Origin: Haliotis rufescens
Taxonomy: Eukaryota
Assembly: GCF_023055435.1 (NCBI RefSeq)
Contig: NW_025963835.1
Span: 2,790,001-2,854,000 of the forward strand
Direction of reading: 5' to 3'
Length of the DNA: 64,000 nt
How positions within the stretch are numbered: the first letter of the stretch is position 1; every line of letters begins with the position of its first letter. This document shows positions 1 through 64,000 of the stretch, piece after piece. A program made the position numbers and the translations under genes. A model generated the notes under the pieces. That model saw only the letters and a program-made list of their open reading frames with translations. It was not told where the DNA came from and ran no database searches.

Positions 1-3000
1 GGCCCTAAATGCTTACCACCTAGGTGAAGCTCATGGTATGGTGTGGACAAACCTAGAAACAGCCAGGGCGAACCAGGAATGGAAACCCACTGTTATAGGT
101 CTGCCTTGTGAAGTGAGGCAAATGCTTTGCAACATTTAAAAATCAGAAATCATTCGCTAGAAGTAAACTCAGGTTTAGGCCACAATGTCATTAAAATGAG
201 ATCTCCTACTCTGATATGATACCTGTCAGCAGGTCACATCAGGTGAACACTGAGCCAACTTTGACTGCCCAATATAAAACAGGTTGCAGGGGTTCTTGGG
301 TTCTGTTGGCTTTCTAAAATCATTTGGCTTCATTTCTTTACTACCTTGATTCAGATATTTTGATCTTGGCCAAAGAAAAATGTCACTGAATAGACATATA
401 CCTTCGATGGTTCACCCGTTCAGGTGGTACTAGATGCAGTCGCGCACAGGAATGACAGGATGTATATATGATATTATAGCTAAAAAACACCTGCAAGTCA
501 TCAGAAATGAGCCACTGTAACTTGATAATGCCCTCATATAGCTAATATCACGCCCGTTTTTTGGTGACGTCATAGGATAGGGATAGGTGACGTCATCTAG
601 TTTGTTCTATGACATTTCCATATTTGTAAAAGTAGGTCAGTGACATTCATGTTTATTGCAGTAAATGTTTCAAAACCGATATTGTTGTTTCTTTTTATTT
701 GATAACAAATTCCATCCATTTCAGCTATAATAGCGATAACGCTATTTTTCGGGGCATTATCATTTGCAAAGCCCTCGGTCTTTTCAACTGCCATCCTCCG
801 TCAGGCAGTTAATGGAAGACCTTGGCCTTCTGCAAATGATAATGCCCTGAAAAACAGTGTTACCATTATAATAGTGCAGCTTTATCTTTTGCATTTGGAA
901 CTGCTCAATCAGTATTGTTTTTTAGATTTGTTTACATGCTTTGCATATTCGTACCAAGTATTTAGAAACCTTGACACTGACTGCTGTTAAGAACGTTCGC
1001 CTCATGTAACACAGGATGTCTTCAGATCATCACGCAGAGAGGTATCGCATCGGAGTAAGAGATCAGATTTAAATGAGACATATTGAGGCCAAAAACTATG
1101 AACAATAACGTGAATGTTGTCGAAATCTGAATTATTATTAATACGAGGTGAAATTATTGGAAAGATCTCAGGGAGAAATTCTTTGTATTAAATGATTCTA
1201 CACTAATTCTTACAAAGCTAGATATACATACACCACAGACATCTAATGTTGATATACTTGATGGTTAATGGTCTTGATCACTGTTTCGTTCCTTTAATAA
1301 TATCTAAGATTCAAATGACACTGACATATTTGTCCAACAAACATACACAAAATCTAGACTTAATAAAAAAAAATAATATTCACATGCTAGTCTACAAAAA
1401 TATTATTAAAATTATTCTCGGGGATAAATGTGTTTTTATGATTCATGAAATGGTACAAGATATTTTCGGTTTGAATATTTTATGAAGATCTTTCATCTCA
1501 GTTGTGTTCCATACCAAAACATCAACTTAACATAGGAAGAAGCCCAAAGTGATGCAGGTCTTAAGACATTTACCAGTTTTGTGAAACTAGAGGCATTGGT
1601 CTGGTAATGAGAGATCAAGGATCATAATTTGGGAAAATCTGAGATCTTAATTATTCAGAAATGTTGTATTTCAGCGATAGAAACTGGCACTAGTCCTACA
1701 GTCTTTACAAAACTGCCCAACAGTTAGGGACTTGTGGTCATCAGCTATTTGCTATGTTATCTAAAAATTGTTAGTTTCTATCGCTGTATTTTATCTTTCA
1801 GCATTAATCAATGTAGGTACCATGTATTTTTTTCCAATTTCACTGTCTTTGGTCTACCATTTGACTCATCAATTTACAAGTCATCATGATAAGCTGTAAC
1901 ACCCATTCACATTCACTCCCCTTAGATATGAACACAGTGGAAAATGCCCTTGAAGATTCCATTTCTGTTTAAAATAAAATTCTACTCCTGTCCCAATCGC
2001 AAAGTAACTAAGAAGAGCAAAACAAAATAGTGACCTTGACTACCCGTTGTCTCAGCTCCATCCTGTTTTGTCCCGAAACAGAATTGATGATACTGATGAT
2101 AATACTGATTGATGATAATGCTCATGCCAGAATGACAATGATGATAATTATTTCAGCTGAACAACTTGGGTTTTGATGGCACCCAAAACCACATACCCAA
2201 ACAATGGGATAGAAATTATACTGGAAAGTCTACTAACCCGAACAGTGATAACATATGACATTCCTCAAAACACTGAAATTCAAACTCTGAAGATACCTAG
2301 AAAAAAGCCAACAAGATTGGGATAGTTTCTACCTTTCAACAAACCAGACTGCACGCTTGGTTAATTTTTATCTGTCAACAATCTTTGACAACAAGATGGG
2401 GGTAATTTCTATCCTTCAACAACCCAGACGAACAAGCTAAGGGTAATTTCTATCTGTCAACAACCCAGACCAGCAAGTTTGGGGTAATTTCTATCTGTCT
2501 GTCAAGAACCCTTCAACAGATCTATACAGATCTCATCCTATTTATGGCAAGAGGGTCTGTCCCAATCACAATCCGCATTGACATCATTAGCGCTCATGTC
2601 CCCAGATCAGAATTCCAACTTTTCACTGGATAGAAAATGTGTCAGGTTAATCCCTACTTGATCAGCCTCAGACACTTAAAATCAAAAACATCTCTTCAGC
2701 ATTTAAGGTATGGAAGATCACCCACCCATCATCCAACTATTATGACAAACAAACAAAATGATGAGGAATGGTAGATGGCAGTTTGCTCTCTTACTATAAA
2801 ACAGCTGAATCTTGTTGCAGCTTTGTGATTCCAGGCATACATTAAGTATACTACTCAAAAGAAGTTAAGGACCACCCAATTCATCCATAGTCCATTCTGC
2901 AGAAGACTCAGTAGCTGAGTGTGTTTGCTGGCATTTAGATGCCTTACTCTGAGACTCCACACAAAAGAAGTACTAGAATTTGTGCTTTACTAAGCCTAGT

Positions 3001-3653
3001 TTGTGCCATTTGTCCTGGTATAGGTAGACATAATTTGAATTTGACAACCCCTGAAATACTAAAATTTCAAGCAACATTTGTTGTGTCATAAGGACATGAG
3101 ACAAAGTGTATGATTCTATCCCTCACTAAACAATGATGGTAACAGTGATGACATCAACAGCACTTGGGGGAAATGTGCGATAAGAGCTGTGCGTTGTCAG
3201 TCTTTTCAACATTCTGCAGAAAACAGTTAAAACTATAGAAAAACTTTATAGAAAACTAGACTAGAGCTACAGTTCACTTCCACCCCAGCTTAAGATATGT
3301 TCCAAGTTTAGGGCAGAGTTTCATTGTCATCATTATCTTAGTCTACTGAGAATACAACACGTTCATGAAAAAATAGTTGAAGATTAAGTGTAGAAAAATA
3401 CATGGCAATTTTACATTTACTTTTCAAATCAGGTCATCACACAGAGAAAATAACAAGTCAATAAACAATTCAATTCAATAAAAATAGTTTTCATTTGAAT
3501 GACAGCAGCATTTTTCAAATTAGATGTTTTGACAGGGCTGTAGACAATATATACAGGTAGTTCTAAGATAAAGGAACACCTGCTTATAATACTGGGCTTT
3601 TGTTACAGGTTTCATTCCTACATATATCCCTGTATAGGTCATTATAAACTAAT

Positions 3654-4006
3654 TACCGTATTCAACGTAATAAGCGCCCTGGGCGCTCTCAAAATTAGAA
3701 ATAGGGGGCTCTTATTAGAATATTATTTTGGTGGAAAAAAAAAAACAGAGTTAAAAGATAAATTTCGTGGTTTATGGTGACAGCCTGAAATGCTAATGTA
3801 CGACAGATATATTTTTCCAGAATTTAATCGCTCATAACTAAGGGTGCTTATAACACACGAGTGTGTATTATACACGAATAAATAAGTCTTGTGTATATTG
3901 ATCAATCGGAAGGGGTGCTAATTGGGATTGTTCACTCGCCAATATATCAGCAAATATTGCCGTGGGCGCTTATTAGAGCGGGGCGCTTATTACGTCAAAT
4001 ACGGTA
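3654..4006. mobile_element. MITE with TACCGTA...TACGGTA termini
   Basis: ~26-bp TIRs (taccgtattcaacgtaataagcgccc / gggcgcttattacgtcaaatacggta). Confidence 0.85.
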
Positions 4007-4203
4007 TTAGATTTCTGTCCCCCATCTTACTACCGGTAACCAAACACTCCTACAGATTAAGAACATTCTGTGTGTTCTCTTGTTTCATTACTTGACTATA
4101 CACCCATATACACAATCCTAAACATCTATGCTTCATGTAATTCACATGTGTTGGTGTTTAATGTAACAGCTGCCTTGATCAGTTTGTTTTAATAAAATAA
4201 AAA

Positions 4204-4561
4204 TACCATATTCGACGTAATAAGCGACCCGCTCTAATAAACGTCCACAGCGATATTTTCAAATACATTTGCAAGAGAACAATCCCAATTAGCACCCCTT
4301 CCGATTGATCAATGTACACAAGACTTAAATTTATTCGTGTATAATACACACTCGATCATGTGTTATATGCACCCTTAATTATTGGCAATTAAATTCTGGA
4401 AAAATATATCTGTCGTATATAAACATTTCTGGCTGTCAGCATATACCACGAAATTAACCATCTTTCAACTCTGTTTTTTTTCACCAAAATAATATTCCAA
4501 TAAGAGCCCTCTAGTTCTAATTTTGAGAGCGCCCTGGGCTCTTATTATGTAGAATACAGTA
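4204..4561. mobile_element. second copy of the same MITE in opposite orientation
   Basis: Internal sequence is the reverse complement of 3654-4006. Confidence 0.85.
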
Positions 4562-7262
4562 TTTTTTTAAATTGCCTCCCACCTCAATTTTTTTTTAAAT
4601 GTGTATGAAAATCTAATAGTTAATTCATAATGACCTTATAATGTAGAGATAGTTATTAAAACATTACGTCATAGGATATACAGAGGAAACATCCATCAGA
4701 AGTTGATAGTGTATGAAATTTAGAACAGGGCTACAGATATAGCAGTATACATAGCAATGGCTGAAGCGTGATGTAGCCATGGTGACAACTTCAAATATAT
4801 TCTGGTTAAACACAAGGTCAAGCAGTTGGAAGTGTTCAGAACATCTCACATGGGCAGAAACATCAACACAAAACACCATACATACGAATCAATTCAGTTT
4901 TGAATATGTAAAATATCAATTAAGATTTTCATGCCCTATTTCTCAATATTGCATGAGCGAACACTGGTATCCCATTTACTCTTGCCCTTATTACTGACCC
5001 TGTAGATGACAACACAAAAGCATATTCATTATGTAATCCAGGGTCAGATATGACAAATCGGTAAAATTCTATCCACGAAGTGATAATCTTCTTAACAAAG
5101 GACAAGGTACAAAAAGGGACTTTTGGGACCACAAGATCTGCAAAATTTACGAAATGAGCAAAATCTTAAGAAATTGTTAAAAAAAGTTACCAGATGTGTT
5201 CGTATGAAAGAGAATGATACAGTGTTCATTTCAAGACTCTCATTATTTCACTTATTATGGGAAAGGCCAAAAAAATTGAAAAGTTGGACTTTGTAGATTT
5301 TCAGAATCTGTTTCTAATATTTGAACATGAACAAGAGTTTGACCCGAGCTGATTTCTCCAATGTAAATAAATACAATGTTATCGTGGGACAAAAACATCC
5401 ATCTTTGGTCACAGACTTATAGTCATATTGTCTACAGAAGTTCCGAAAATCAGCCTTTTTGACTAATTTTAGCCTTTCTTAACATGACCATAAACACGAA
5501 GACTGCAATTTGCAAGTGTTAGAAAGAAAGGATAGTTTGCATAAATTTCAACATGTCTGATAATCTTCATTCCAATATTTCAAATTTTCCATAACTTTTC
5601 AAATGGCCATATCCAGTGGAATGAAAAGGCCCCTATCCTATCTCATCCATTGTCTGATAAAAAGTGCAGGCAGCAATGTATTCATAAAAACAACAGGGAG
5701 GTTTATCCACCCATCAGTCCATATATGGTTGTCATAACCTTGGTAACATAAAGTGATTGTCTATCTCCAAGTTACCATTCTCTACCAGTAACACTTCAGA
5801 GTCTTGTTAAACAGAAAATGGTTAAAGAACTATCAGATACACTGGCATGGTCAATTGTTTTAGTATACTCATTGTGAAAACATACTTCTTCAAATAATCT
5901 GGATTTGACGTAACTGTGTCACAAACCTGCTGTCCTACAGTTTGCAACAGTTTATCAATAACATAATTAAAACATACAAATGAATAAGTGGAATAAAAAT
6001 CAATTTGTTTTTTACCTGTTGAGTTCAGAACACAATTAGTCAAATCTAAAAATATACCAAATTCTGTTGAGCAATTTCCAGTCAAATCATTGTAATCTGT
6101 AATCATATATCAATCATATTAACAGCTAAACATGGTAGGTTACACAGTTACTTTACATACACAATGGAGATTTAAGAAACTGAAGCAATATTCTTCATAT
6201 AATTGTTAGGACAGCACTTTATATAGTGTTTCACTTAAGCCCATGTCCAAAACTATAATACTATAGGCCAAATTATATAAGATTATATTCTCTCCATCCT
6301 AACCAGTTATTTTGTACATGTCGTGTTAATGGCAGAAAATTTCTGCTGGAGTAGAGGCCTTTCTTTCAAGGGAAGTAACTCTTAATTCTCAATTTGGGAA
6401 GGAAAAGAGAAAATGCAATAACAAGAGGAGAAACACAAACATACAAAACAAGGCTCTTTAATAACTGATGGTGAACCATGTTTTCACTTGATAACCAGTC
6501 TTATTAACACTGTTATAATCTGTGTTCAAAAGGGAAAGATAACTCTCATTTCAACATCTGCAGGCGGAGTCACCTAATTACTACTTGTGTGACTGACAGC
6601 TGTTCAGAGCAACCATGGTACAAACACCATTGCTTTAACGTCAAAACACTTGGGATGTCTCGTTAAAAATATTTTCTACAACACTTTCAGCAATATTCAG
6701 TTACATCACGTCTGGGGTAAAAAACATCCTGAATTATACTGGATTCAAACCAAGCCATATAGAATGAACGCACTCACTGCTGGACTACAGAACCTGCTAT
6801 CAGGTAGCTGCAGTTGCAATATGAGATAAGACTAGTCGTCTCAGGTTATTTAACACCCTACAAGTCCACTGGCCATAGGTTATAGATCTATACTCTACCA
6901 TAAGACTGAACAATCCTTACAGATCGACAAGACACCTCCAGCCTAAAGCTGTGAAACATTTAGATCAGTCACTGTTAGTTACAATTGTTTGGAAAAAAAC
7001 CAACCACTTCTAATGTTTAGAAAAGAATCTTCAGAAGAAACAAACCAATTATGGACCTCCTGTCCTGTCCTTGCCACAGTTAAGTAGGTTTGTAGTACTA
7101 ATATCTTTGCAGGATGTCACACTTTCTTCACGATGAGCATGCTGATTTCCATCCAAGTTATTATTCCTAAACCTGAAACTGATTTCGACCTCTGTGGAGA
7201 GTCATCAGAGTACCAGGTGAAGGGTGCTGACACTTGATGTAATGCTGTTCGGTGCAAGGACT

Positions 7263-7388
7263 TCACGTTGTGTCTATTCTGATCATTCGCAGTTTGAAGT
7301 TGTCAGCAAGAACACAGGCTGCCTCGTTGGATCCGCCGCAGTAGCGAGATGAAGAGAACACAGTCATCAGACGTCCCTGTTGCTGCAC
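7263..7388 (-). CDS. phosphatase terminal exon 19 ([26 protein letters not shown]...TT*)
   Basis: ctccag acceptor; TVFSxxxYC motif; TGA at 7265-7263. Confidence 0.92.
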   Translation of the reverse strand: MQQQGRLMTVFSSSRYCGGSNEAACVLADNFKLRMIRIDTT

Positions 7389-10300
7389 CTGGAGAAGCAG
7401 AACTATGTGGTTAGGTTAGCCCCAGGTTTTGTTTTATACTCGTACACTTTGAGAATGGATGTTAATAATTTATATTAAGAGTACTGTGGGACAAAATAGT
7501 ATATCATTCAATTTATCAAAATCATGAGATGGCATGCACAAATTTGCTGTTTTAATTGCCCTGCTCAAATGAGCAACCCCGTTTAGATTGGGAAGTCCAA
7601 GTTCACTCAGTGGTCCTATGTTGCAACCTTCGATGAAAGCGTCCTCAGATCTTAATTGGAGTAAAACAGGCCTCAAAGTTTAATATTTCACCATGTAGCC
7701 ATATGGCTACAAATACTTCTTCTAGGTAGCCACTGGTAAAATCAAGAAGTCAAGCCAATATCATAGGTAGCAAAAAGGATTTGAAATTATATTTTACAAG
7801 CATTTTAATCAAATTCCTATAATAATATGTACAAGTTATGGCATTGGTATTAGAATCATATATTTACAATGCAGACTTCGTTGGCCAGTCTTTGTTTAAG
7901 TTTCTTTTCACAGCAACCAGATGTGATTTATTTTCGAATGTCACTGGCATGGACGTTTTTTTCCATCTGCATCCATCGACTCATCATAACTGTTTTCACT
8001 TACAACTTTCAGTGTATGATCGTTTTTGGCAGTGCAGAGATGTAGAAGTTGGTTGGTTGGTTAGTTTGTTGTTTTACGCTGCACTCAGCAATATTTCAGC
8101 TATATGACGGAGGTCTGTAAATAATCGAGTCTGGACCAGACAATCCAGTGATTAATATCATGAGCATCGATCCACGCAATTGGGATCAATGACATGCATC
8201 AACCAAGTCAGCGAGCCAGACCATCCGATCCCGTTAGTCGCCTTTTACGACAAGCATAGTCACCTTTTACGGCAAGCATGGGTTGCTGAAGACCTATTCT
8301 ACCCCGGAATCTTCACGAATCAAGATGTAGAAGTACTTTGCCATGATGTGGTCATGTAAAATGGAACGGTCACAAGTTCGTAAACTCAATGCACTGCACA
8401 CAGTAAAACTAGTTAGTGTAACCAAATCCTCACAACACTGCAAGGAGCTATCGAAACGTTCCCTGACACAGTGCAGTTATACAATCGAGGTAACGTCATA
8501 GCAATTGCCAATCAAGTTATTAATTTCTGTATCTACAAATGTGAAGTAATAACATTCAGTCCTCACAAGATATTTTTTCAAGGTAGTCGTTTGGTGACTT
8601 CTGATTCTTTAATGGCGGACAAAGCCCCACTGATGACCATTTTAGTCACAACTTTAAGGAATGTAAATGATGTGATCATAATGAGATTGTGAACGGGTCC
8701 AAGGTATTGATACTAATAATCATACGGAGATATTATACCCTGGATAATGGAGGATGTCAACTTACCTGAAATCCTGTTTCTTGCACCTCATGAGCTCGGA
8801 TCACGTGAGACAGGCCATTACGATCCAGGAAGGAGAAGAGAGCATCACAGCTGAAGAAGTGCGCTGTGCCTCGCCGCGAGTTGAACACAAACCCATTGTT
8901 CTCAGTCAGGTCCTGCATCACATCAGGGGTCACCAGGTCAAGGCTGAAACAAAGTGTGCCTGATCATCAACATCACTGGAATGTATGTGCACAGGCCTAT
9001 AATATATTACCTAGGGTGATTACCATGAGTATATCACACTATGGCATGATTATCATAGGAGGGTTGTATGTATACAGGGCTATAATATATTACCTAGTCT
9101 GATTACCATGAGTATATCACACTAAAGCATGATTATCATGGGAGGGGTGTACGTATACAGGGCTATAATATATTACCTAGGGTGATTACCATTACTATAT
9201 CACACTATAGTATGTTTATCATGGGAGGGGTGTACGTATACAGGGCTATAATATATCACCTAGGGTGATTACCATTACTATATCACACTATAGTATGATT
9301 ATCATGGGAGGGGTGTACGTATACAGGGCTATAATATATTACCTAGGGTGATTACCATGAGTATATCACACTATAGTATGATTATCATGGGAGGGGTGTA
9401 CGTATACAGGGCTATAATATATTACCTAGGGTGATTACCATGAGTATATCACACTATAGCATGATTATCATGGGAGGGGTGTATGTATACAGGGCTATAA
9501 TACATTACCTAGTCTGATTACCATGAATATATCACACTATAGCATGATTATCATGGGAGGGGTGTACGTATACAGGGCTATAATATATTACCTAGGGTGA
9601 TTATCATGGGAGGGGTGTACGTATACAGGGCTATAATATATTAGCTAGGGCGATCATCATGAGTAGATCACACTATAGCATGATTATCATGTATGTATTA
9701 TCATGTATGTATACAGGGCTATAATATATCACCTAGGGTGATTACTATGCTTATTTTATAGGACAATTACCATAACTGTATTATAGGATAATTACCATGA
9801 TTATATTATAGGATTATTACCATGTTATAGTATAGGATGATTACCATGAATATATTATAGGATGATTACCATGCTTATTTTATATGACAATTACCATGGC
9901 TGTATTATAGGATAATTACCATGATTATATTATAGGATGATTACCATGCTTATTTTATATGACAATTACCATGGCTGTATTATAGGATAATTACCATGAT
10001 TATATTATAGGATGATTACCATGATTGTAGTAAAGGATGATTACCATGATTATATTATAGGATGATTACCATGCTCATTTTATAGAACAATTACCATGGC
10101 TGTATTATAGGATAATTACCATGATTATATTATAGGATGATTACCATGATTATAGTATAGGAAGATTAACATGATTATGTTATAGGATGATTCCCATGCT
10201 TATTTTATAGGACAATTACCATGACTGTATTATAGGATAATTACCATAATTATTTTATTGAATGATTACCATGATTATATTATAGGATAATTACCATGAT

Positions 10301-11759
10301 TATATCATAGGATGATTACCATGATTATTTTAATGGATGATTACCATGCTTATTTTATAGGACAATTACCATGATTATTTTATAGGATAATTACCATGAC
10401 TGTATTATAGGATAATTAACATGATTATATTACAGGATGATTACCATGATTATAGTTTAGGATGATTACCATGATTTTATTATAGGATGATTCTCATGCT
10501 TATTTTATAGGACAATTAACATGACTGTATTATAGGATAATTACCATGATTATATTATAGGATGATTACCATGATTATAGTTTAGGATGATTACCATGAT
10601 TATATTATAGGATGATTACCATGCTTATTTTATAGGACAATTACCATGATTTTATTATAGGATGATTACCATGATTATATTATAGGATGATTACCATGAT
10701 AATATTATAGCATAACCCTATTTGAAGACCACCATGATTATTCTTCAGGATGTTTCCCATGATTATCTTATAGCATGGTCATTACTTGGATTACCTTTGC
10801 CAGTTTTACTTTACACAACATAAATATTATTTGATGGTTATGGTTAGAGAATGATTGCAACAATTACTTCACAGGAGTCTGTTAACATGACATAATTAAG
10901 CTTCATACCCAAACAGAATAATGTTAGTTACTAAACTGCTTTGGGCCATATACCATCACACACAACTTTGTAGGATGACTATCTTGGCAATGGTTACCCA
11001 TTTACCTGATGGGATCACTCCACAGTATCTCCCAGGCCATGGGGCTCTCTGTCTCGGGGTCCGGAAGGGGCACGGGGATCTTGTTGATGGCCTCTATACT
11101 GCCATTGTCGTGCTCAGTGCTGGGGATGCCACCATGGACACAGAACACCTGCAACATCCAGTGGACACAAACGTCAATGAGAAGTTTCATAAAATTGATA
11201 CCGGTATACTGCATATTTCAAAATTATGCATATTTTCATCTTGCTGGCAAAGTTTAATTCCGAATTGAAATTAGGAAATTCTGAAATTAGCAACTCATTT
11301 CTGTGACTGAAAAAGCAAAACTGTAAGCGACCAGATTCCTATATATAATGCGTCTATTATTATGCATGCATTGTCACCATGGCAACATCCAACAACATGG
11401 AGAACAACAGTTGTCAAAATTGTGCAAGGAAAGTCTTTATTTTGGGAGCTTGGCTCCTGAGAGGTTCTCGGGCTTCATTCCTGCTCCACACTGAAGCACA
11501 TATAACATGTGTGGCGTCTCCTTGGGCAAGGGTCTTTGTTGAAATCTTCCTCTGTTCACCCAGCAGTGAATGGGTATCCAGTAGGATGAGATGGCAGTGT
11601 GGTTGGTAACCTTCTAGCGCCTAACAGGCAGCTTGGGTTGTATACTCCCCAGGGAGCTGAGAATAATTCTTGAGTGCACAGTGATCCAGTGACTGGGGTA
11701 GTAATAGCGCTTTGAGCATGCCCCTGATTGGTGTGGATATATGCGCAATACAAATAGCC

Positions 11760-11799
<40 letters not shown>

Positions 11800-14700
11800 T
11801 AGTATATGGATTAATCTTATTCAGGGTCATAACAAATCACAGATGATATAATGAATGCAATATATTATCATGATTATGTTACATATCACAATACATGTGT
11901 CATTATTGCAATACGAAATTCAGGCCAATATCCATCTCTATGCATTACCTTGTCATCAATGGTAGCGGCAATGGGCATACAATCAAAGCACTCATTAACA
12001 GCATCCCAAATTTGCTGCCCTACACTGTCACCAAACTTGCTCAGACATTCCCTGCAAACAGAGAGTCAGATAGTCAATAAGGGCATGTTACAATACTGTC
12101 ATCAAATTGATAATGTCCTGTAAAAGATTCTGTAAATATAAAAGTTATAGAAAACTAAAAAAAATTGTGAAATGCAGAGTTATATTTTAAAACTTCTCCT
12201 TTATTATTAAATTATGCAGAAGAAGTGAACCCTGATCACTATGACCTTTCCCAATTAATAGATCATACACATATGGTGTGAAGTCTGCAACTTCAGCCCT
12301 GAGTCAAGCAAAATTGTTTTAGGTCTGGTAAGGTCAACTAAATATAGTCCACATACCAGCTCTATGATCTACTAGAAATGATGCCAAGAGAATTTCGAGA
12401 TACAGTGGTCCCTCGCTACAACGCTACCAATGGGGTCCAAATAATTGGTGGGCGTTATAGACGATGAGCCGTTTAACTGAGGCCGAGGGGGGGGAGCGCA
12501 CTCGGCCAATCTCACGATCTTCGCCTTGTCTTGCAGATTGCAATGATACAAGTTGTTTACCGTTCATAGTGTAAAAATATATATCCATTATGTTTTCGCC
12601 GTTTGTTATTATTTAAAAGCCTTAACTGTCACATTCAATGTGAATGTCGTCTACTTACATGAAAATATCGATCGATAATGGTAGTAACAGACGCTATGAG
12701 TGAAGAGCCAATCACAATTCATTACGCAAGTACAGAGTGATTCAGTGGCATTGATTGGTCATGTTGCTTAAAATACAGAAAATAAAGTTTTGACCAGCAC
12801 TACGCGCATTCATACACATTCATGCAAATATAGATACACATTCAAGCCAGATTAATTGGTTTGATACAGTTACTTGATCCGAATCAAAAGGAATGACCGC
12901 CGTGTTGTGACAGCAACTTTTACAAACCTGTAGAGGTTATGAATTCTCTGATGAAATCCTCCTTGGGGCACTTATTGCATTTTCCTTGCTCAAGAAAATC
13001 TATATGACATAGTTGTAACCATTTTCCTTAATAAAAAATGTTACCACACAAAAAACTTCGTTTTTGTATGATATACGACCACCCTTACGGGGCCTCACCC
13101 CCAACGGCGCCTCACGCCAGGGGGAGCAACTCTCACCCAAATCACTTTCCATATGTCAAATGCTGACGGAATGTGGGGAGGTGGGTGGCCGTGCCCCAAG
13201 GAGGATTTCATCAGAGAATTCATAACCTCTACAGGTTTGTAAAATTCTCTTTCTGATTAAATCCTCCTTGGGGCACTTATTGCATCAAGACAGACTCCCA
13301 AAGATAATCTAGGAAGTGGCATCCGTCAGCAACAGGCGTAAATAAATACATCGTATTTGATTATTCAACAGAATAAAATATTGAGTTCAATAAATGGAAC
13401 CAACCTTATCGTGAGGCACCACCGTCGAAAGGCGGGGGCTAGAGACAGGGCGTGGTCGACCATATATTATGATAAAGCCTGTTTTTGCGGCTTGTCATAA
13501 GTTGAGAACTCGAAACACCTCCCACCCCCCCACACTTTTTTGAACAAGTGATATAAGGGCGTAGATCACGAGAGACCATAACCAGCGCTGAGCTAGGCCA
13601 GAGGGTCCCCGAGGATCGAAGGAGTGCGTGCGCAAAATACGAGTATTATCGAGTAGTAAGGACTGATATTTATCGACCGCAGAAGATAAAATCCGGACCA
13701 TTACTGAGCAGTATAACCGGAAGACTGTCTAAAATCTCGAATGCTCAATCAGCTAGAGATTAGAACTTTGCCCAGTTCGGAGAACTGACTGACCAAACCG
13801 AGTACGCTCGCTTGAGTGTTTGTCGAGTTGGTAAGGTTTGATGAATCGTGCTCGGCTGGCTCCAAATAGCCGCGGAGCAGATCTGCTCAATGGGCAGAGC
13901 CGCGGCGTACGCTTTTGACGCAGCCACTGCTCTAACCTAATGAGCCTTCAACCTGGTAGGGGGGTCCCTGCCTGTAAGCGTATACGCTGTACAAATGTTT
14001 GAAACTATCCACCTCGAGATAGATTGTTTACTCGCAGGTGAGCCAACCTTCCTACCGCAGTAACAGCAAAATAGTTGGTTATCCTTACGGACACCCATAT
14101 TTCTGCTGATATAGGCCTTGAGAGTCGTGCGGACATCCAAGACATGAGCATGTCTTGCAGTGGTCCCCGACGAGGAAGGCTGTGAAAGAGCGGGTAGCTC
14201 AATAGGAGCCGTTCACGTGGAATCGTGTGCGACCCTAGGACGGTAATAGTCCGGTAGACGAAAACTGACTGTCCCGGTGATATTTATCGACCCCATGGAA
14301 GACAGTTATTTTGGGATCGGCTGACATAACACGAATGTCGCCTACCCGTCTGCCGGACGTTACCACCACAAGGAACGCCGTCTCCCAGCTCAACAGCTGA
14401 AGAGAGAGAGACGACAGATCCCGAAAGGAAGGACCGGACAGCCAATCTAGAATGATTGACAAGTCCCAAGGGGGACTGATCCGCCGGACTGGCGGTCGGA
14501 TCCTGTCCACACCTGCTAAAAAGCGCTGCACTAATGGGTGTGCACCCAGAAGTGCCCCGTCGACAGGGACGTGAAAAGCTGCGATAGCTGTAGAGTACCC
14601 TCGGACTGTTGATGCGGCCAGGCCGTCATCTAGTCGCGACTGGAGAAACTCAAGCACGGATACGAGATCTGCAGAAAAAAGATCTGCAATCCCTCTATCG

Positions 14701-17700
14701 ACACACCTGGGCGCATAGCAGGCCTATCTATCGTACTGAACGTTTGTCGAATCCCTCCGCGAAGCCAGTATTGTGTCTGCAACTCGTGCAGGAATACCGC
14801 TCTTCTGGAGGCGATTCCTGACAGTGGCCAAGCCACCCATTGAATCCTGAGATTCGGGTGGAGGGCCCCGTTCTGGGATAGGAGGTCCGGTCGTAAAGGT
14901 AATATAACAGGAGGCTGAGCCAGAAACCTGAGTATTACTGGAAACCCACTCTGCGCCGACTAAAGAGGTGCCAGGAGCACAATTAGTCGCGCAGGCTGAG
15001 TGCCTAGCTGAGACAGGACCTTGGAAATCAGAGGTACTGGGGAGAATGCCCACAGAACTGTCCGTCCAATCTAGCTGAAAGGCGTCCGGTGCCACCGACC
15101 TCGGGTCGTGGACTCGGGAGCAGAACGTTGGTGTCTGGTTATTTAACCCAGACGCAAACAGATCCACCTGTAACGACCTGTATAACAGGGAGAAAATCCC
15201 GAATATCCCCGGGTCGAGCCTCCACTCGTGAGGAGCGAGGATCCGGCAAGACAGAGCGTCCGCACGGACGTTGTCCACCCCCGGGAGATAAACAGGTAGC
15301 ACCCTGATATCGTGAGAGTCGCACTATAGTAGGAACTGCCACGTCTTTCGTCGAAGCGACGGAGACGCCGTTCCCCCCTGCTTCCGGATGTAAGTCATCG
15401 CCGTTTGGTTGTCCATCTCTAGACGAACCACTTGGCCACGAAGCAGATCCGGGAAGCGTTGGAACACCAACCTGACCGCTCTCAGTTCTAGCACATTGAT
15501 ATGCAGTTTGATCTCCTGCTGGGACCATAGTCCCGAGGCAGTGTGATCATTCAGAACGCCTCCCTAGCCGGAGAGTGACGCGTCTGTTTGAACTGTGAGA
15601 GACGGAACGGGAGTGATTCCCGACCTCGGTCCACCACTGGAGGTGTGTAATGAGCCACTACGGAGTCTCGAGCACAGTCTCGAGATCTTCCGAGTTCGCC
15701 CAAAGTCGACGGAGTGCTTGTTGAATGGGACTCATTCTCAAGCGCGCCCGCCAGACCAAATCCACTGTCGCCGCCATGTTGTCCAGTAACTGGAGCCATG
15801 TACGAGCAGTGTGACTTGCGCTTAAGGGACTTGATATCTTGTGACAGAGATACACGTCCTCTCACCGTGTTGAAATTAGCCACTAGGAAGACTAGATTCT
15901 GAGTGGGGCTCAGATCTGACTTCTTGAGATTGACCATCCACCCTAGAGTGATCAGAATATCTATCACTTGTTGTGTAGCTATCTGACTCAGGGATTGCAA
16001 TAGAGCTCTTAGTAACCTAGTCGTCGAGGTACGGATGGCAGAACCGACCTTTTGACCTGGCCACTTGGGCGGGAATCAACATCAGCTTGGTGAACACCCT
16101 CGGGGCCGTGGAGATCCCGAATGGTAGAACCCTGAACTGATAACACCTCCCGTCGAAAGAAAACCTCAGGTATTTCTTGAACTCTGGATGTATTGGTATG
16201 TGGAGATTGGCTAACGTCAATAGACTTAAAATACGCCTTTCTCCTGTCTCGACAGTTGAGATCACTGTTTGGTGACTAGGAAACAAGTCGAGTAGAAGCC
16301 CTCGCTTTCCTGTCCCTCGGGACCCGGTTCGATCGCAGCTTTCATAAGAAGTGCGTCGACCTCGGCACGGAGGAATTCCGCCTTCTCTCGGGTAGCAGGC
16401 ACCGGTGTGTGCTTTATCCCGGAAAAGTGGAGGAGCGGATGAGTTTTCCCGATAACTTGCGACTATGGGTTCACCCGGGGCTCTTCGGGCGCTAATGGGA
16501 ACCCATCGTTCCCAGCCCCGCGAAAAAGCTGTTGGCCTCGACCAGCTGCCTTGCCCCGGCCCGTGCCTCTCTTGCTCCTCACGGCGCCCTTATACCTGAA
16601 GGAAGCGGCGGCTTCCAAGCAGGTGTGGACGTCTGACCCGTGCGTTAGCGTAGGAGGGGACAATTGGAGAGGCCCGCTTACGCGGTTTTAACGCTTGGTA
16701 CCTCCAACAAGGCCTTATGAGTCTTTGATGGAAGTATACAATTGAGCAGCCTCTCGGACCGCCTGCTGAGCCCCAGGGAAGAGGGTGGCACCCTCTTATA
16801 CGGCAAAGCAAGTAGGTCTTGGCGTGTGTAAGTCGAGTATTTAGATACCGACATCCACCGCCTGCGCATGCACATAACAGCGCACATCATCTGCGATGCA
16901 CAGCTACGAATAGCGTCCCGCGCAAGATAATGTTAGTTGCGCGGCCAACTCCGAAGAGTCGGCCGGCCCCTCTCCCGCTAACTCCCTCTGTACAGCCGAC
17001 AGATACGCGGAGTGTACGGACACACGGAGCTGTTGGCATGCATTATGATATTGCTCCTCGAAGCATATGTAAGCAGCCTTCAACTCCGCACCGCACACGG
17101 GAAAGGGGGGGCAACCGCCGGCCCTGCTTGACCTTAGTCAAGTTGGATGTCTCCGACTCTGGCATGGGCGCAGCAACCTGAGGCAGTACATGGACAATCC
17201 TGTCCCGCACGTGTCTCTGCACCCGGCCCGAGGCCGAGTCCCGGTGCCGAGGTGCCGGAGGTTCAAGGGAACCCACCTGGCACTGGGCTAGGTATCCACT
17301 AGTGAAAGCCTTGGCCTCGGAAGAGGCGTCTGGCTCCGCTAGGGTAAATTGTGGGTCGGTAGTGCACGGGCCGGTGCCCGCCACCACTACGCTGGGGAGC
17401 GACCTCGAGCCGGAGCCGAAGCTCGGTCTCGGATCGTCCCCGAGACAAAGGGAACCAACCTGGCTCCGGGCTAGGTATCCACTAGTGGACGCCTCGGCCT
17501 CGGAAGAGGCGTCTGGCTCCGCTAGGGAAAATTGTGCGTCGGTAGTGCACGGGCCGGTGCCCGCCACCACTACGCTGGGGAGCGACCTCGAGCCGGAGCC
17601 GAAGCTCGGTCTCGGATCGTCCCCGAGACAAAGGGAACCAACCTGGCTCCGGGCTAGGTATCCACTAGTGGACGCCTCGGCCTCGGAAGAGGCGTCTGGC

Positions 17701-20700
17701 TCCGCTAGGGAAAATTGTGCGTCGGTAGTGCACGGGCCGGTGCCCGCCACCACTACGCTGGGGAGCGACCTCGAGCCGGAGCCGAAGCTCGGTCTCGGAT
17801 CGTCCCCGATACCAAGGGAACCCCCCTGGCTCCGGGCTACGAATCCACTAGTGAAAGCCTCGGCCTCGGAAGAGGCGTCTGGCTCCGCTAGGGAAAAATT
17901 GTGCGTCGGTAGTGCACGGGCCGGCGCCCGCCACCCCTCCGCTGGGGAGCGACCTCGAGCCGGCGCCGAAGCCCGGTCTGAGATCGTCCCCGAGACCAAG
18001 TTGCCTGCCTCGGCCGACGCCGGGCATATCACAAGGTCTCGAAGCCGCGTCCGGCGCCGACAACGGGGAAGGCTCGGTCCGCATCTCCTCTCGGAGCTGA
18101 GACTTTACCTCCTCCATCATCGACGCCATCTGCGACTTAAGTAACGCAGAAAAGTCTGCCAAAGACAGTGCAGGAGAGGGTGCAGTGCTTACTACGGGGA
18201 CCCTCGAGCCTTCTCCCCCGGCCCCCGGAGAGGGAGCGGGGGAGACAATCTCGGCAGCTTTTTTACCCTTTTTAGATGGGGAGGGGGGGATGTCTTAGTA
18301 GATCTGATATCTACCCCCGCCTTTAATAGACCTCTTTAAAGTGGAACAAGTCAACTTGTCTCTTTTGGGGGCCCCGGGGGGTAAAGGCAATGTCCTCCGC
18401 CAGACATATTCGGCAGCGTTCGTGCCTGTCTTAGAACAACCCGTACACAGTTTGAAGGTCTTGTAAACAAGACCGTAATTTCTGAGGTGGGCGGGAAGGG
18501 TATCAACGTGTATCAGTGCGATATAAAGATCGGAAAGAAACGTGCATAAATTGTGAAACTAGAAGCAAAGGCGTAATGTAGAATGCGATTTGTAACGCGA
18601 TACTAATAGCCAATGTGTAGTATAATTATAACACCAAAGGGGCGTGTTACGCGCTAAGGTGTAAAAACCCGTAAAAAAGGTAAGTGTAGTTTATGAATTA
18701 ACACACCACCTTGGGTTTTGTAAAGGAAAAAATTGTAGACCAATGCTGTATGATATAACAAAACCCCAAGCCGTTTCTTAATGGCCTTGGTGTTACATGT
18801 ATCAGCCCGTGGAACTACAATATGGACGCCATTACGGCCATTTGAATTCAAAGGTACCGTGCACGTGGCGTATTATTACAACTCTATAACTTCACAATGC
18901 GAGGTATTACGCCTTTGCAAAGAAAGAAATGTACCATACATACAGTTTGGTCAGCCATGGTTCTTGTCGAACGATAGATTTCTCTTATTTTTGTCTTGTG
19001 TGAAAAATCAACACGTCTGTCTCTTACAGATGACATAAGGAAAGTGATTTGGGTGAGAGTTGCTCCCCCTGGCGTGAGGCGCCGTTGGGGGTGAGGCCCC
19101 GTAAGGGTGGTCGTATATCATACAAAAACGAAGTTTTTTGTGTGGTAACATTTTTTATTAAGGAAAATGGTTACAACTATGTCATATAGATTTTCTTGAG
19201 CAAGGAAAATGCAATAAGTGCCCCAAGGAGGATTTAATCAGAAAGAGAATACATGTGAGTTGACAGTGTCGCCTCAAATTGGATTGCCCACTAATTAAGA
19301 AAATAAACTTCGCTTGTGGTTCTCTTTTATTGCATGCATGCTCTTCTAAGATCAAAGGATGTATAGTGTGAAAAGTTAACTAGTAGAACAATCATATTTC
19401 CGGGACTTGCCGCTGATGTTTTCAAACAGATTATTAGAACTCCATTCAACGATAAACGGTTGATTATGCAATGAGAAGCGTTATGTGCAAATGAACAACG
19501 AACAACAATACAATCACGGCTGTGTAAAATTCTCAGTATTATAAGTGTACATAAATTTTGGGAGCCATGCGATACCGCACGTAGTAACCGAGGTAGCGCT
19601 TTATCGAAGTGCCCAATAGCGAGGGATCACTGTAGCAGACTACGTTCTTGGCACAGCCTGGTAATGTCTGACGAACATATAAGTATGTCACTGTCAATCA
19701 GTTCCTAACACTAAGCCACTTACGTTTTGAAATGGAACATTTCTTGGACACTTCGGAGTTCATGGTTGCCTCTCAGCAGGAAGAACTTGTTTGGGGAGAG
19801 CAGCTTCTGGGCTAGGAGGTAGGACACGACCTGTAAACATGATCACATTCGTTAACAGCAAGCCCTGGGGAGAGCAGCTTCTGGGCCAGGAGGTAGGACA
19901 CGACCTGTAAACATGATCACATTCGTTAACAGCAAGCCCTGGGGAGAGCAGCTTCTGGGCCAGGAGGTAGGACACGACCTGTAAACATGATCACATTCAT
20001 TAACAGCAAGCCCTGGAGAGGAGGTAGGACACGACATGCAGACATGATCACATTCGTTAACAGCAAGCCCTGGGGAGAGCAGCTTCTGGGCCAGGAGGTA
20101 GGACACGACCTGTAAACATGATCACATTCGTTAACAGCAAGCCCTGGGGAGAGCAGCTTCTGGACCAGGAGGTAGGACACGACCTGTAAACATGATCACA
20201 TTCGTTAACAGCAAGCCCTGGGGAGAGCAGCTTCTGGGCCAGGAGGTAGGACACGACCTGTAAACATGATCACATTCTATAACAGCAAGCCCTGGGGAGA
20301 GCAGCTTCTGGACCAGGAGGTAGGACACGATCTGTAGACAGGATCACATTCTTACAGCAAGACCAGGGTTTCTTATTATGTGGTTATTAGATCCAATGAC
20401 AAAAGTTGATAAATGTGGAAATAATCTTGAACACAGTAGATAATCCTACTGTAATATTTTCAAATATTCGGCCACAGCTCAGTATTCAGAGTTTACCTAG
20501 TATCTGACAATGCCAACCAATTCACATTGAAAGAAAGTTTTCTTATAAAAATTTCTTTTTGCATTTATATGCAGTTACTCAATTCAGATTTGATACGTCT
20601 GATTGATTACAGGATATAAGGAGTTGAGTGTTGACGAGCTCACCTCAATGCCACACTCGCCCCTGTCGACGTAGTCCCCGAGGAACAGGAAGGAGGCTGG

Positions 20701-23700
20701 AGTGAGGAGAGGACCCATCCTCCACAACGCCTTCTCAAAACTCACCAGGTCTCGGAAGTTGCCATGGATATCACCTTCACCAGAAATACAACGTCATGTA
20801 TTACTCAGACATCACTATCACAAACACTCAATATTTTCTAAGTGGACATTGCTATCATACAAAGAAATGTTCTCTTTTAAGTGATTCATCATCATAAACA
20901 CAATGTCATTTATTATCTAGGGATCACAGGTGGCCCTGTCGTCTAAGGAGTCACAATTTGCTGTGCACAGCTGTGTCCCTTGGGCATGCCAGAACCTTTT
21001 GATAGTGGGTTCGAACCCCGGTTTGCCCTGGTTATGTGGGTAGGGTTTTCCATCACCATACCTGTTGTGATAGTGTTACGCCACTTTAAGCAATATTCAA
21101 GCAATATCACAGATGGGGGATGCCAGAAATGGACTTTAAACATTGATCCCATGTGGGGGAAAAATCGAAACCCGGTCCGTTGGCCATCAAATGCTTTAAC
21201 CACTGGGCTACCCCCCCACCGCCCCTTCACCAAAGTGGTAGACATCTAAGACCTGCATGAGTTCATGCTTTCATCCCACATTAGGCTGACACGCCATGAT
21301 GTAACAGGAATACTGTTCAAGGCAGCGGTAAACCCAACTCATTAACATACTATCTGGACATCAACATTAACATCACAATATTTAGTAAGTGGATATTACC
21401 ATCATAAAAAATATTACATATTAAGTGAATCACCATCAGAAACAGAATGCTATATTTTACAGGGTTCAAAACAAGTGGAATTTCTTTGTGGACTACCACT
21501 TTAACATTTGGCACATGGCAACTCTGTAACAGATCATCATTTTTGTGGACTAGTGAAACTACAAACTAATTTCTAACCCTGCACAGTCAGCAATCATATC
21601 ACATATAAACATATGTTGTTGTTTTTTGTTTGTTGTTTAATGCTGCATGATGATGATGATGATGATGATGATGGCATTTATATAACGCTATATTTCCACA
21701 CCACAGAGGGGCAAACTTAAAGTGCTACTCGGTTATTACCCCTATCAATGAGATCAGTGTGCACTGATTTCATTCTCAGCTCCCTAGGGAGTATACAACC
21801 CAAGCTGCCTGTTTGGTGCTAAAAGGTTAACAGTCACATTACCACCTCATTCTACTGGGTGCCTCAACAGTTTGTATAAACAATACTGAGGTTGAAATGC
21901 ATGCATGTTTATTTTGTTATTACTTCGTGTTTCAGTCCAGTGAGGTGTTCTACCCTGCATTTCTTACCAAGTATATAAACCGGTGACTTGAGTTTCAGCA
22001 GCCGTGGTTCTTGGCCGAGGATATCTTTAGCTTGACGACACAATGTCAGAAGGCACTTTGCGAGAGCATTTCTATCAACCTGGCCCCAGTTGAATGCAGG
22101 CTGGAACAGAACAGACAATCATTCTAATATGCAGGACATCAATCCATCAAGCAGGTCTGGAGACGCTGTTCAAAATGAAAACTTGTAATTGCAATGAGCT
22201 TATCAACAGAAAAGAAATGCATTGTCACATCATTTTAGGCCAAACAAACAGACCAGATAGAATACTTTTTTGTATGGTCTTACCTTGGGCAGTCCTCCAT
22301 TCTCTCCCTTGATTGCTCTCTCAAAATAGCGGAGTCCTGTCAGCATTTCATTTGGATGAGATCGCTGAAAGTATTGGCACAATAGCAAGCCGATCATGTC
22401 ACATGTTTTTTGTGATGGAAAAAGCCTCAGCTAAGAAGTCTTCATTTTTTGCTTAGTACTTTGAACTGCCACTGTACTCTGGTGTGTTTTTATGCCACTT
22501 TTGGGAATATTCCAGCAAGGTTGTTTTTGGTGTGTGTTTTTTGTTTGTTTTGTGTTTTATGCTGCATTCAGCAATAATCTTGCCATATGACAGCAGCCTG
22601 TAAATAATGTAGACATGAAATCCAGTGATATTATGAGTAATGATCCATGCTATCCGGATACGGTGACACTCACTGAACCAAGTGACTGAGCCTGATCACC
22701 TGATGTATTATGTTCCCTTATGTCCAGCATCGTTTGCTGTCGAATCCCCTAGGGAGGTCCTGCAAGGGACATGGAACCCCCTAGGGAGGTCCTGCAAGGG
22801 ACATGGAATCCCCTAGGGAGGTCCTGCAAGGGACATGGAATCCCCTAGGGAGGTCCTGCAAGGGACATGGAATCCCTTAGGGAGATCCTGCAAGGGACAT
22901 GGAATCCCCTAGGGAGGTCCTGCAAGGGACATGGAATCCCCTAGGGAGGTCATGCAAGGGACATGGAATCCCCTAGGGAGGTCATGCAAGGGACATGGAA
23001 TCCCTTAGGGAGATCCTGCAAGGGACATGGAATCCCATAGGGAGGTCGTGCAAGGGACATGGAATCCCTTAGGGAGATCCTGCAAGGGACATGGAATCCC
23101 CTAGGGAGGTCCTGCAAGGGACATGGAATCCCCTAGGGAGGTCATGCAAGGGACATGGAATCCCTTAGGGTGATCCTGCAAGGGACATGGAATCCCATAG
23201 GGAGGTCGTGCAAGGGACATGGAATCCCATAGGGAGATCCTGCAAGGGACATGGAATCCCATAGGGAGGTCGTGCAAGGGACATGGAATCCCTTAGGGAG
23301 ATCCTGCAAGGGACATGGAATCCCTTAGGGAGATCCTGCAAGGGACATGGAATCCCATAGGGAGGTCCTGCAAGGGACATGGAATCCCCTAGGGAGATCC
23401 TGCAAGGGACATGGAATCCCTTAGGGAGATCCTGCAAGGGACACGGAATCCCGTAGGGAGATCCTGCAAGGGACATGGAATCCCCTAGGGAGATCCTGCA
23501 AGGGACATGGAATCCCTTAGGGAGATCCTGCAAGGGACACGGAATCCCGTACGGAGATCCTGCAAGGGACACAGAATCCCCTAGGGAGAACCTGCAAGGG
23601 ACACAGAATCCCCTAGGGAGAACCTGGAAGGGACACAGAATCCCCTAAAGAGATCCTGCAAGGGACACGGAATCCCCTAGGCAGGCCCTGCAAGGGACAT

Positions 23701-26700
23701 GGAATCCCCTAGGGAGGTCTTGCAAGGGACATGGAATCCCCTAGGGAGATCCTGCAAGGGACATGGAATCCCCTAGGGAGATCCTGCAAGGGACATGGAA
23801 TCCCTTAGGGAGATCCTGCAAGGGACACGGAATCCCGTACGGAGATCCTGCAAGGGACACAGAATCCCCTAGGGAGAACCTGCAAGGGACACAGAATCCC
23901 CTAGGGAGAACCTGCAAGGGACACAGAATCCCCTAAAGAGATCGTGCAAGGGACACGGAATCCCCTAGGGAGGTCCTGCAAGGGACATGGAATCCCCTAG
24001 GGAGGTCTTGCAAGGGACATGGAATCCCCTAGGGAGATCCTGCAAGGGACATGGAATCCCCTAGGGAGATCCTGCAAGGGACATGGAATCCCCTAGGGAG
24101 ATCCTGCAAGGGACAAGGAATCCACTCGGGAGATCCTGCAAGGGACACGGTATCCCCTAGGGAGATCCTGCAAGGGACACGGTATCCCCTCGGGAGATCC
24201 TGCAAGGGACATGGAATCCCATAGGGAGATCCTGCAAGGGACATGGAATCCCTTAGGGAGATCCTGCAAGGGACATGGAATCCCCTAGGGAGATCCTGCA
24301 AGGGACAAGGAATCCACTCGGGAGATCCTGCAAGGGACACGGTATCCCCTAGGGAGATCCTGCAAGGGACACGGTATCCCCTCGGGAGATCCTGCAAGGG
24401 ACATGGAATCCCATAGGGAGATCCTGCAAGGGACACGGAATCCCATAGGGAGATCCTGCAAGGGACATGGAATCCCATAGGGAGATCCTGCAAGGGACAC
24501 GGAATCCCATAGGGAGATCCTGCAAGGGACATGGAATCCCATAGGGAGATCCTGCAAGGGACATTGAATCCCACAGGAAGATCCTGCAAGGGACACGGAA
24601 TCCCCTAGGGAGATCCTGCAAGGGACATGGAATCCCCTAGGGAGATCCTGCAAGGGACATGGAATCCCGTAGGGAGATCCTGCAAGGGACACGGAATCCC
24701 ATAGGGAGGTCCTGCAAGGGACATGGAATCCCGTAGGGAGATCCTGCAAGGGACATGGAATCCCATAGGGAGGTCCTGCAAGGGACACGGAATCCCATAG
24801 GGAGATCCTGCAAGGGACATGGAATCCCATAGGAAGATCCTGCAAGGGACATGGAATCCCATAGGGAGATCCTGCAAGGGACATGGAATCCCATAGGGAG
24901 ATCCTGCAAGGGACATTGAATCCCACAGGAAGATCCTGCAAGGGACACGGAATCCCCTAGGGAGATCCTGCAAGGGACATGGAATCCCATAGGGAGATCC
25001 TGCAAGGGACGGGAGATCCTGCAAGGGACACGGAATCCCATAGGGAGGTCCTGCAAGGAACGCAGAATCCCATAGGGAGGTCCTGCAAGGGACATGAAAT
25101 CCCCTAGGGAGGTCCTGCAAGGGACACAGAATCCTGTAGGGAGGTCCTGCAAGGAACGCAGAATCCCATAGGGAGGTCCTGCAAGTGACACGGAATCCCC
25201 TAGGGAGATCCTGCAAGGGACACAGGGAAAAACCATGAATGGGCTTCATTCACTGTACCAATGTCGTGAATCAAACCTAGATCTTTTGCCAGACAATGCC
25301 TTAACCACTAGAATATCCCACATCCTTACTAGAAACAAAGGTTGATAGTATTCCAACAGAGCAACCACTGAACTAGAACTAGAATATACTTACTTGGTTG
25401 AAGGAGTCGATGGAGGGCATTCGTTGAAATCTAGAGACATCTCCTTCAAGATGGTGGTCGGTACTTCCACTCACAGCCGGTGTACCTGCCCAACAAATCA
25501 GAAATAAAACCATCAGAAGGACAAAAGTAAAACATTTGGCAAATGCCTAATCATGGTTATAAACCGTCAGAAAATCACATATATAACCTTCAGCAAGTTA
25601 TGAATAAAGCCATCAGGAGTATTGAATAAAACATACCACAAATCAGTACTAAAACATGACTCTCAAATGAGCAAGTGTCTCAAATGAAACCATCAGCACG
25701 TCTCTTAAAATAACCATCAACAAGTGTCTCTAATGAGTAAGTCTCCTATATGACACCATCTGCAAGTCTCTCAAATGAAGCCATCAGCACATCTCTTATA
25801 TAAAGCATCAACAAGACCAAAATTTACCATCAGCAAGAATCTCAAATGAAACCATCAGCAAGTCTCCCAAATGAAACCATCAGCAAGACTCCCAAATGAA
25901 ACCATCAGCAAGAATCTCAAATGAAACCATCAGCAAGAATCTCAAATGAAACCATCAGCAAGACTCTCAAATGAAACCATCAGCAAGACTCTCAAATGAA
26001 ACCATCAGCAAGAATCTCAAATGAAACCATCAGCAGGTATCCCAAATGAAACTATCACTCTATAGAAAAGAACCTGTACATCACTAATGCAACCTTTTGT
26101 ACATCACTGAGAAAAAGATACCACATCGACTACAATAAAAGTTTTTCTTTAATTTATCATGATTACAAAAGTGTAATGTGTACAGTTTTCAAGGTAGAAA
26201 GGTGAAATCTATGGGAGTTTACAATGCCAAAACAAACTTCAAAAGTTATCAAGACAGCTGTTGAGTACAGGGGTCTCCAACCCCTATGTGAATCAAGGGT
26301 ACAAATATGTGATTTCAAAAGGTTTACACTATAGTCTCCAGTCCATATAGGATGAGTTGAGGCTGCTGGTGCTGAGAAGGGAATGCAGGTGGAATGTGGG
26401 TGAATGTTCTATTAAACACATGTTCTGGGGTCCAAAAGATAGACTCTCCACTGACCCTGTAGGTCCCAGAGAGCCATGACATCTGCCAGCGTGCCTGTCC
26501 TCCTGACTTTGACCGTGTGCGTCGCCAGCTCGTACTTGGGTAAGGGGGACATCCTCACAGCATGGGGAGCTCGTCCGTCGGGGTGCTTGAACACAGGGTC
26601 CACCTTGCCTGCTGCAACACACACATAACATGCATCATTAGTCCTGCACTTGGACTGTGGACTATCTGGGAACTTTCTGTAGGCCTCAAACTAGTCCAGA

Positions 26701-29700
26701 AATAGGTACATCAAGCTAGCTGCATTCAACACACGAAATCAGCATTGGGGAAAGAGTGAGTGATTAGCTCTGAACAGTATTTCAGATATTTTATGATGTG
26801 AAAAAAGTCTGGTCACGTGATTTTATTTTAGCTTGTCATCACTGAGCCAGAGTATGCAGAATGTAGACAAAAAACATTCAATCAAAGTTGTTTAAATAAA
26901 TATTGATCAGCTGATTATGATGAATCCTTCATTAGACTGGGCAGTCAATGTTCGCTCCACCTGGAGGTGTCTTCAGATCTTCAAGCAGAGAGGTATCATA
27001 CAAGAGTTAATGAGATTTTATGAGATTACCCCATTCAGTCATATAAACTCACTGTCTTCTACATCTAGGGGCCACTGTGCGGATTTGATCAGCTTGGGTC
27101 GGGTCTTCTTTGATGGAGGTTCTTCATCACTGTCATCAGACTTGTTGTTGTCGGCAGTGATGCTGAAAGTTGGGACAAATACAGTATCTTATTCTTGGGT
27201 AACTCTTTGTAAAATTTGTCATTATATATTGTTCATCAGAATGTTTGGACATTTCTCTTTGAAGTGGGTGGGTTGAGTGGTTGAGTGAGTGAGTGAGGTT
27301 TTACGCCGCTTTTAGCAATATTCCAGCAATATCACGGCGGGGGGACACAAGAAAAGATGGGCTTCACACATTGTACCCATGTCGAGAATCGAACCCGGGT
27401 CTTCGGCGTGACGAGCAAACGCTTTAACCACTAGGCTACCCAACCGCCCCTCATTTCTCTTTGAAAAGAATCACAAAAGAAACAATCGATCCAGCTTGGA
27501 TCATCACTATCAATGTTGAGGACCCCATTTCTCAAAGCTATTTTGGTGCTACAACTGCCATAAGTATTACATACTCACTTTGTGATTTAACCAATCCCTG
27601 TTTTAAGCAGGCAGCTAGCAAGAGCTGGCACAGAACATTGCATGTGTTAGTAGCAGCTGTATTGGATTTTACAAGCTGACTGACCTTTTATACCACGAGA
27701 CCACAAATCGAGGGAATACACATACTGTATGATACATTCACCTGGTGAAGTCCTGTCCAGCCTGCTATTGACACATACATCAAATTTATCACAACAAATT
27801 CACCCATTACAATAAATTATTGTCAGTGATTTTTTTGGTCTGACAAAAAGATCAATCTTGAGACAACCATCCAATGCTTAGTACAGTAACATACAGTGCA
27901 TACAGGGTGACGTATAACATTGCGATGTCTGTGACATCTGTACAGACTGGCCATCAGACAGTATGATATTGTGATATCTGTAAAGGTCGACCTCAGACAG
28001 TATGACATCATGTCTGTACTGGATTTGGTTGGTTTGTTGTTTAACGCCGCACTCAGCAATATTTCAGCTATATGACAGCAGTCTGTAAATAATCGAGTCT
28101 GGACCAGACAATCCAGTGATAGATATCATAAGCATCGACCCACGCAATTGGGATCGATGACATACTTCAACCAAGTCAGCGAGCATGACCACCCGATCCC
28201 GTTAGTCGCCTCTTACGACAAGCATAGTCGCCTTTTACGGCAAGAATGGGTTGCTGAAGACCTATTCTACCCCGGATCTTCACAGGTCTATATCTGTACT
28301 GGAAGGCCAACAGACATGTATGTGTTTTTACAAGATGGCAGCCAGCCAATCAGATAGCTAGACACTTTATCAAGTAATGATAAATACCTTTTCACATTAC
28401 TTGTACAAGACACAGGAAGACGAAGTAGAACGGATGTTCCGCGGAACTTGAGCTGTCCGACGGCGATGAGGAACTCAGCTAGGGGCAACTTGTCCACTGT
28501 GTCAGCACCAAACAACCTGGAATCAAGCCCAACATCACTCTTCACACTATCTCTACAATCAATGCTTTCTTCCCTTACAGTAAACTACGGAGTGAGTGAG
28601 TGAGTGAGTTGGGTTAAACGCCGCTTTTAACAGTATTACAGTTATTTCGCGGCGTATCAGCTTCATGTGGGAGGAAAGCCTGAAGTGATGCTGGTCTCAG
28701 ACGTTTACCACTTCGGTGAAACCAACGAGCATGGGTATGGTGCTGACAAACCTAGAAACATAATCGGGGCGAACCAGGATTCGAACCCACAATCATAGGT
28801 TTCTGGCATGCCCAAGAGACGCAATTCTGCACAGCAAATCGCGGCGCCTTAGACAACTTGGCCACCCGTGCCCCCCATAAACTACGGATATAAGGAACTC
28901 AAAGGGAGCTATAATTCTAGTTTGTTATAACCCTAGTTCGTAATAAGCATGTATACAGCATGCATATATATAAGCATGTATACAGCATGCATATATATAT
29001 ATAAATGCATGGTGTATACATGCTTATTATGAACTAGGGTTATAACCATGATAACAAACTAGAATTATATATACAGTTCCCGGGACCAAAAACGTTCATT
29101 ATAAGCGTGTTCATTATAAACATAGTTTTCTGTACAAAGCATATAACAAAACCCTGAGAACAAACACTTTACAGTTTTCATGAAATGCAATACTGACAGA
29201 TTTTTCAACGCAATGCCTAATCCAAAGGCATGCCAATAATATGACATGATCTTCTTGTCTGGGCATAATCTGGTGTGTTTTAGGTGACAGTTAGCAGGGT
29301 GTTATGGTATGTATGCATACATATTAACAATGCACGTACATAAGGAAGCAAAAACATATGGCTGTTTAAATCATTATATTTATAGAAGTTAAGGTTTCAT
29401 GTTACATGCCAGTGACATTTCCATCCTTGTAAGGAGGTGAGGTGAAATAGGGTTTAACGTCGCGTATCAGATTATTGCACTTATATAGCAACGTGCAAGT
29501 ACGTGTGTGTGTGGCCGCTTGTGCTAGTCCGAACTGATGCCGATTTATAGTGCTAGCTCACTGAGATACCATGCCGCACTTTAACATGAATACCCCACTC
29601 AGACACAGTATACTGACTCCGACCCGACCAGTCCTTGTTTTAGCCCCTTAATGCCGAGCGCCAGACAGGGTAACAACAAGTACCATCTTTTAACGTCTTT

Positions 29701-32700
29701 TGGTATGACGCGACCGGGGATCGAACCCCGGACCTTCCGCTCTCCGGGTGGACGCTCTACCACTAGACCACGGAGGCGGTCCCATCCTTGTAAGGAAGAC
29801 ACTCAAAGTTCAGGGTATCAGTGGCGGATTTTCTTCACCCTAACATAGATCCCCATCTATAATAGGCTTAAACACTGTTATGTGCAATGATATGACATCC
29901 ACTAATTCTTGGAAATCAAGAGAAGAGCACATGTACCCCTGGTACCCCTATGTACATGGCAAAGACTCTCAGAAGTTACAGCGAGTGCCCTTGACCACAA
30001 AGCAGCCCAAGCTATGTAATGTCATAACAATATATTTACCCTCTTTTAGAAAAGAGAAATCATTCTGTAAATACAGCATTTTTGTTCTGTGTTTGTATTG
30101 TCAGATGAACATGATGAACTAACTTTGCACTATTGGTAGCATCCTCCATGACTGATTCCTCGTCAACAGGGAGGCCCTTCAGGTGTCGCACATCTTTAAC
30201 AAGATCTCTGAAAGTAAACATGTGAAGAATTAACAACAGACTCTGCAACATATTGACGTGGTTTCTTACTCCTAGAAGAGACTAAAATTCAGCTAAAACT
30301 CCCAGATGAGCAAACTATGCAATAAATGGAACCCAAATCTCCTGATGTCAGTTGTTTGCATGCTGCACATGGTCTTTCTCTCATCGAATTTGTTTTATAC
30401 ACGACTACTGTATTGTTTCTGATATTTCTGGCTCTTAGATGGTTCATAAGTTATCACTAGCATTGGGTACAAAGGACCTACAACAAGCATCGGGTGGTCG
30501 TCAATGACAACCTACAGGCATAGGGTGCTGATGACCTATAACAGACATTGGGCGCTAATGACCTACAACAAGCATCAGGTGCTGACGACCTACAAGCATC
30601 AGGTGCTACAACAAGCATTGGGTGCTGATGACCTACAACAAGCCCTTGTGCTGCATCCTACAACAAACACTGGGTGCTGATGACCTACAACAAGCATTGG
30701 GTGCTGATGACCTACAAGAATAAGGTGCTGACGACCTACAACAAGTATCTGGTGCTGACGGCCTACAACAAGTATCGGGTGCTGACGACCTACAAGCATT
30801 GGGTGCTGAGGACCTACAAGCATAAGGTGCTGAGGACCTACAACCATAAGGTGCTGAGGACCTACAACAAGTATCTGGTGCTGAGGACCTACAACAATTA
30901 TCGGGTGCTGACGACCTACAACAAGTATCGGGTGCTGAGGACCTACAAGCATTGGGTGCTGAGGACCTACAAGCATTGGGTGCTGAGGACCTACAAGCAT
31001 TGGGTGCTGAGGACCTACAAGCATAAGGTGCTGATGACCTACAAGAATAAGGTGCTGAGGACCTACAACAAGTTTCTGGTGCTGAGGACCTACAACAAGT
31101 ATCTGGTGCTGAGGACCTACAACAAGTATCTGGTGCTGAGGACCTACAAGAATAAGGTGCTGATGACCTACAAGAATAAGGTGCTGAGGACCTACAACAA
31201 GTATCTGGTGCTGAGGACCTACAACAAGTATCTGGTGCTGAGGACCTACAACAAGTATCTGGTGCTGAGGACCTACAAGAATAAGGTGCTGGTGACCTAC
31301 AAGAATAAGGTGCTGATGACCTACAAGAAGTATCTGGTACTGACGACCTACAACAAGCACTGGGTGCTGACAACCTACAACAAGTATCAGGTGCTGATGA
31401 CCTACAGAAAGTAATGGGGTACCAGGAAAATACAAATAGCACAGTGTACTGAGGACCTATCCTGCCTGGAATCCCAGGGTTTACTCACCTGAACTCATCA
31501 AACTGCAGGAAGTTGTCACTGTTGGCATCATAGTATCTGAAGATGTATCTACAACGGGCCTCAGCCGGCATGCCACCATGCTGTGTGCACGGCTCCATAC
31601 ATGCCAGCCCCAACAAGAGCTCCTTGAACGTCAGGTAGTTCTTCTTGTGGATGTCAAATGCTCTGCGAAGATATAGTATTACCATCACACGTTATGAAAC
31701 AACTATCTGTTGGGACAGAGGCTGCTACAAACAAGTTGTATTGTAGAAGACCAGGTATTTATCTATTTTTTTGAAAAAAGTACCCATTGAACCAAACAAA
31801 AACAAAAATTTGAAATTGAGGATATTTTTTATATGATTATAGCATTGCATTTAATCCAATAACTTAAAATTACGACTTTTTCTCTTTCTTTGTTCCATTA
31901 TCAGCAACTACAAGCCAGTTTTACATGGCTGAAACAATACTGGAGTTAAATTAAGCCTCTTGGACGAACGTTGACTGTTTGCAGTTTCCAACATGACCAA
32001 CTGAAGAATGAATTAACTAAATTTGTAATCAATCATTTTCAAATAATATAAGTTCACTTTAATCATGTTAATGAATTTATGGGGGGTGGAAATGAATTAA
32101 GTATAACATGTATTAAAACACAAGAGTCAGTCAAGACAAAGTTTCAAGGCCTGTTGCAAAGTGCCCTAGTAGATTTGGTATTTGTGTTGCAGAATAATAC
32201 ATGACATAGTAACAAATGATTTAGTACATTTCACAGTTTGGCTATTTTATCAATTGTTATTTACACATGGTGAATACAGAGGAAATGTCGTATGATTGAT
32301 CCTAAATCGATCATTGATTTCTTTTTCAAACCAATCATCAATTCTTAAATCTTAACACTATCAGGCTGAGTGAGTGAGTGAGTTGGGTTTATCAGAGCTT
32401 TGAGCAGTATTTCAGTAATAATTCATTTAAGTATGCCAAACCCTCAAACTCTACATGAAACAATGGTGCACAGCAAAGCGCTGGGGCTACAGCCTGCTAA
32501 ATCTGTGAAGAGCTACCTGAACAGTGGCAGAGGCTTGCCTCCCTTCACTCCTTTAGTGGTGATGTACCTCTCAAACGTCATGAAGTTCATTGAATGGCTT
32601 GGGTGACAGAAGTCGATGAACTCTTCAAACAGCATGTCTTGTTCTGTAATTTAGATAGTAAAAGATCACTAACACGCTCAGTAATGTGTAGACAACAGTA

Positions 32701-35700
32701 GATAACTTACACGCTCCATAACGTCTAATAACGATCGAGAAATTTAACTTTGGTAAATCAAATGGGTCCAGGGTACTTATCATAACACATTGCAGATGTA
32801 GCACACTGGAGTATCGAGGATGAGCATACACTTCACACAGACCTTTCTTGGCTAGCTTGGCCGACTTGACCAGAGTCTCCTGTGGCGTGAGTGACGAGCC
32901 ATTCCCTCCGTCAACATACTCCACACCACTCTCCACCAAGCTCCCTACAGGGCAGCTATCTGAAATAGGGAAATGATTCTGTTAACATTTATTTTTGTGT
33001 TATTTTGTAAACCATGGAATTCTCATTTAAACAGTCTGTGCCAAAAATTGTTGTGTCAGCTAGCCAGAACGTATCTCTTGGCAACACTATCACCCTATTT
33101 CATTACTAACATATCTAGACCCGTGAAGATCCGGGATAGAATAGGTCTTCACTCTTCAGCAACCCATGCTTGACATAAAAGGGGACTATGCTTTTCATAA
33201 AAGGCGACCAAAGGGATCGGATGGTCAGGTTCGCTGACTTGGTTGATGCATGACATCGTATCCCAATTGCGTGGATCGCTGCTCATGATGTCAATCACTG
33301 GATTGTCTCGATTATTTACAGAACGCCATCATATAGCTGAAATATTACTGAATGCGGCGTTAAACAACAAAGAAAGAAAGAAACAATTATTACCTGAGTT
33401 TCAAAACAGAAAGGATATTACAGGAGTTGGATATTGTGACTAACAGATAAAATTGCAGACTGTATCTATGGTTGATAAATGCTTACAAAGATGATAGTGT
33501 GTGAGTGGCAGAAATACAGGTCTGCAGCTACATCTTGACTTGAACAGTTGACATGGTCTCGCACATTCACATTACAGAAGAGATCAGGGATTTATCTAGC
33601 CCTCTTCAGCAAATGACAACCAATTCCCAATTGGAATTAATAATTTCCCAAGTCTTCAGATTTTTTTTAAATGGGAACATTAAAAAATAAAAAAATTTGA
33701 ACGATATCACACTTTTTTCCCATTTTGCCTGACAAGGGCACTTTGTCTGAAATCCTAGATAACTCCTGAGAGGTGTCAAGACATGCCTCCTGACATATCA
33801 TTAAATATTGTCATACTTCAATTCCAGTATGATACTTATTGAGAAACAATGTTATTGCATTCAGGCTTACGTGAGGCAGTACAACACTATCAACAAGTTT
33901 GTGTTTAAGTCATATGGTTAATGTAGGCTCCTTCTAACATGCACAATGATACAGAACAGTATCCAATTTTTAACATTTCTCCACGACCCCAATTTTATAG
34001 CTTTGGACCACCATATTTAATCGGGGACCCCAACTAACTTGGACCACCAAAATAAATAACCCAGGTTACTCCCTGAATAATCATGATAATATTTCAACAA
34101 AATGTGCCATGTCCTGAAAATCAATCTCTCACCTTCTTTGAGTTGCTGAATGAGCCGGAGTGGTTCAAATCCTAAAATCCCGGGCTCGACCCCTGGCGCC
34201 ATCTGCTCCTCCATGTCCCTCTCTGATAACCATACTGAGGTGTCTGGATACTGAAAATACAACAAAATATATGTTTCAACAGAAGATACAGAATACAGAC
34301 CATCTAACATCCTTAAGAGAATAATTGGTTGTCACTGGTGTTCTAATTAATTGATTTCATCATACATTGATTGGTTCATTGAAAGAAATTATAAAATCTG
34401 TGATCATCAGCTGATCATTGATTATTTTCATATGATATCAGTTCAGTTAATGAATCTGTTGGGGCTAAATAAATAAAGCCTCACATGACTGACAATGGAT
34501 GACAAATATGGTCATAAGGCATGTAGTTGATCATGTTGCCGAGTCATTGAGTAAAGTAAGCCATCATTTATTAATGTTGCTGCTTCGTATATTGTTTTCT
34601 ACATCATGTACATGAGCGAATGAGTGTTATGGTTTTACTCCACTTTAAGCAATATTCCAGCAATATCACGGCGGGGACACCAGAAATGGGCTTCACACAT
34701 TGTACCCATGTCGGGAATCGAACCCGGGTCTTCGGCGTGACGAGCTAACGCTTCAAGTACTCGGCTAACCGACCACCCTTTCATGTACATGATGAAGAAT
34801 ATAAACAAATGATAGAGCGAAAGTGGTCCAATTGTTTCTATTCATATTCTCATTCATGATTTTTTATCACAGAAATCCAAACATGGAGGATGCAATAAAA
34901 ATGTATCACCAGGGGCAGAAACTAACATTTTTAGTCTACTAGTCCTTATAATGATAACAAGTAGCAAAAGCCTTATAAAGGGCAAACTTCTACTAGTCCT
35001 TATGATACCTTAACCATTGGGCAGTTTGACGACGGCTACAGGACTAGTGCCAATTTCTAACGCTTATCACGTATCTCCAACATATGACCAGAGCTTCAGA
35101 TCGGTTCTTTTTCTTGGGGGGGGGGGCACGGGTGGCCCAGTCGTCTAAGGCGCTGCAATTCGTTGTGCAGAGTTGCGTCCCTTGGGCACGCCAGAAACCT
35201 ATGATTGTGGATTCTGGTTCCCGGTTCGCCCCGATTATGTTTCTAGATTTGTCAGCACCATACCCATGCTCGTGGGTTTCACCGAAGTGGTAAACATCTG
35301 GGACCTGCATCACTTCGGGCTTTCCTCCCACATTAAGCTGACACGCCATGATATAACTGGAATACTGTTAAAAGCGGTGTTAAACCCAACTCACTCACTC
35401 ACTCACTCATTTTCTTGGACACTGACCATCATCCAAAATATCCTGAAGGTTATTTTCAATTTTGTTATAATGTAGAAGAATGTCATATAAAAAAATGTGA
35501 TAAAAGAATGGAACTTTCCTATTGCTACCTGTCTCGAGCAAGAACACTCCATGATATACATGATGTATCTGTAGTAAACGCATTCAGAATTTCAATCGTA
35601 TCTGACCAAATTCCATATGTTCTGCTAACCTGGTCTATGCTTGTGAGGGGTGATGTAAGAAAGATGACATGTGTAGATGATGGTCGGTGAGAGAATCTTG

Positions 35701-38700
35701 TGATGTTGGTGCGTAATACGCCTTTCAAAGCAATCCTTTGTCCACATACCTGAAACAGACAAAACCATCAAGGAGTACTATGATTACCTAAACAAGAACT
35801 TTCTGTAATTCAACATTATACAGAATGTCTCATTCCCCATGTTATCGAACCATTGATAATACATACTTTTCTGATTCCTAATTTAACGTAAGTGTGCTAG
35901 TCAAGTAGGAGTTTTGACAGTTCCAATTTTACCAATACCAACTCTGTAGCAGATAATATTTGCAGATTAGTGAGAAAAGAATCAAAATTCTAAACCTGCT
36001 TTTACATTCATAAATTTTAAAACAATGTATGATCAAGGATATATCATCAAAACTATACTGAAATCGTTCACTGTACAGAGTGGTGTATGCATGATTCCAA
36101 TTCATCCCTTATAAGCAGGGCCAGACACAACACAAGATTGCAAGGTGCATGTAAATTCTAACACTGCACTCAGATTCCTGGGTGTTTTGACGTTTATTTG
36201 ACATGCGCGAAAAGACGGTAACTCTTCCTCAAAGGGGATTAATTCTTTATTGGCCCCTTTGCCTTCAGTTTTCAGTGATGCCTTCAAATTACAAGGTATG
36301 TTATTATCACACTTAAATCACCATGCTCCTTGTAATCACAAGGATAGGGAGGCAAGCTATGGAGTATTTTCAAAATGGCAGCAATATGACGAATGCTAGA
36401 CAACTTTCAGACACATTTTCTCTGATAATTGCAATAACCTTTGAAAGAGCATAAATGGAAAGTGTTCTACATTCATCTCTTGTGTTACTTCTTGTGTAGC
36501 AGGGCTTGGAGTCATCCCACAGATGACATCCTTACCTTGTCAGCTTGCTGATGAGGTTAACCTCTTTGGTCATGTGGATAAGGCGTCCAACCTCGGATCA
36601 GAAGGTCCGTGGTTCGAATCCCATCACGGGTCTCGGAAATTTTATGGCCGCTACACTTGCATTAAACATGTTTAACATTCTCCCATTTAAAAAATGGACC
36701 GTACATTGAAGTTTGAATATGGCAGCCGGTGACCTGATTCAATGGTGAGCTGATGATTTGTTTGGTTTATCGGGATCCTCTGATATCATATTGCAATGGA
36801 TTGTAAACTAAATTTGCTAAAAACAAAATATTGCTATATATAAACAAGGTGTTACATTATGATTAGGTTCCAAGCCTGTGGCAAATCGTAACGATAAAAG
36901 AGTGTAGTAGTTGATCTGACAAACACCTAGTAATTTGAGTGTGGCACTGGAATTTACGTACCCCTTGAAATCCGGACCTGATAAGCGCCCTTTGAGGATT
37001 AATGTTTGGATCAAGATTAGAAGAGATATGGACATTATCGACCTCAAAGGGACAGTACGTCAACGGTTCTCTGTCTTTTTAAATCATACATACATGATAT
37101 AATTTCCGAGTATGACACAACATGCTCGATTCTGTTCCTAAACCAAAAGAATAGAGCTCTGCACAGTGAAGCCAACAATGCAAGCGCTGCACAGAGAAAG
37201 CTGGCTTCAGTCTTTCTTTTTTTAGGGACAAATTGGAGAGAAAGCTTGTGTTTTTTTTTAGTTGAGTTACAAAATACTTATTGCCGGGTTTGATTAGATT
37301 AGAAGCCAGTGTTTTTCAAAGCAGAGATTTGGCCAGGTATTTGGCCTCCCTGACTACCAAAAAGATTGCTTACACACCAAAGATAAGAGTACAAGCAAGT
37401 ATTGTGATACATATGGGACCGTGACCAAGGTATGGTGATATGTATAGGATCGCACAGTTGGCGTATCGTCCCAGCCCACGTCCAGTCATGGAATTCCTAT
37501 GTAGAGCTAGCGATATGGTCACTTTGATGGGTAACACTATACTGCATCTCACTGTCACAGTAGTTAAAGTATATCTATCATTCGAACAGCCGTATTTGAT
37601 ATTGATTTGACGTTATAAAGAGAGGTGTGACATCATCAAAGCTGCCCCCTTCAGAGTGCACACGTTCAGGCCTGTCAACATTGGGTTACACTGTACACCT
37701 GTCAGAACATTCCATCCTCATTCAGAATATTGGTACCCGTGTCATGATGAAAAGAATGTGAGGTGAGGTGAAATGGGGTTTAACGTCGCGTCCAAGATTA
37801 TTGCACTTATATAGTGACGTGCATGTACGTGTGTGTGTTTGTGAGGCTTACCATTAGACCACGGAGGCGGAAGAGTAAAATAGTGTGAACACTATAATTT
37901 GACAAACATTCATATTTTGTGAATAGGTTTCAAACTTTCAACTACTGTTTGAGTTTTAATGCCGACCTGCAAGAATTATGTTAAGAAATGTGTGCAAAAA
38001 CATGTCTGTTCATTCATGGAAACCCCGCTAAAGTACGGAACCATTCAGGGGTTTGACAATAGGTGACGTCATTCGAGTGCAGTGGAAGTTCACAGACGAG
38101 GTAATGGAGGTCACGCCTTTTATCGAGGATTTGTTTTCTTTAGAATGTGGCTGAATTGTATTGCTGAAGTCATTACCTACTGGTATGAAGCAGAATTTGA
38201 GTTTTGATTCACTCATCTCTCGAAATAGCAGAAACAGAATAAAGCGAAAAGAGCCAAGTAAGCTTGAGGGTTATTGGCTACTGTTTATAAACAATGCTTC
38301 TGAACGGTCAACGTCCTGACGCATTAAGAATATGAAAACATTGTAAATAACAGATCTACAGGAAAATAAACTGCAGACACCTTTTTTACACAAAGTTTCC
38401 AAGAAACATTCCTTAAAATGAAGTCATGATTCAAGTTTTGAAGATGACACTGAATCGGTTTACTTCCTTGAAATTGTTTCTTTGATGTTTTGTGATAAAC
38501 CTAAGAAATACATTTCAATATAAACAAATACCAGTAATGGACAAGTAAAATTAATCTTTTTTTCAGTGTAACATGTAAGCGTCAGTATAGCGTGTGCATT
38601 TCATGCAGACGATCTTTTGTTGTGAGTCATGAAAGCGTACCTCTTCAGCCAAGTGCAGAGCAACGGATTTCAGAGTTTCCTTTTTGTGCCTCTCAGTTGT

Positions 38701-38802
38701 TGGCAGCCACAAACCCTTGTCTTCATTGTTCACTAACAAAATCTTTCCGTGATTCGAATCGGAAATAAGTACACTGACAAATTCTGTGCTTTTACGTGAC
38801 AT
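7263..38802 (-). CDS. PPP-family Ser/Thr protein phosphatase with degenerate Nudix-like N-terminus and EF-hands (19 coding exons, ~796 aa)
   Basis: Hand-spliced exons: 38641-38802, 35630-35749, 34133-34250, 32843-32959, 32517-32643, 31489-31662, 30124-30207, 28388-28516, 27053-27162, 26456-26611, 25394-25485, 22284-22364, 21968-22100, 20644-20774, 19724-19830, 11949-12051, 11006-11148, 8766-8943, 7263-7388. Total 2391 nt, phases consistent, GT-AG introns. PPP motifs GDIHG, GDYVDRG, RGNHE, VHGG, LWSDP, RAHE; EF-hand loops [12 protein letters not shown] and [12 protein letters not shown]. Confidence 0.9.
8050..8322 (-). mobile_element. SINE-like family A (core gcttgtcgtaagaggcgactaa; (caaa/caac)n tail)
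   Basis: TSD agatgtagaagt. Other copies ~28024-28288, 33117-33385, 40000-40240, 41894-42159, 50283-50546, 51649-51901, 54135-54338, 55005-55243, 58935-59073. Confidence 0.85.
8766..8943 (-). CDS. phosphatase exon 18 (...[10 protein letters not shown]...[13 protein letters not shown])
   Basis: RG and RAHE motifs; tttcag / CAG|gtaag. Confidence 0.95.
8990..9745. repeat. 83-bp minisatellite (~9 copies)
   Basis: cagggctata recurs at 9075, 9158, 9241 and onward. Confidence 0.9.
9746..10740. repeat. 25-bp minisatellite (ataggatgattaccatgattatatt)n
   Basis: ~40 diverged units. Confidence 0.9.
11006..11148 (-). CDS. phosphatase exon 17 (VFCVHGGIP...ILWSDPI)
   Basis: HGG and LWSDP motifs; ttgcag / AG|gtaaa. 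Confidence 0.95.
11455..11798 (+). mobile_element. SINE family E (Nin/Deu-core-like CACCCAGCAGTGAATGGGTA, (ATT)n tail)
   Basis: Second copy on the opposite strand at ~21647-21862 with (atc)n tail. Confidence 0.6.
11949..12051 (-). CDS. phosphatase exon 16 (ECLSKFG...[13 protein letters not shown])
   Basis: ttgcag / AAG|gtaat; PP1-like FDCLPxAA segment. Confidence 0.95.
12918..19250 (-). mobile_element. DIRS1-like tyrosine-recombinase retrotransposon, full length, ORFs disrupted
   Basis: ITRs 12918-13150 and 19039-19250; ICR 13191-13285 complementary to both termini. Gag Zn-finger remnant ([10 protein letters not shown]) ~18400; [25 protein letters not shown] ~16017-16286; RNase H ~15240-15560; methyltransferase VDLFAS..DAF..DW ~15050-15230; YR SGRRVGD and KAH*VR ~13900-14660. 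Confidence 0.95.
17270..18000. repeat. 183-bp tandem repeat (~4 copies) inside DIRS gag
   Basis: gacctcgagc at 17401, 17584, 17767, 17951. Confidence 0.9.
19724..19830 (-). CDS. phosphatase exon 15 ([24 protein letters not shown]...)
   Basis: RGNHE motif; ttacag / AC|gtaagt. Confidence 0.95.
19792..20360. repeat. 74-bp minisatellite containing the exon-15 acceptor and first 39 coding nt
   Basis: Acceptor CAG copies (plus-strand ctg) at 19831, 19905, 19979, 20110, 20184, 20258, 20332; one 57-bp unit with mutated AG at 20036. Confidence 0.95.
20644..20774 (-). CDS. phosphatase exon 14 (GDIHGN...FLGDYVDRG)
   Basis: PPP motifs 1 and 2; aag acceptor, GAG|gtgag donor. Confidence 0.95.
21968..22100 (-). 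CDS. phosphatase exon 13 (PAFNWG...[14 protein letters not shown])
   Basis: ttccag / G|gtaag; leads into the GDIHG motif. Confidence 0.9.
22284..22364 (-). CDS. phosphatase exon 12 ([15 protein letters not shown]...)
   Basis: tttcag / AAG|gtaag, phase 0-0. Confidence 0.85.
22741..25222. repeat. 32-bp minisatellite (ggaatcccctagggagatcctgcaagggacat)n, ~77 copies
   Basis: Directly visible. Confidence 0.97.
25394..25485 (-). CDS. phosphatase exon 11 (GTPAVSGS...SIDSFNQ)
   Basis: ggcag / CAA|gtaagt, phase 1-0. Confidence 0.85.
25680..26055. repeat. 25-bp minisatellite (ctcaaatgaaaccatcagcaagaat)n
   Basis: Directly visible, degenerate at its left edge. Confidence 0.85.
26456..26611 (-). CDS. 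phosphatase exon 10 (GKVDPVF...[14 protein letters not shown]...WDLQ)
   Basis: NAGNAG acceptor gcagcag, G|gtcag donor, phase 1-1. Confidence 0.85.
27053..27162 (-). CDS. phosphatase exon 9 ([22 protein letters not shown]...)
   Basis: tttcag / A|gtgag, phase 2-1; acidic/basic linker. Confidence 0.75.
27275..27450 (-). mobile_element. tRNA-derived SINE family B (TAGCCTAGTGG / GGTTCGATTC boxes, (cact)n tail)
   Basis: Other copies ~21060-21220, 34615-34780, 50991-51135, 54740-54899. Confidence 0.85.
28388..28516 (-). CDS. phosphatase exon 8 ([10 protein letters not shown]...[14 protein letters not shown])
   Basis: ttccag / AG|gtatt, phase 2-2. Confidence 0.85.
29436..29781 (-). mobile_element. 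tRNA-derived SINE family D
   Basis: 15-bp TSD CCATCCTTGTAAGGA (29421-29435, 29782-29796); A/B boxes TGGTCTAGTGG, GGTTCGATCC. Other copies ~37758-37870, 42445-42746, 50907-51415. Confidence 0.88.
30124..30207 (-). CDS. phosphatase exon 7 (DLVKDVR...NSAK)
   Basis: tttcag / AA|gttag, phase 2-2. Confidence 0.85.
30480..31410. repeat. 24/27-bp minisatellite (ggtgctgaggacctacaacaagtatct)n
   Basis: Directly visible; units differ by one aca triplet. Confidence 0.92.
31489..31662 (-). CDS. phosphatase exon 6, EF-hand pair ([15 protein letters not shown]...[14 protein letters not shown])
   Basis: cgcag / AG|gtgag, phase 2-2; EF-hand loop patterns. Confidence 0.9.
32517..32643 (-). CDS. phosphatase exon 5 (EQDMLFEEF...LPLFR)
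   Basis: ttacag / AG|gtag, phase 1-2. Confidence 0.8.
32843..32959 (-). CDS. phosphatase exon 4 (DSCPVGSL...KLAKK)
   Basis: tttcag / G|gtctgt, phase 1-1. Confidence 0.75.
34133..34250 (-). CDS. phosphatase exon 3 (YPDTSVWLS...QQLKE)
   Basis: tttcag / G|gtgag, phase 0-1. Confidence 0.8.
35115..35408 (+). mobile_element. tRNA(Leu/Ser-like)-derived SINE family C
   Basis: Head GGTGGCCCAGTCGTCTAAGGCGCT, (actc)n tail. Other copies ~20-140, 20925-21345, 28590-28876, 39590-39853, 42990-49400 (split by DIRS), 60295-60460. Confidence 0.8.
35630..35749 (-). CDS. phosphatase exon 2 ([13 protein letters not shown]...SIDQ)
   Basis: tttcag acceptor, CAG|gttag donor, phase 0-0. Confidence 0.7.
36495..36655 (+). 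mobile_element. solo LTR (Gypsy-like) containing a tRNA-Arg-derived segment
   Basis: TGTAGC...GCTACA termini, 4-bp TSD CTTG on both sides; internal TGGATAAGGCGTCCAACCTCGGATCAGAAG..GGTTCGAATCCC. Confidence 0.75.
38641..38802 (-). CDS. phosphatase exon 1 (MSRKSTEF...LAEE), Nudix-like
   Basis: ATG at 38802-38800, donor GAG|gtacgc, phase 0. Confidence 0.75.
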
Positions 38803-39180
38803 TTTTAGACTACATTCCTAGTTTTGGGAGGTAAACAATAAATCTTGTAAATCAACACAGTGTCGAAATATCCTAAATTCCTTTTCGTTGCGTTGCAAAG
38901 GCGGTGTTGGGAGCTTGCAAGTGGTAGCGTGCCCATTTCCGGTATGTCCTAGTCAAATTATAACGAAGTAAGCATGTCATTAAATGATTTCTTGTTGAAC
39001 AAAAATTAATAATTTTACAGAATAGGTCATGACACAATGTAGTAATTGTTCATAGCCACAATGGATAAACATTATTCTTGATTTTCACAATGAATACTCG
39101 CACGCAACTTTTAAATCAGTAGAACATCGCGCATGCTCTAAACAAGCGCACGTGTTGATAGAACACGGAGTAAGTTTTTA
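38803..39180. promoter_or_regulatory. candidate bidirectional promoter between the phosphatase and ZNHIT3
   Basis: Head-to-head genes; locally CpG-enriched; TTCCGG (ETS-like) at ~38937, GCGCATGC (NRF1-like) at ~39129; plus-strand donor candidates at 38942 and 39170 for a ZNHIT3 5'UTR exon. Confidence 0.5.
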
Positions 39181-40429
39181 TAAGACGATGATAAATATAT
39201 GTTTACGAATAGGGAATGTGAAAGGTGGTCATCAAATATGACCAAAAACATATATCGTACGCCTACTGAGAAGTTATGACGGACGTGTTATATGTAGTGA
39301 GGACTGGACATGTAGGCTACATACTTGTTAAATCTCGAAATTAAGATTGGATTGTACATGTTTTCAGCTGTTTACATAGGCTAGATCTCGATAGGAAACT
39401 TGTCATATTGATATGAAATTGTTATTTCAAAATTAGACAGGACATGTTATATTGATAGAGGACTGGACCTGTTATTTGTCCAATCAAATGGTCTGGAGAC
39501 ATGTTTCTCGAGAGAGTACTGAACACATAAATGTTTCTTGTTTCAAAAGTGAACAATAACACATTTTAATATTTGTTATGTCAAAATTGGGAACACAGGT
39601 GACCAAGTTGTGTAAGGTTCCACGATTCGCTTTGTTGGATCCCCTGGACGCATCAGAAACCTATAATCATGCGTTCGAATCTCAGTTCGTCTGATTATGT
39701 TTCATGGTTTTGTCAGCAGACTCTGCACCATACCCGTTTCACCACATTGGTAAACCTCTGAGTCCTGCATCACTTCAGCCTTTCCACCCACATTAAGCTG
39801 ACACGCCCTGATATAACTGGAATACTGATCAATTGTAACTCCATCACTCACTCATCATATCATACTGGACATATATTGCATAGAAAGGGGACAGGTTATA
39901 TTGACATGTTGTATCAAAATTGGATACGATGTGTTATATTGAGAGATTATCAGTCACATTCTTTTTGGTTTTATGGAGAGTGACTGCAGATGTTATATTG
40001 ATTTGTTTGTTGTTTAGCGTCGCACACAGCAGTATTCCAGCTATATGACGTCGGTCTGTTAATAACCGAGTCTGGACCAGACAATCCAGTGATTGACATC
40101 ATGAGCATTGTTCCACACAATTGGATATGATGACATGCATAAACCAAGTCAGCGAGCCTGACCACCCGATCCCATTAGTCACCTCTTACGACAAGCATAC
40201 TCCCCTTTTATGACAAGCATTGGTTACTGAAGACCAGTTCTGCCGAGTGCAAGTAGAACGTCAGTCTTCTGCTGTGGTATATGTTACCATCATAGAGGCT
40301 ATAAGATATAGTACACCTTCAAGGTTCATTTCTATCTCTCTTTGTCATCTCTATGGTTCATTTCAGATAAGGGGTACTGGATAATTCATCTCCAGGTGAT
40401 ACACACAGCTCCAGACAGCCTCCCACAAC

Positions 40430-40500
40430 ATGCAGGCACAGTGTGAAGTTTGTACTGAAGGGGCAGCCAAGTACAAGTGTCCTCAGTGTGTCCTCAAATA
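40430..40500 (+). CDS. ZNHIT3: ZNHIT3 coding exon 1
   Basis: MQAQCEVCTEGAAKYKCPQCVLK, TA|gtaagt. Confidence 0.9.
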
Positions 40501-42646
40501 GTAAGTTATTATATGCAATGACAAACAGAAATTTCCATTCTTCTTTCATATCGATTTATTTAAAGAAAGCATTTAAGCACAACATAATTGACAATTACTG
40601 TATTTCCTTGATTAAATGCCCTGGCGTATATTTCTTTGAGACACTCTTTACCCCCGAGGCCTAATCGCAAAGATAGAAATCGGGAGAATTCCCATATCCG
40701 AGGCAAGAGAGTTAACTGACTGTAAAAGTCCAGTTTCCACCGTTGCCAAGCTAGGCTGGAATTTCTAGGCTCGAATGTAGCGCCACCAGTGGCTTTTACA
40801 AGTTATGTCCCTTCTATGTTCCTCCGATTGACCAATCAGATTCCACCTCTCATATCACTTGCAATGTTTCAAATAAAATGGCATCGCCTAGTGAAGACGA
40901 TCTGATCAATAATCAAGATCCATTTTGTAATAAAACAGGTCTTACTTAAGTGCATCAAATCAGGACAGCACCTTGATTAAAAACATGAAAAGCTTTGGAA
41001 ACTATTGTTGACACTAAATTGAAATCTGAACAGCATTTTATGAACCGGATGTCGATTTCATTTCGCGATTTTCATTTGTCTTTGCATAGACTCATTAGTC
41101 CAGCCAAAATAGAACTCCATAAATCCAGCCTAGTTCGGCAAGGCTGGAAACTGGACTTCTATAGTCAGTTAACTCCCTTGCCTCAGGAAGATGAAGAATT
41201 CTGTGTATAAACACTTGCAGGCAATTAATCAAGGCCAGGCATTTATTCGAGACACTGGCATCTGTTCGAGGGCGGCAAATATTTGAGGCCCAGTGTTTAA
41301 TAGAGGAAATACAGTAACATGACTTATCGGGCTCGTTGAAATTGGATAGTGAGAAAGAAAATAATTGTCATATATGAGTTGTTGACTTTCAAGGTTAAGC
41401 TACTCAAAACCTTTTGTTGGCCAGATGTATGATTTCAAAGTTACATCCCTTATCTGCACCAGGATACACTGATTCTTGGTTGCCAGCACCATACCTTAGA
41501 TTCAAACAGGAAAGCGTTTATGACCTATGTAATTTTCTACCGCCTTAAGTTGCAATGTGTCTCATGGTATTATTATGTTTCTTTTTCTGTCTCTGCAGCT
41601 GCTCAGTCCAGTGTTACAAGCAGCACAAAGGTATGTAATTCAGCAGCAACTGGTAAGGGGTCAAGGTCACTTAAGGTCAAATTATGAAACATGGTTCAAA
41701 TATTACAAAATATTGGATTACCATAATTCCTGAGAAATCTGAGCATTTTCCAATCAGATTAATTAATGGATAATCAAGGTCTTTGTAATATGTTAAGATG
41801 AATGTTGTAACATGTATTAGGGTAGCCAGAGGCATGGGACTCAAAGTGTACTGCATTGGACATGAGATCAACTGTCACTGTATGTGGTGAAGTTTTTATT
41901 TTTGTTTGTTTATTTGTTGTCTTACGCCACACTCAGTAATATGACAGCAGTCTGTAAATAATCGAGTCTGGACCAGACAATCCAATGATTGACGTCATGA
42001 GCATCGATCCATGCAATTGGGATACGATGATATGTATCAACCAAGTCAGCGAACCTAACCACCCGATCCCGTTAGTCCCATCTTATGACAAGCATGTTGG
42101 CCTTTTACGGCAAGCATGGGTTATTGAAGACCTATTCCAACCCAGATCTTCACGGGTCTTATGTGGTGAAGTCAAAATGGTTTATGCTACTTGTTTGTGA
42201 TTTGGTTGCAATGAGACTGCTTCTGGTTTTGTGTGTAATGCAAACACCTTTCTCGTCACCACTACTGTTATATTATCCCGAATCCAGTTTCTTGAGAGCT
42301 TGTGATGGGATATGGCCCTCATCTGTTGTATCTGTTAACTTGTCTGTCTCTAAAATCACAGTCCGCTGTTCAGTGTTCAGATCCCGATTTCATTCCAAAT
42401 GTTATGGTTGGTCTGTATGTGTTTGTGACGTTCATTACCTTGGGGACCGCCTCCGTGGTCTAATGGTAGAGCGTCCGCCCGGAGAGCGGAATGTCCGGGG
42501 TTCGATCCCCAGCCACGTCTGGTCGGCTCGGAGTCTGTATACTGTGTCTGAGTGGGGTATTCATGTTAAAGTGCGGCATGGTATCTCAGTGTGCTAGCAC
42601 TATAAATCGGCATCAGTCTAGACTAGTTCAAGCAGCCACACACACA

Positions 42647-42687
<41 letters not shown>

Positions 42688-45600
42688 TTGCACGTCGCTA
42701 TATAAGTGCAATAATCTTGGACGCGACGTTAAACCCCATTTTACCTCATTACCTTGGGCATTCGCGAAACCAATGATAATGGATGGAAGCCAAACAAATT
42801 CTATAGTATGGGTACGGGTGCCCCTAGACTAACATTTAGTCTATGAAATCTCATGATATATAATACCCTTCTTGACTCTAAAAATAAAAAATAAAAATTT
42901 TCCCTATGCAAATTGTGGAGTAGAGCTGGCAGGCTTGCTTTTGTATACATTTCTAGATAGTTTTATAAATATATTCCACAGTCATGGTGCAGGACTAGGT
43001 GCCCCAGTTGTCTAAGGCATCACAATTTGCTGTGCAGAGTTACGCCCATTGGGCACACCATAATTCTAAGTGTGTGGCTTCTTATCCTCGTTTCCCCGAA
43101 TATGTTTCTCGGTTTGTCAGAACATGCCCTTCCTCATGGGTTTTACCAAAGTGGTGAAGGTCTAAGACCTGCATCACCTCAGGTTTCCTCCCACTTTAAG
43201 CTGACATGACTGTGTATAAGTGGAATGTTTTAGTCTGCTTTCAGTCGTACAAATGGGTATCTCTCATACCCTCACGTCTAGTCGCACGTTTAAGAGGAAG
43301 CCAGAAGCTGGAATGTAAACATTAAACTTGTTTCCGTCCGGTTGCGCACGCACCTCCCTATGACATGTCACAAATCTCTCAGCGCGCCTCTGCGCTGGTC
43401 GCTCGAGAAAGTCTTTCGCGGTAGACTGCTAGTTTGTATTCTACTAGTACTTATCGCTTATCTACAGTTGTTCTAATAAAGTAATAATATGTCTTACCTG
43501 TAGACTCCTGGAATGTAATCCTTGGTAATCCATTGTTTGTGTTCAACGCGTGTTTCGCTGTTTGACAGTGATTCTACACGTGGCAATATGTCGGGCATTT
43601 GTGCCTCGTGTCAACGAAAACTGTCTAAAGTAGACCCTCACAAGTATTGTCCTTCCTGCATCATTAAGGACGGGTTTTCAACGTGTTCGTGGAATAAACG
43701 TTGTAAAGAATGTGAAAACTTGTCTTCAATAAACTTTAACTTGTATCTTCGTGCGTTGGCGAAGCGGGCCGCTGACCAGCGCTACAAGCAGAGAAGGTCA
43801 TCGGTTGGATCCTTGGACTCTGCACCCTCCGCATCAGGCCCTGGGGGTGGCGAGTCGACCACACCTCAGAAATCAGTTGATAAAGACCCGCCTCAGTCAA
43901 CTTCAGTTTTCGACAAGACACGTGACCGTTCGCCTGCTGATGATACTACCCGCACGACTGGTCTTCGTCATTCGGTTGATCGAGAGCGTCACTCAGCCTC
44001 CCCCGTTACGACGGGACCGGGTGGTGACGAGGACCATGAGGGGACTACGGTCCCCAGTCGGTCCGTATCTCGTTCTACCAACGACATCGTAGGGACGTCG
44101 TGCGGGACGACAGTGGACACAGAAGTCGTTCCCGTTCAAGTCGGGACGACAGGACGAGTGCCTCGTCGAGAGACAGTACACGACACGAGGGCGTTCATCG
44201 TCATCGTGGTCGTCGAATGTACGATTCGGACGATAACTACGATGGGGATCGTAGTACTTCTACAGTTAGAGATCGTAGCCCTAGTCCCCACGGGGACGTG
44301 CGATGTTCTCGAAGGGAGTTTCGGGGAGTTCAGCGTCGTAGTGAAGATAGTGACAGAACGACGACCTCGTCTCACTTACATATCGACCCGGCTTTGATAG
44401 CCCAGATCACGGCGGCGGTCCTCGCCTCGACGGCGTCGACCAAGAAGGATACGACTACGTCGGGGGTCCATGGCCCGTCAACTAGTACAGCAGCTCCTTC
44501 ATCTACGCCTCCACACTCGACGTGTACAATGGATTGTGACGACAGCCCTCCTAGGCCTCCCATAGAACGATGACAACCCGACGCGTGCGGGCTTTAAGGT
44601 GGGAGATACACCGCAGTCTCTTCAGTTTTCTCCTCCCGATGTCTTCAGAGCCATGGCTCACGACATGGACCAGAACTTTGGCTCTGCTCTGCCTGGGCAG
44701 AGCTTCTGCAAGCCGCCTGGTCGATCTCGTTACCCGATCTATGGCATGCCGTTTTCGTCACCCATGACTACGGATTTGGACTGGGGGCTACTCTTCAAGA
44801 GACCAGCGCCCTCCACATTTGGAATCCTTGGACACTGCTGTTTGTCACCAGCTGCAAACGCTTGCTATGCTGTCGACAGCGATCAAGGCCCTCTCAGTGT
44901 ACTTTGAGGAGAAAGAACCCCAGGACGAGGACGACAGGACGGTGCCATCGGTCCTCACCTGTATGCAACGGTGGATCTCGGACGTCCTCGCCCAGTCCCG
45001 ATATGTATCGGGCCAGATTACTACGGCGCGTCGCCATGGTTACATCGACTGCACTGACCTACCTGATCGTCATGGCAGGTCACTCTTACGGGCCCCGTGG
45101 ACATCGCAACAGTTGTTCGACGGTCGTACCAACGACGTTCTGGACAAGTACTCCAGGGAAGCCGAGCGTGACATCATCATTTCGGCTTCACACAACCTGT
45201 CCAGACGGCCACCGGTTTCGAACGCCCCATGACGACGTTACCGAAACGAGAATGTGCAACGGGCCTTCCGTCCCTCGACAGCCGTCCCGCAAGAGAGATT
45301 CCGACAGGAAAGGTCGCCAGGTCTCCTTTCCAAGTTTCCCAGAGGGGGACAGTGCCAGCGGGGGAGGAAGTGAGGTCCCTTCCCCCGCCGTCGCCGTGGT
45401 TGGAGTCTCCCCCGGTGACACTACCTTTAGACGAGCTACCGGTAGGGGGCCGACTTCGTCACTATGCCCACAAGTGGGTTTTCCTCAACGACCCTTACGT
45501 TCAGAACATTTTGACAACAGGCTACGCCCCACGCCTGAGATCGACGCCACCACTGACGTCATCCCCGACATTCCACATTCCACCAACGGATCGGCTGACG

Positions 45601-48600
45601 GCGGCCATCGATTTGTTGGTGGAAAAGGCAGCCGTACTTCGCCTGGGGACATCGGCACCATCGCCGAGGTACTACTCGCCCATCTTTCTAGTACCCAAGA
45701 AAAACTCCACAAAGATGCGGCTTATTTTCAATCTCAAAAAGTTCAACGCAACATACCTCCAACCACCCAACACATTCACCTTGATATCCCTCAGCTCTCT
45801 GCGTCGGATGATATTACCGAACGACTTCCTCGTCTCGTTAGACCTTCAGGACGCGTATCTACATGTACCAATAGCTTCCGAGTTCCAGAAGTACCTCCGA
45901 TTCGAATACCAAGGTATTCCTTACCAGTGGGCGGCCCTCCCGATTGGAATTTCTACGGCCCCGTGCTTTTTCACACGGATCATGAAGACGGTCGTAGAAT
46001 GGCTCCATCAGCAGGCGATCAGGGTCGCCTTCTACCTAGACGACGGGCTCCAAGCTCACCAGTTTACAGAAGCCCTTCTACTACGGTACCTCGGGTGGAT
46101 CGTCAACTTTCAAAAGTCGGACTTGGTACCAACTCGGGTTCTACAGTACATTAGGATACGCTTCCAGACGGGAGTCAATCTGGTCCAGGTACCTCAAGAC
46201 CGTTGGGACAAGATTGTCAGCAGCGTTCCGAGACTTCTACATGCCTCGGCGTCGGTGCACACGTGGCAGGAAGTCCTCGGTCTGTTGACATCAGCCCAAG
46301 ACTTGACTTGACGAGGTCGTCTTCAACTTCGTCCGCTGCAGAGATTGCTGTACCCCCACCTGGAGTTTCCCAATCTCCTGGTTCCACTTCAGGCGCAGCT
46401 ACGTTGTCATCTGGAGTGGTGGCTTCAGCCGTCGAACGTTTGCGAAGGCGTCTTTATGAGCGAGCCTCCGTTCATACTACACCTATTCGTAGACGCGTCA
46501 TTGGAAGGCTGGGGAGCGCACTTCGGGGACGACCAAGCGGCCGGGCTGTGGTCGCCAGTAGAAAAGGTCCTCCACATCAACTGCCTCGAGATGGAAGCAG
46601 TGATTCGGGCAGTCGAGTTTTGGAAACTTCGAATCCGTCGGAAACGGCTGATGATACAGTCGGACAACTCCACAGTCGTCCACTGCGTCAACAAACAGGG
46701 AACAACTCAGTCGGCGGCCCTTCTGGACCGGACATTCAGGTTCTTCGCCCTTGTCGACGACTTGGACATGGGCGTACGCGCCCGTCACATCCCGGGGGCC
46801 AAGAATGTGATTGCCGACGCCCTGTCGAGACCATCGAGGCCGTCTCCCACGGAGTGGATGATCCATCCGACAGTCTTTCATCTGCTGACAGATCGACTCT
46901 GGTTGCCCCGTACAACAACCGCCTCCCTCGATTCGTGTCGCCGGTTCCAGACCCATGGGCATGGGACCACGACGCTCTAGCGATATCGTGGGGGGGGTCT
47001 AGACGCTTACGCGTTTCCACCAACGGTGCTGTTACCATCGCAACTGGTGAAAGTTCGTCAAACGGCCAACCTACGTCTGCTTTTGGTCGCGCCTTATTGG
47101 CCGGCCAGAACATGGTTCCCGGCACTTCTTCAAATCATCGATCAACCACCGTTCCCGTTGCCAGATCGAGACGACCTCCTTCTTCATCCTCACACCGACG
47201 ACTTGCATCCGGGGATAAAGAACTTCCAGCTTCGCGCCTGGGTTTGCTTAAGACCTCGTTAATGAAGGAAGGCTATTCGGCTAAAGCGGCAGCGCTTGTC
47301 TCGTCGGCACGACTCGTAAGCTGTAAGATGACAAGTGGACCACTTTCTCCATTTTTGCCAGGTCTCATGGCTTCATGGCTACAGGTGGCGGAGTTCCTAG
47401 TCTCTCTCCGGTCATCTCGGCGTCTGAAAGGGTCGACGATCTCGACATATCTGGCAGCTTTGGCTTCAGTAGTGCCGTCTCCTACGGGCGACAAGCTCAC
47501 TAACGTACCGGAGTTGCAGAAGATTCTACGTGCCTTCATGGTTGAAGATCAGTCACGTAAATTCCGACCGCCGGCCTGGGACCTTGATGTCGTTCTGCGC
47601 AACCTGTCTAGTCAGGCTTACGAGCCTCTCGATCAGGTCGCGTTCGACTTATTGTCTCAGAAAACGGTTTTCCTTCTCTCGCTGGCTACGGCTGCGAGAA
47701 TTACGGAAATACATGCCATTGGCGTCGGTCGGATTACGTTCGATCAGCGTAACCATGGCAACGTCCATCTTGGTCTCAGATGGGATTTTTTAGCGAAAAA
47801 TCAACTTCCTGGCCAAGATCCGAGAATGTTCAACATTCCTTCCTTGTCTGCCATTATGGGCCCTCATGATCACGCTGATCTCACCTTGTGCCCAGTTCGT
47901 GCGCTTCGTATTTACCTGCAGCGTTCTGAACAGCGACGACAACATTTTCGACGGCTGTTCATACCGCTCTCAACCAATGCAAAGAAAGAGATTACACGTA
48001 ATACTCTCTCATTTTGGTTGAGAGCGGAAATGCTCAGAGCTTACGAGGCGCAAGGACTCGCACCTCCCACCTCCTCTCATCCGCACGAAGTTCGAGCCTT
48101 CGCTTCAACATAAGCACTCCACAGTAATTGTTCGCTACAAGCTATTATGGAGGGCTGCTTTGGAGATCTACTTCAGTGTTTGCTTCGCATTATCTTAGAG
48201 ATATCTCCACAGAAGATGTTGAAGGACTCAAACAGTTTGGTCCACTCGTGGTGGCACAACAGATCTCTCAGAAAAGACAGTGAATTTGTGTTTTATTCAT
48301 TTTGGAGTTTTTGCTCGACACTTCGTGACATACTACAGGTTACAACAAAAGCTGTTGGTGAATGTACGCATTCTTATGGTTTTTTGTTGCGTGCAGTACT
48401 TCTGCTTTTTATTATGGTTATTCGGTGTATGCATCGTCTTCCCATACATTATAGTACTGCTCGTATTTTTTAGTTACTTTGTATACTGCGAGTTGCTCTG
48501 TAACTAAATTATGCGCCGACCTCACTTCGATCCGGGTTCAACTGACGTGTGCAGTTGTACTGTCACATCGATAATTAGTTGTGTGTCGAAGAGCATTACC

Positions 48601-51600
48601 CATGCTATTTTAGTTACCTTGTCTACAGCGAGTTCTGTAACTAAATTATACACCGACCACATTCCGATCGCAATTCAACTGATGTGTGCAGTTGTCCTGT
48701 CGCTTCGATAATTAGTTGTGAGTCGAAGAGCATTAAACATGCTGTTTTAGTTACCTTGTATACTGCGAGTTGCTCTGTAACTAAACTATTCGTCGACCAC
48801 ACTTCGATCGCAGTTCAACTGACGCGTGCAGTTGGCCTGTCGCATCGATAATTAGTTGTGTGTCGAAGAGCATTAACCATGCTGTGCGTTCGTGATAAAC
48901 AACTTGTCTCGTCCGTGCATCTGGTCGAATGTTCTATTGTCACTACAGGGGTGAGGAACTTGGTACATTCGACGTGAAAGTGGTCACTGCCTGATTACTT
49001 TCCCGACCCTCCTTCCAGTGTTCCGTCGAATTCTACCCATTTGTACGACTGAAAACAGACTAAAACATGGGTTTTTCAGATTAAAAACGATGTTTTATTG
49101 GTCTGTTTTCAGTCGTACGTTCCCACCCAGCCATCCCCACAGGGAAGTAATCCAGTCCAGTCCTGCTTGATGGCTTTTTCTTTGAGATTTGTGACATGTC
49201 ATAGGGAGGTGCGTGCGCAACCGGACGGAAACAAGTTTAATGTTTACATTCCAGCTTCTGGCTTCCTCTTAAACGTGCGACTAGACGTGAGGGTATGAGA
49301 GATACCCATTTGTACGACTGAAAACAGACCAATAAAACATCGTTTTTAATCTGAAAAACCCATACTGTTCAAAGCTGGGTTAAACCCAACTCACTCACTC
49401 TTACTGAAATTGCTGAAATACTGTTAATTGAGGCAACAAACCTCATCCACATCATCACTCCTTGTTTCAGTTACTCCAACTATCCCTTTCCCTATATTGT
49501 TGTAGCCCAATTTCTACATTTCAGAAACCTGTGTGACAAAGGATGCAAGCAGAAAGGATTCGGGATCTGAGACATTAGAGAAAGAAAGAATTCAAGAACA
49601 GAAAGGTATATAGAGGATATTTATCATCTAAAACTGGCTCCCACAGGAGATTTTGCTTGGATGAGATAAAGCAATATCTACAATGTAGATATCGCTGCAA
49701 TGAAATTACATCACAATGCTTTGCAGACCATTGTGACTTCACTGGTTACCATGACATCACAATCAAATGACATCACTAATGGCTCTGCTAATGAAGCTGT
49801 TAGCAGTTCTTTTTTACACTGAAGACACTGCTAATTATTGTCTACAAATTGAAAAAGTTGGTAGAATGATGTTGGATGATAAATAAAATCTCACCCTCTT
49901 GTCTTTTGATATCAAATATATCAACACTTGTTGATAAAAGTGACAAAAATCCTCGGCAAGCCTCGGAGTTTTCCCACTTTTATCAACTTGTGTTGATATA
50001 TTTGATATCAAAAGACACTCAGGTGAGATTCTCGATATCCCAGTACACGTCATGATGACAATTCCCCGAGCAGGAAGGTTCACACTTCCTGTTTTATGCT
50101 TTCTGCCTGTTGTAGTTCTCATTCCCTTCTTGCAGATTTCACTCAGCATGGTTCATGATGGCAGTAGTGTGACAATGCAGTATTGTATCGTAGTCTATAC
50201 AAGGTCCACAATACAATATATAGATTTACAACCCCTGTTTCGCGATACATATGTTGCGATATGATTTGTATCCCAATACAGTACCCGTGAAGATCCAGGG
50301 TAGAATAGGTCTTCAGCAACCCATGCTTGCCGTAAAAGGCGACTATGCTTGTCGTAAGAGGCAACTAACGGGATCCGGTGGTCAGGCTCGCTGACTTGGT
50401 TGAAGCATGTCATTGATCCCCATTGCGTGGATCGATGCTCATGATGTCAATCACTTGATTGTCTGGTCCAGACTCGATTATTTACAGACCAACATCATAT
50501 AGCTGGAATATTGCCGAGTACGGCGTTAAACAACAAACAACAACAACTATTATTTCATAAGTTGATATTTTTCTCCCAGCAGTTGAATCACAACCGTGAA
50601 TCGTTATCATACTACTTTGAATTTCAGACAACGAAGATGGGATATTGTAGGGCAGCAATATATAAGCTGGGGGGAACTGTGACTGTTATGCTATTTATAG
50701 CAAACAGGGAAATACTAGAGAATCAGCGTCAGCTGGTTGTTGAACAGATTCGTTTTGCCTTATCAAACCTGTTAATATTCACAAGTTTTTACATCAATAT
50801 AACTTGTAATGTAATGTATCATGAAACAGGGGTTTATTAATCGATGTATTGTATTGTGGCCCTTGTATATTGTATTGTCACGTCGTTACACTATCGCCAT
50901 ATTAGAGGACTGCCTGTGTGGTCTGATGGTAGAGCTTCTACCGGAGAGTTCAGGGTCCGGGGTTCAATCCCCGGCTGTGTCATACCAAAAGGGGGCAGTC
51001 GGGTAGCCTAGTGGTTAAAGCGTTCACTCGTCACGCTGAAAACCCGGCTTCGATTCCCGACATGGGTACCATTTCTGGTGTCAGCCGCCGTGATATTGCT
51101 AAAAGTGGCATAAAATCAAACTCTCTCACTCACACTGAAAGGCATTAAAAGATGGTACTTGTTGTTACCCTGTCTGGCATTCAGCTTTAAGGGGCTAAAA
51201 CGAGGATTGGTCGGCTCATTGTCAGTATACAGTGTCTGAGAGGGGTATTCATGTTGAACTGTGGCATGGTATCTCAGTACGCTAGCAATATCAGATCGGC
51301 ATCCGTCCGGACTAGTACAAGCAGTCACACATACTCACACATGTGAATGCACATTGCTGAATAAGTGCAATTATCTTGAACGTGATGTTAAACCCAATTT
51401 CACCTTACTTCACCTTTATAAGAACGCCTTAAACCGTGAAACATCAACTATAAATGTTTGTTACCATGGTTACAGAGGAGGGTGAGCTGTCAGACGTGGA
51501 GCTTGAGACAACGGAAGACAAAGTGGAGCGACACCTGCTGGAGAAACTAGGTATCGTCACTATCGTGTGTCCAATACAATATATCAAGTTCGTTGTTGAT

Positions 51601-53288
51601 TCTTCTTGTTCTGATGATTGAAGTTCATACTTGTACCTGGTGTATACGGCCCGTGAAGATCCAGGGTAGAATAGGTCTTCAGCAACCCATACTTGCCGTA
51701 AAAGGCGACTATGCTTGTCGTAAGCAGCGACTAACAGGATCGGGCGGTCAGGCTCGCTGACTTGGTTGATGCATGCCATCGTTGCGTGGACCGATGCTCA
51801 TGATATCAATCACTGGATTGTCTGGTCCAGACTCGATTATTTACAGACTGCCATCATATAGCTGGAATAGTGCTGGGTGCGGCATTAAACAAGAAACCAA
51901 CCTGGTGTATACACTACGTTCCTCCATCTCCCGTGAAGACATACCAATGATTTGCAAAGTAGTAGCTATGTCTAATCAGACTCAAGACGTGGTCTCAAGA
52001 GGGCTACCAGTGCTCAGATTACATGGCACAAACTGCAATATTGCTCCTGCAGCCCTGAGGCCATGTACTTTATATATTGCTTCAATATGAGGCGATTTTA
52101 CGTTCACAGCTGTATATATTCACTAGGTAGGCACAATTTTATCGATAACAACTTCTTTAATTCTGTGAAAAGCCACGTTTCGGTATAGATCCTTATACCG
52201 TTGTCAAGCAAGACTGAATGTGGGACATTGTACAGAATATAAAGAGTAGATGGAGGATTGCATACATGAGTGGGATAACATTGGTAGGTGTTGACAACAA
52301 AGGGATAATGCTGTCACAACACAATGGACAGAGGTGGAAACCAACATGGACATGATGCCAATAAACAGGATAAGTGATTATTGCTTAATCTATCATCGCC
52401 CTCACCACCGCCTGTATCTCCTCTACCTACTTCACCTGGGGCGACGAGTACTATCAACAGATACACGGCCTACCCATGGGATACCCACTCTCTCCTATCC
52501 TTACTGAAATCTACATGACCTACTTCAAACAGCAAGCCCTCACAACATGCACAACATCACCGATCCAACCTATTTGCTGGTACAGTATTTGCTATACCGA
52601 AACGTCGCTTTTCACCGTGTTCACAGTATTAAAGAAGTTGTTATCCATAAAATTGTGTCTACCTAGTGAATACATACAGCTGTGAACGTAAAATCTCCTC
52701 ATATTGAAGCAATGTATAGAGTCACTCACTCACTCACTCACTCACTCACTCACTCACTCACTCACTCACTCACTGAAATAATATAAGACTCGCATTAAAC
52801 CGTCTTCCCCTTCCTGTTATCAGTGAATTCCAGGTTACCTCTACAAAACTATTCAACCAGTTACTGCATGAATTGGGAGATGTACTTGTCATATTTAGGA
52901 ATTCCTAATGACATTTGCTGCAGATTTGGGGCCGAATGTCAGCCTCTGAAAAGGTGTAGATAACTCTCTGCGACCTTTTTTTCAATGAATTTTGTATTTT
53001 ATTTGGAAAGTATGTAAGGGTTATCATTTTTGCCCCCAAACTGACTGTTAAGAATTATAGCTTTTTTGTGAAAGTGGTTTTGGAATTACCATGGTGTTTT
53101 TTATCTTCTGTGCAGAAGAGTCTGGGGAACTGAAGACGCTCCTACAGAACCCCCATTTACGTGTGATGATGTCGGCACTGGTGGGCGCTGACAATCCTGG
53201 CAAACTCATGGAGGACGCCATGAAGGAACCGATTTTCACCGAATTCGCTGACGAGTGTCTGAAGGTTGTGGAGCCAGAGCAGACATGA
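40430..53288 (+). CDS. ZNHIT3: zinc finger HIT domain-containing protein 3 (box C/D snoRNP assembly factor), 143 aa
   Basis: Exons 40430-40500, 41599-41630, 49525-49605, 51476-51550, 53116-53288 splice in phase. N-terminal zf-HIT CEVC...KYKCPQC..YCSVQCYKQHK; C-terminus LLQNPHLR...MKEPIFTEFADECLKVVEP matches the recalled ZNHIT3 pattern (LLLNPHLR...MQEPLFVEFADCCL). Confidence 0.93.
40596..41316. mobile_element. MITE (tactgtatttcc...ggaaatacagta) with a nested TIR element at ~40686-41202
   Basis: Two concentric sets of inverted termini; inner arms gaggcaag..agttaactgact..tccagtttcca and their complement. Confidence 0.7.
41599..41630 (+). CDS. ZNHIT3: ZNHIT3 coding exon 2
   Basis: ctgcag / G|gtatgt; CSVQCYKQHK. 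Confidence 0.92.
42637..42683. repeat. (CA)n microsatellite within a SINE D copy
   Basis: Directly visible. Confidence 0.95.
43225..49363 (+). mobile_element. DIRS1-like tyrosine-recombinase retrotransposon (second family), full length, ORFs disrupted
   Basis: ITRs 43225-43378 and 49184-49363; ICR 49034-49118. Gag from 43588 (CASC..DPHKYCPSC..CKEC); RT 45229-46311 (LDLQDAY, LPIG, YLDD); RNase H (DASLEGWG, HINCLEMEA, SDN); MT remnant YAFPP; YR AARITEI, HEVR, FASHY; in-frame stops and frameshifts. Confidence 0.95.
48471..48885 (+). repeat. three ~138-140-bp hairpin-rich tandem units in the DIRS 3' region
   Basis: tagttac starts at 48471, 48611, 48748. Confidence 0.9.
49525..49605 (+). CDS. 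ZNHIT3: ZNHIT3 coding exon 3
   Basis: tttcag / G|gtata; ETCVTKD...QEQK. Confidence 0.82.
51476..51550 (+). CDS. ZNHIT3: ZNHIT3 coding exon 4
   Basis: ttacag / G|gtatc; ...TEDKVERHLLEKL. Confidence 0.88.
   Translation, partial: RRVSCQTWSLRQRKTKWSDTCWRN
52067..52722 (+). mobile_element. Penelope-like element remnant with inverted pLTRs
   Basis: RT fragment TYFTWGDEYYQQIHGLPMGYPLSPILTEIYM (~52420-52520); 52067-52190 is an inverted copy of 52593-52722. Confidence 0.85.
52172..52214 (-). ncRNA. minimal hammerhead-ribozyme-like motif in Penelope pLTR (probably inactive)
   Basis: Minus strand reads cTTGACAAC-GGTATA-aggatc-TATACC-GAAACGTG; the second pLTR retains TATACCGAAACGTC. Confidence 0.5.
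52722..52773. repeat. (CACT)n microsatellite
   Basis: Directly visible. Confidence 0.95.
53116..53288 (+). CDS. ZNHIT3: ZNHIT3 coding exon 5
   Basis: gtgcag acceptor; ESGELKTLLQNPHLR...EPEQT*. Confidence 0.93.
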
Positions 53289-53444
53289 TAGTTGCTATGG
53301 AAACTGACTGGATATGTTATGACAACCAAACAGATGTTGAGAAATGTAAAAGACGTATAAACCATTTCTACAATCTGTAGAATGCAATGGTGACATCTAC
53401 AGTGACAATTGCAGTCTAGGATGTATATGTGAGATGTTGTCATC

Positions 53445-53720
53445 ATCTGTTGATGGGATGGCTGTCAATGATCTGTAGATGATCTGTTGGTCTGTTGATG
53501 ATCTGTTGGTCTGTTGATGATCTACTAATAGCTGTTAGTGTTAATGATCTGTTGATGGCTGTTGATGATCTGTTGGTCTGTTGATGATCTACTAATGGCT
53601 GTTAGTGTTAATGATCTGCTGATGGCTGTTGATGATCTGTTGGTCTGTTGATGATCTGTAGATGATCTGTTGGTCTGTTGATGATCTACTGATGGCTTTT
53701 GATGATGATGTTGATGGTCT
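53445..53720. repeat. gatgatctgttggtctgtt-type low-complexity tandem repeat just 3' of ZNHIT3
   Basis: Directly visible. Confidence 0.8.
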
Positions 53721-55564
53721 GTGGGCTGATGAAGTCGACACACAAGTGACACTGTAAGGCTTCCAGTGGAGTCGAGCAGGACCAGTACATCATGCCACTG
53801 AATCACTGACAAGGCATTTGTGGACATTGATAGTACTACATAGCAAACCTGGATTACCAAGATGAACAAGACTGTGAAGAGGTGGTGGGGCACGAGGACA
53901 ATTGCATCCTCTACCTGCACCGAGACACAGACACAGACACACGATACACAGGTTTCACAACCTTATTAGAGTGGGGAGGGTGGTCGGGTAGCAATAAACT
54001 CACTCACTCTCTCTTTTTTTATTCATAAATCAAGCATGGTTGAGAACAATCTCACTATAATCATTTTGTGTAGCTGTATCGAGCACCAATATTTGATTTT
54101 AATGAGATTGAATTGAGAGCTTTCAAGAGGACGTTATGCTTGTCGTAAGAGGCGACTAACAGGATCAGGTGGTCAGACTCGCTGACTTGGTTGATGCATG
54201 TTATCGAAGTTCATTTGAGCGGATCAATGCTCATGATATCAATCACTGGATTGTCTGGTCCAGACTTTATTTTTTTACAGATTGCCGTCATATAGCTGGA
54301 ATATTGCTGAGTGCAGCGATAAACAACAAACAAACAACATCTTAGAGGAGAAAAGTCCAGTTCCTTTGCCTGTGAATATATGCATTGTGCAAGAAAGAGG
54401 TTGTTTTATTTCATTTTATACCATTTCAAGTGAAGAAATTAAAAATAATGCTTGAATAATGTTTCATGGTTTTGTTGAAAGCCATTTTCACCTTATAAAG
54501 AAAGTTTTACCAGCTTTCTTGTGTATTTATATATTGGTTATTATCACAGTTTGATAGATTGTTGTTTCAATTCAGATTGCATAATTCCTGCATTAAATAA
54601 TTTTTCATGTAAACCTGTTTCCTTGTTTGCTTGACACTGATATCAGGTGGAATATTGCTGACTGCTATTGTAGACATCATTCACACACTCACTTGATAGT
54701 CAGGACCCCTAACTTGGTTGATTGCGTGTCATTATACCAGTGAGTGAGTTGTTTTTCACCGCTTTTGGCAATATTCCAGCAATATCACGGCAGGGGACAC
54801 CAGAAATGGGCTTCACACATTGTACACATGTCAGGAATCGAACCCGGGTCTTCGGTGTGATGAGCGAACACTTTAACCACTAGGCCACCCGACCGTCCCT
54901 TCATTATACCGGACGACATGGGAAGTTGCTCATGACATCAGTCACTGTTTATCAGGTCAAGGCTCATTTATTAACAGGCTGCCATCATATAGCTGGATTC
55001 TTGCTGTAAAAGGCGACTATGCTTGTCGTAAAAGGCGACTATGCTTGTGTAAAAGGCGACTAACCGGATCGGGTGGTCAGGCTCGCTGACTTGGTTGATG
55101 CATGTCATCGATCCCATTTGCGTGGATCGATGCTCATGATATCAATCACTGGATTGTGTGGTCCAGACTCGATTCTTTACAGACTGCCGTCATATAGCTG
55201 GAATATTACTGAGTGCGTGTTAAACAACAAACCAACCAACCAATCATATAGCTGGAATATTAATTTAACAATAAAACAGACAATTCCGTGACTCAGTTCC
55301 CCATTTGTTACTGTGTGGATGATTGGAATCGGTACTCACGCTGTCCGTCACTTGTCTAGTCCAGACGGAAATAGTGTTAACTGCGGCATTGGACATCCAC
55401 TCACATTGTCATAACCCCTCTCCAAGCAAGACAACAACAACAACAAAGGTTTATTTCTCTTCAAGGTCATAGCTATGACATATTGAAGGTACAAATGGAG
55501 ATTTATGGTGACACAAGGCATGAGACAGACGTGCGTCAACTATACGTTTAACTGCAACAGACTC

Positions 55565-56900
55565 ATGAATTTAATCAAACATCTTGAGGATTTCTTTTAC
55601 AAACTGTGCTAGTTTTCTTTGTTCTATTAGACTTTCAGTATTTAGTAGCATATCAAGTGTTATCGTACTAGGTCTTGTAAAGTACTTCTTTTGAATATAT
55701 AACTTCCGCAAGTTATGCAGAAAAGGACATATTAGTAGATAGTGATATTCGTCAGCTAAGTCATGTTTATTACAGTGACTACAAATTCTGTCTTCCCGCG
55801 GTATATTTTCCCATCGCCCCTTTTCTATTGGTAATCTATGGTTTGTGGACCTAAATTAAGTAATCGGGATACTGAGTCTTAAGGGTAGCGACAGCAGATG
55901 ATTTTCTAACTGGATTCTATGTTTAAATATTCGGTAAAATACTGCCTTGTGAGAGTTGTTTATCCAACTTGTCCAAGTCTGGCTAAACTGATCAAAGATA
56001 CGTTGTTTAATAACACATTTTAATATGTTTATATTTGGCATGAATTGTTGGGTCCTTATAAACTAAGGTCTTATCCATCAAATAGTCCTTTAACATATTC
56101 GAGCCAGCTGTATTTAAGGTCGCAGGAGTCTGCAAAAAATACATTTTACATAACAGTACACAATTTCGTTGGTTTATTATATATTATCTTAGACCAGTAT
56201 GTCAACATTCTTTGTTTAATTAAATCCGTAATAGACGCAAGTCCACCAGATTTAGCTTTAGTTGACTGTTTTCTATTATTGTAATGCACACTATATCCAG
56301 GTAAGTCTAGTAAATCATAATTGTCAAGTTTTGTCTAACAAACACCAATGGTAACTATGGATCATTTGAACAAATTCGGGGTAATTTAATTTTGGTAACA
56401 GGCCACCAACATTTATATAGCACAGTATTTCAGGGTGTCGGTTATGTCGACATTGTTATTACGTAAGTTTCCCGACTTTTCATGGCCCGGTTGCAATTTA
56501 CATCCCTATAAATGTTTGTGACTGGTCCGTGCTTCACGAGGTTGGGTGGATGGGAGCACGCGCTCATTGTTTACAAACAATCTGTCACGTGCGAGATACA
56601 CTCTATTGTTTTTTTTCTTTGGCCTTACGGTAGAGTGGCATAAGCTGTCGACGAACCTCTAGTACTTCTGGCGGGTATTGGTCGTTGATACCATACATTG
56701 TGCCTTTGAGGGCCTTTGCAGAGTCTTTGACAAGGTATTTGTCGTTGCGATACAAGAATGAGGCAATAATCGTATTTTCCCCGGTATGCCAGGTTTACCT
56801 ATGCGATGCACAGTCTTAAACTGAATGTCCTTACGCACGTGTAAATGTGGTCCAATGGAGGAGGTCAACACCTGTTCTGTGTCTTCATCTTTTTCTTCTA
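55565..56900 (-). mobile_element. internally deleted non-LTR retrotransposon (RTEX/L2-group-like), RT missing
   Basis: ORF1-like YGINDQYPPEVLEVRRQL..LFVNN; endonuclease start INVGGLLPK..SGG; C-terminal RSTNHRLPIEKGRW..RICSHC..DEYHYLLIC. Confidence 0.75.
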
Positions 56901-57148
56901 TTAAGCAACTTCATTAAAATTAGATCTTAAACCCCAATTAACGGAGAGGGGTATTTAATCAGAGTAAAATATTGAGCAGGAAATTTAAAGCTTTATGTGT
57001 CAGTGGAGATTGCTGCCAGTTTATTTGTAGTGATTGTGAATGGCAGCAATTTGCCAGCAAATGAATGGAACACTCATAAAATGATTTAACAGGAAGTATG
57101 ATTAGAGTTACCTCCTCTGTTTGCAAATATAACAGCCTTGATCGTTGG

Positions 57149-57658
57149 CAATCTCATTAAAATCAGATCTTAGTTCTCGCTCCCGCTAAACAAAGATCTG
57201 AGGACACCCCATTACGGGTCACGTCGGACCGACCTTGCGCGAACTTTGACCGACCAATGGAATGACTGACAAGAAGTCGACATTAGCCAATCAGAAGGCA
57301 GCTTTCTCGTGCTTTACGGCACTAATTTCAAATTTGCGACTACGCTTCGAAACATATTTTGACAAATTCTCGATTACAAATTTGAAACCTGAACAAAAGA
57401 ACATTCTGGAATGGCTAATAGATGGTCGAGATTGTATGGATTCAGTCGTTGAACCAGTAACCATTGTTCGGAATACGTCGTGTTGAAGTTTTTGAGGTTG
57501 CATGATTAGAAATCACATTCCAACTGTCACGTTCATGATCTGGTAAGCGACGTTCTGATTGGTCGGATGTAAGGTCGTTCTGACGTGAACCATAATGGTA
57601 TATCCTCAGATCTTTGTTTAGCGGTAGCAAGAACTAAGATCTGATTTTAATGAGATTG
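57149..57658 (+). mobile_element. non-autonomous AcademH-like DNA transposon with RecQ-helicase fragment
   Basis: ~54-bp TIRs starting CAATCTCATT; 9-bp TSD GATCGTTGG (57140-57148, 57659-57667); LKPEQKNILEWLIDGRDC resembles the RecQ Q-motif. Confidence 0.75.
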
Positions 57659-57768
57659 GATCGTTGGGAAACTTTTGGGATGGGACAGTTTCTGGCTGAC
57701 TGTACCTATGTACATGATGGCGATTCGAGGCATTCGACGACCTGACTTGTGTCTTATCCATTGCCAAG

Positions 57769-58557
57769 TCATTATGCTGCAGTGAGAACCGAGATTCGTC
57801 AGAAAAAAGAACTGCTGACCACTGTTGTCTTGTCCACTGTCGGTGTTGCCGTGCCCATGCGTCTCTGGCTGCTCTGTGACGCGGAAGAAGAGGTCTAACG
57901 GCTTGACGTCGGGGCCTGATGTTTGTTTCCCTCATACGGTTTCTTATGGTTTGGTCACTGACAATAATTTTGTTCCTGTAGCAGCCCTCTGTTGCCTTCG
58001 AAGATGGTTTGCTGTGACTGTTCTCCTCCTCAATGCTTCAACAACGACGTACCGGTCTTCACTTCCTGTTGTCACACGAGGGCGTCCTGACCTTGGTCTA
58101 TCACGTACTGTCTGTGTTTGTTGGAATCGCTGACGTAATCTGCAAATGACGGATGGACTAACATTTAACCTTCGAGCAGCTTCCCGCTGTGAAATATTCT
58201 CATTTAGACACCCAATAGCTCTGGCTCGTTCTTCACTCGTGAGGTGTCGAGGTTGTGGCATGTTGAACACAGTGATGCAGTTTCATAGCGACCTGCCTTT
58301 ATCAACCCAAATTTCGCACAAAAACTTCTTGTGGCTCCTGCTTCATGAGAATAAATGAGCAAATGCACGATCTCCATTTTTACGGCAGCTTTGAGGAGGA
58401 GATTACAACAAATCTGGTCATGAAGTCACTTGAGCAAGGGTAGTCTTCATTATCAGTACGTTAGCTGCCGATCAGGAGGCCATTTACCAAATTTAAAAGG
58501 AATCAATGAACAGTGCTACAAAATATCAGTGTTCCCTAAATTGTTTTGACGAGCATA
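57769..58557 (-). mobile_element. Tc1-family transposon, 5' fragment
   Basis: Paired-like HTH (ARAIG..SQREAARRLNVSPSVI), RSGRPRVTT, WSAVLFSDESRF; frameshifted and truncated. Confidence 0.9.
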
Positions 58558-58649
58558 CATATGTTTTTTATCTGTTTCATTTTTGACAAGTCTTCATATC
58601 TAGATAAACATATGCCATAGAATGGTTAACGTTCATTGAGAAAATGTCC

Positions 58650-59455
58650 TAAATCATAGCTACTAACACCAAGGTTGATCCTTCTTTCCGTATTTTGGCT
58701 AGGCACCTCCCTATCATACAAAAGGGGAAACGCGTATGCTTGTTTCCCTGTCCATGGGACTGAGAAGGCGTCGATCTGACATGAGTGAGAATCCGGCCTC
58801 CAACTGACATACTTGTCTACCTGGAGATTTAGCCTGTCTGGAAACAGGTCGACTTGGAATGGGCCCCACAGCTGATTTATCTGGTGCAATATGGACTTCT
58901 TTAGCATCCAACTGCTGTCGTCTTTGCATTTCCTGGATATCCCATCGATCCCAATTGCGTGGATCAATGCTCATGATATCAATCACTGGATTATCTGGTC
59001 CAGACTTGATTATTTACAGAGAGCCGTCAAAAAGCTGGAATATTGCTGAGTGCGGCGTAAAACAACAAACCAATCCTGGATTCACAATCCGCCTGGGTAT
59101 TGTCTTTCCCTGGGAGGTATTCAGTCTCTTCATGCAGAATTCCCATATCTGTTGAGCTAGATTGACTAGTGATACTGATTTCGTCCCGCCTTTCTTGTTG
59201 ATATATGCGACAACTGTTTTGTTGTACATTCGAATATGGACCTGTATTTGTGTCTTGTCTTTGGTAAATGTCTTTAGGGCTAGTAGTCCCGCTTTGAGTT
59301 CCAGAACGTTGCTATGGTTTTTCTGTTCTGACAGGCTGCATTGTCCTCTTGTGCTCTACTTTTGACAAACTGCTCCCCAAACTAATAGTGACGAGTCGGT
59401 TGTGATCGTGAGGTTAGGGCTCAGGTTGATGAACGACTTCCCGTTCCATAATGAC
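58650..59455 (-). mobile_element. DIRS RNase H/methyltransferase fragment (third DIRS), interrupted by a SINE
   Basis: WNGKSF..TDSSLLVWGA, NKTVVAYINKKGGTKS, WGPFQVDLF..YVSWRPD..DAFSVPW..YAFP. Confidence 0.85.
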
Positions 59456-59800
59456 ATTTTTATGGTGAGAGGTTCGGGTAAACAGTTGTGAGATTTGTTT
59501 ATCATCTTTAGCTTCTGACATGAGGTCATCCAGTACAATCATATTGACGTTATTCAGAGCATTCAAATAGTTTTCATCTTGTAGGTTGTAAGGAATCCCT
59601 TTGACAAACTTGACATAGGGCATGGTTTTGAAGATGGCGTCATATAGTGGCTGCCATTCAGTGTAACACCATATGATATTGTTCGGTAGTGGATTGACGA
59701 GTCCTCCCTGCAGTATGTTATAGACAAACATAGATTTTCCACAGCCGGATGGACCTACAGTCACTGAATTTGAAGGAATGGTAAATTTAAATTGTTCAAC
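59456..59800 (-). pseudogene. Polinton/Maverick-type A32-like packaging ATPase fragment
   Basis: Walker A GPSGCGKS, IIWCYTEWQPLY, Walker B IVLDDLM, LFTRTSHHKN. Confidence 0.85.
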
Positions 59801-61979
59801 GATAATCCGGAGGGGTAGGAGGAGGAGGGGGGTAGCTTTCCTGAGGAGGAGGAGGAGGAGGGTATTTTTCCCGAGGAGGAGAGGGAGGAGGGTAGTTTCC
59901 CTGTGGAGATTGATGCATCTGTCTCCTATGTCTCTGCATATTATCATGTCTAGCGAACTGTCTGTCACAATCAGGACATGATGTGGTCCATGCTGCCTGG
60001 CATGTAACTGACTATGTGACAAGAGGATGAGCCTTATATACTCTGAAGGTCAGCCTCAGGTATCCAACTGTTAAACTTTCTTGGATATCCCATCCATTTC
60101 ACATACACCTCTTTTACGCCAGCTCGCTTTCTTTTCTTCACAACCCTCTCCACTCTCCACACAGTGTCTGCAGGCTTGTCTACTCTCTCAAGTGAGACTC
60201 TCATTTGAGAAATATTTCAAAGAGAATATTAAAAAAAATGGACTGAGGAAATCTTTATTATTAGGAGACGGTACTTTAGAGATGGTATAGCGGTTTTTAG
60301 GTTTGTCAGCACCATACCCGTGCTCGTGGGTTTCACCGAAGTGACAAACGTCTGAGATCTGCATCACCTCGGGCTTTCCTCCCTCATTTAGCTGACATGC
60401 CGTGATATAACTGGAATACTCTTAAAAGCGGCGTTAAATTCAACTCAACTCACTCACTCTAATACTTTGTACCATGGACCAGAGGCCTTTATATCTTGGA
60501 AATAAATCTTTCGTTGGTGTTGTTGAGAGACATTTCTGTGTTTAAAATATTCGCTGATCTGTGTGTGAAATGATGAGATCGTTCTTACTTCGTTCCTATT
60601 TGCAGTATCATGATCACAACTTGCCGATATGTCACACCCTGACAGTCACAATAGTTTTCGAGTTATCATGGAATGTAAATGTTTCTCGGAACATGAAGTG
60701 GTGATTTCGGAAGAGGTACAATATAACCACTACCTGTGACAACCACAACCACTAGATGATGAAAATAATCCGGACGATCCCCATCTTGGACTGGTTACAA
60801 GTGATTGCAAAACACAGATTGGTTCGTTTGTTTAGTCTATTTTCTCATGACACATACGTATGTTTTATGATACCTGGACTGACTGCTGGCATACATTATG
60901 CAATAACAGCTACATGTTCTTGTGAAATGAGTGACTGTAGGTGAGAAAATAGCGTTCTGGTTAATTAGCTCCTATTGGCTACAAAGATCAATCGATGTCT
61001 ATCTTAACATCAGCACGGATTGAGGGCACGGCCCCTAGAATTTCAAAAGGAAGATATATTTCGCTGTGAAAAGTATAAATAATAATTCACGTCAAATCAA
61101 GGTAAGTTGACACATTCCTACTAGCCATGCTCGAGACATACATGGAATTCATACCAGTGTTATATATACAACGCATGCCTCCCAACAACTAAGGAACAAA
61201 TCGCGTATATTCTGTACCCGGCTGGTAGTAAAACCCAATCAGCGTGCAAGCCTAACCGACCATGCTAATTAAGCCACGCCTCCTCGTTAGCGCTTTTAAG
61301 ATTCGTTTTAGTTGTGATAAATACAGACCTCAAAATACGTACTTTTACAAACTTACGTTTTTACACATTTCTTCTCCCATAACAGGGCTTGATCTTCAAA
61401 CGCCAGCAGTGGTTTATTTTTATTCACCCAATCTGATTGGCTGGCTGAGAGTGAAGAGCTGTGTCATCGCGTTTTGATTGGCTGGCTAAAAATAATTGAC
61501 GGCACTATTTTCGCATCGGGGATACCCGAGGTCGTCTGGTACAGGAAATCCCCAGCTGGCAAAACATTACTGCAGTGACGATGTTTCCATCTCCGAAAGT
61601 TGGTGACCGAGAGAAAATTTGTGGGGGAAGAAGGGGTGTGATATGTGGAGATATATCAAGAATTTCGGCTTCCCAATGTATGAGATTCAGTTGCAGAATG
61701 GGGAGACGGTAACCGAAGGTAGATACCGCATCGATATTACGGGACCAGGTAAGCCACTCTGGTATATTCTTTACTGGGCGTTTTCAAGGCTTATAACAAA
61801 GCTAATGAAACAGTTAATTAATTCATGTGAAAATACTGATGAAATAGTGAAACAAACCATATTGCTTTTGGTATTTTAAAAAAAAAATAACTATCAACCA
61901 CATAATAAATGTCACGTTACTACGAAGTGTTGATCTAGGGCCGATCGATCAAAAGCATATATCTCATAGTTATACATGT

Positions 61980-62154
61980 ATAGAGGATTAACCACTGTGT
62001 TCGGTTGTTACCGCAAAATCTACAGACGAGTGATTAATCTGTCACGATTAGAACGAGGCTTTGGAAACGAGAAAGCCTCGTTGTAATCGTGACAGATTAA
62101 TCACTCGTCTGTAGATTTTTCGGTAACAACCGAACACAGTGGTTAATCCTCTAT
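61980..62154. repeat. near-perfect ~175-bp palindrome (fold-back element)
   Basis: atagaggattaaccactgtgttcgg... / ...ccgaacacagtggttaatcctctat; arms ~83 bp. Confidence 0.92.
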
Positions 62155-62514
62155 TTCTCTGCCATCGTATTGTACATCAAGCTCGCTTCATAATAATGTA
62201 AGAAAAAGCTTTCACTATTTTTCATGATAGTTGCTCTTCAACAAATGTATCTATAAAGATGGCCAGGGAAGTAGAAAGCAAATAATTTATACAAATATCT
62301 GAGCATCCCACTCCCATTGCTGATAGTGATGTTTCCAACTGATTGTGCACTGAAATAAATGTATATTTAGATAAACTGCAAGTGATTCAATGGCAGGTGA
62401 TTGACTAACAAATTAATTAATGTGCGCTTGTTTTCATAAAAACACTAGGCCACGCCCACAAACGTACGACTTTCGAAAACTGCATTATTGTGCTGAACGA
62501 TGTCATTGATTTCG

Positions 62515-64000
62515 GTGTCAGTTCTAAAAACCTTCCTTGCATGGTATGATGGTGTCAGTTCATGGTGTGAAGGTGTCAGTTCATGGTGTGATGGTGTCCG
62601 TTCATGGAGTGAAGGTGTCAGTTCATGGTGTGATAGTGTCAGTTCATAGTGTGATGGTGCCAGTTCATGGTGTGATAGTGTCAGTTCAAAACCTTCATGG
62701 TATGATGTGATGGTGTCAGTTCAAAACGTCCCTTGCATGGTGTGATGGTGTCAGTTCAAAACCTCCCTTGCATGGTGTGATAGTGTCAGTTCAAAACCTT
62801 CCTTGCATGGTGTGATGGTGTCAGTTCAAAACCTTCCTTGCATGGTGTGAGGGTGCCAGTTCAAAACGTCCCTTGCATGGTGTGATGGTGTCAGTTCATG
62901 GTGTGATAGTGTCAGTTCAAAACCTTCATGGTATGATATGATGGTGTCAGTTCAAAACGTCCCTTGCATGGTGTGACGGTGTCAGTTCATGGTGTGATGG
63001 TGTCAGTTCATGGTGTGATGGTGCCAGTTCATGGTGTGATGGTGCCAGTTCATGGTGTGATGGTGTTAGTTCATGGTGTGATGGTGTCCGTTCAAAACCT
63101 TCATGGTATGATGTGATGGTGTCAGTTCAAAACGTCCCTTGCATGGTGTGATGGTGTCAGTTCATGGTGTGATGTGTCAGTTCAAAACCTTCATGGTATG
63201 ATGTGATGGTGTCCGTTCAAAACGTCCCTTGCATGGTGATATAATGTCAGTTCAAAACCTTCCTTGCATGGTGTGATGGTGTCAGTTCAAAACCTTCCTT
63301 GCATGGTGTGAGGGTGCCAGTTAAAACGTCCCTTGCATGGTGTGATGGTGTCAGTTCATGGTGTGATAGTGTCAGTTCAAAACCTTCATGTTATGATGTG
63401 ATGGTGTCAGTTCAAAACGTCCCTTGCATGGTGTGATGGTGTCAGTTCATGGTGTGATGGTGTCAGTTTAAAACCTTCATGGTATGATGTGATGGTGTCA
63501 GTTCAAAACGTCCCTTGCATTGTGTGACGGTGTCAGTTCATGGTGTGATGGTGTCAGTTCATGGTGTGATGGTGCCAGTTCATGGTGTGATGGTGCCAGT
63601 TCATGGTGTGATGGTGCCAGTTCATGGTGTGATAGTGTCAGTTCAAAACCTTCATGGTATGATGTGATGGTGTCAGTTCAAAACGTCCCTTGCATGGTGT
63701 GATGGTGTCAGTTCATGGTGTGATGGTGTCAGTTTAAAACCTTCATGGTATGATGTGATGGTGTCAGTTCAAAACGTCCCTTGCATTGTGTGACGGTGTC
63801 AGTTCATGGTGTGATGGTGTCAGTTCATGGTGTGATGGTGCCAGTTCATGGTGTGATGGTGCCAGTTCATGGTGTGATGGTGCCAGTTCATGGTGTGATG
63901 GTGCCAGTTCATGGTGTGATGGTGCCAGTTCATGGTGTGATGGTGCCAGTTCATGGTGTGATGGTGTCAGTTCATGGTGTGATGGTGTCAGTTCATGGTG
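62515..64000. repeat. compound minisatellite built on the 21-bp unit gatggtgtcagttcatggtgt, with longer variants; runs off the window end
   Basis: Directly visible. Confidence 0.95.

What the first reader, a model, noticed from the sequence alone, without database searches (positions are those of the whole stretch)
7263..38802. Non-canonical PPP phosphatase: Nudix-like domain + EF-hands N-terminal to an intact catalytic domain
Seen: 19 exons splice in phase to ~796 aa with all PPP metal-binding and catalytic motifs (GDIHG, GDYVDRG, RGNHE, HGG, RAHE) in the C-terminal ~300 aa, and an EF-hand pair upstream. Established: animal PPEF/rdgC enzymes carry EF-hands C-terminal to the catalytic domain, and calcineurin uses a separate EF-hand subunit. 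Inference: this is not PP1/2A/2B/4/5/6/PPEF but a poorly characterised, single-chain, possibly Ca2+-regulated invertebrate phosphatase family.
Basis: partly seen in the sequence, partly recalled or inferred. Interest (0 to 1): 0.78.

Follow-up and report, generated by a model that had tools for sequence, protein, structure and literature searches.

The report
Nudix-EF-hand phosphatase gene of abalone
This red abalone gene encodes a phosphate-removing enzyme carrying two built-in sensor-like domains, one of them calcium-binding; many animal groups have it but no backboned animal was seen to, and it appears never to have been studied.

Summary
On the minus strand, 19 GT-AG exons (38802..7263) splice in phase to 796 aa. 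This is identical to RefSeq XP_046355984.1, which is named "PPEF pef-1-like". Spliced contigs from 4 runs of one study join exons 2-6 exactly as modelled.

The protein has four parts:
- a Nudix-fold domain with a degenerate catalytic box;
- a four-EF-hand domain of the neuronal-calcium-sensor (NCS) type, with one canonical Ca2+ loop;
- a conserved segment of about 100 aa with no known relative;
- an intact PPP catalytic domain.

The same architecture is found from sponges and ctenophores to amphioxus. No vertebrate appears in any hit list. The gene is single-copy in abalone.

It does not have the domain layout of PPEF, calcineurin, PP5 or BSL. The nearest solved catalytic domain is BSU1, by a small margin. 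Six literature searches found no paper on the family.

Verdict: a real, conserved, unstudied variant of the PPP phosphatases. Ca2+ control is inferred, not shown. The scan had noted the intronic decoy-acceptor minisatellite of this gene before (s1-815174).

The parts
38641..38802 (-). Exon 1 (aa 1-54): start codon and first half of the Nudix-like domain, including the degenerate Nudix box (T36..G57)
   Evidence: 100% match to P0182; GT donor. Box residues.
35630..35749 (-). Exon 2 (aa 55-94): Nudix-like domain
   Evidence: Spliced contigs X1, X2 and X3, table 8.
34133..34250 (-). Exon 3 (aa 95-133): end of the Nudix-like domain (W101, LLGxEP motif)
32843..32959 (-). Exon 4 (aa 134-172): linker and start of the EF-hand domain
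32517..32643 (-). Exon 5 (aa 173-214): EF1, degenerate, with an NCS-like 'xPSxxMN' loop
31489..31662 (-). Exon 6 (aa 215-272): EF2 (degenerate loop D218..E229) and EF3 (canonical loop D260..E271)
30124..30207 (-). Exon 7 (aa 273-300): exit helix of EF3 and the linker to EF4
28388..28516 (-). Exon 8 (aa 301-343): EF4 (degenerate loop) and the invariant 'LKFRGTS' block
27053..27162 (-). Exon 9 (aa 344-380): acidic/basic linker ([16 protein letters not shown])
26456..26611 (-). Exon 10 (aa 381-432): family-specific conserved segment ([14 protein letters not shown]...)
25394..25485 (-). Exon 11 (aa 433-463): family-specific segment, continued
22284..22364 (-). Exon 12 (aa 464-490): family-specific segment ([16 protein letters not shown])
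21968..22100 (-). Exon 13 (aa 491-534): N-terminal helices of the PPP core
20644..20774 (-). Exon 14 (aa 535-578): GDIHG and GDYVDRG
19724..19830 (-). Exon 15 (aa 579-613): RGNHE. Its acceptor and first 15 codons are copied in the upstream minisatellite.
11949..12051 (-). Exon 16 (aa 614-648)
11006..11148 (-). Exon 17 (aa 649-695): HGG
8766..8943 (-). Exon 18 (aa 696-755): RG (R720) and RAHE. This exon was the query of the large protein search.
7263..7388 (-). Exon 19 (aa 756-796 plus stop): the SSSRYCGG loop. The protein ends here with no C-terminal tail.
19792..20368 (-). 74-bp minisatellite in intron 14 carrying copies of exon 15's acceptor. RefSeq isoform X2 (644 aa) enters the copy at 20263-20060 and ends without the RGNHE motif.

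Best explanation
Shown. This is one expressed, single-copy gene of the red abalone. It encodes a 796-aa, single-chain PPP-family Ser/Thr phosphatase with four modules, in this order:
- aa 1-133: a Nudix-fold domain whose catalytic box is degenerate;
- aa ~165-340: a four-EF-hand domain of the neuronal-calcium-sensor (recoverin/KChIP) type, in which only EF3 has a canonical Ca2+ loop;
- aa ~345-490: a charged linker followed by a conserved family-specific segment;
- aa ~495-796: a PPP catalytic domain with every metal-binding and catalytic motif intact and no C-terminal tail.
The same protein occurs across animal phyla, from sponges and ctenophores to amphioxus and Ciona.

Inferred. The enzyme is an active phosphoprotein phosphatase. 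Its activity or substrate access is set in cis by the N-terminal modules. Ca2+ binding to EF3 changes the NCS-like domain, which then releases or repositions an inhibitory contact, possibly made by the conserved middle segment. This would be a one-chain counterpart of calcineurin A+B or of PPEF. The Nudix-like domain no longer hydrolyses anything and serves as a ligand-binding or docking module.
For: Gene model. 19 in-phase GT-AG exons identical to RefSeq XP_046355984.1.

Transcripts. Contigs of 4525, 4107 and 916 nt join exons 2-6, and one of 573 nt joins exons 4-6, with 0 gaps; 3 of the 4 carry 1-3 differing letters (table 8).

Copy number. 19 of the 31 own-genome matches are these exons. 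The other 12 match only aa 503-772.

Conservation.
- 10 of 10 and then 10 of 10 long homologues scanned have Metallophos at the C-terminus and an EF-hand match upstream of it, though in P0015, P0061 and P0109 that match stays below Pfam's cut-off.
- Catalytic-region identity is 59-79% among the best 120 hits of a Capitella query, including a sponge and a ctenophore.
- Haliotis orthologues are 96-99% identical.
- The catalytic motifs are invariant in 36 of 36, apart from one I/L position in GDIHG.

EF domain. The family profile matches KChIP1 (1.2e-10), NCS-1 and recoverin over about 150 residues. Calcineurin B matches at 3e-6 to 1e-4. EF3 loop counts are D1 29/36, N or D3 30/36, D5 31/36, G6 30/36, E12 35/36. 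EF1, EF2 and EF4 are non-canonical.

Nudix. The family profile hits NUDT18 (1.6e-5) and NudJ (5.4e-5), and all 13 hits are Nudix fold. Pfam NUDIX is found in 6 of 18 N-termini. In the Atlas features search, 24 of 30 hits are NUDIX. The glutamate of 'RE' and the second glutamate of 'EE' are E in 0 of 36.
Against: No biochemical data exist for any member.

Domain contacts and any autoinhibitory role of the middle segment are therefore guesses.

Only one of four EF loops looks able to bind Ca2+, and abalone has N instead of G at loop position 6.

The abalone N-terminus itself gets no Pfam NUDIX hit.

The read evidence covers junctions 2-6 only and comes from one study. The runs are labelled 'RNA?' by guess.

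A RefSeq isoform X2 would give a truncated, motif-less product.
Confidence: 0.6

Rival explanations
1. The EF-hand and Nudix-like domains are structural or targeting modules only. The phosphatase is constitutively active or controlled by partner proteins, and Ca2+ plays no regulatory role.
For: Three of four EF loops are non-canonical across the family, and the abalone EF3 loop has N at position 6. NCS-like domains with few working sites exist among the PDB hits, such as the KChIPs (their site occupancy is recalled, not tested). The linker holds a basic stretch, PPSKKTRPK, that could be a localisation signal.
Against: The EF3 loop ligand positions are kept in 29-35 of 36 members across phyla that include cnidarians and bilaterians. 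That is hard to explain without metal binding.
Confidence: 0.25
2. It is simply the abalone orthologue of PPEF/rdgC (C. elegans pef-1), as the RefSeq name says.
For: RefSeq names XP_046355984.1 and the H. rubra protein 'phosphatase with EF-hands pef-1-like'. It does combine EF-hands with a PPP domain.
Against: [quoted passage not shown] Here the EF-hands lie N-terminal, no IQ family is reported by Pfam at E<=1, and the protein ends right after the catalytic core. No PPEF chain is among the best 60 PDB matches. Automatic names for orthologues disagree with one another: PP1-like, BSL1, BSU1, PP2B, PP12-like, and mostly 'uncharacterized'. A PPEF-type protist protein (Fabomonas) shares only 35% identity and sits on the outgroup side of a long branch.
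Confidence: 0.04
3. It is a bifunctional enzyme: an active Nudix pyrophosphohydrolase fused to a phosphatase, acting in sequence on a nucleotide-derived substrate.
For: There is clear Nudix-fold homology. The ctenophore box RKCREDGG keeps G-x5-E-x7-R and E/D at the EE positions.
Against: The 'RE' glutamate is L, I, V or F in 29 of 36 and E in 0 of 36. The second 'EE' glutamate is E in 0 of 36. Abalone reads HLAEEVCG. A passage of PMC12799467 says that the NUDT9-H domain of human TRPM2 binds ADP-ribose without enzymatic activity, so a Nudix domain can lose catalysis and remain a ligand module.
Confidence: 0.07
4. It is an annotation chimera: two neighbouring genes (Nudix/EF-hand and phosphatase) have been wrongly merged.
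For: Long, repeat-filled introns separate the parts: 3029 bp with a 32-bp satellite, and 7672 bp with a DIRS-like element. Reads were laid on exons 2-6 only.
Against: Full-length orthologues occur in many phyla, some on single contigs of 2.6-4.5 kb that can only be transcripts (P0010 802 aa on 2637 nt; P0061, P0078). Abalone contigs run 3247-3646 nt beyond exon 6, enough for the remaining 1573 nt of CDS. All junctions are in phase.
Confidence: 0.03

Closest known systems
PPEF / rdgC (PPP7) phosphatases
   Same: A single chain that combines a PPP catalytic domain with EF-hands. For RDGC, Ca2+ activation through release of autoinhibition is shown (passages of PMC11962071).
   Different: The domain order is reversed: EF-hands lie N-terminal here and C-terminal in PPEF. 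There is no IQ motif. The EF domain here is a four-EF NCS-type module rather than an EF-like/EF-hand tandem. There is an extra Nudix-like domain. No PPEF chain is in the best 60 PDB matches.
Calcineurin (PP2B: CnA catalytic subunit plus CnB EF-hand subunit)
   Same: A PPP core working with a four-EF-hand sensor. The EF profile also matches CnB chains at 3e-6 to 1e-4, and the catalytic domain scores 171-175 bits against CnA.
   Different: Here the sensor is fused in cis and N-terminal. There is no C-terminal CnB-binding, CaM-binding or autoinhibitory tail, because the protein ends at the core. The EF domain is closer to NCS proteins (about 1e-10) than to CnB.
BSU1/BSL/PPKL Kelch phosphatases (plants, alveolates)
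   Same: BSU1 is the best single-domain solved match for the abalone protein (181.7 bits), a sponge member (177.6) and an Ectocarpus relative (157.5). The loop 'YCGGSNEAA' resembles the BSL-type loop; that resemblance is recalled, not tested.
   Different: There are no Kelch repeats. The margin over PP1 and PP2B is small for abalone. No tree containing BSL sequences could be built.
Neuronal calcium sensor family (recoverin, NCS-1, KChIP, GCAP)
   Same: The profile matches across all four EF-hands, including the degenerate EF1.
   Different: The domain is internal, so it cannot carry an N-terminal myristoyl switch. Only EF3 is canonical. It is fused to an enzyme.
Non-catalytic Nudix modules such as NUDT9-H of human TRPM2
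   Same: A Nudix fold with a damaged catalytic box attached to a signalling protein. NUDT9-H binds ADP-ribose without enzymatic activity (passage of PMC12799467).
   Different: No ligand is known here. The best PDB relatives are NUDT18 and NudJ, not NUDT9.

Membership tests
PPP (phosphoprotein phosphatase) family | The motifs GDxHG, GDxVDRG, GNHE, HGG and RAHE/H, and a Metallophos domain | tested here: met
   Metallophos scores 105.4 bits against a cut-off of 21.5, at aa 530-750. The motifs are invariant in 36 of 36, apart from one I/L position in GDIHG.
PPEF / rdgC | An N-terminal (extended) IQ calmodulin-binding motif | tested here: not met
   No IQ family is reported by Pfam at E<=1. The N-terminus is a Nudix-like domain. 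The feature is taken from PMC11962071.
PPEF / rdgC | An EF-like/EF-hand tandem C-terminal to the catalytic domain | tested here: not met
   The EF-hands lie at aa ~173-315, upstream of the catalytic domain. The protein ends at aa 796, right after the core.
PPEF / rdgC | A catalytic domain that groups with PPEFs | tested here: inconclusive
   No PPEF chain is among the best 60 PDB matches. The Fabomonas PPEF-type protein is 35% identical. No tree with animal PPEFs was possible.
Calcineurin A (PP2B) | A C-terminal regulatory tail (CnB-binding helix, CaM-binding site, autoinhibitory peptide) | tested here: not met
   No sequence follows the core. The feature is recalled from established knowledge.
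PP5 | N-terminal TPR repeats | tested here: not met
   No TPR family in Pfam. A TPR-PP5 protein (P0247) shares only 26% identity.
BSU1/BSL/PPKL | An N-terminal Kelch-repeat domain | tested here: not met
   No Kelch family in Pfam at E<=1.
BSU1/BSL/PPKL | A catalytic domain that groups with BSLs | tested here: inconclusive
   BSU1 is the best single-domain PDB match in 3 of 3 members tried, but by small margins, and no tree was built.
Nudix superfamily | Homology to the Nudix fold | tested here: met
   The profile A2 hits 13 of 13 Nudix-fold chains, best 1.6e-5. Pfam NUDIX is found in 6 of 18 N-termini, best 1.5e-8.
Nudix superfamily (active hydrolases) | The Nudix box GX5EX7REUXEEXGU with its catalytic glutamates | tested here: not met
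   Abalone reads T36..E42..H50 L51 A52 E53 E54 V55 C56 G57. The 'RE' glutamate is E in 0 of 36, and the second 'EE' glutamate is E in 0 of 36.
Neuronal calcium sensor (NCS) family | A four-EF-hand globular domain with a degenerate EF1 | tested here: met
   Profile A3 matches KChIP1 at 1.2e-10 over profile positions 3-155, and also NCS-1, recoverin, hippocalcin and GCAPs.
Neuronal calcium sensor (NCS) family | An N-terminal myristoylation site at the start of the protein, and two or three working EF-hands | tested here: not met
   The domain starts near aa 165 of the chain. Only the EF3 loop is canonical.

The most novel reading that the evidence does not exclude
An ancestral animal 'coincidence' phosphatase. 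The degenerate Nudix domain would bind a nucleotide-derived messenger, such as ADP-ribose or a dinucleoside polyphosphate, while the NCS-like domain binds Ca2+. Together they would unlock a PPP catalytic core whose closest solved relative is the plant/alveolate BSU1 type. On this reading the enzyme represents a Ca2+-controlled PPP branch beside calcineurin and PPEF, kept from sponges to amphioxus and not seen in vertebrates.
Probability: 0.2. Interest if true: 0.8.

Novelty: new variant of a known kind. Interest (0 to 1): 0.58.

Why it matters
The PPP phosphatases are regarded as a small, fully catalogued enzyme family. According to a passage read here (PMC11962071), calcineurin was the only well-understood Ca2+-controlled member until PPEF.

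This gene shows a further layout. A calcium-sensor-type domain and a Nudix-type domain are fused in front of an intact PPP core. The catalytic domain is 59-79% identical among the best 120 hits of an annelid (Capitella) query, which include a sponge and a ctenophore. That implies an important, conserved job.

No vertebrate, Drosophila or C. elegans member appeared in the lists seen, and this probably explains why nobody has studied it. Testable models that carry it include Nematostella, sea urchin, Ciona and amphioxus.

The finding also corrects a misleading RefSeq name ('PPEF pef-1-like').

Tried and rejected
The Nudix and NCS assignments rest on sequence profiles.

Flanks were checked only by ORF listing. 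These show a second DIRS-like element at about 43.5-48.1 kb and no obvious neighbouring gene.

Phylogeny with canonical PPPs.
- No PP1, PP2A, PP2B, PP4, PP6, BSL or animal PPEF sequences could be obtained.
- The catalytic-region search and the length-limited search each listed only their best 120 hits. These were all family members, fragments or protist relatives.
- The control genomes of the genome search are all prokaryotes.
- The tree used 41 rows chosen by hand out of about 430 stored proteins, with only a PP5 and a protist PPEF-type protein as outgroups. It shows the metazoan rows on one side of a weak branch (80/0; 90% of bootstrap trees) and says nothing about PP1, PP2B or BSL.

Exon-by-exon searches. 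Pfam and PDB searches of single exons gave only weak, subfamily-ambiguous hits: PP2A was best for exon 14, and PP2B, BSU1 and PP1 for exon 17.

Atlas search. The features search on aa 381-796 returned only generic PPP clusters.

Middle segment. The profile of aa ~396-494 (A4) found nothing in the PDB (best E 0.8) and nothing in Pfam.

Literature. Searches found no paper on this architecture. Only listings and abstracts were seen, apart from passages of PMC2559854, PMC11962071 and PMC12799467. Chen, Dixon and Manning 2017 (recalled) is not held and may classify this family. Supplements were not consulted. The library lacks most subscription journals, so 'not in print' is not established.

Pseudogene. 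Rejected, because the frame is intact, the gene is spliced, and it is 96-99% identical among four Haliotis species.


Full report
WHAT IS THERE.
The finding lies on the minus strand. ORF and stop-free-segment listings showed the PPP motifs in separate short exons, and an EF-hand exon that Pfam recognises (EF-hand_1 at 30.6 bits).

Exon 18 (59 aa, window 8766-8942) was searched against 1.84 billion representatives. It gave 270 proteins at E<=0.001. Of the best 150 listed, 31 are 500 aa or longer and carry the match near their C-terminus.

One of them (P0010, 802 aa) aligned collinearly along the whole span 38784..7269. Used as a query, it returned the RefSeq protein of this very gene: P0182 = XP_046355984.1, 'serine/threonine-protein phosphatase with EF-hands pef-1-like isoform X1 [Haliotis rufescens]', 796 aa.

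A script that walked the window against P0182 found 19 exons, all GT-AG, in phase, 2391 nt, running from 38802 to 7263.

Whole-protein work used P0182, which a tool returned.

IS IT ONE GENE AND IS IT EXPRESSED?
Four runs of one study were laid on window 31470-37469. They hold the stretch only at its exons.
- Contig X1 (4525 nt) lies on exons 2, 3, 4, 5 and 6 exactly at the model's boundaries. The pieces are contiguous in the contig, with 0 gaps and 0 differing letters. About 220 nt lie before exon 2 and 3646 nt after exon 6.
- X2 (4107 nt) and X3 (916 nt) show the same five exons. X4 (573 nt) shows exons 4-6 (table 8). X2 also has no differing letters; X3 has 3 and X4 has 1.

The remaining CDS is 1573 nt, so the long contigs have room for all of it.

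The runs are labelled RNA only by guess, but intron-free contigs argue for RNA.

Independent support for one gene comes from orthologues. Full-length proteins of the same order sit on single 2.6-4.5 kb contigs in other species.

The abalone genome holds the N-terminal exons only once. Of 31 matches, 19 are these exons and 12 match aa 503-772 only.

THE FOUR MODULES.
(1) aa 1-133, Nudix-like domain.
- Pfam NUDIX passes its cut-off in Tubulanus (30.0 bits) and Branchiostoma (22.7 bits) but is silent for abalone.
- Among 18 N-termini, 6 match NUDIX.
- A profile of those 18 finds only Nudix-fold chains in the PDB: 13 of 13, with NUDT18 at 1.6e-5 and NudJ at 5.4e-5.
- The Atlas features search gives NUDIX for 24 of 30 hits (a lead only).
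- Aligned to the Nudix box, abalone reads T36-x5-E42-x7-H50-L51-A52-E53-E54-V55-C56-G57.
- The 'RE' glutamate is E in 0 of 36 members, and so is the second 'EE' glutamate.
- Ctenophores come closest to the canonical box, with RKCREDGG.
- The domain is therefore a Nudix fold that has very probably lost hydrolase chemistry.

(2) aa ~165-340, EF-hand domain.
- A 13-sequence profile matches KChIP1 (1.2e-10), NCS-1, recoverin, hippocalcin and GCAPs across profile positions 3-155, that is, across all four EF-hands.
- Calcineurin-B-like proteins and calcineurin B follow at 1e-6 to 1e-4.
- Only the EF3 loop (D260-E271) is canonical and conserved. EF1, EF2 and EF4 carry basic or missing ligand residues.

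(3) aa ~345-490, linker and middle segment.
- A charged linker is followed by a strongly conserved segment ([14 protein letters not shown]..., [16 protein letters not shown]).
- It has 12 invariant columns in 16 sequences.
- It has no match in the PDB or in Pfam.
- One unnamed MMETSP protein aligns from aa 407 on, so at least part of the segment may occur outside animals.

(4) aa ~495-796, PPP core.
- Metallophos scores 105.4 bits.
- All catalytic motifs are invariant.
- The protein ends directly after the core.

WHICH PPP?
Against solved structures, the abalone protein scores as follows:
- BSU1: 181.7 bits;
- PP2B: 171-175 bits;
- PP1: 162-175 bits;
- PP2A, PP5 and PPEF: not among the best 60.

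The top row, 9b9g at 242.7 bits, is a chain matched twice.

BSU1 is also the best single-domain hit for a sponge member (177.6 bits, against about 160 for PP2B and about 143-148 for PP1). It is likewise best for an Ectocarpus relative (157.5 bits, against 112-125 for PP1 and PP2B chains other than that same twice-matched chain, 9b9g).

A search with a 334-aa Limulus fragment was restricted by length to 184-584 aa, a window that should admit PP1, PP2A, PP2B and PP5. Its best 120 hits were family fragments and then protist proteins of 39-49% identity: Hemiselmis, Ancoracysta, a chrysophyte, Chrysoparadoxa, Blastocystis and Ectocarpus. No row looked like a bona fide canonical subfamily member. 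Rows named 'PP1-like' or 'PP2A-like' are 53-59% identical insect fragments of this family.

The family therefore does not look nested in a named subfamily. Its nearest characterised catalytic relative may be the BSU1/BSL type.

This is ranking, not phylogeny. The only tree I could build lacks canonical references.

DISTRIBUTION.
Named members seen:
- Porifera: Amphimedon, Ephydatia.
- Ctenophora: Bolinopsis, Mnemiopsis.
- Cnidaria: Acropora, Montipora, Nematostella, Actinia, Rhopilema, Sanderia, Paramuricea.
- Mollusca: many species.
- Annelida, Nemertea, Brachiopoda, Bryozoa, Rotifera, Priapulida and Tardigrada.
- Arthropoda: chelicerates, crustaceans, a springtail and several insects.
- Echinodermata and Hemichordata.
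- Cephalochordata, and Ciona.

No vertebrate, Drosophila or Caenorhabditis name appears in the 80, 120 and 120 listed rows. Those lists are capped, so loss is likely but not proven.

MECHANISM.
Shown:
- an intact, strongly constrained PPP core;
- a conserved canonical Ca2+ loop in an NCS-type domain fused upstream;
- a Nudix fold without catalytic glutamates.

Inferred:
- Ca2+ binding at EF3 switches the NCS-like domain and thereby relieves or redirects an intramolecular block of the active site. RDGC does something similar with its IQ lever and EF tandem (PMC11962071, passages), and calcineurin does it with CnB and CaM.
- The Nudix-like domain acts as a ligand or docking module. The precedent is the NUDT9-H domain of human TRPM2, which binds ADP-ribose without activity (PMC12799467, passage).

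None of this has been tested.

KNOWN OR NEW?
The gene is annotated, and the family sits in databases as 'uncharacterized protein' or under conflicting automatic names. Six full-text searches found no study of it, but the library is incomplete and a key phosphatome paper is not held.

I rate it a new variant of a known kind: a PPP with an undescribed regulatory architecture. I confirmed that RefSeq isoform X2 uses one of the decoys.

Noticed in passing
window 19792-20368 (intron 14): A 74-bp minisatellite repeats exon 15's acceptor and its first 15 codons ([12 protein letters not shown]...). RefSeq isoform X2 (XP_048251988.1, 644 aa) equals X1 up to aa 591. It then reads into the copy at 20263-20060 and stops, so it lacks RGNHE and everything after it.
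   Followed up: partly
window ~13750-18300 (intron 15, minus strand) and ~43500-48100 (plus strand): Two DIRS-like retroelements with reverse-transcriptase-, RNase-H- and tyrosine-recombinase-like ORFs. That reading comes from the translations only and was not scanned. One lies inside the 7672-bp intron 15 and carries a 183-bp x4 tandem repeat at 17265-18000.
   Followed up: no
window 22742-25225 (intron 11); 30514-31413 (intron 6); 8991-10710 (intron 17): Large intronic tandem arrays: a 32-bp unit x71, a 27-bp unit x~35, and 83-bp and 25-bp units.
   Followed up: no
window 33070-33469, 34470-35469, 36470-36669: Intronic stretches with summed contig depth of 1e3 to 5e5 in all four runs, and many short contigs and joints. 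They are probably copies of very abundant dispersed repeats, some of them transcribed (tables 2, 5, 8). A related ORF motif (..[12 protein letters not shown]..) recurs at about 8180, 28150, 33150 and 51450.
   Followed up: no
P0182 aa ~396-494 (window exons 10-12: 26611-26456, 25485-25394, 22364-22284): A strongly conserved family-specific segment with no Pfam or PDB relative. It is present in animals, and partly in one unnamed MMETSP transcript, P0380.
   Followed up: partly
cluster of P0245: A family-like protein is filed under the plant Anisodus tanguticus (KAK4337028.1, 817 aa). This is probably contamination of that assembly by an animal.
   Followed up: no
G000:C57:17444468-17471530: Three intron-less Metallophos open frames (281-337 aa) are clustered within 27 kb on the same chromosome, about 14.6 Mb from this gene. 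They may be retrogene-type phosphatases.
   Followed up: no

Follow-up and report, generated by a model that had tools for sequence, protein, structure and literature searches.

A four-run C-rich tract at the internal repeat junction of DIRS1-like and Ngaro-like retrotransposons and its possible role as a cDNA G-quadruplex stop

Ever since the first DIRS-1 model, it has been an open question how retrotransposons of the DIRS order, which have neither tRNA primers nor integrase, complete their cDNA and fix its ends. DIRS1-like elements are described as having ITRs and an ICR whose left and right parts overlap at a circle junction common to both, with a right extension and a core shared by all four repeats (available text of Piednoel 2011, PMC3266345, and Malicki 2020, PMC7192593). 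For DIRS-1 itself, the available text of PMC7192593 reports that the cDNA is single-stranded and mostly linear, that the ICR is needed after first-strand synthesis, and that no primer is known. Ngaro-like elements carry split direct repeats in the order A1..B1A2..B2, with an internal copy of the junction (available text of PMC6681497 and PMC4157794). The available portions of the two DIRS1-like descriptions mention no flanking helix, C-rich tract, or quadruplex, and those of the two Ngaro-like descriptions do not mention the tract. Here, we report that in most families of both designs the internal junction copy is followed by the same C-rich tract of four runs, and that in many DIRS1-like families a helix, the clamp, pairs across the ICR.

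Two DIRS1-like retrotransposons lie in the window (the whole 64,000-nucleotide stretch of Haliotis rufescens DNA analyzed), each recognized by ITR and ICR self-matches and an RT match. Element 1 (12918..19250, minus strand) has its left terminus at 19031..19250 (ITR 19031-19242 plus outer bases; first letters ATT), its right terminus at 12918..13158 (ITR 12947-13158 plus the right extension), and its ICR at 13191..13285, where segments of 42 and 54 nt match both termini at 100% and an 18-bp outer stem forms; its ORFs are interrupted by stops and frameshifts. Element 2 (43225..49363, plus strand) has its left terminus at 43225..43378, its right terminus, again ITR plus right extension, at 49184..49363, and its ICR at 49034..49118 (35 and 52 nt, 18-bp outer stem). 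Its first letters are ATG, and ATG is also its circle junction, in contrast to the NTT usual in published DIRS1-like ICRs, as far as their available text goes. Self-alignment gives ITRs of 212 nt at 99% identity in element 1 and 157 nt at 97% in element 2, with the ICR 97 to 100% identical to the termini and a circle junction in both; the right extension and the core shared by all four repeats are as in the described elements.

RVT_1 was found in both elements and scored above the cut-off in family copies with open frames. Matches below the cut-off comprised RNase H in family copies, Dam (E=7e-4) in a copy of the element 1 family (L051), and Phage_integrase (E=1e-4) in a copy of the element 2 family (L032), which also carries RVT_1 and has no Dam match. 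The YR region of element 1, itself without a Pfam match, is 30% identical to that of element 2 by tblastn. An earlier note on this DNA had called the two elements unrelated; they are instead distant relatives, with pol and YR segments 30 to 47% identical, though self-alignment of the window detected no DNA similarity between them. An Rfam scan of the window for known structured RNAs and ribozymes returned 0 matches at the gathering score, and no relatives were found in viral contigs. The window also holds a third DIRS-like pol fragment (59161-59412, minus strand; 32% to element 2), tandem repeats of ~183-nt units in the first ORF of element 1 (17265-18000) and of ~139-nt units upstream of the element 2 ICR (48468-48885), and an array of 32-nt units that starts at ~22600 and runs for ~2.5 kb (76 registers listed). 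Small-RNA reads on element 1 are sparse (5, 210, and 7 per run) and mostly antisense, with no joints, and carry no information about the clamp; in one run, ~31-nt antisense reads, of piRNA-like size, pile up at 13594-13624 and nearby. Locus L043 (~1400-1850) has a terminus of the element 2 family adjoining the right end of a copy of another DIRS family, consistent with DIRS elements inserting at DIRS ends.

Read in the sense direction, the ICR of each element is flanked by the same series of features. Element 1 has, all on the minus strand, a clamp 5' arm (13322..13331), a weak C-rich strand directly 3' of it that we call strand A (13312..13319; it escapes the stricter C-rich pattern used for family counts), the ICR, a C-rich tract B (13173..13188; C-runs 2-3-2-4) starting 2 nt past the ICR, and a clamp 3' arm (13161..13170). 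The plus-strand counterparts in element 2 are the 5' arm at 48993..49004, strand A at 49007..49016, tract B at 49122..49140 (3-3-2-4, from 3 nt past the ICR), and the 3' arm at 49142..49152. Both clamps had been proposed in the earlier note, and their positions and pairings are borne out: 13322-13331 with 13161-13170 is a perfect 10-bp pairing, and 48993-49004 with 49142-49152 gives 11 bp with one bulged T. The distance from 5' arm to ICR is 30 nt in element 2, in line with the ~30 claimed, and 36 nt in element 1 rather than ~33; the 3' arm directly follows CCCCACA in element 2, as claimed for both, whereas 1 nt intervenes in element 1. That note had covered neither strand A nor the quadruplex pattern on the opposite strand, nor the sharing of the tract, without the clamp, by Ngaro-like elements.

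For comparison, we gathered loci by protein similarity only, never by motif, from the same genome, from metagenome contigs (80 retained out of 451), and from contigs of a genome collection (23), adding further loci from two of the collection genomes. The nearest named pol relatives were mollusc proteins. Thirty short loci from the same genome and three others were left out of the ICR step; 182 loci were examined, of which 102 had an ICR and enough flank and 80 were dropped (47 with no ICR, mostly because contigs ended early, 23 with no YR, 5 with a short stem, and 5 with a short flank). The 102 loci represent 49 families with a median pol identity of 37%, nine of them from the same genome. The pol tree was quick and unfinished, with an unreliable row for element 1, and we claim no origin or loss from it. 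Several bacterial genome bins (G001-G005; L151-L173) carry eukaryotic retrotransposon contigs, with 136 RT-like matches in G001, which points to host contamination.

The tract, its position beside the ICR, its four-run form, and the helix recur across these families. We searched the first 48 nt past the ICR and took control windows from the same elements (n=315). The pattern CCC[AGT]CC..CCCC was present in 34 of 49 families and in none of the 315 controls; of the 49, 39 have a looser bipartite C-rich form and 37 a four-run form, each against 3/315 controls. The literal CCCACC..CCCCACA proposed earlier as the conserved motif occurs in only 3 of 49 families; what is kept is the four C-runs. Exactly four are present in 34 of the 41 families with an anchorable tract, mostly as 3-3-2-4 or 3-2-3-4, and in 26 of these 34 the C total is exactly 12, enough for three tetrads. 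Loops are mostly 1 to 2 nt, and single-base loops may be A, T, or G, free in letter. The bipartite tract is not universal, being absent from 10 of 49 families, including the whole two-member clade of L167 and L168; L167 pairs strongly across the ICR despite lacking a C-rich tract. Small hairpins form within tract B, between C-runs, in L041, L181, and L183.

Position is likewise constrained. In the clade of the window elements, the gap between the end of ICR/terminus identity and the tract is 2 to 10 nt in 14 of 15 pattern-matched families (2 nt in element 1, 3 nt in element 2), the remaining family having scored 31 because its first C-run was missed. Upstream of the ICR hairpin, an A[AGT]TC word, often as GAAGTC or AATTC, lies within the last 20 nt in 36/49 families (80/487 controls). 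By eye, we rejected an HDV-like ribozyme (no short catalytic joining strand follows the hairpin) and a C-rich 3' splice tract (no constant AG).

Pairing between the two clamp arms was assessed by ranking each native upstream/downstream pair among its cross-family pairs. Without anchors, the native pair fell in the top 5% in 19 of 49 families (2.5 expected; p=2e-12) and outscored a control shifted upstream (p=1e-4); a control shifted downstream was not exceeded (p=0.17). Long-window RNAduplex energies were too noisy for the clamp, with native pairs barely apart from controls (top 5% in 8/49, displaced controls not beaten), and compact-helix scores were used instead. With strand A and tract B as anchors and a threshold of at least 7 of 9 positions paired, 21 of 35 families paired, compared with 65 of 1,190 cross-family pairs, and 14 of the 35 fell below it. 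The helix begins 0 to 5 nt past the last C-run in 19 of 21 well-paired families. Its arms are only 26% identical across families and use all four Watson-Crick pair types. Each window clamp scores above all 80 of its cross-family pairings, and six of the eight families from the same genome alone pair. Within the element 1 family, 3 of 12 copies carry A-U in place of U-A at one clamp pair; a second double change, in one copy at a CpG where four copies are unpaired, may be two decays. A second helix joining the post-ICR spacer with strand A or with pre-ICR bases was not supported (p=0.58, 0.42, 0.12).

We considered whether these patterns could reflect chance or pattern-fitting, given that they were written after the first families had been seen and that folding models often lack the clamp. 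In a permutation of the anchored test, none of 20,000 rounds reached 21 paired families (maximum, 10); the excess persists with the window elements left out (19/33 native versus 60/1,056 cross-family) and in foreign contigs alone (15/27 versus 44/702); control windows yielded the tract patterns in only 0 to 3 of 315 cases; and the out-of-sample test on Ngaro-like elements described below contradicts this explanation. Chance or pattern-fitting is therefore hardly credible, and the clamp pairing is more than chance. The outcome that the earlier note had named as refuting its proposal, a lack of pairing enrichment, was not observed, since native pairs exceed cross-family controls; the data support its proposal of a conserved cis-element at the ICR.

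On which strand the clamp acts is another matter. Folded alone, arm to arm, both window clamps form; in sense RNA with at least 30 nt of flank, neither is predicted (P ~0), the 5' arm being sequestered in local hairpins. On minus-strand DNA the element 1 clamp is predicted (0.92-1.0), whereas that of element 2 has P=0 on either strand in folding models. Among 19 well-paired families with 30-nt flanks, the clamp exceeds P=0.5 in 7 as sense RNA, in 8 as minus DNA, and in 10 with quadruplexes allowed. An unanchored wobble test leans toward the sense strand (p=0.006), the direction favoring RNA, and anchored strand tests show no significant lean (p=0.51, 0.26). The clamp strand is not settled by G-U counts, and the strand and role of the clamp are the weakest part of the model proposed below.

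These data bear directly on a reading in which the feature is an RNA site. The transcript's clamp would present C-patches A and B to the element's Gag or RT, or to a host KH protein that binds poly(C), with packaging, stability, or positioning as the function served. Sites bound by PCBP in alpha-globin and poliovirus RNAs resemble C-patches beside the clamp. Strand A, just 3' of the clamp 5' arm, is C-rich in 36 of 49 families (16 of 149 controls) and shares a CCCRCC-like word with tract B; G-U pairs outnumber A-C mismatches 16:8, the unanchored z favors the sense strand, and the C-patches, as putative binding sites, lack a partner in the elements' 3' regions. Against this, anchoring leaves the wobble excess short of significance (16:8 versus 336:269 in controls, p=0.30), and the clamp is predicted in the sense RNA of neither window element; the "RNA architecture" of the earlier note is thus unsupported, the element 1 clamp being predicted on the minus DNA strand and not on sense RNA. 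Nor does an RNA site explain the exactly four runs summing to 12 or the base-exact boundary at the 5' edge of the tract; on RNA, a block would halt first-strand synthesis at the opposite edge. We consider this reading unlikely. Element 1 has a G-rich sense-strand stretch (~13515-13535) ~240 nt upstream of the ICR, kept in its subfamilies, as a possible pairing partner of tract B; a partner of this kind is not general across families.

The complement of the tract has the four G-runs (34 of 41 families) and short loops of a G-quadruplex-forming sequence. In 37 of 41 families the minus strand reaches a G4Hunter score of 1.2 or more, and a quadruplex is present in the minus-DNA MFE in 15 of 19 well-paired families; a canonical G3x4 tract occurs in only 2 of 41 ITR-type families. 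In element 1 the G-runs lie on the window's plus strand, i.e., the cDNA strand, which has 11 G over the tract, and its quadruplex may have only two tiers. In line with a quadruplex, a search of the elements' own 3' regions for a G-rich partner of tract B found none (20.9 vs 20.8). From these patterns, the complement of the tract on single-stranded minus-strand cDNA is likely to fold into a G-quadruplex.

Ngaro-like split-direct-repeat elements were fetched as a control, with the four-run pattern fixed beforehand on the ITR-type families. An A1/A2 pair was recovered in 18 of 60 loci, which fall into 14 families with a median pol identity of 36%; B was also recovered in 15 of the 18. Phage_integrase was found in 4 of 5 YR frames scanned, and 2 of 2 pol frames have RVT_1 and no Dam; L255 carries a GDSL hydrolase-like frame. 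At A2, a four-run tract begins 0 to 1 nt beyond the point where A1/A2 identity stops in 16 of 18 loci; counted by family, this holds for 14 of 14 when any member is accepted and for 13 when the first member is taken. After A1, it was found in 0 of 18. The runs are 3-3-3-3 in 6 of 18 loci. No clamp was detected in these elements (p=0.25, n=13). In a second ITR clade, the right ICR/terminus identity ends at the first C of the tract in 5 of 5 cases (four by pattern, L202 by eye). Members of this clade (L194-L203, from G001) have a longer gapped ICR hairpin and a small hairpin near the junction; several have long clamps, with no strand A and with tracts that have a long central loop.

We propose, with slightly better than even confidence, that copying of the internal junction template is brought to a halt by a G-quadruplex in the minus-strand cDNA, with the clamp assisting in ITR-type elements. 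The cDNA 3' end would copy the ICR, and in Ngaro-like elements the plus strand would copy B1A2. A polymerase on the minus-strand junction template would head toward the tract, first meeting the complement of the first C-run. G-quadruplexes arrest polymerase at their near edge, and the 5' edge of the tract is the edge first met on the minus template; an RNA-level block would instead mark the other edge. The polymerase would halt at the quadruplex, leaving a product whose 3' end coincides with the end of the repeat, and this 3' end, matching the terminal repeat, could be joined or transferred like the strong-stop DNA of LTR elements. The repeat boundary would be base-exact because the terminal repeat of each new copy would be rewritten up to the arrest point. 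More loosely, the clamp would close the ICR into a loop and bring a second G-rich strand, the complement of strand A, beside the quadruplex; clamp and extra G-tracts would stabilize the weaker 4-2-3-3 tracts found in the clade of the window elements and might explain the gap of 2 to 10 nt. Counting against the model are the scarcity of canonical G3x4 tracts among ITR-type families, the families with no bipartite tract or with poor clamp pairing, the folding predictions for the clamp, above all that of element 2, the weak duplex energies, the downstream-shifted control, the sense-leaning unanchored wobble test, and, in the clade of the window elements, an identity that mostly stops 2 to 10 nt short of the tract.

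A priming role, which the earlier note had offered along with circularization, leads to a different reading, the closest to that note's own: the transcript would prime on itself, its 3' end annealing next to tract B on the outer ICR arm and being extended with the RNA ICR as template, while the clamp would set a template boundary as in telomerase. The tract adjoins the junction template in all three designs, and no DIRS primer is known according to the available text of PMC7192593. Many families also carry a U1-complementary sequence resembling a 5' splice site ~9 to 14 nt into the right terminus that could define a 3' end. The right ICR arm has ACTTACC, ACTCACC, or ACCTACC in 26 of 49 families (4 of 197 controls), with near forms, some with a one-base bulge, in 11 more and the complement in the left ICR arm of 6. 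Read as the right terminus, the site is G/GTRRGTAT, which we take to match the U1 snRNA 5' end; +7 A and +8 T are each present in 21 of 25 cases and are not kept in the left arm. Carriers include L041, L071, L083, L129, L148, and L152-L154, among others, and the site may define where the RNA ends or prevent polyadenylation. A second splice-donor-like word, GGTGAGT, was seen by eye, and not counted, ~70 to 100 nt upstream of the ICR and upstream of the clamp in L139, L141, L148, L150, L153, L160, and L164.

However, the U1-like site is absent from both window elements, Ngaro-like elements have neither the clamp (p=0.25, n=13) nor the U1-like site, and the tract sequence varies between families, so that no single host primer fits. 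Moreover, DIRS-1 lacking its ICR still makes first-strand cDNA (available text of PMC7192593), which disfavors priming. Such primer landing is, in our estimate, distinctly improbable; a role in completing or joining ends does fit.

A further reading treats the tract as a double-stranded promoter, its CCC(A/G/T)CC words serving as Sp/KLF-type boxes, e.g., for antisense transcription from the right ITR, with the clamp a separate feature. The core word matches GC/GT boxes, and one run has antisense small RNAs on element 1. A promoter would not account for a base-exact junction with the repeat end, for a fixed orientation, or for a helix so close past the last run (0 to 5 nt) in 19 of 21 well-paired families, and we regard it as very improbable.

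Returning to the quadruplex stop, we advance its general form more tentatively, as a possibility somewhat short of even: in both end designs of tyrosine-recombinase retrotransposons, a G-quadruplex in the element's own cDNA would act as a tRNA-free strong stop that sets the repeat boundary to the base, with ITR-type elements building a duplex-quadruplex junction with the clamp and many adding a U1-bound site in the right terminus that marks the RNA end. If true, a non-canonical DNA structure would be maintained as a functional component of a replication cycle. A signal kept at ~37% pol identity and across two end designs offers a small, defined target for biophysics, stop assays, and mutation, and the tract can serve in practice to locate element ends during annotation.

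In the available parts of the DIRS and Ngaro literature, we found no description of the tract, clamp, quadruplex, or U1 site, and a C-rich tract may be mentioned in older founding work (Cappello; Goodwin and Poulter; Poulter and Butler); a preprint on non-B DNA in birds, in its available part, reports Z-DNA, not quadruplexes, in Ngaro. This is a real and apparently undescribed cis-element of a known retrotransposon order. Compared with the window elements, Ngaro-like elements have direct repeats, commoner canonical G3 tracts, zero gap, and no clamp. The template-boundary helix of telomerase RNA is likewise a long-range helix that closes a loop around a template, and poly(C)-binding protein sites likewise set C-patches beside a helix; neither has a sequence or family match here (Rfam, 0), and the working strand here may be DNA. 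In LTR retroelements, plus-strand strong stop is a defined stop at the end of the copied repeat that leaves a 3' end ready for strand transfer, and the stop proposed here likewise falls at the end of a copied repeat. The LTR stop is set by the tRNA primer, whereas in DIRS elements, for which no tRNA primer is known, the proposed stop is a DNA structure.
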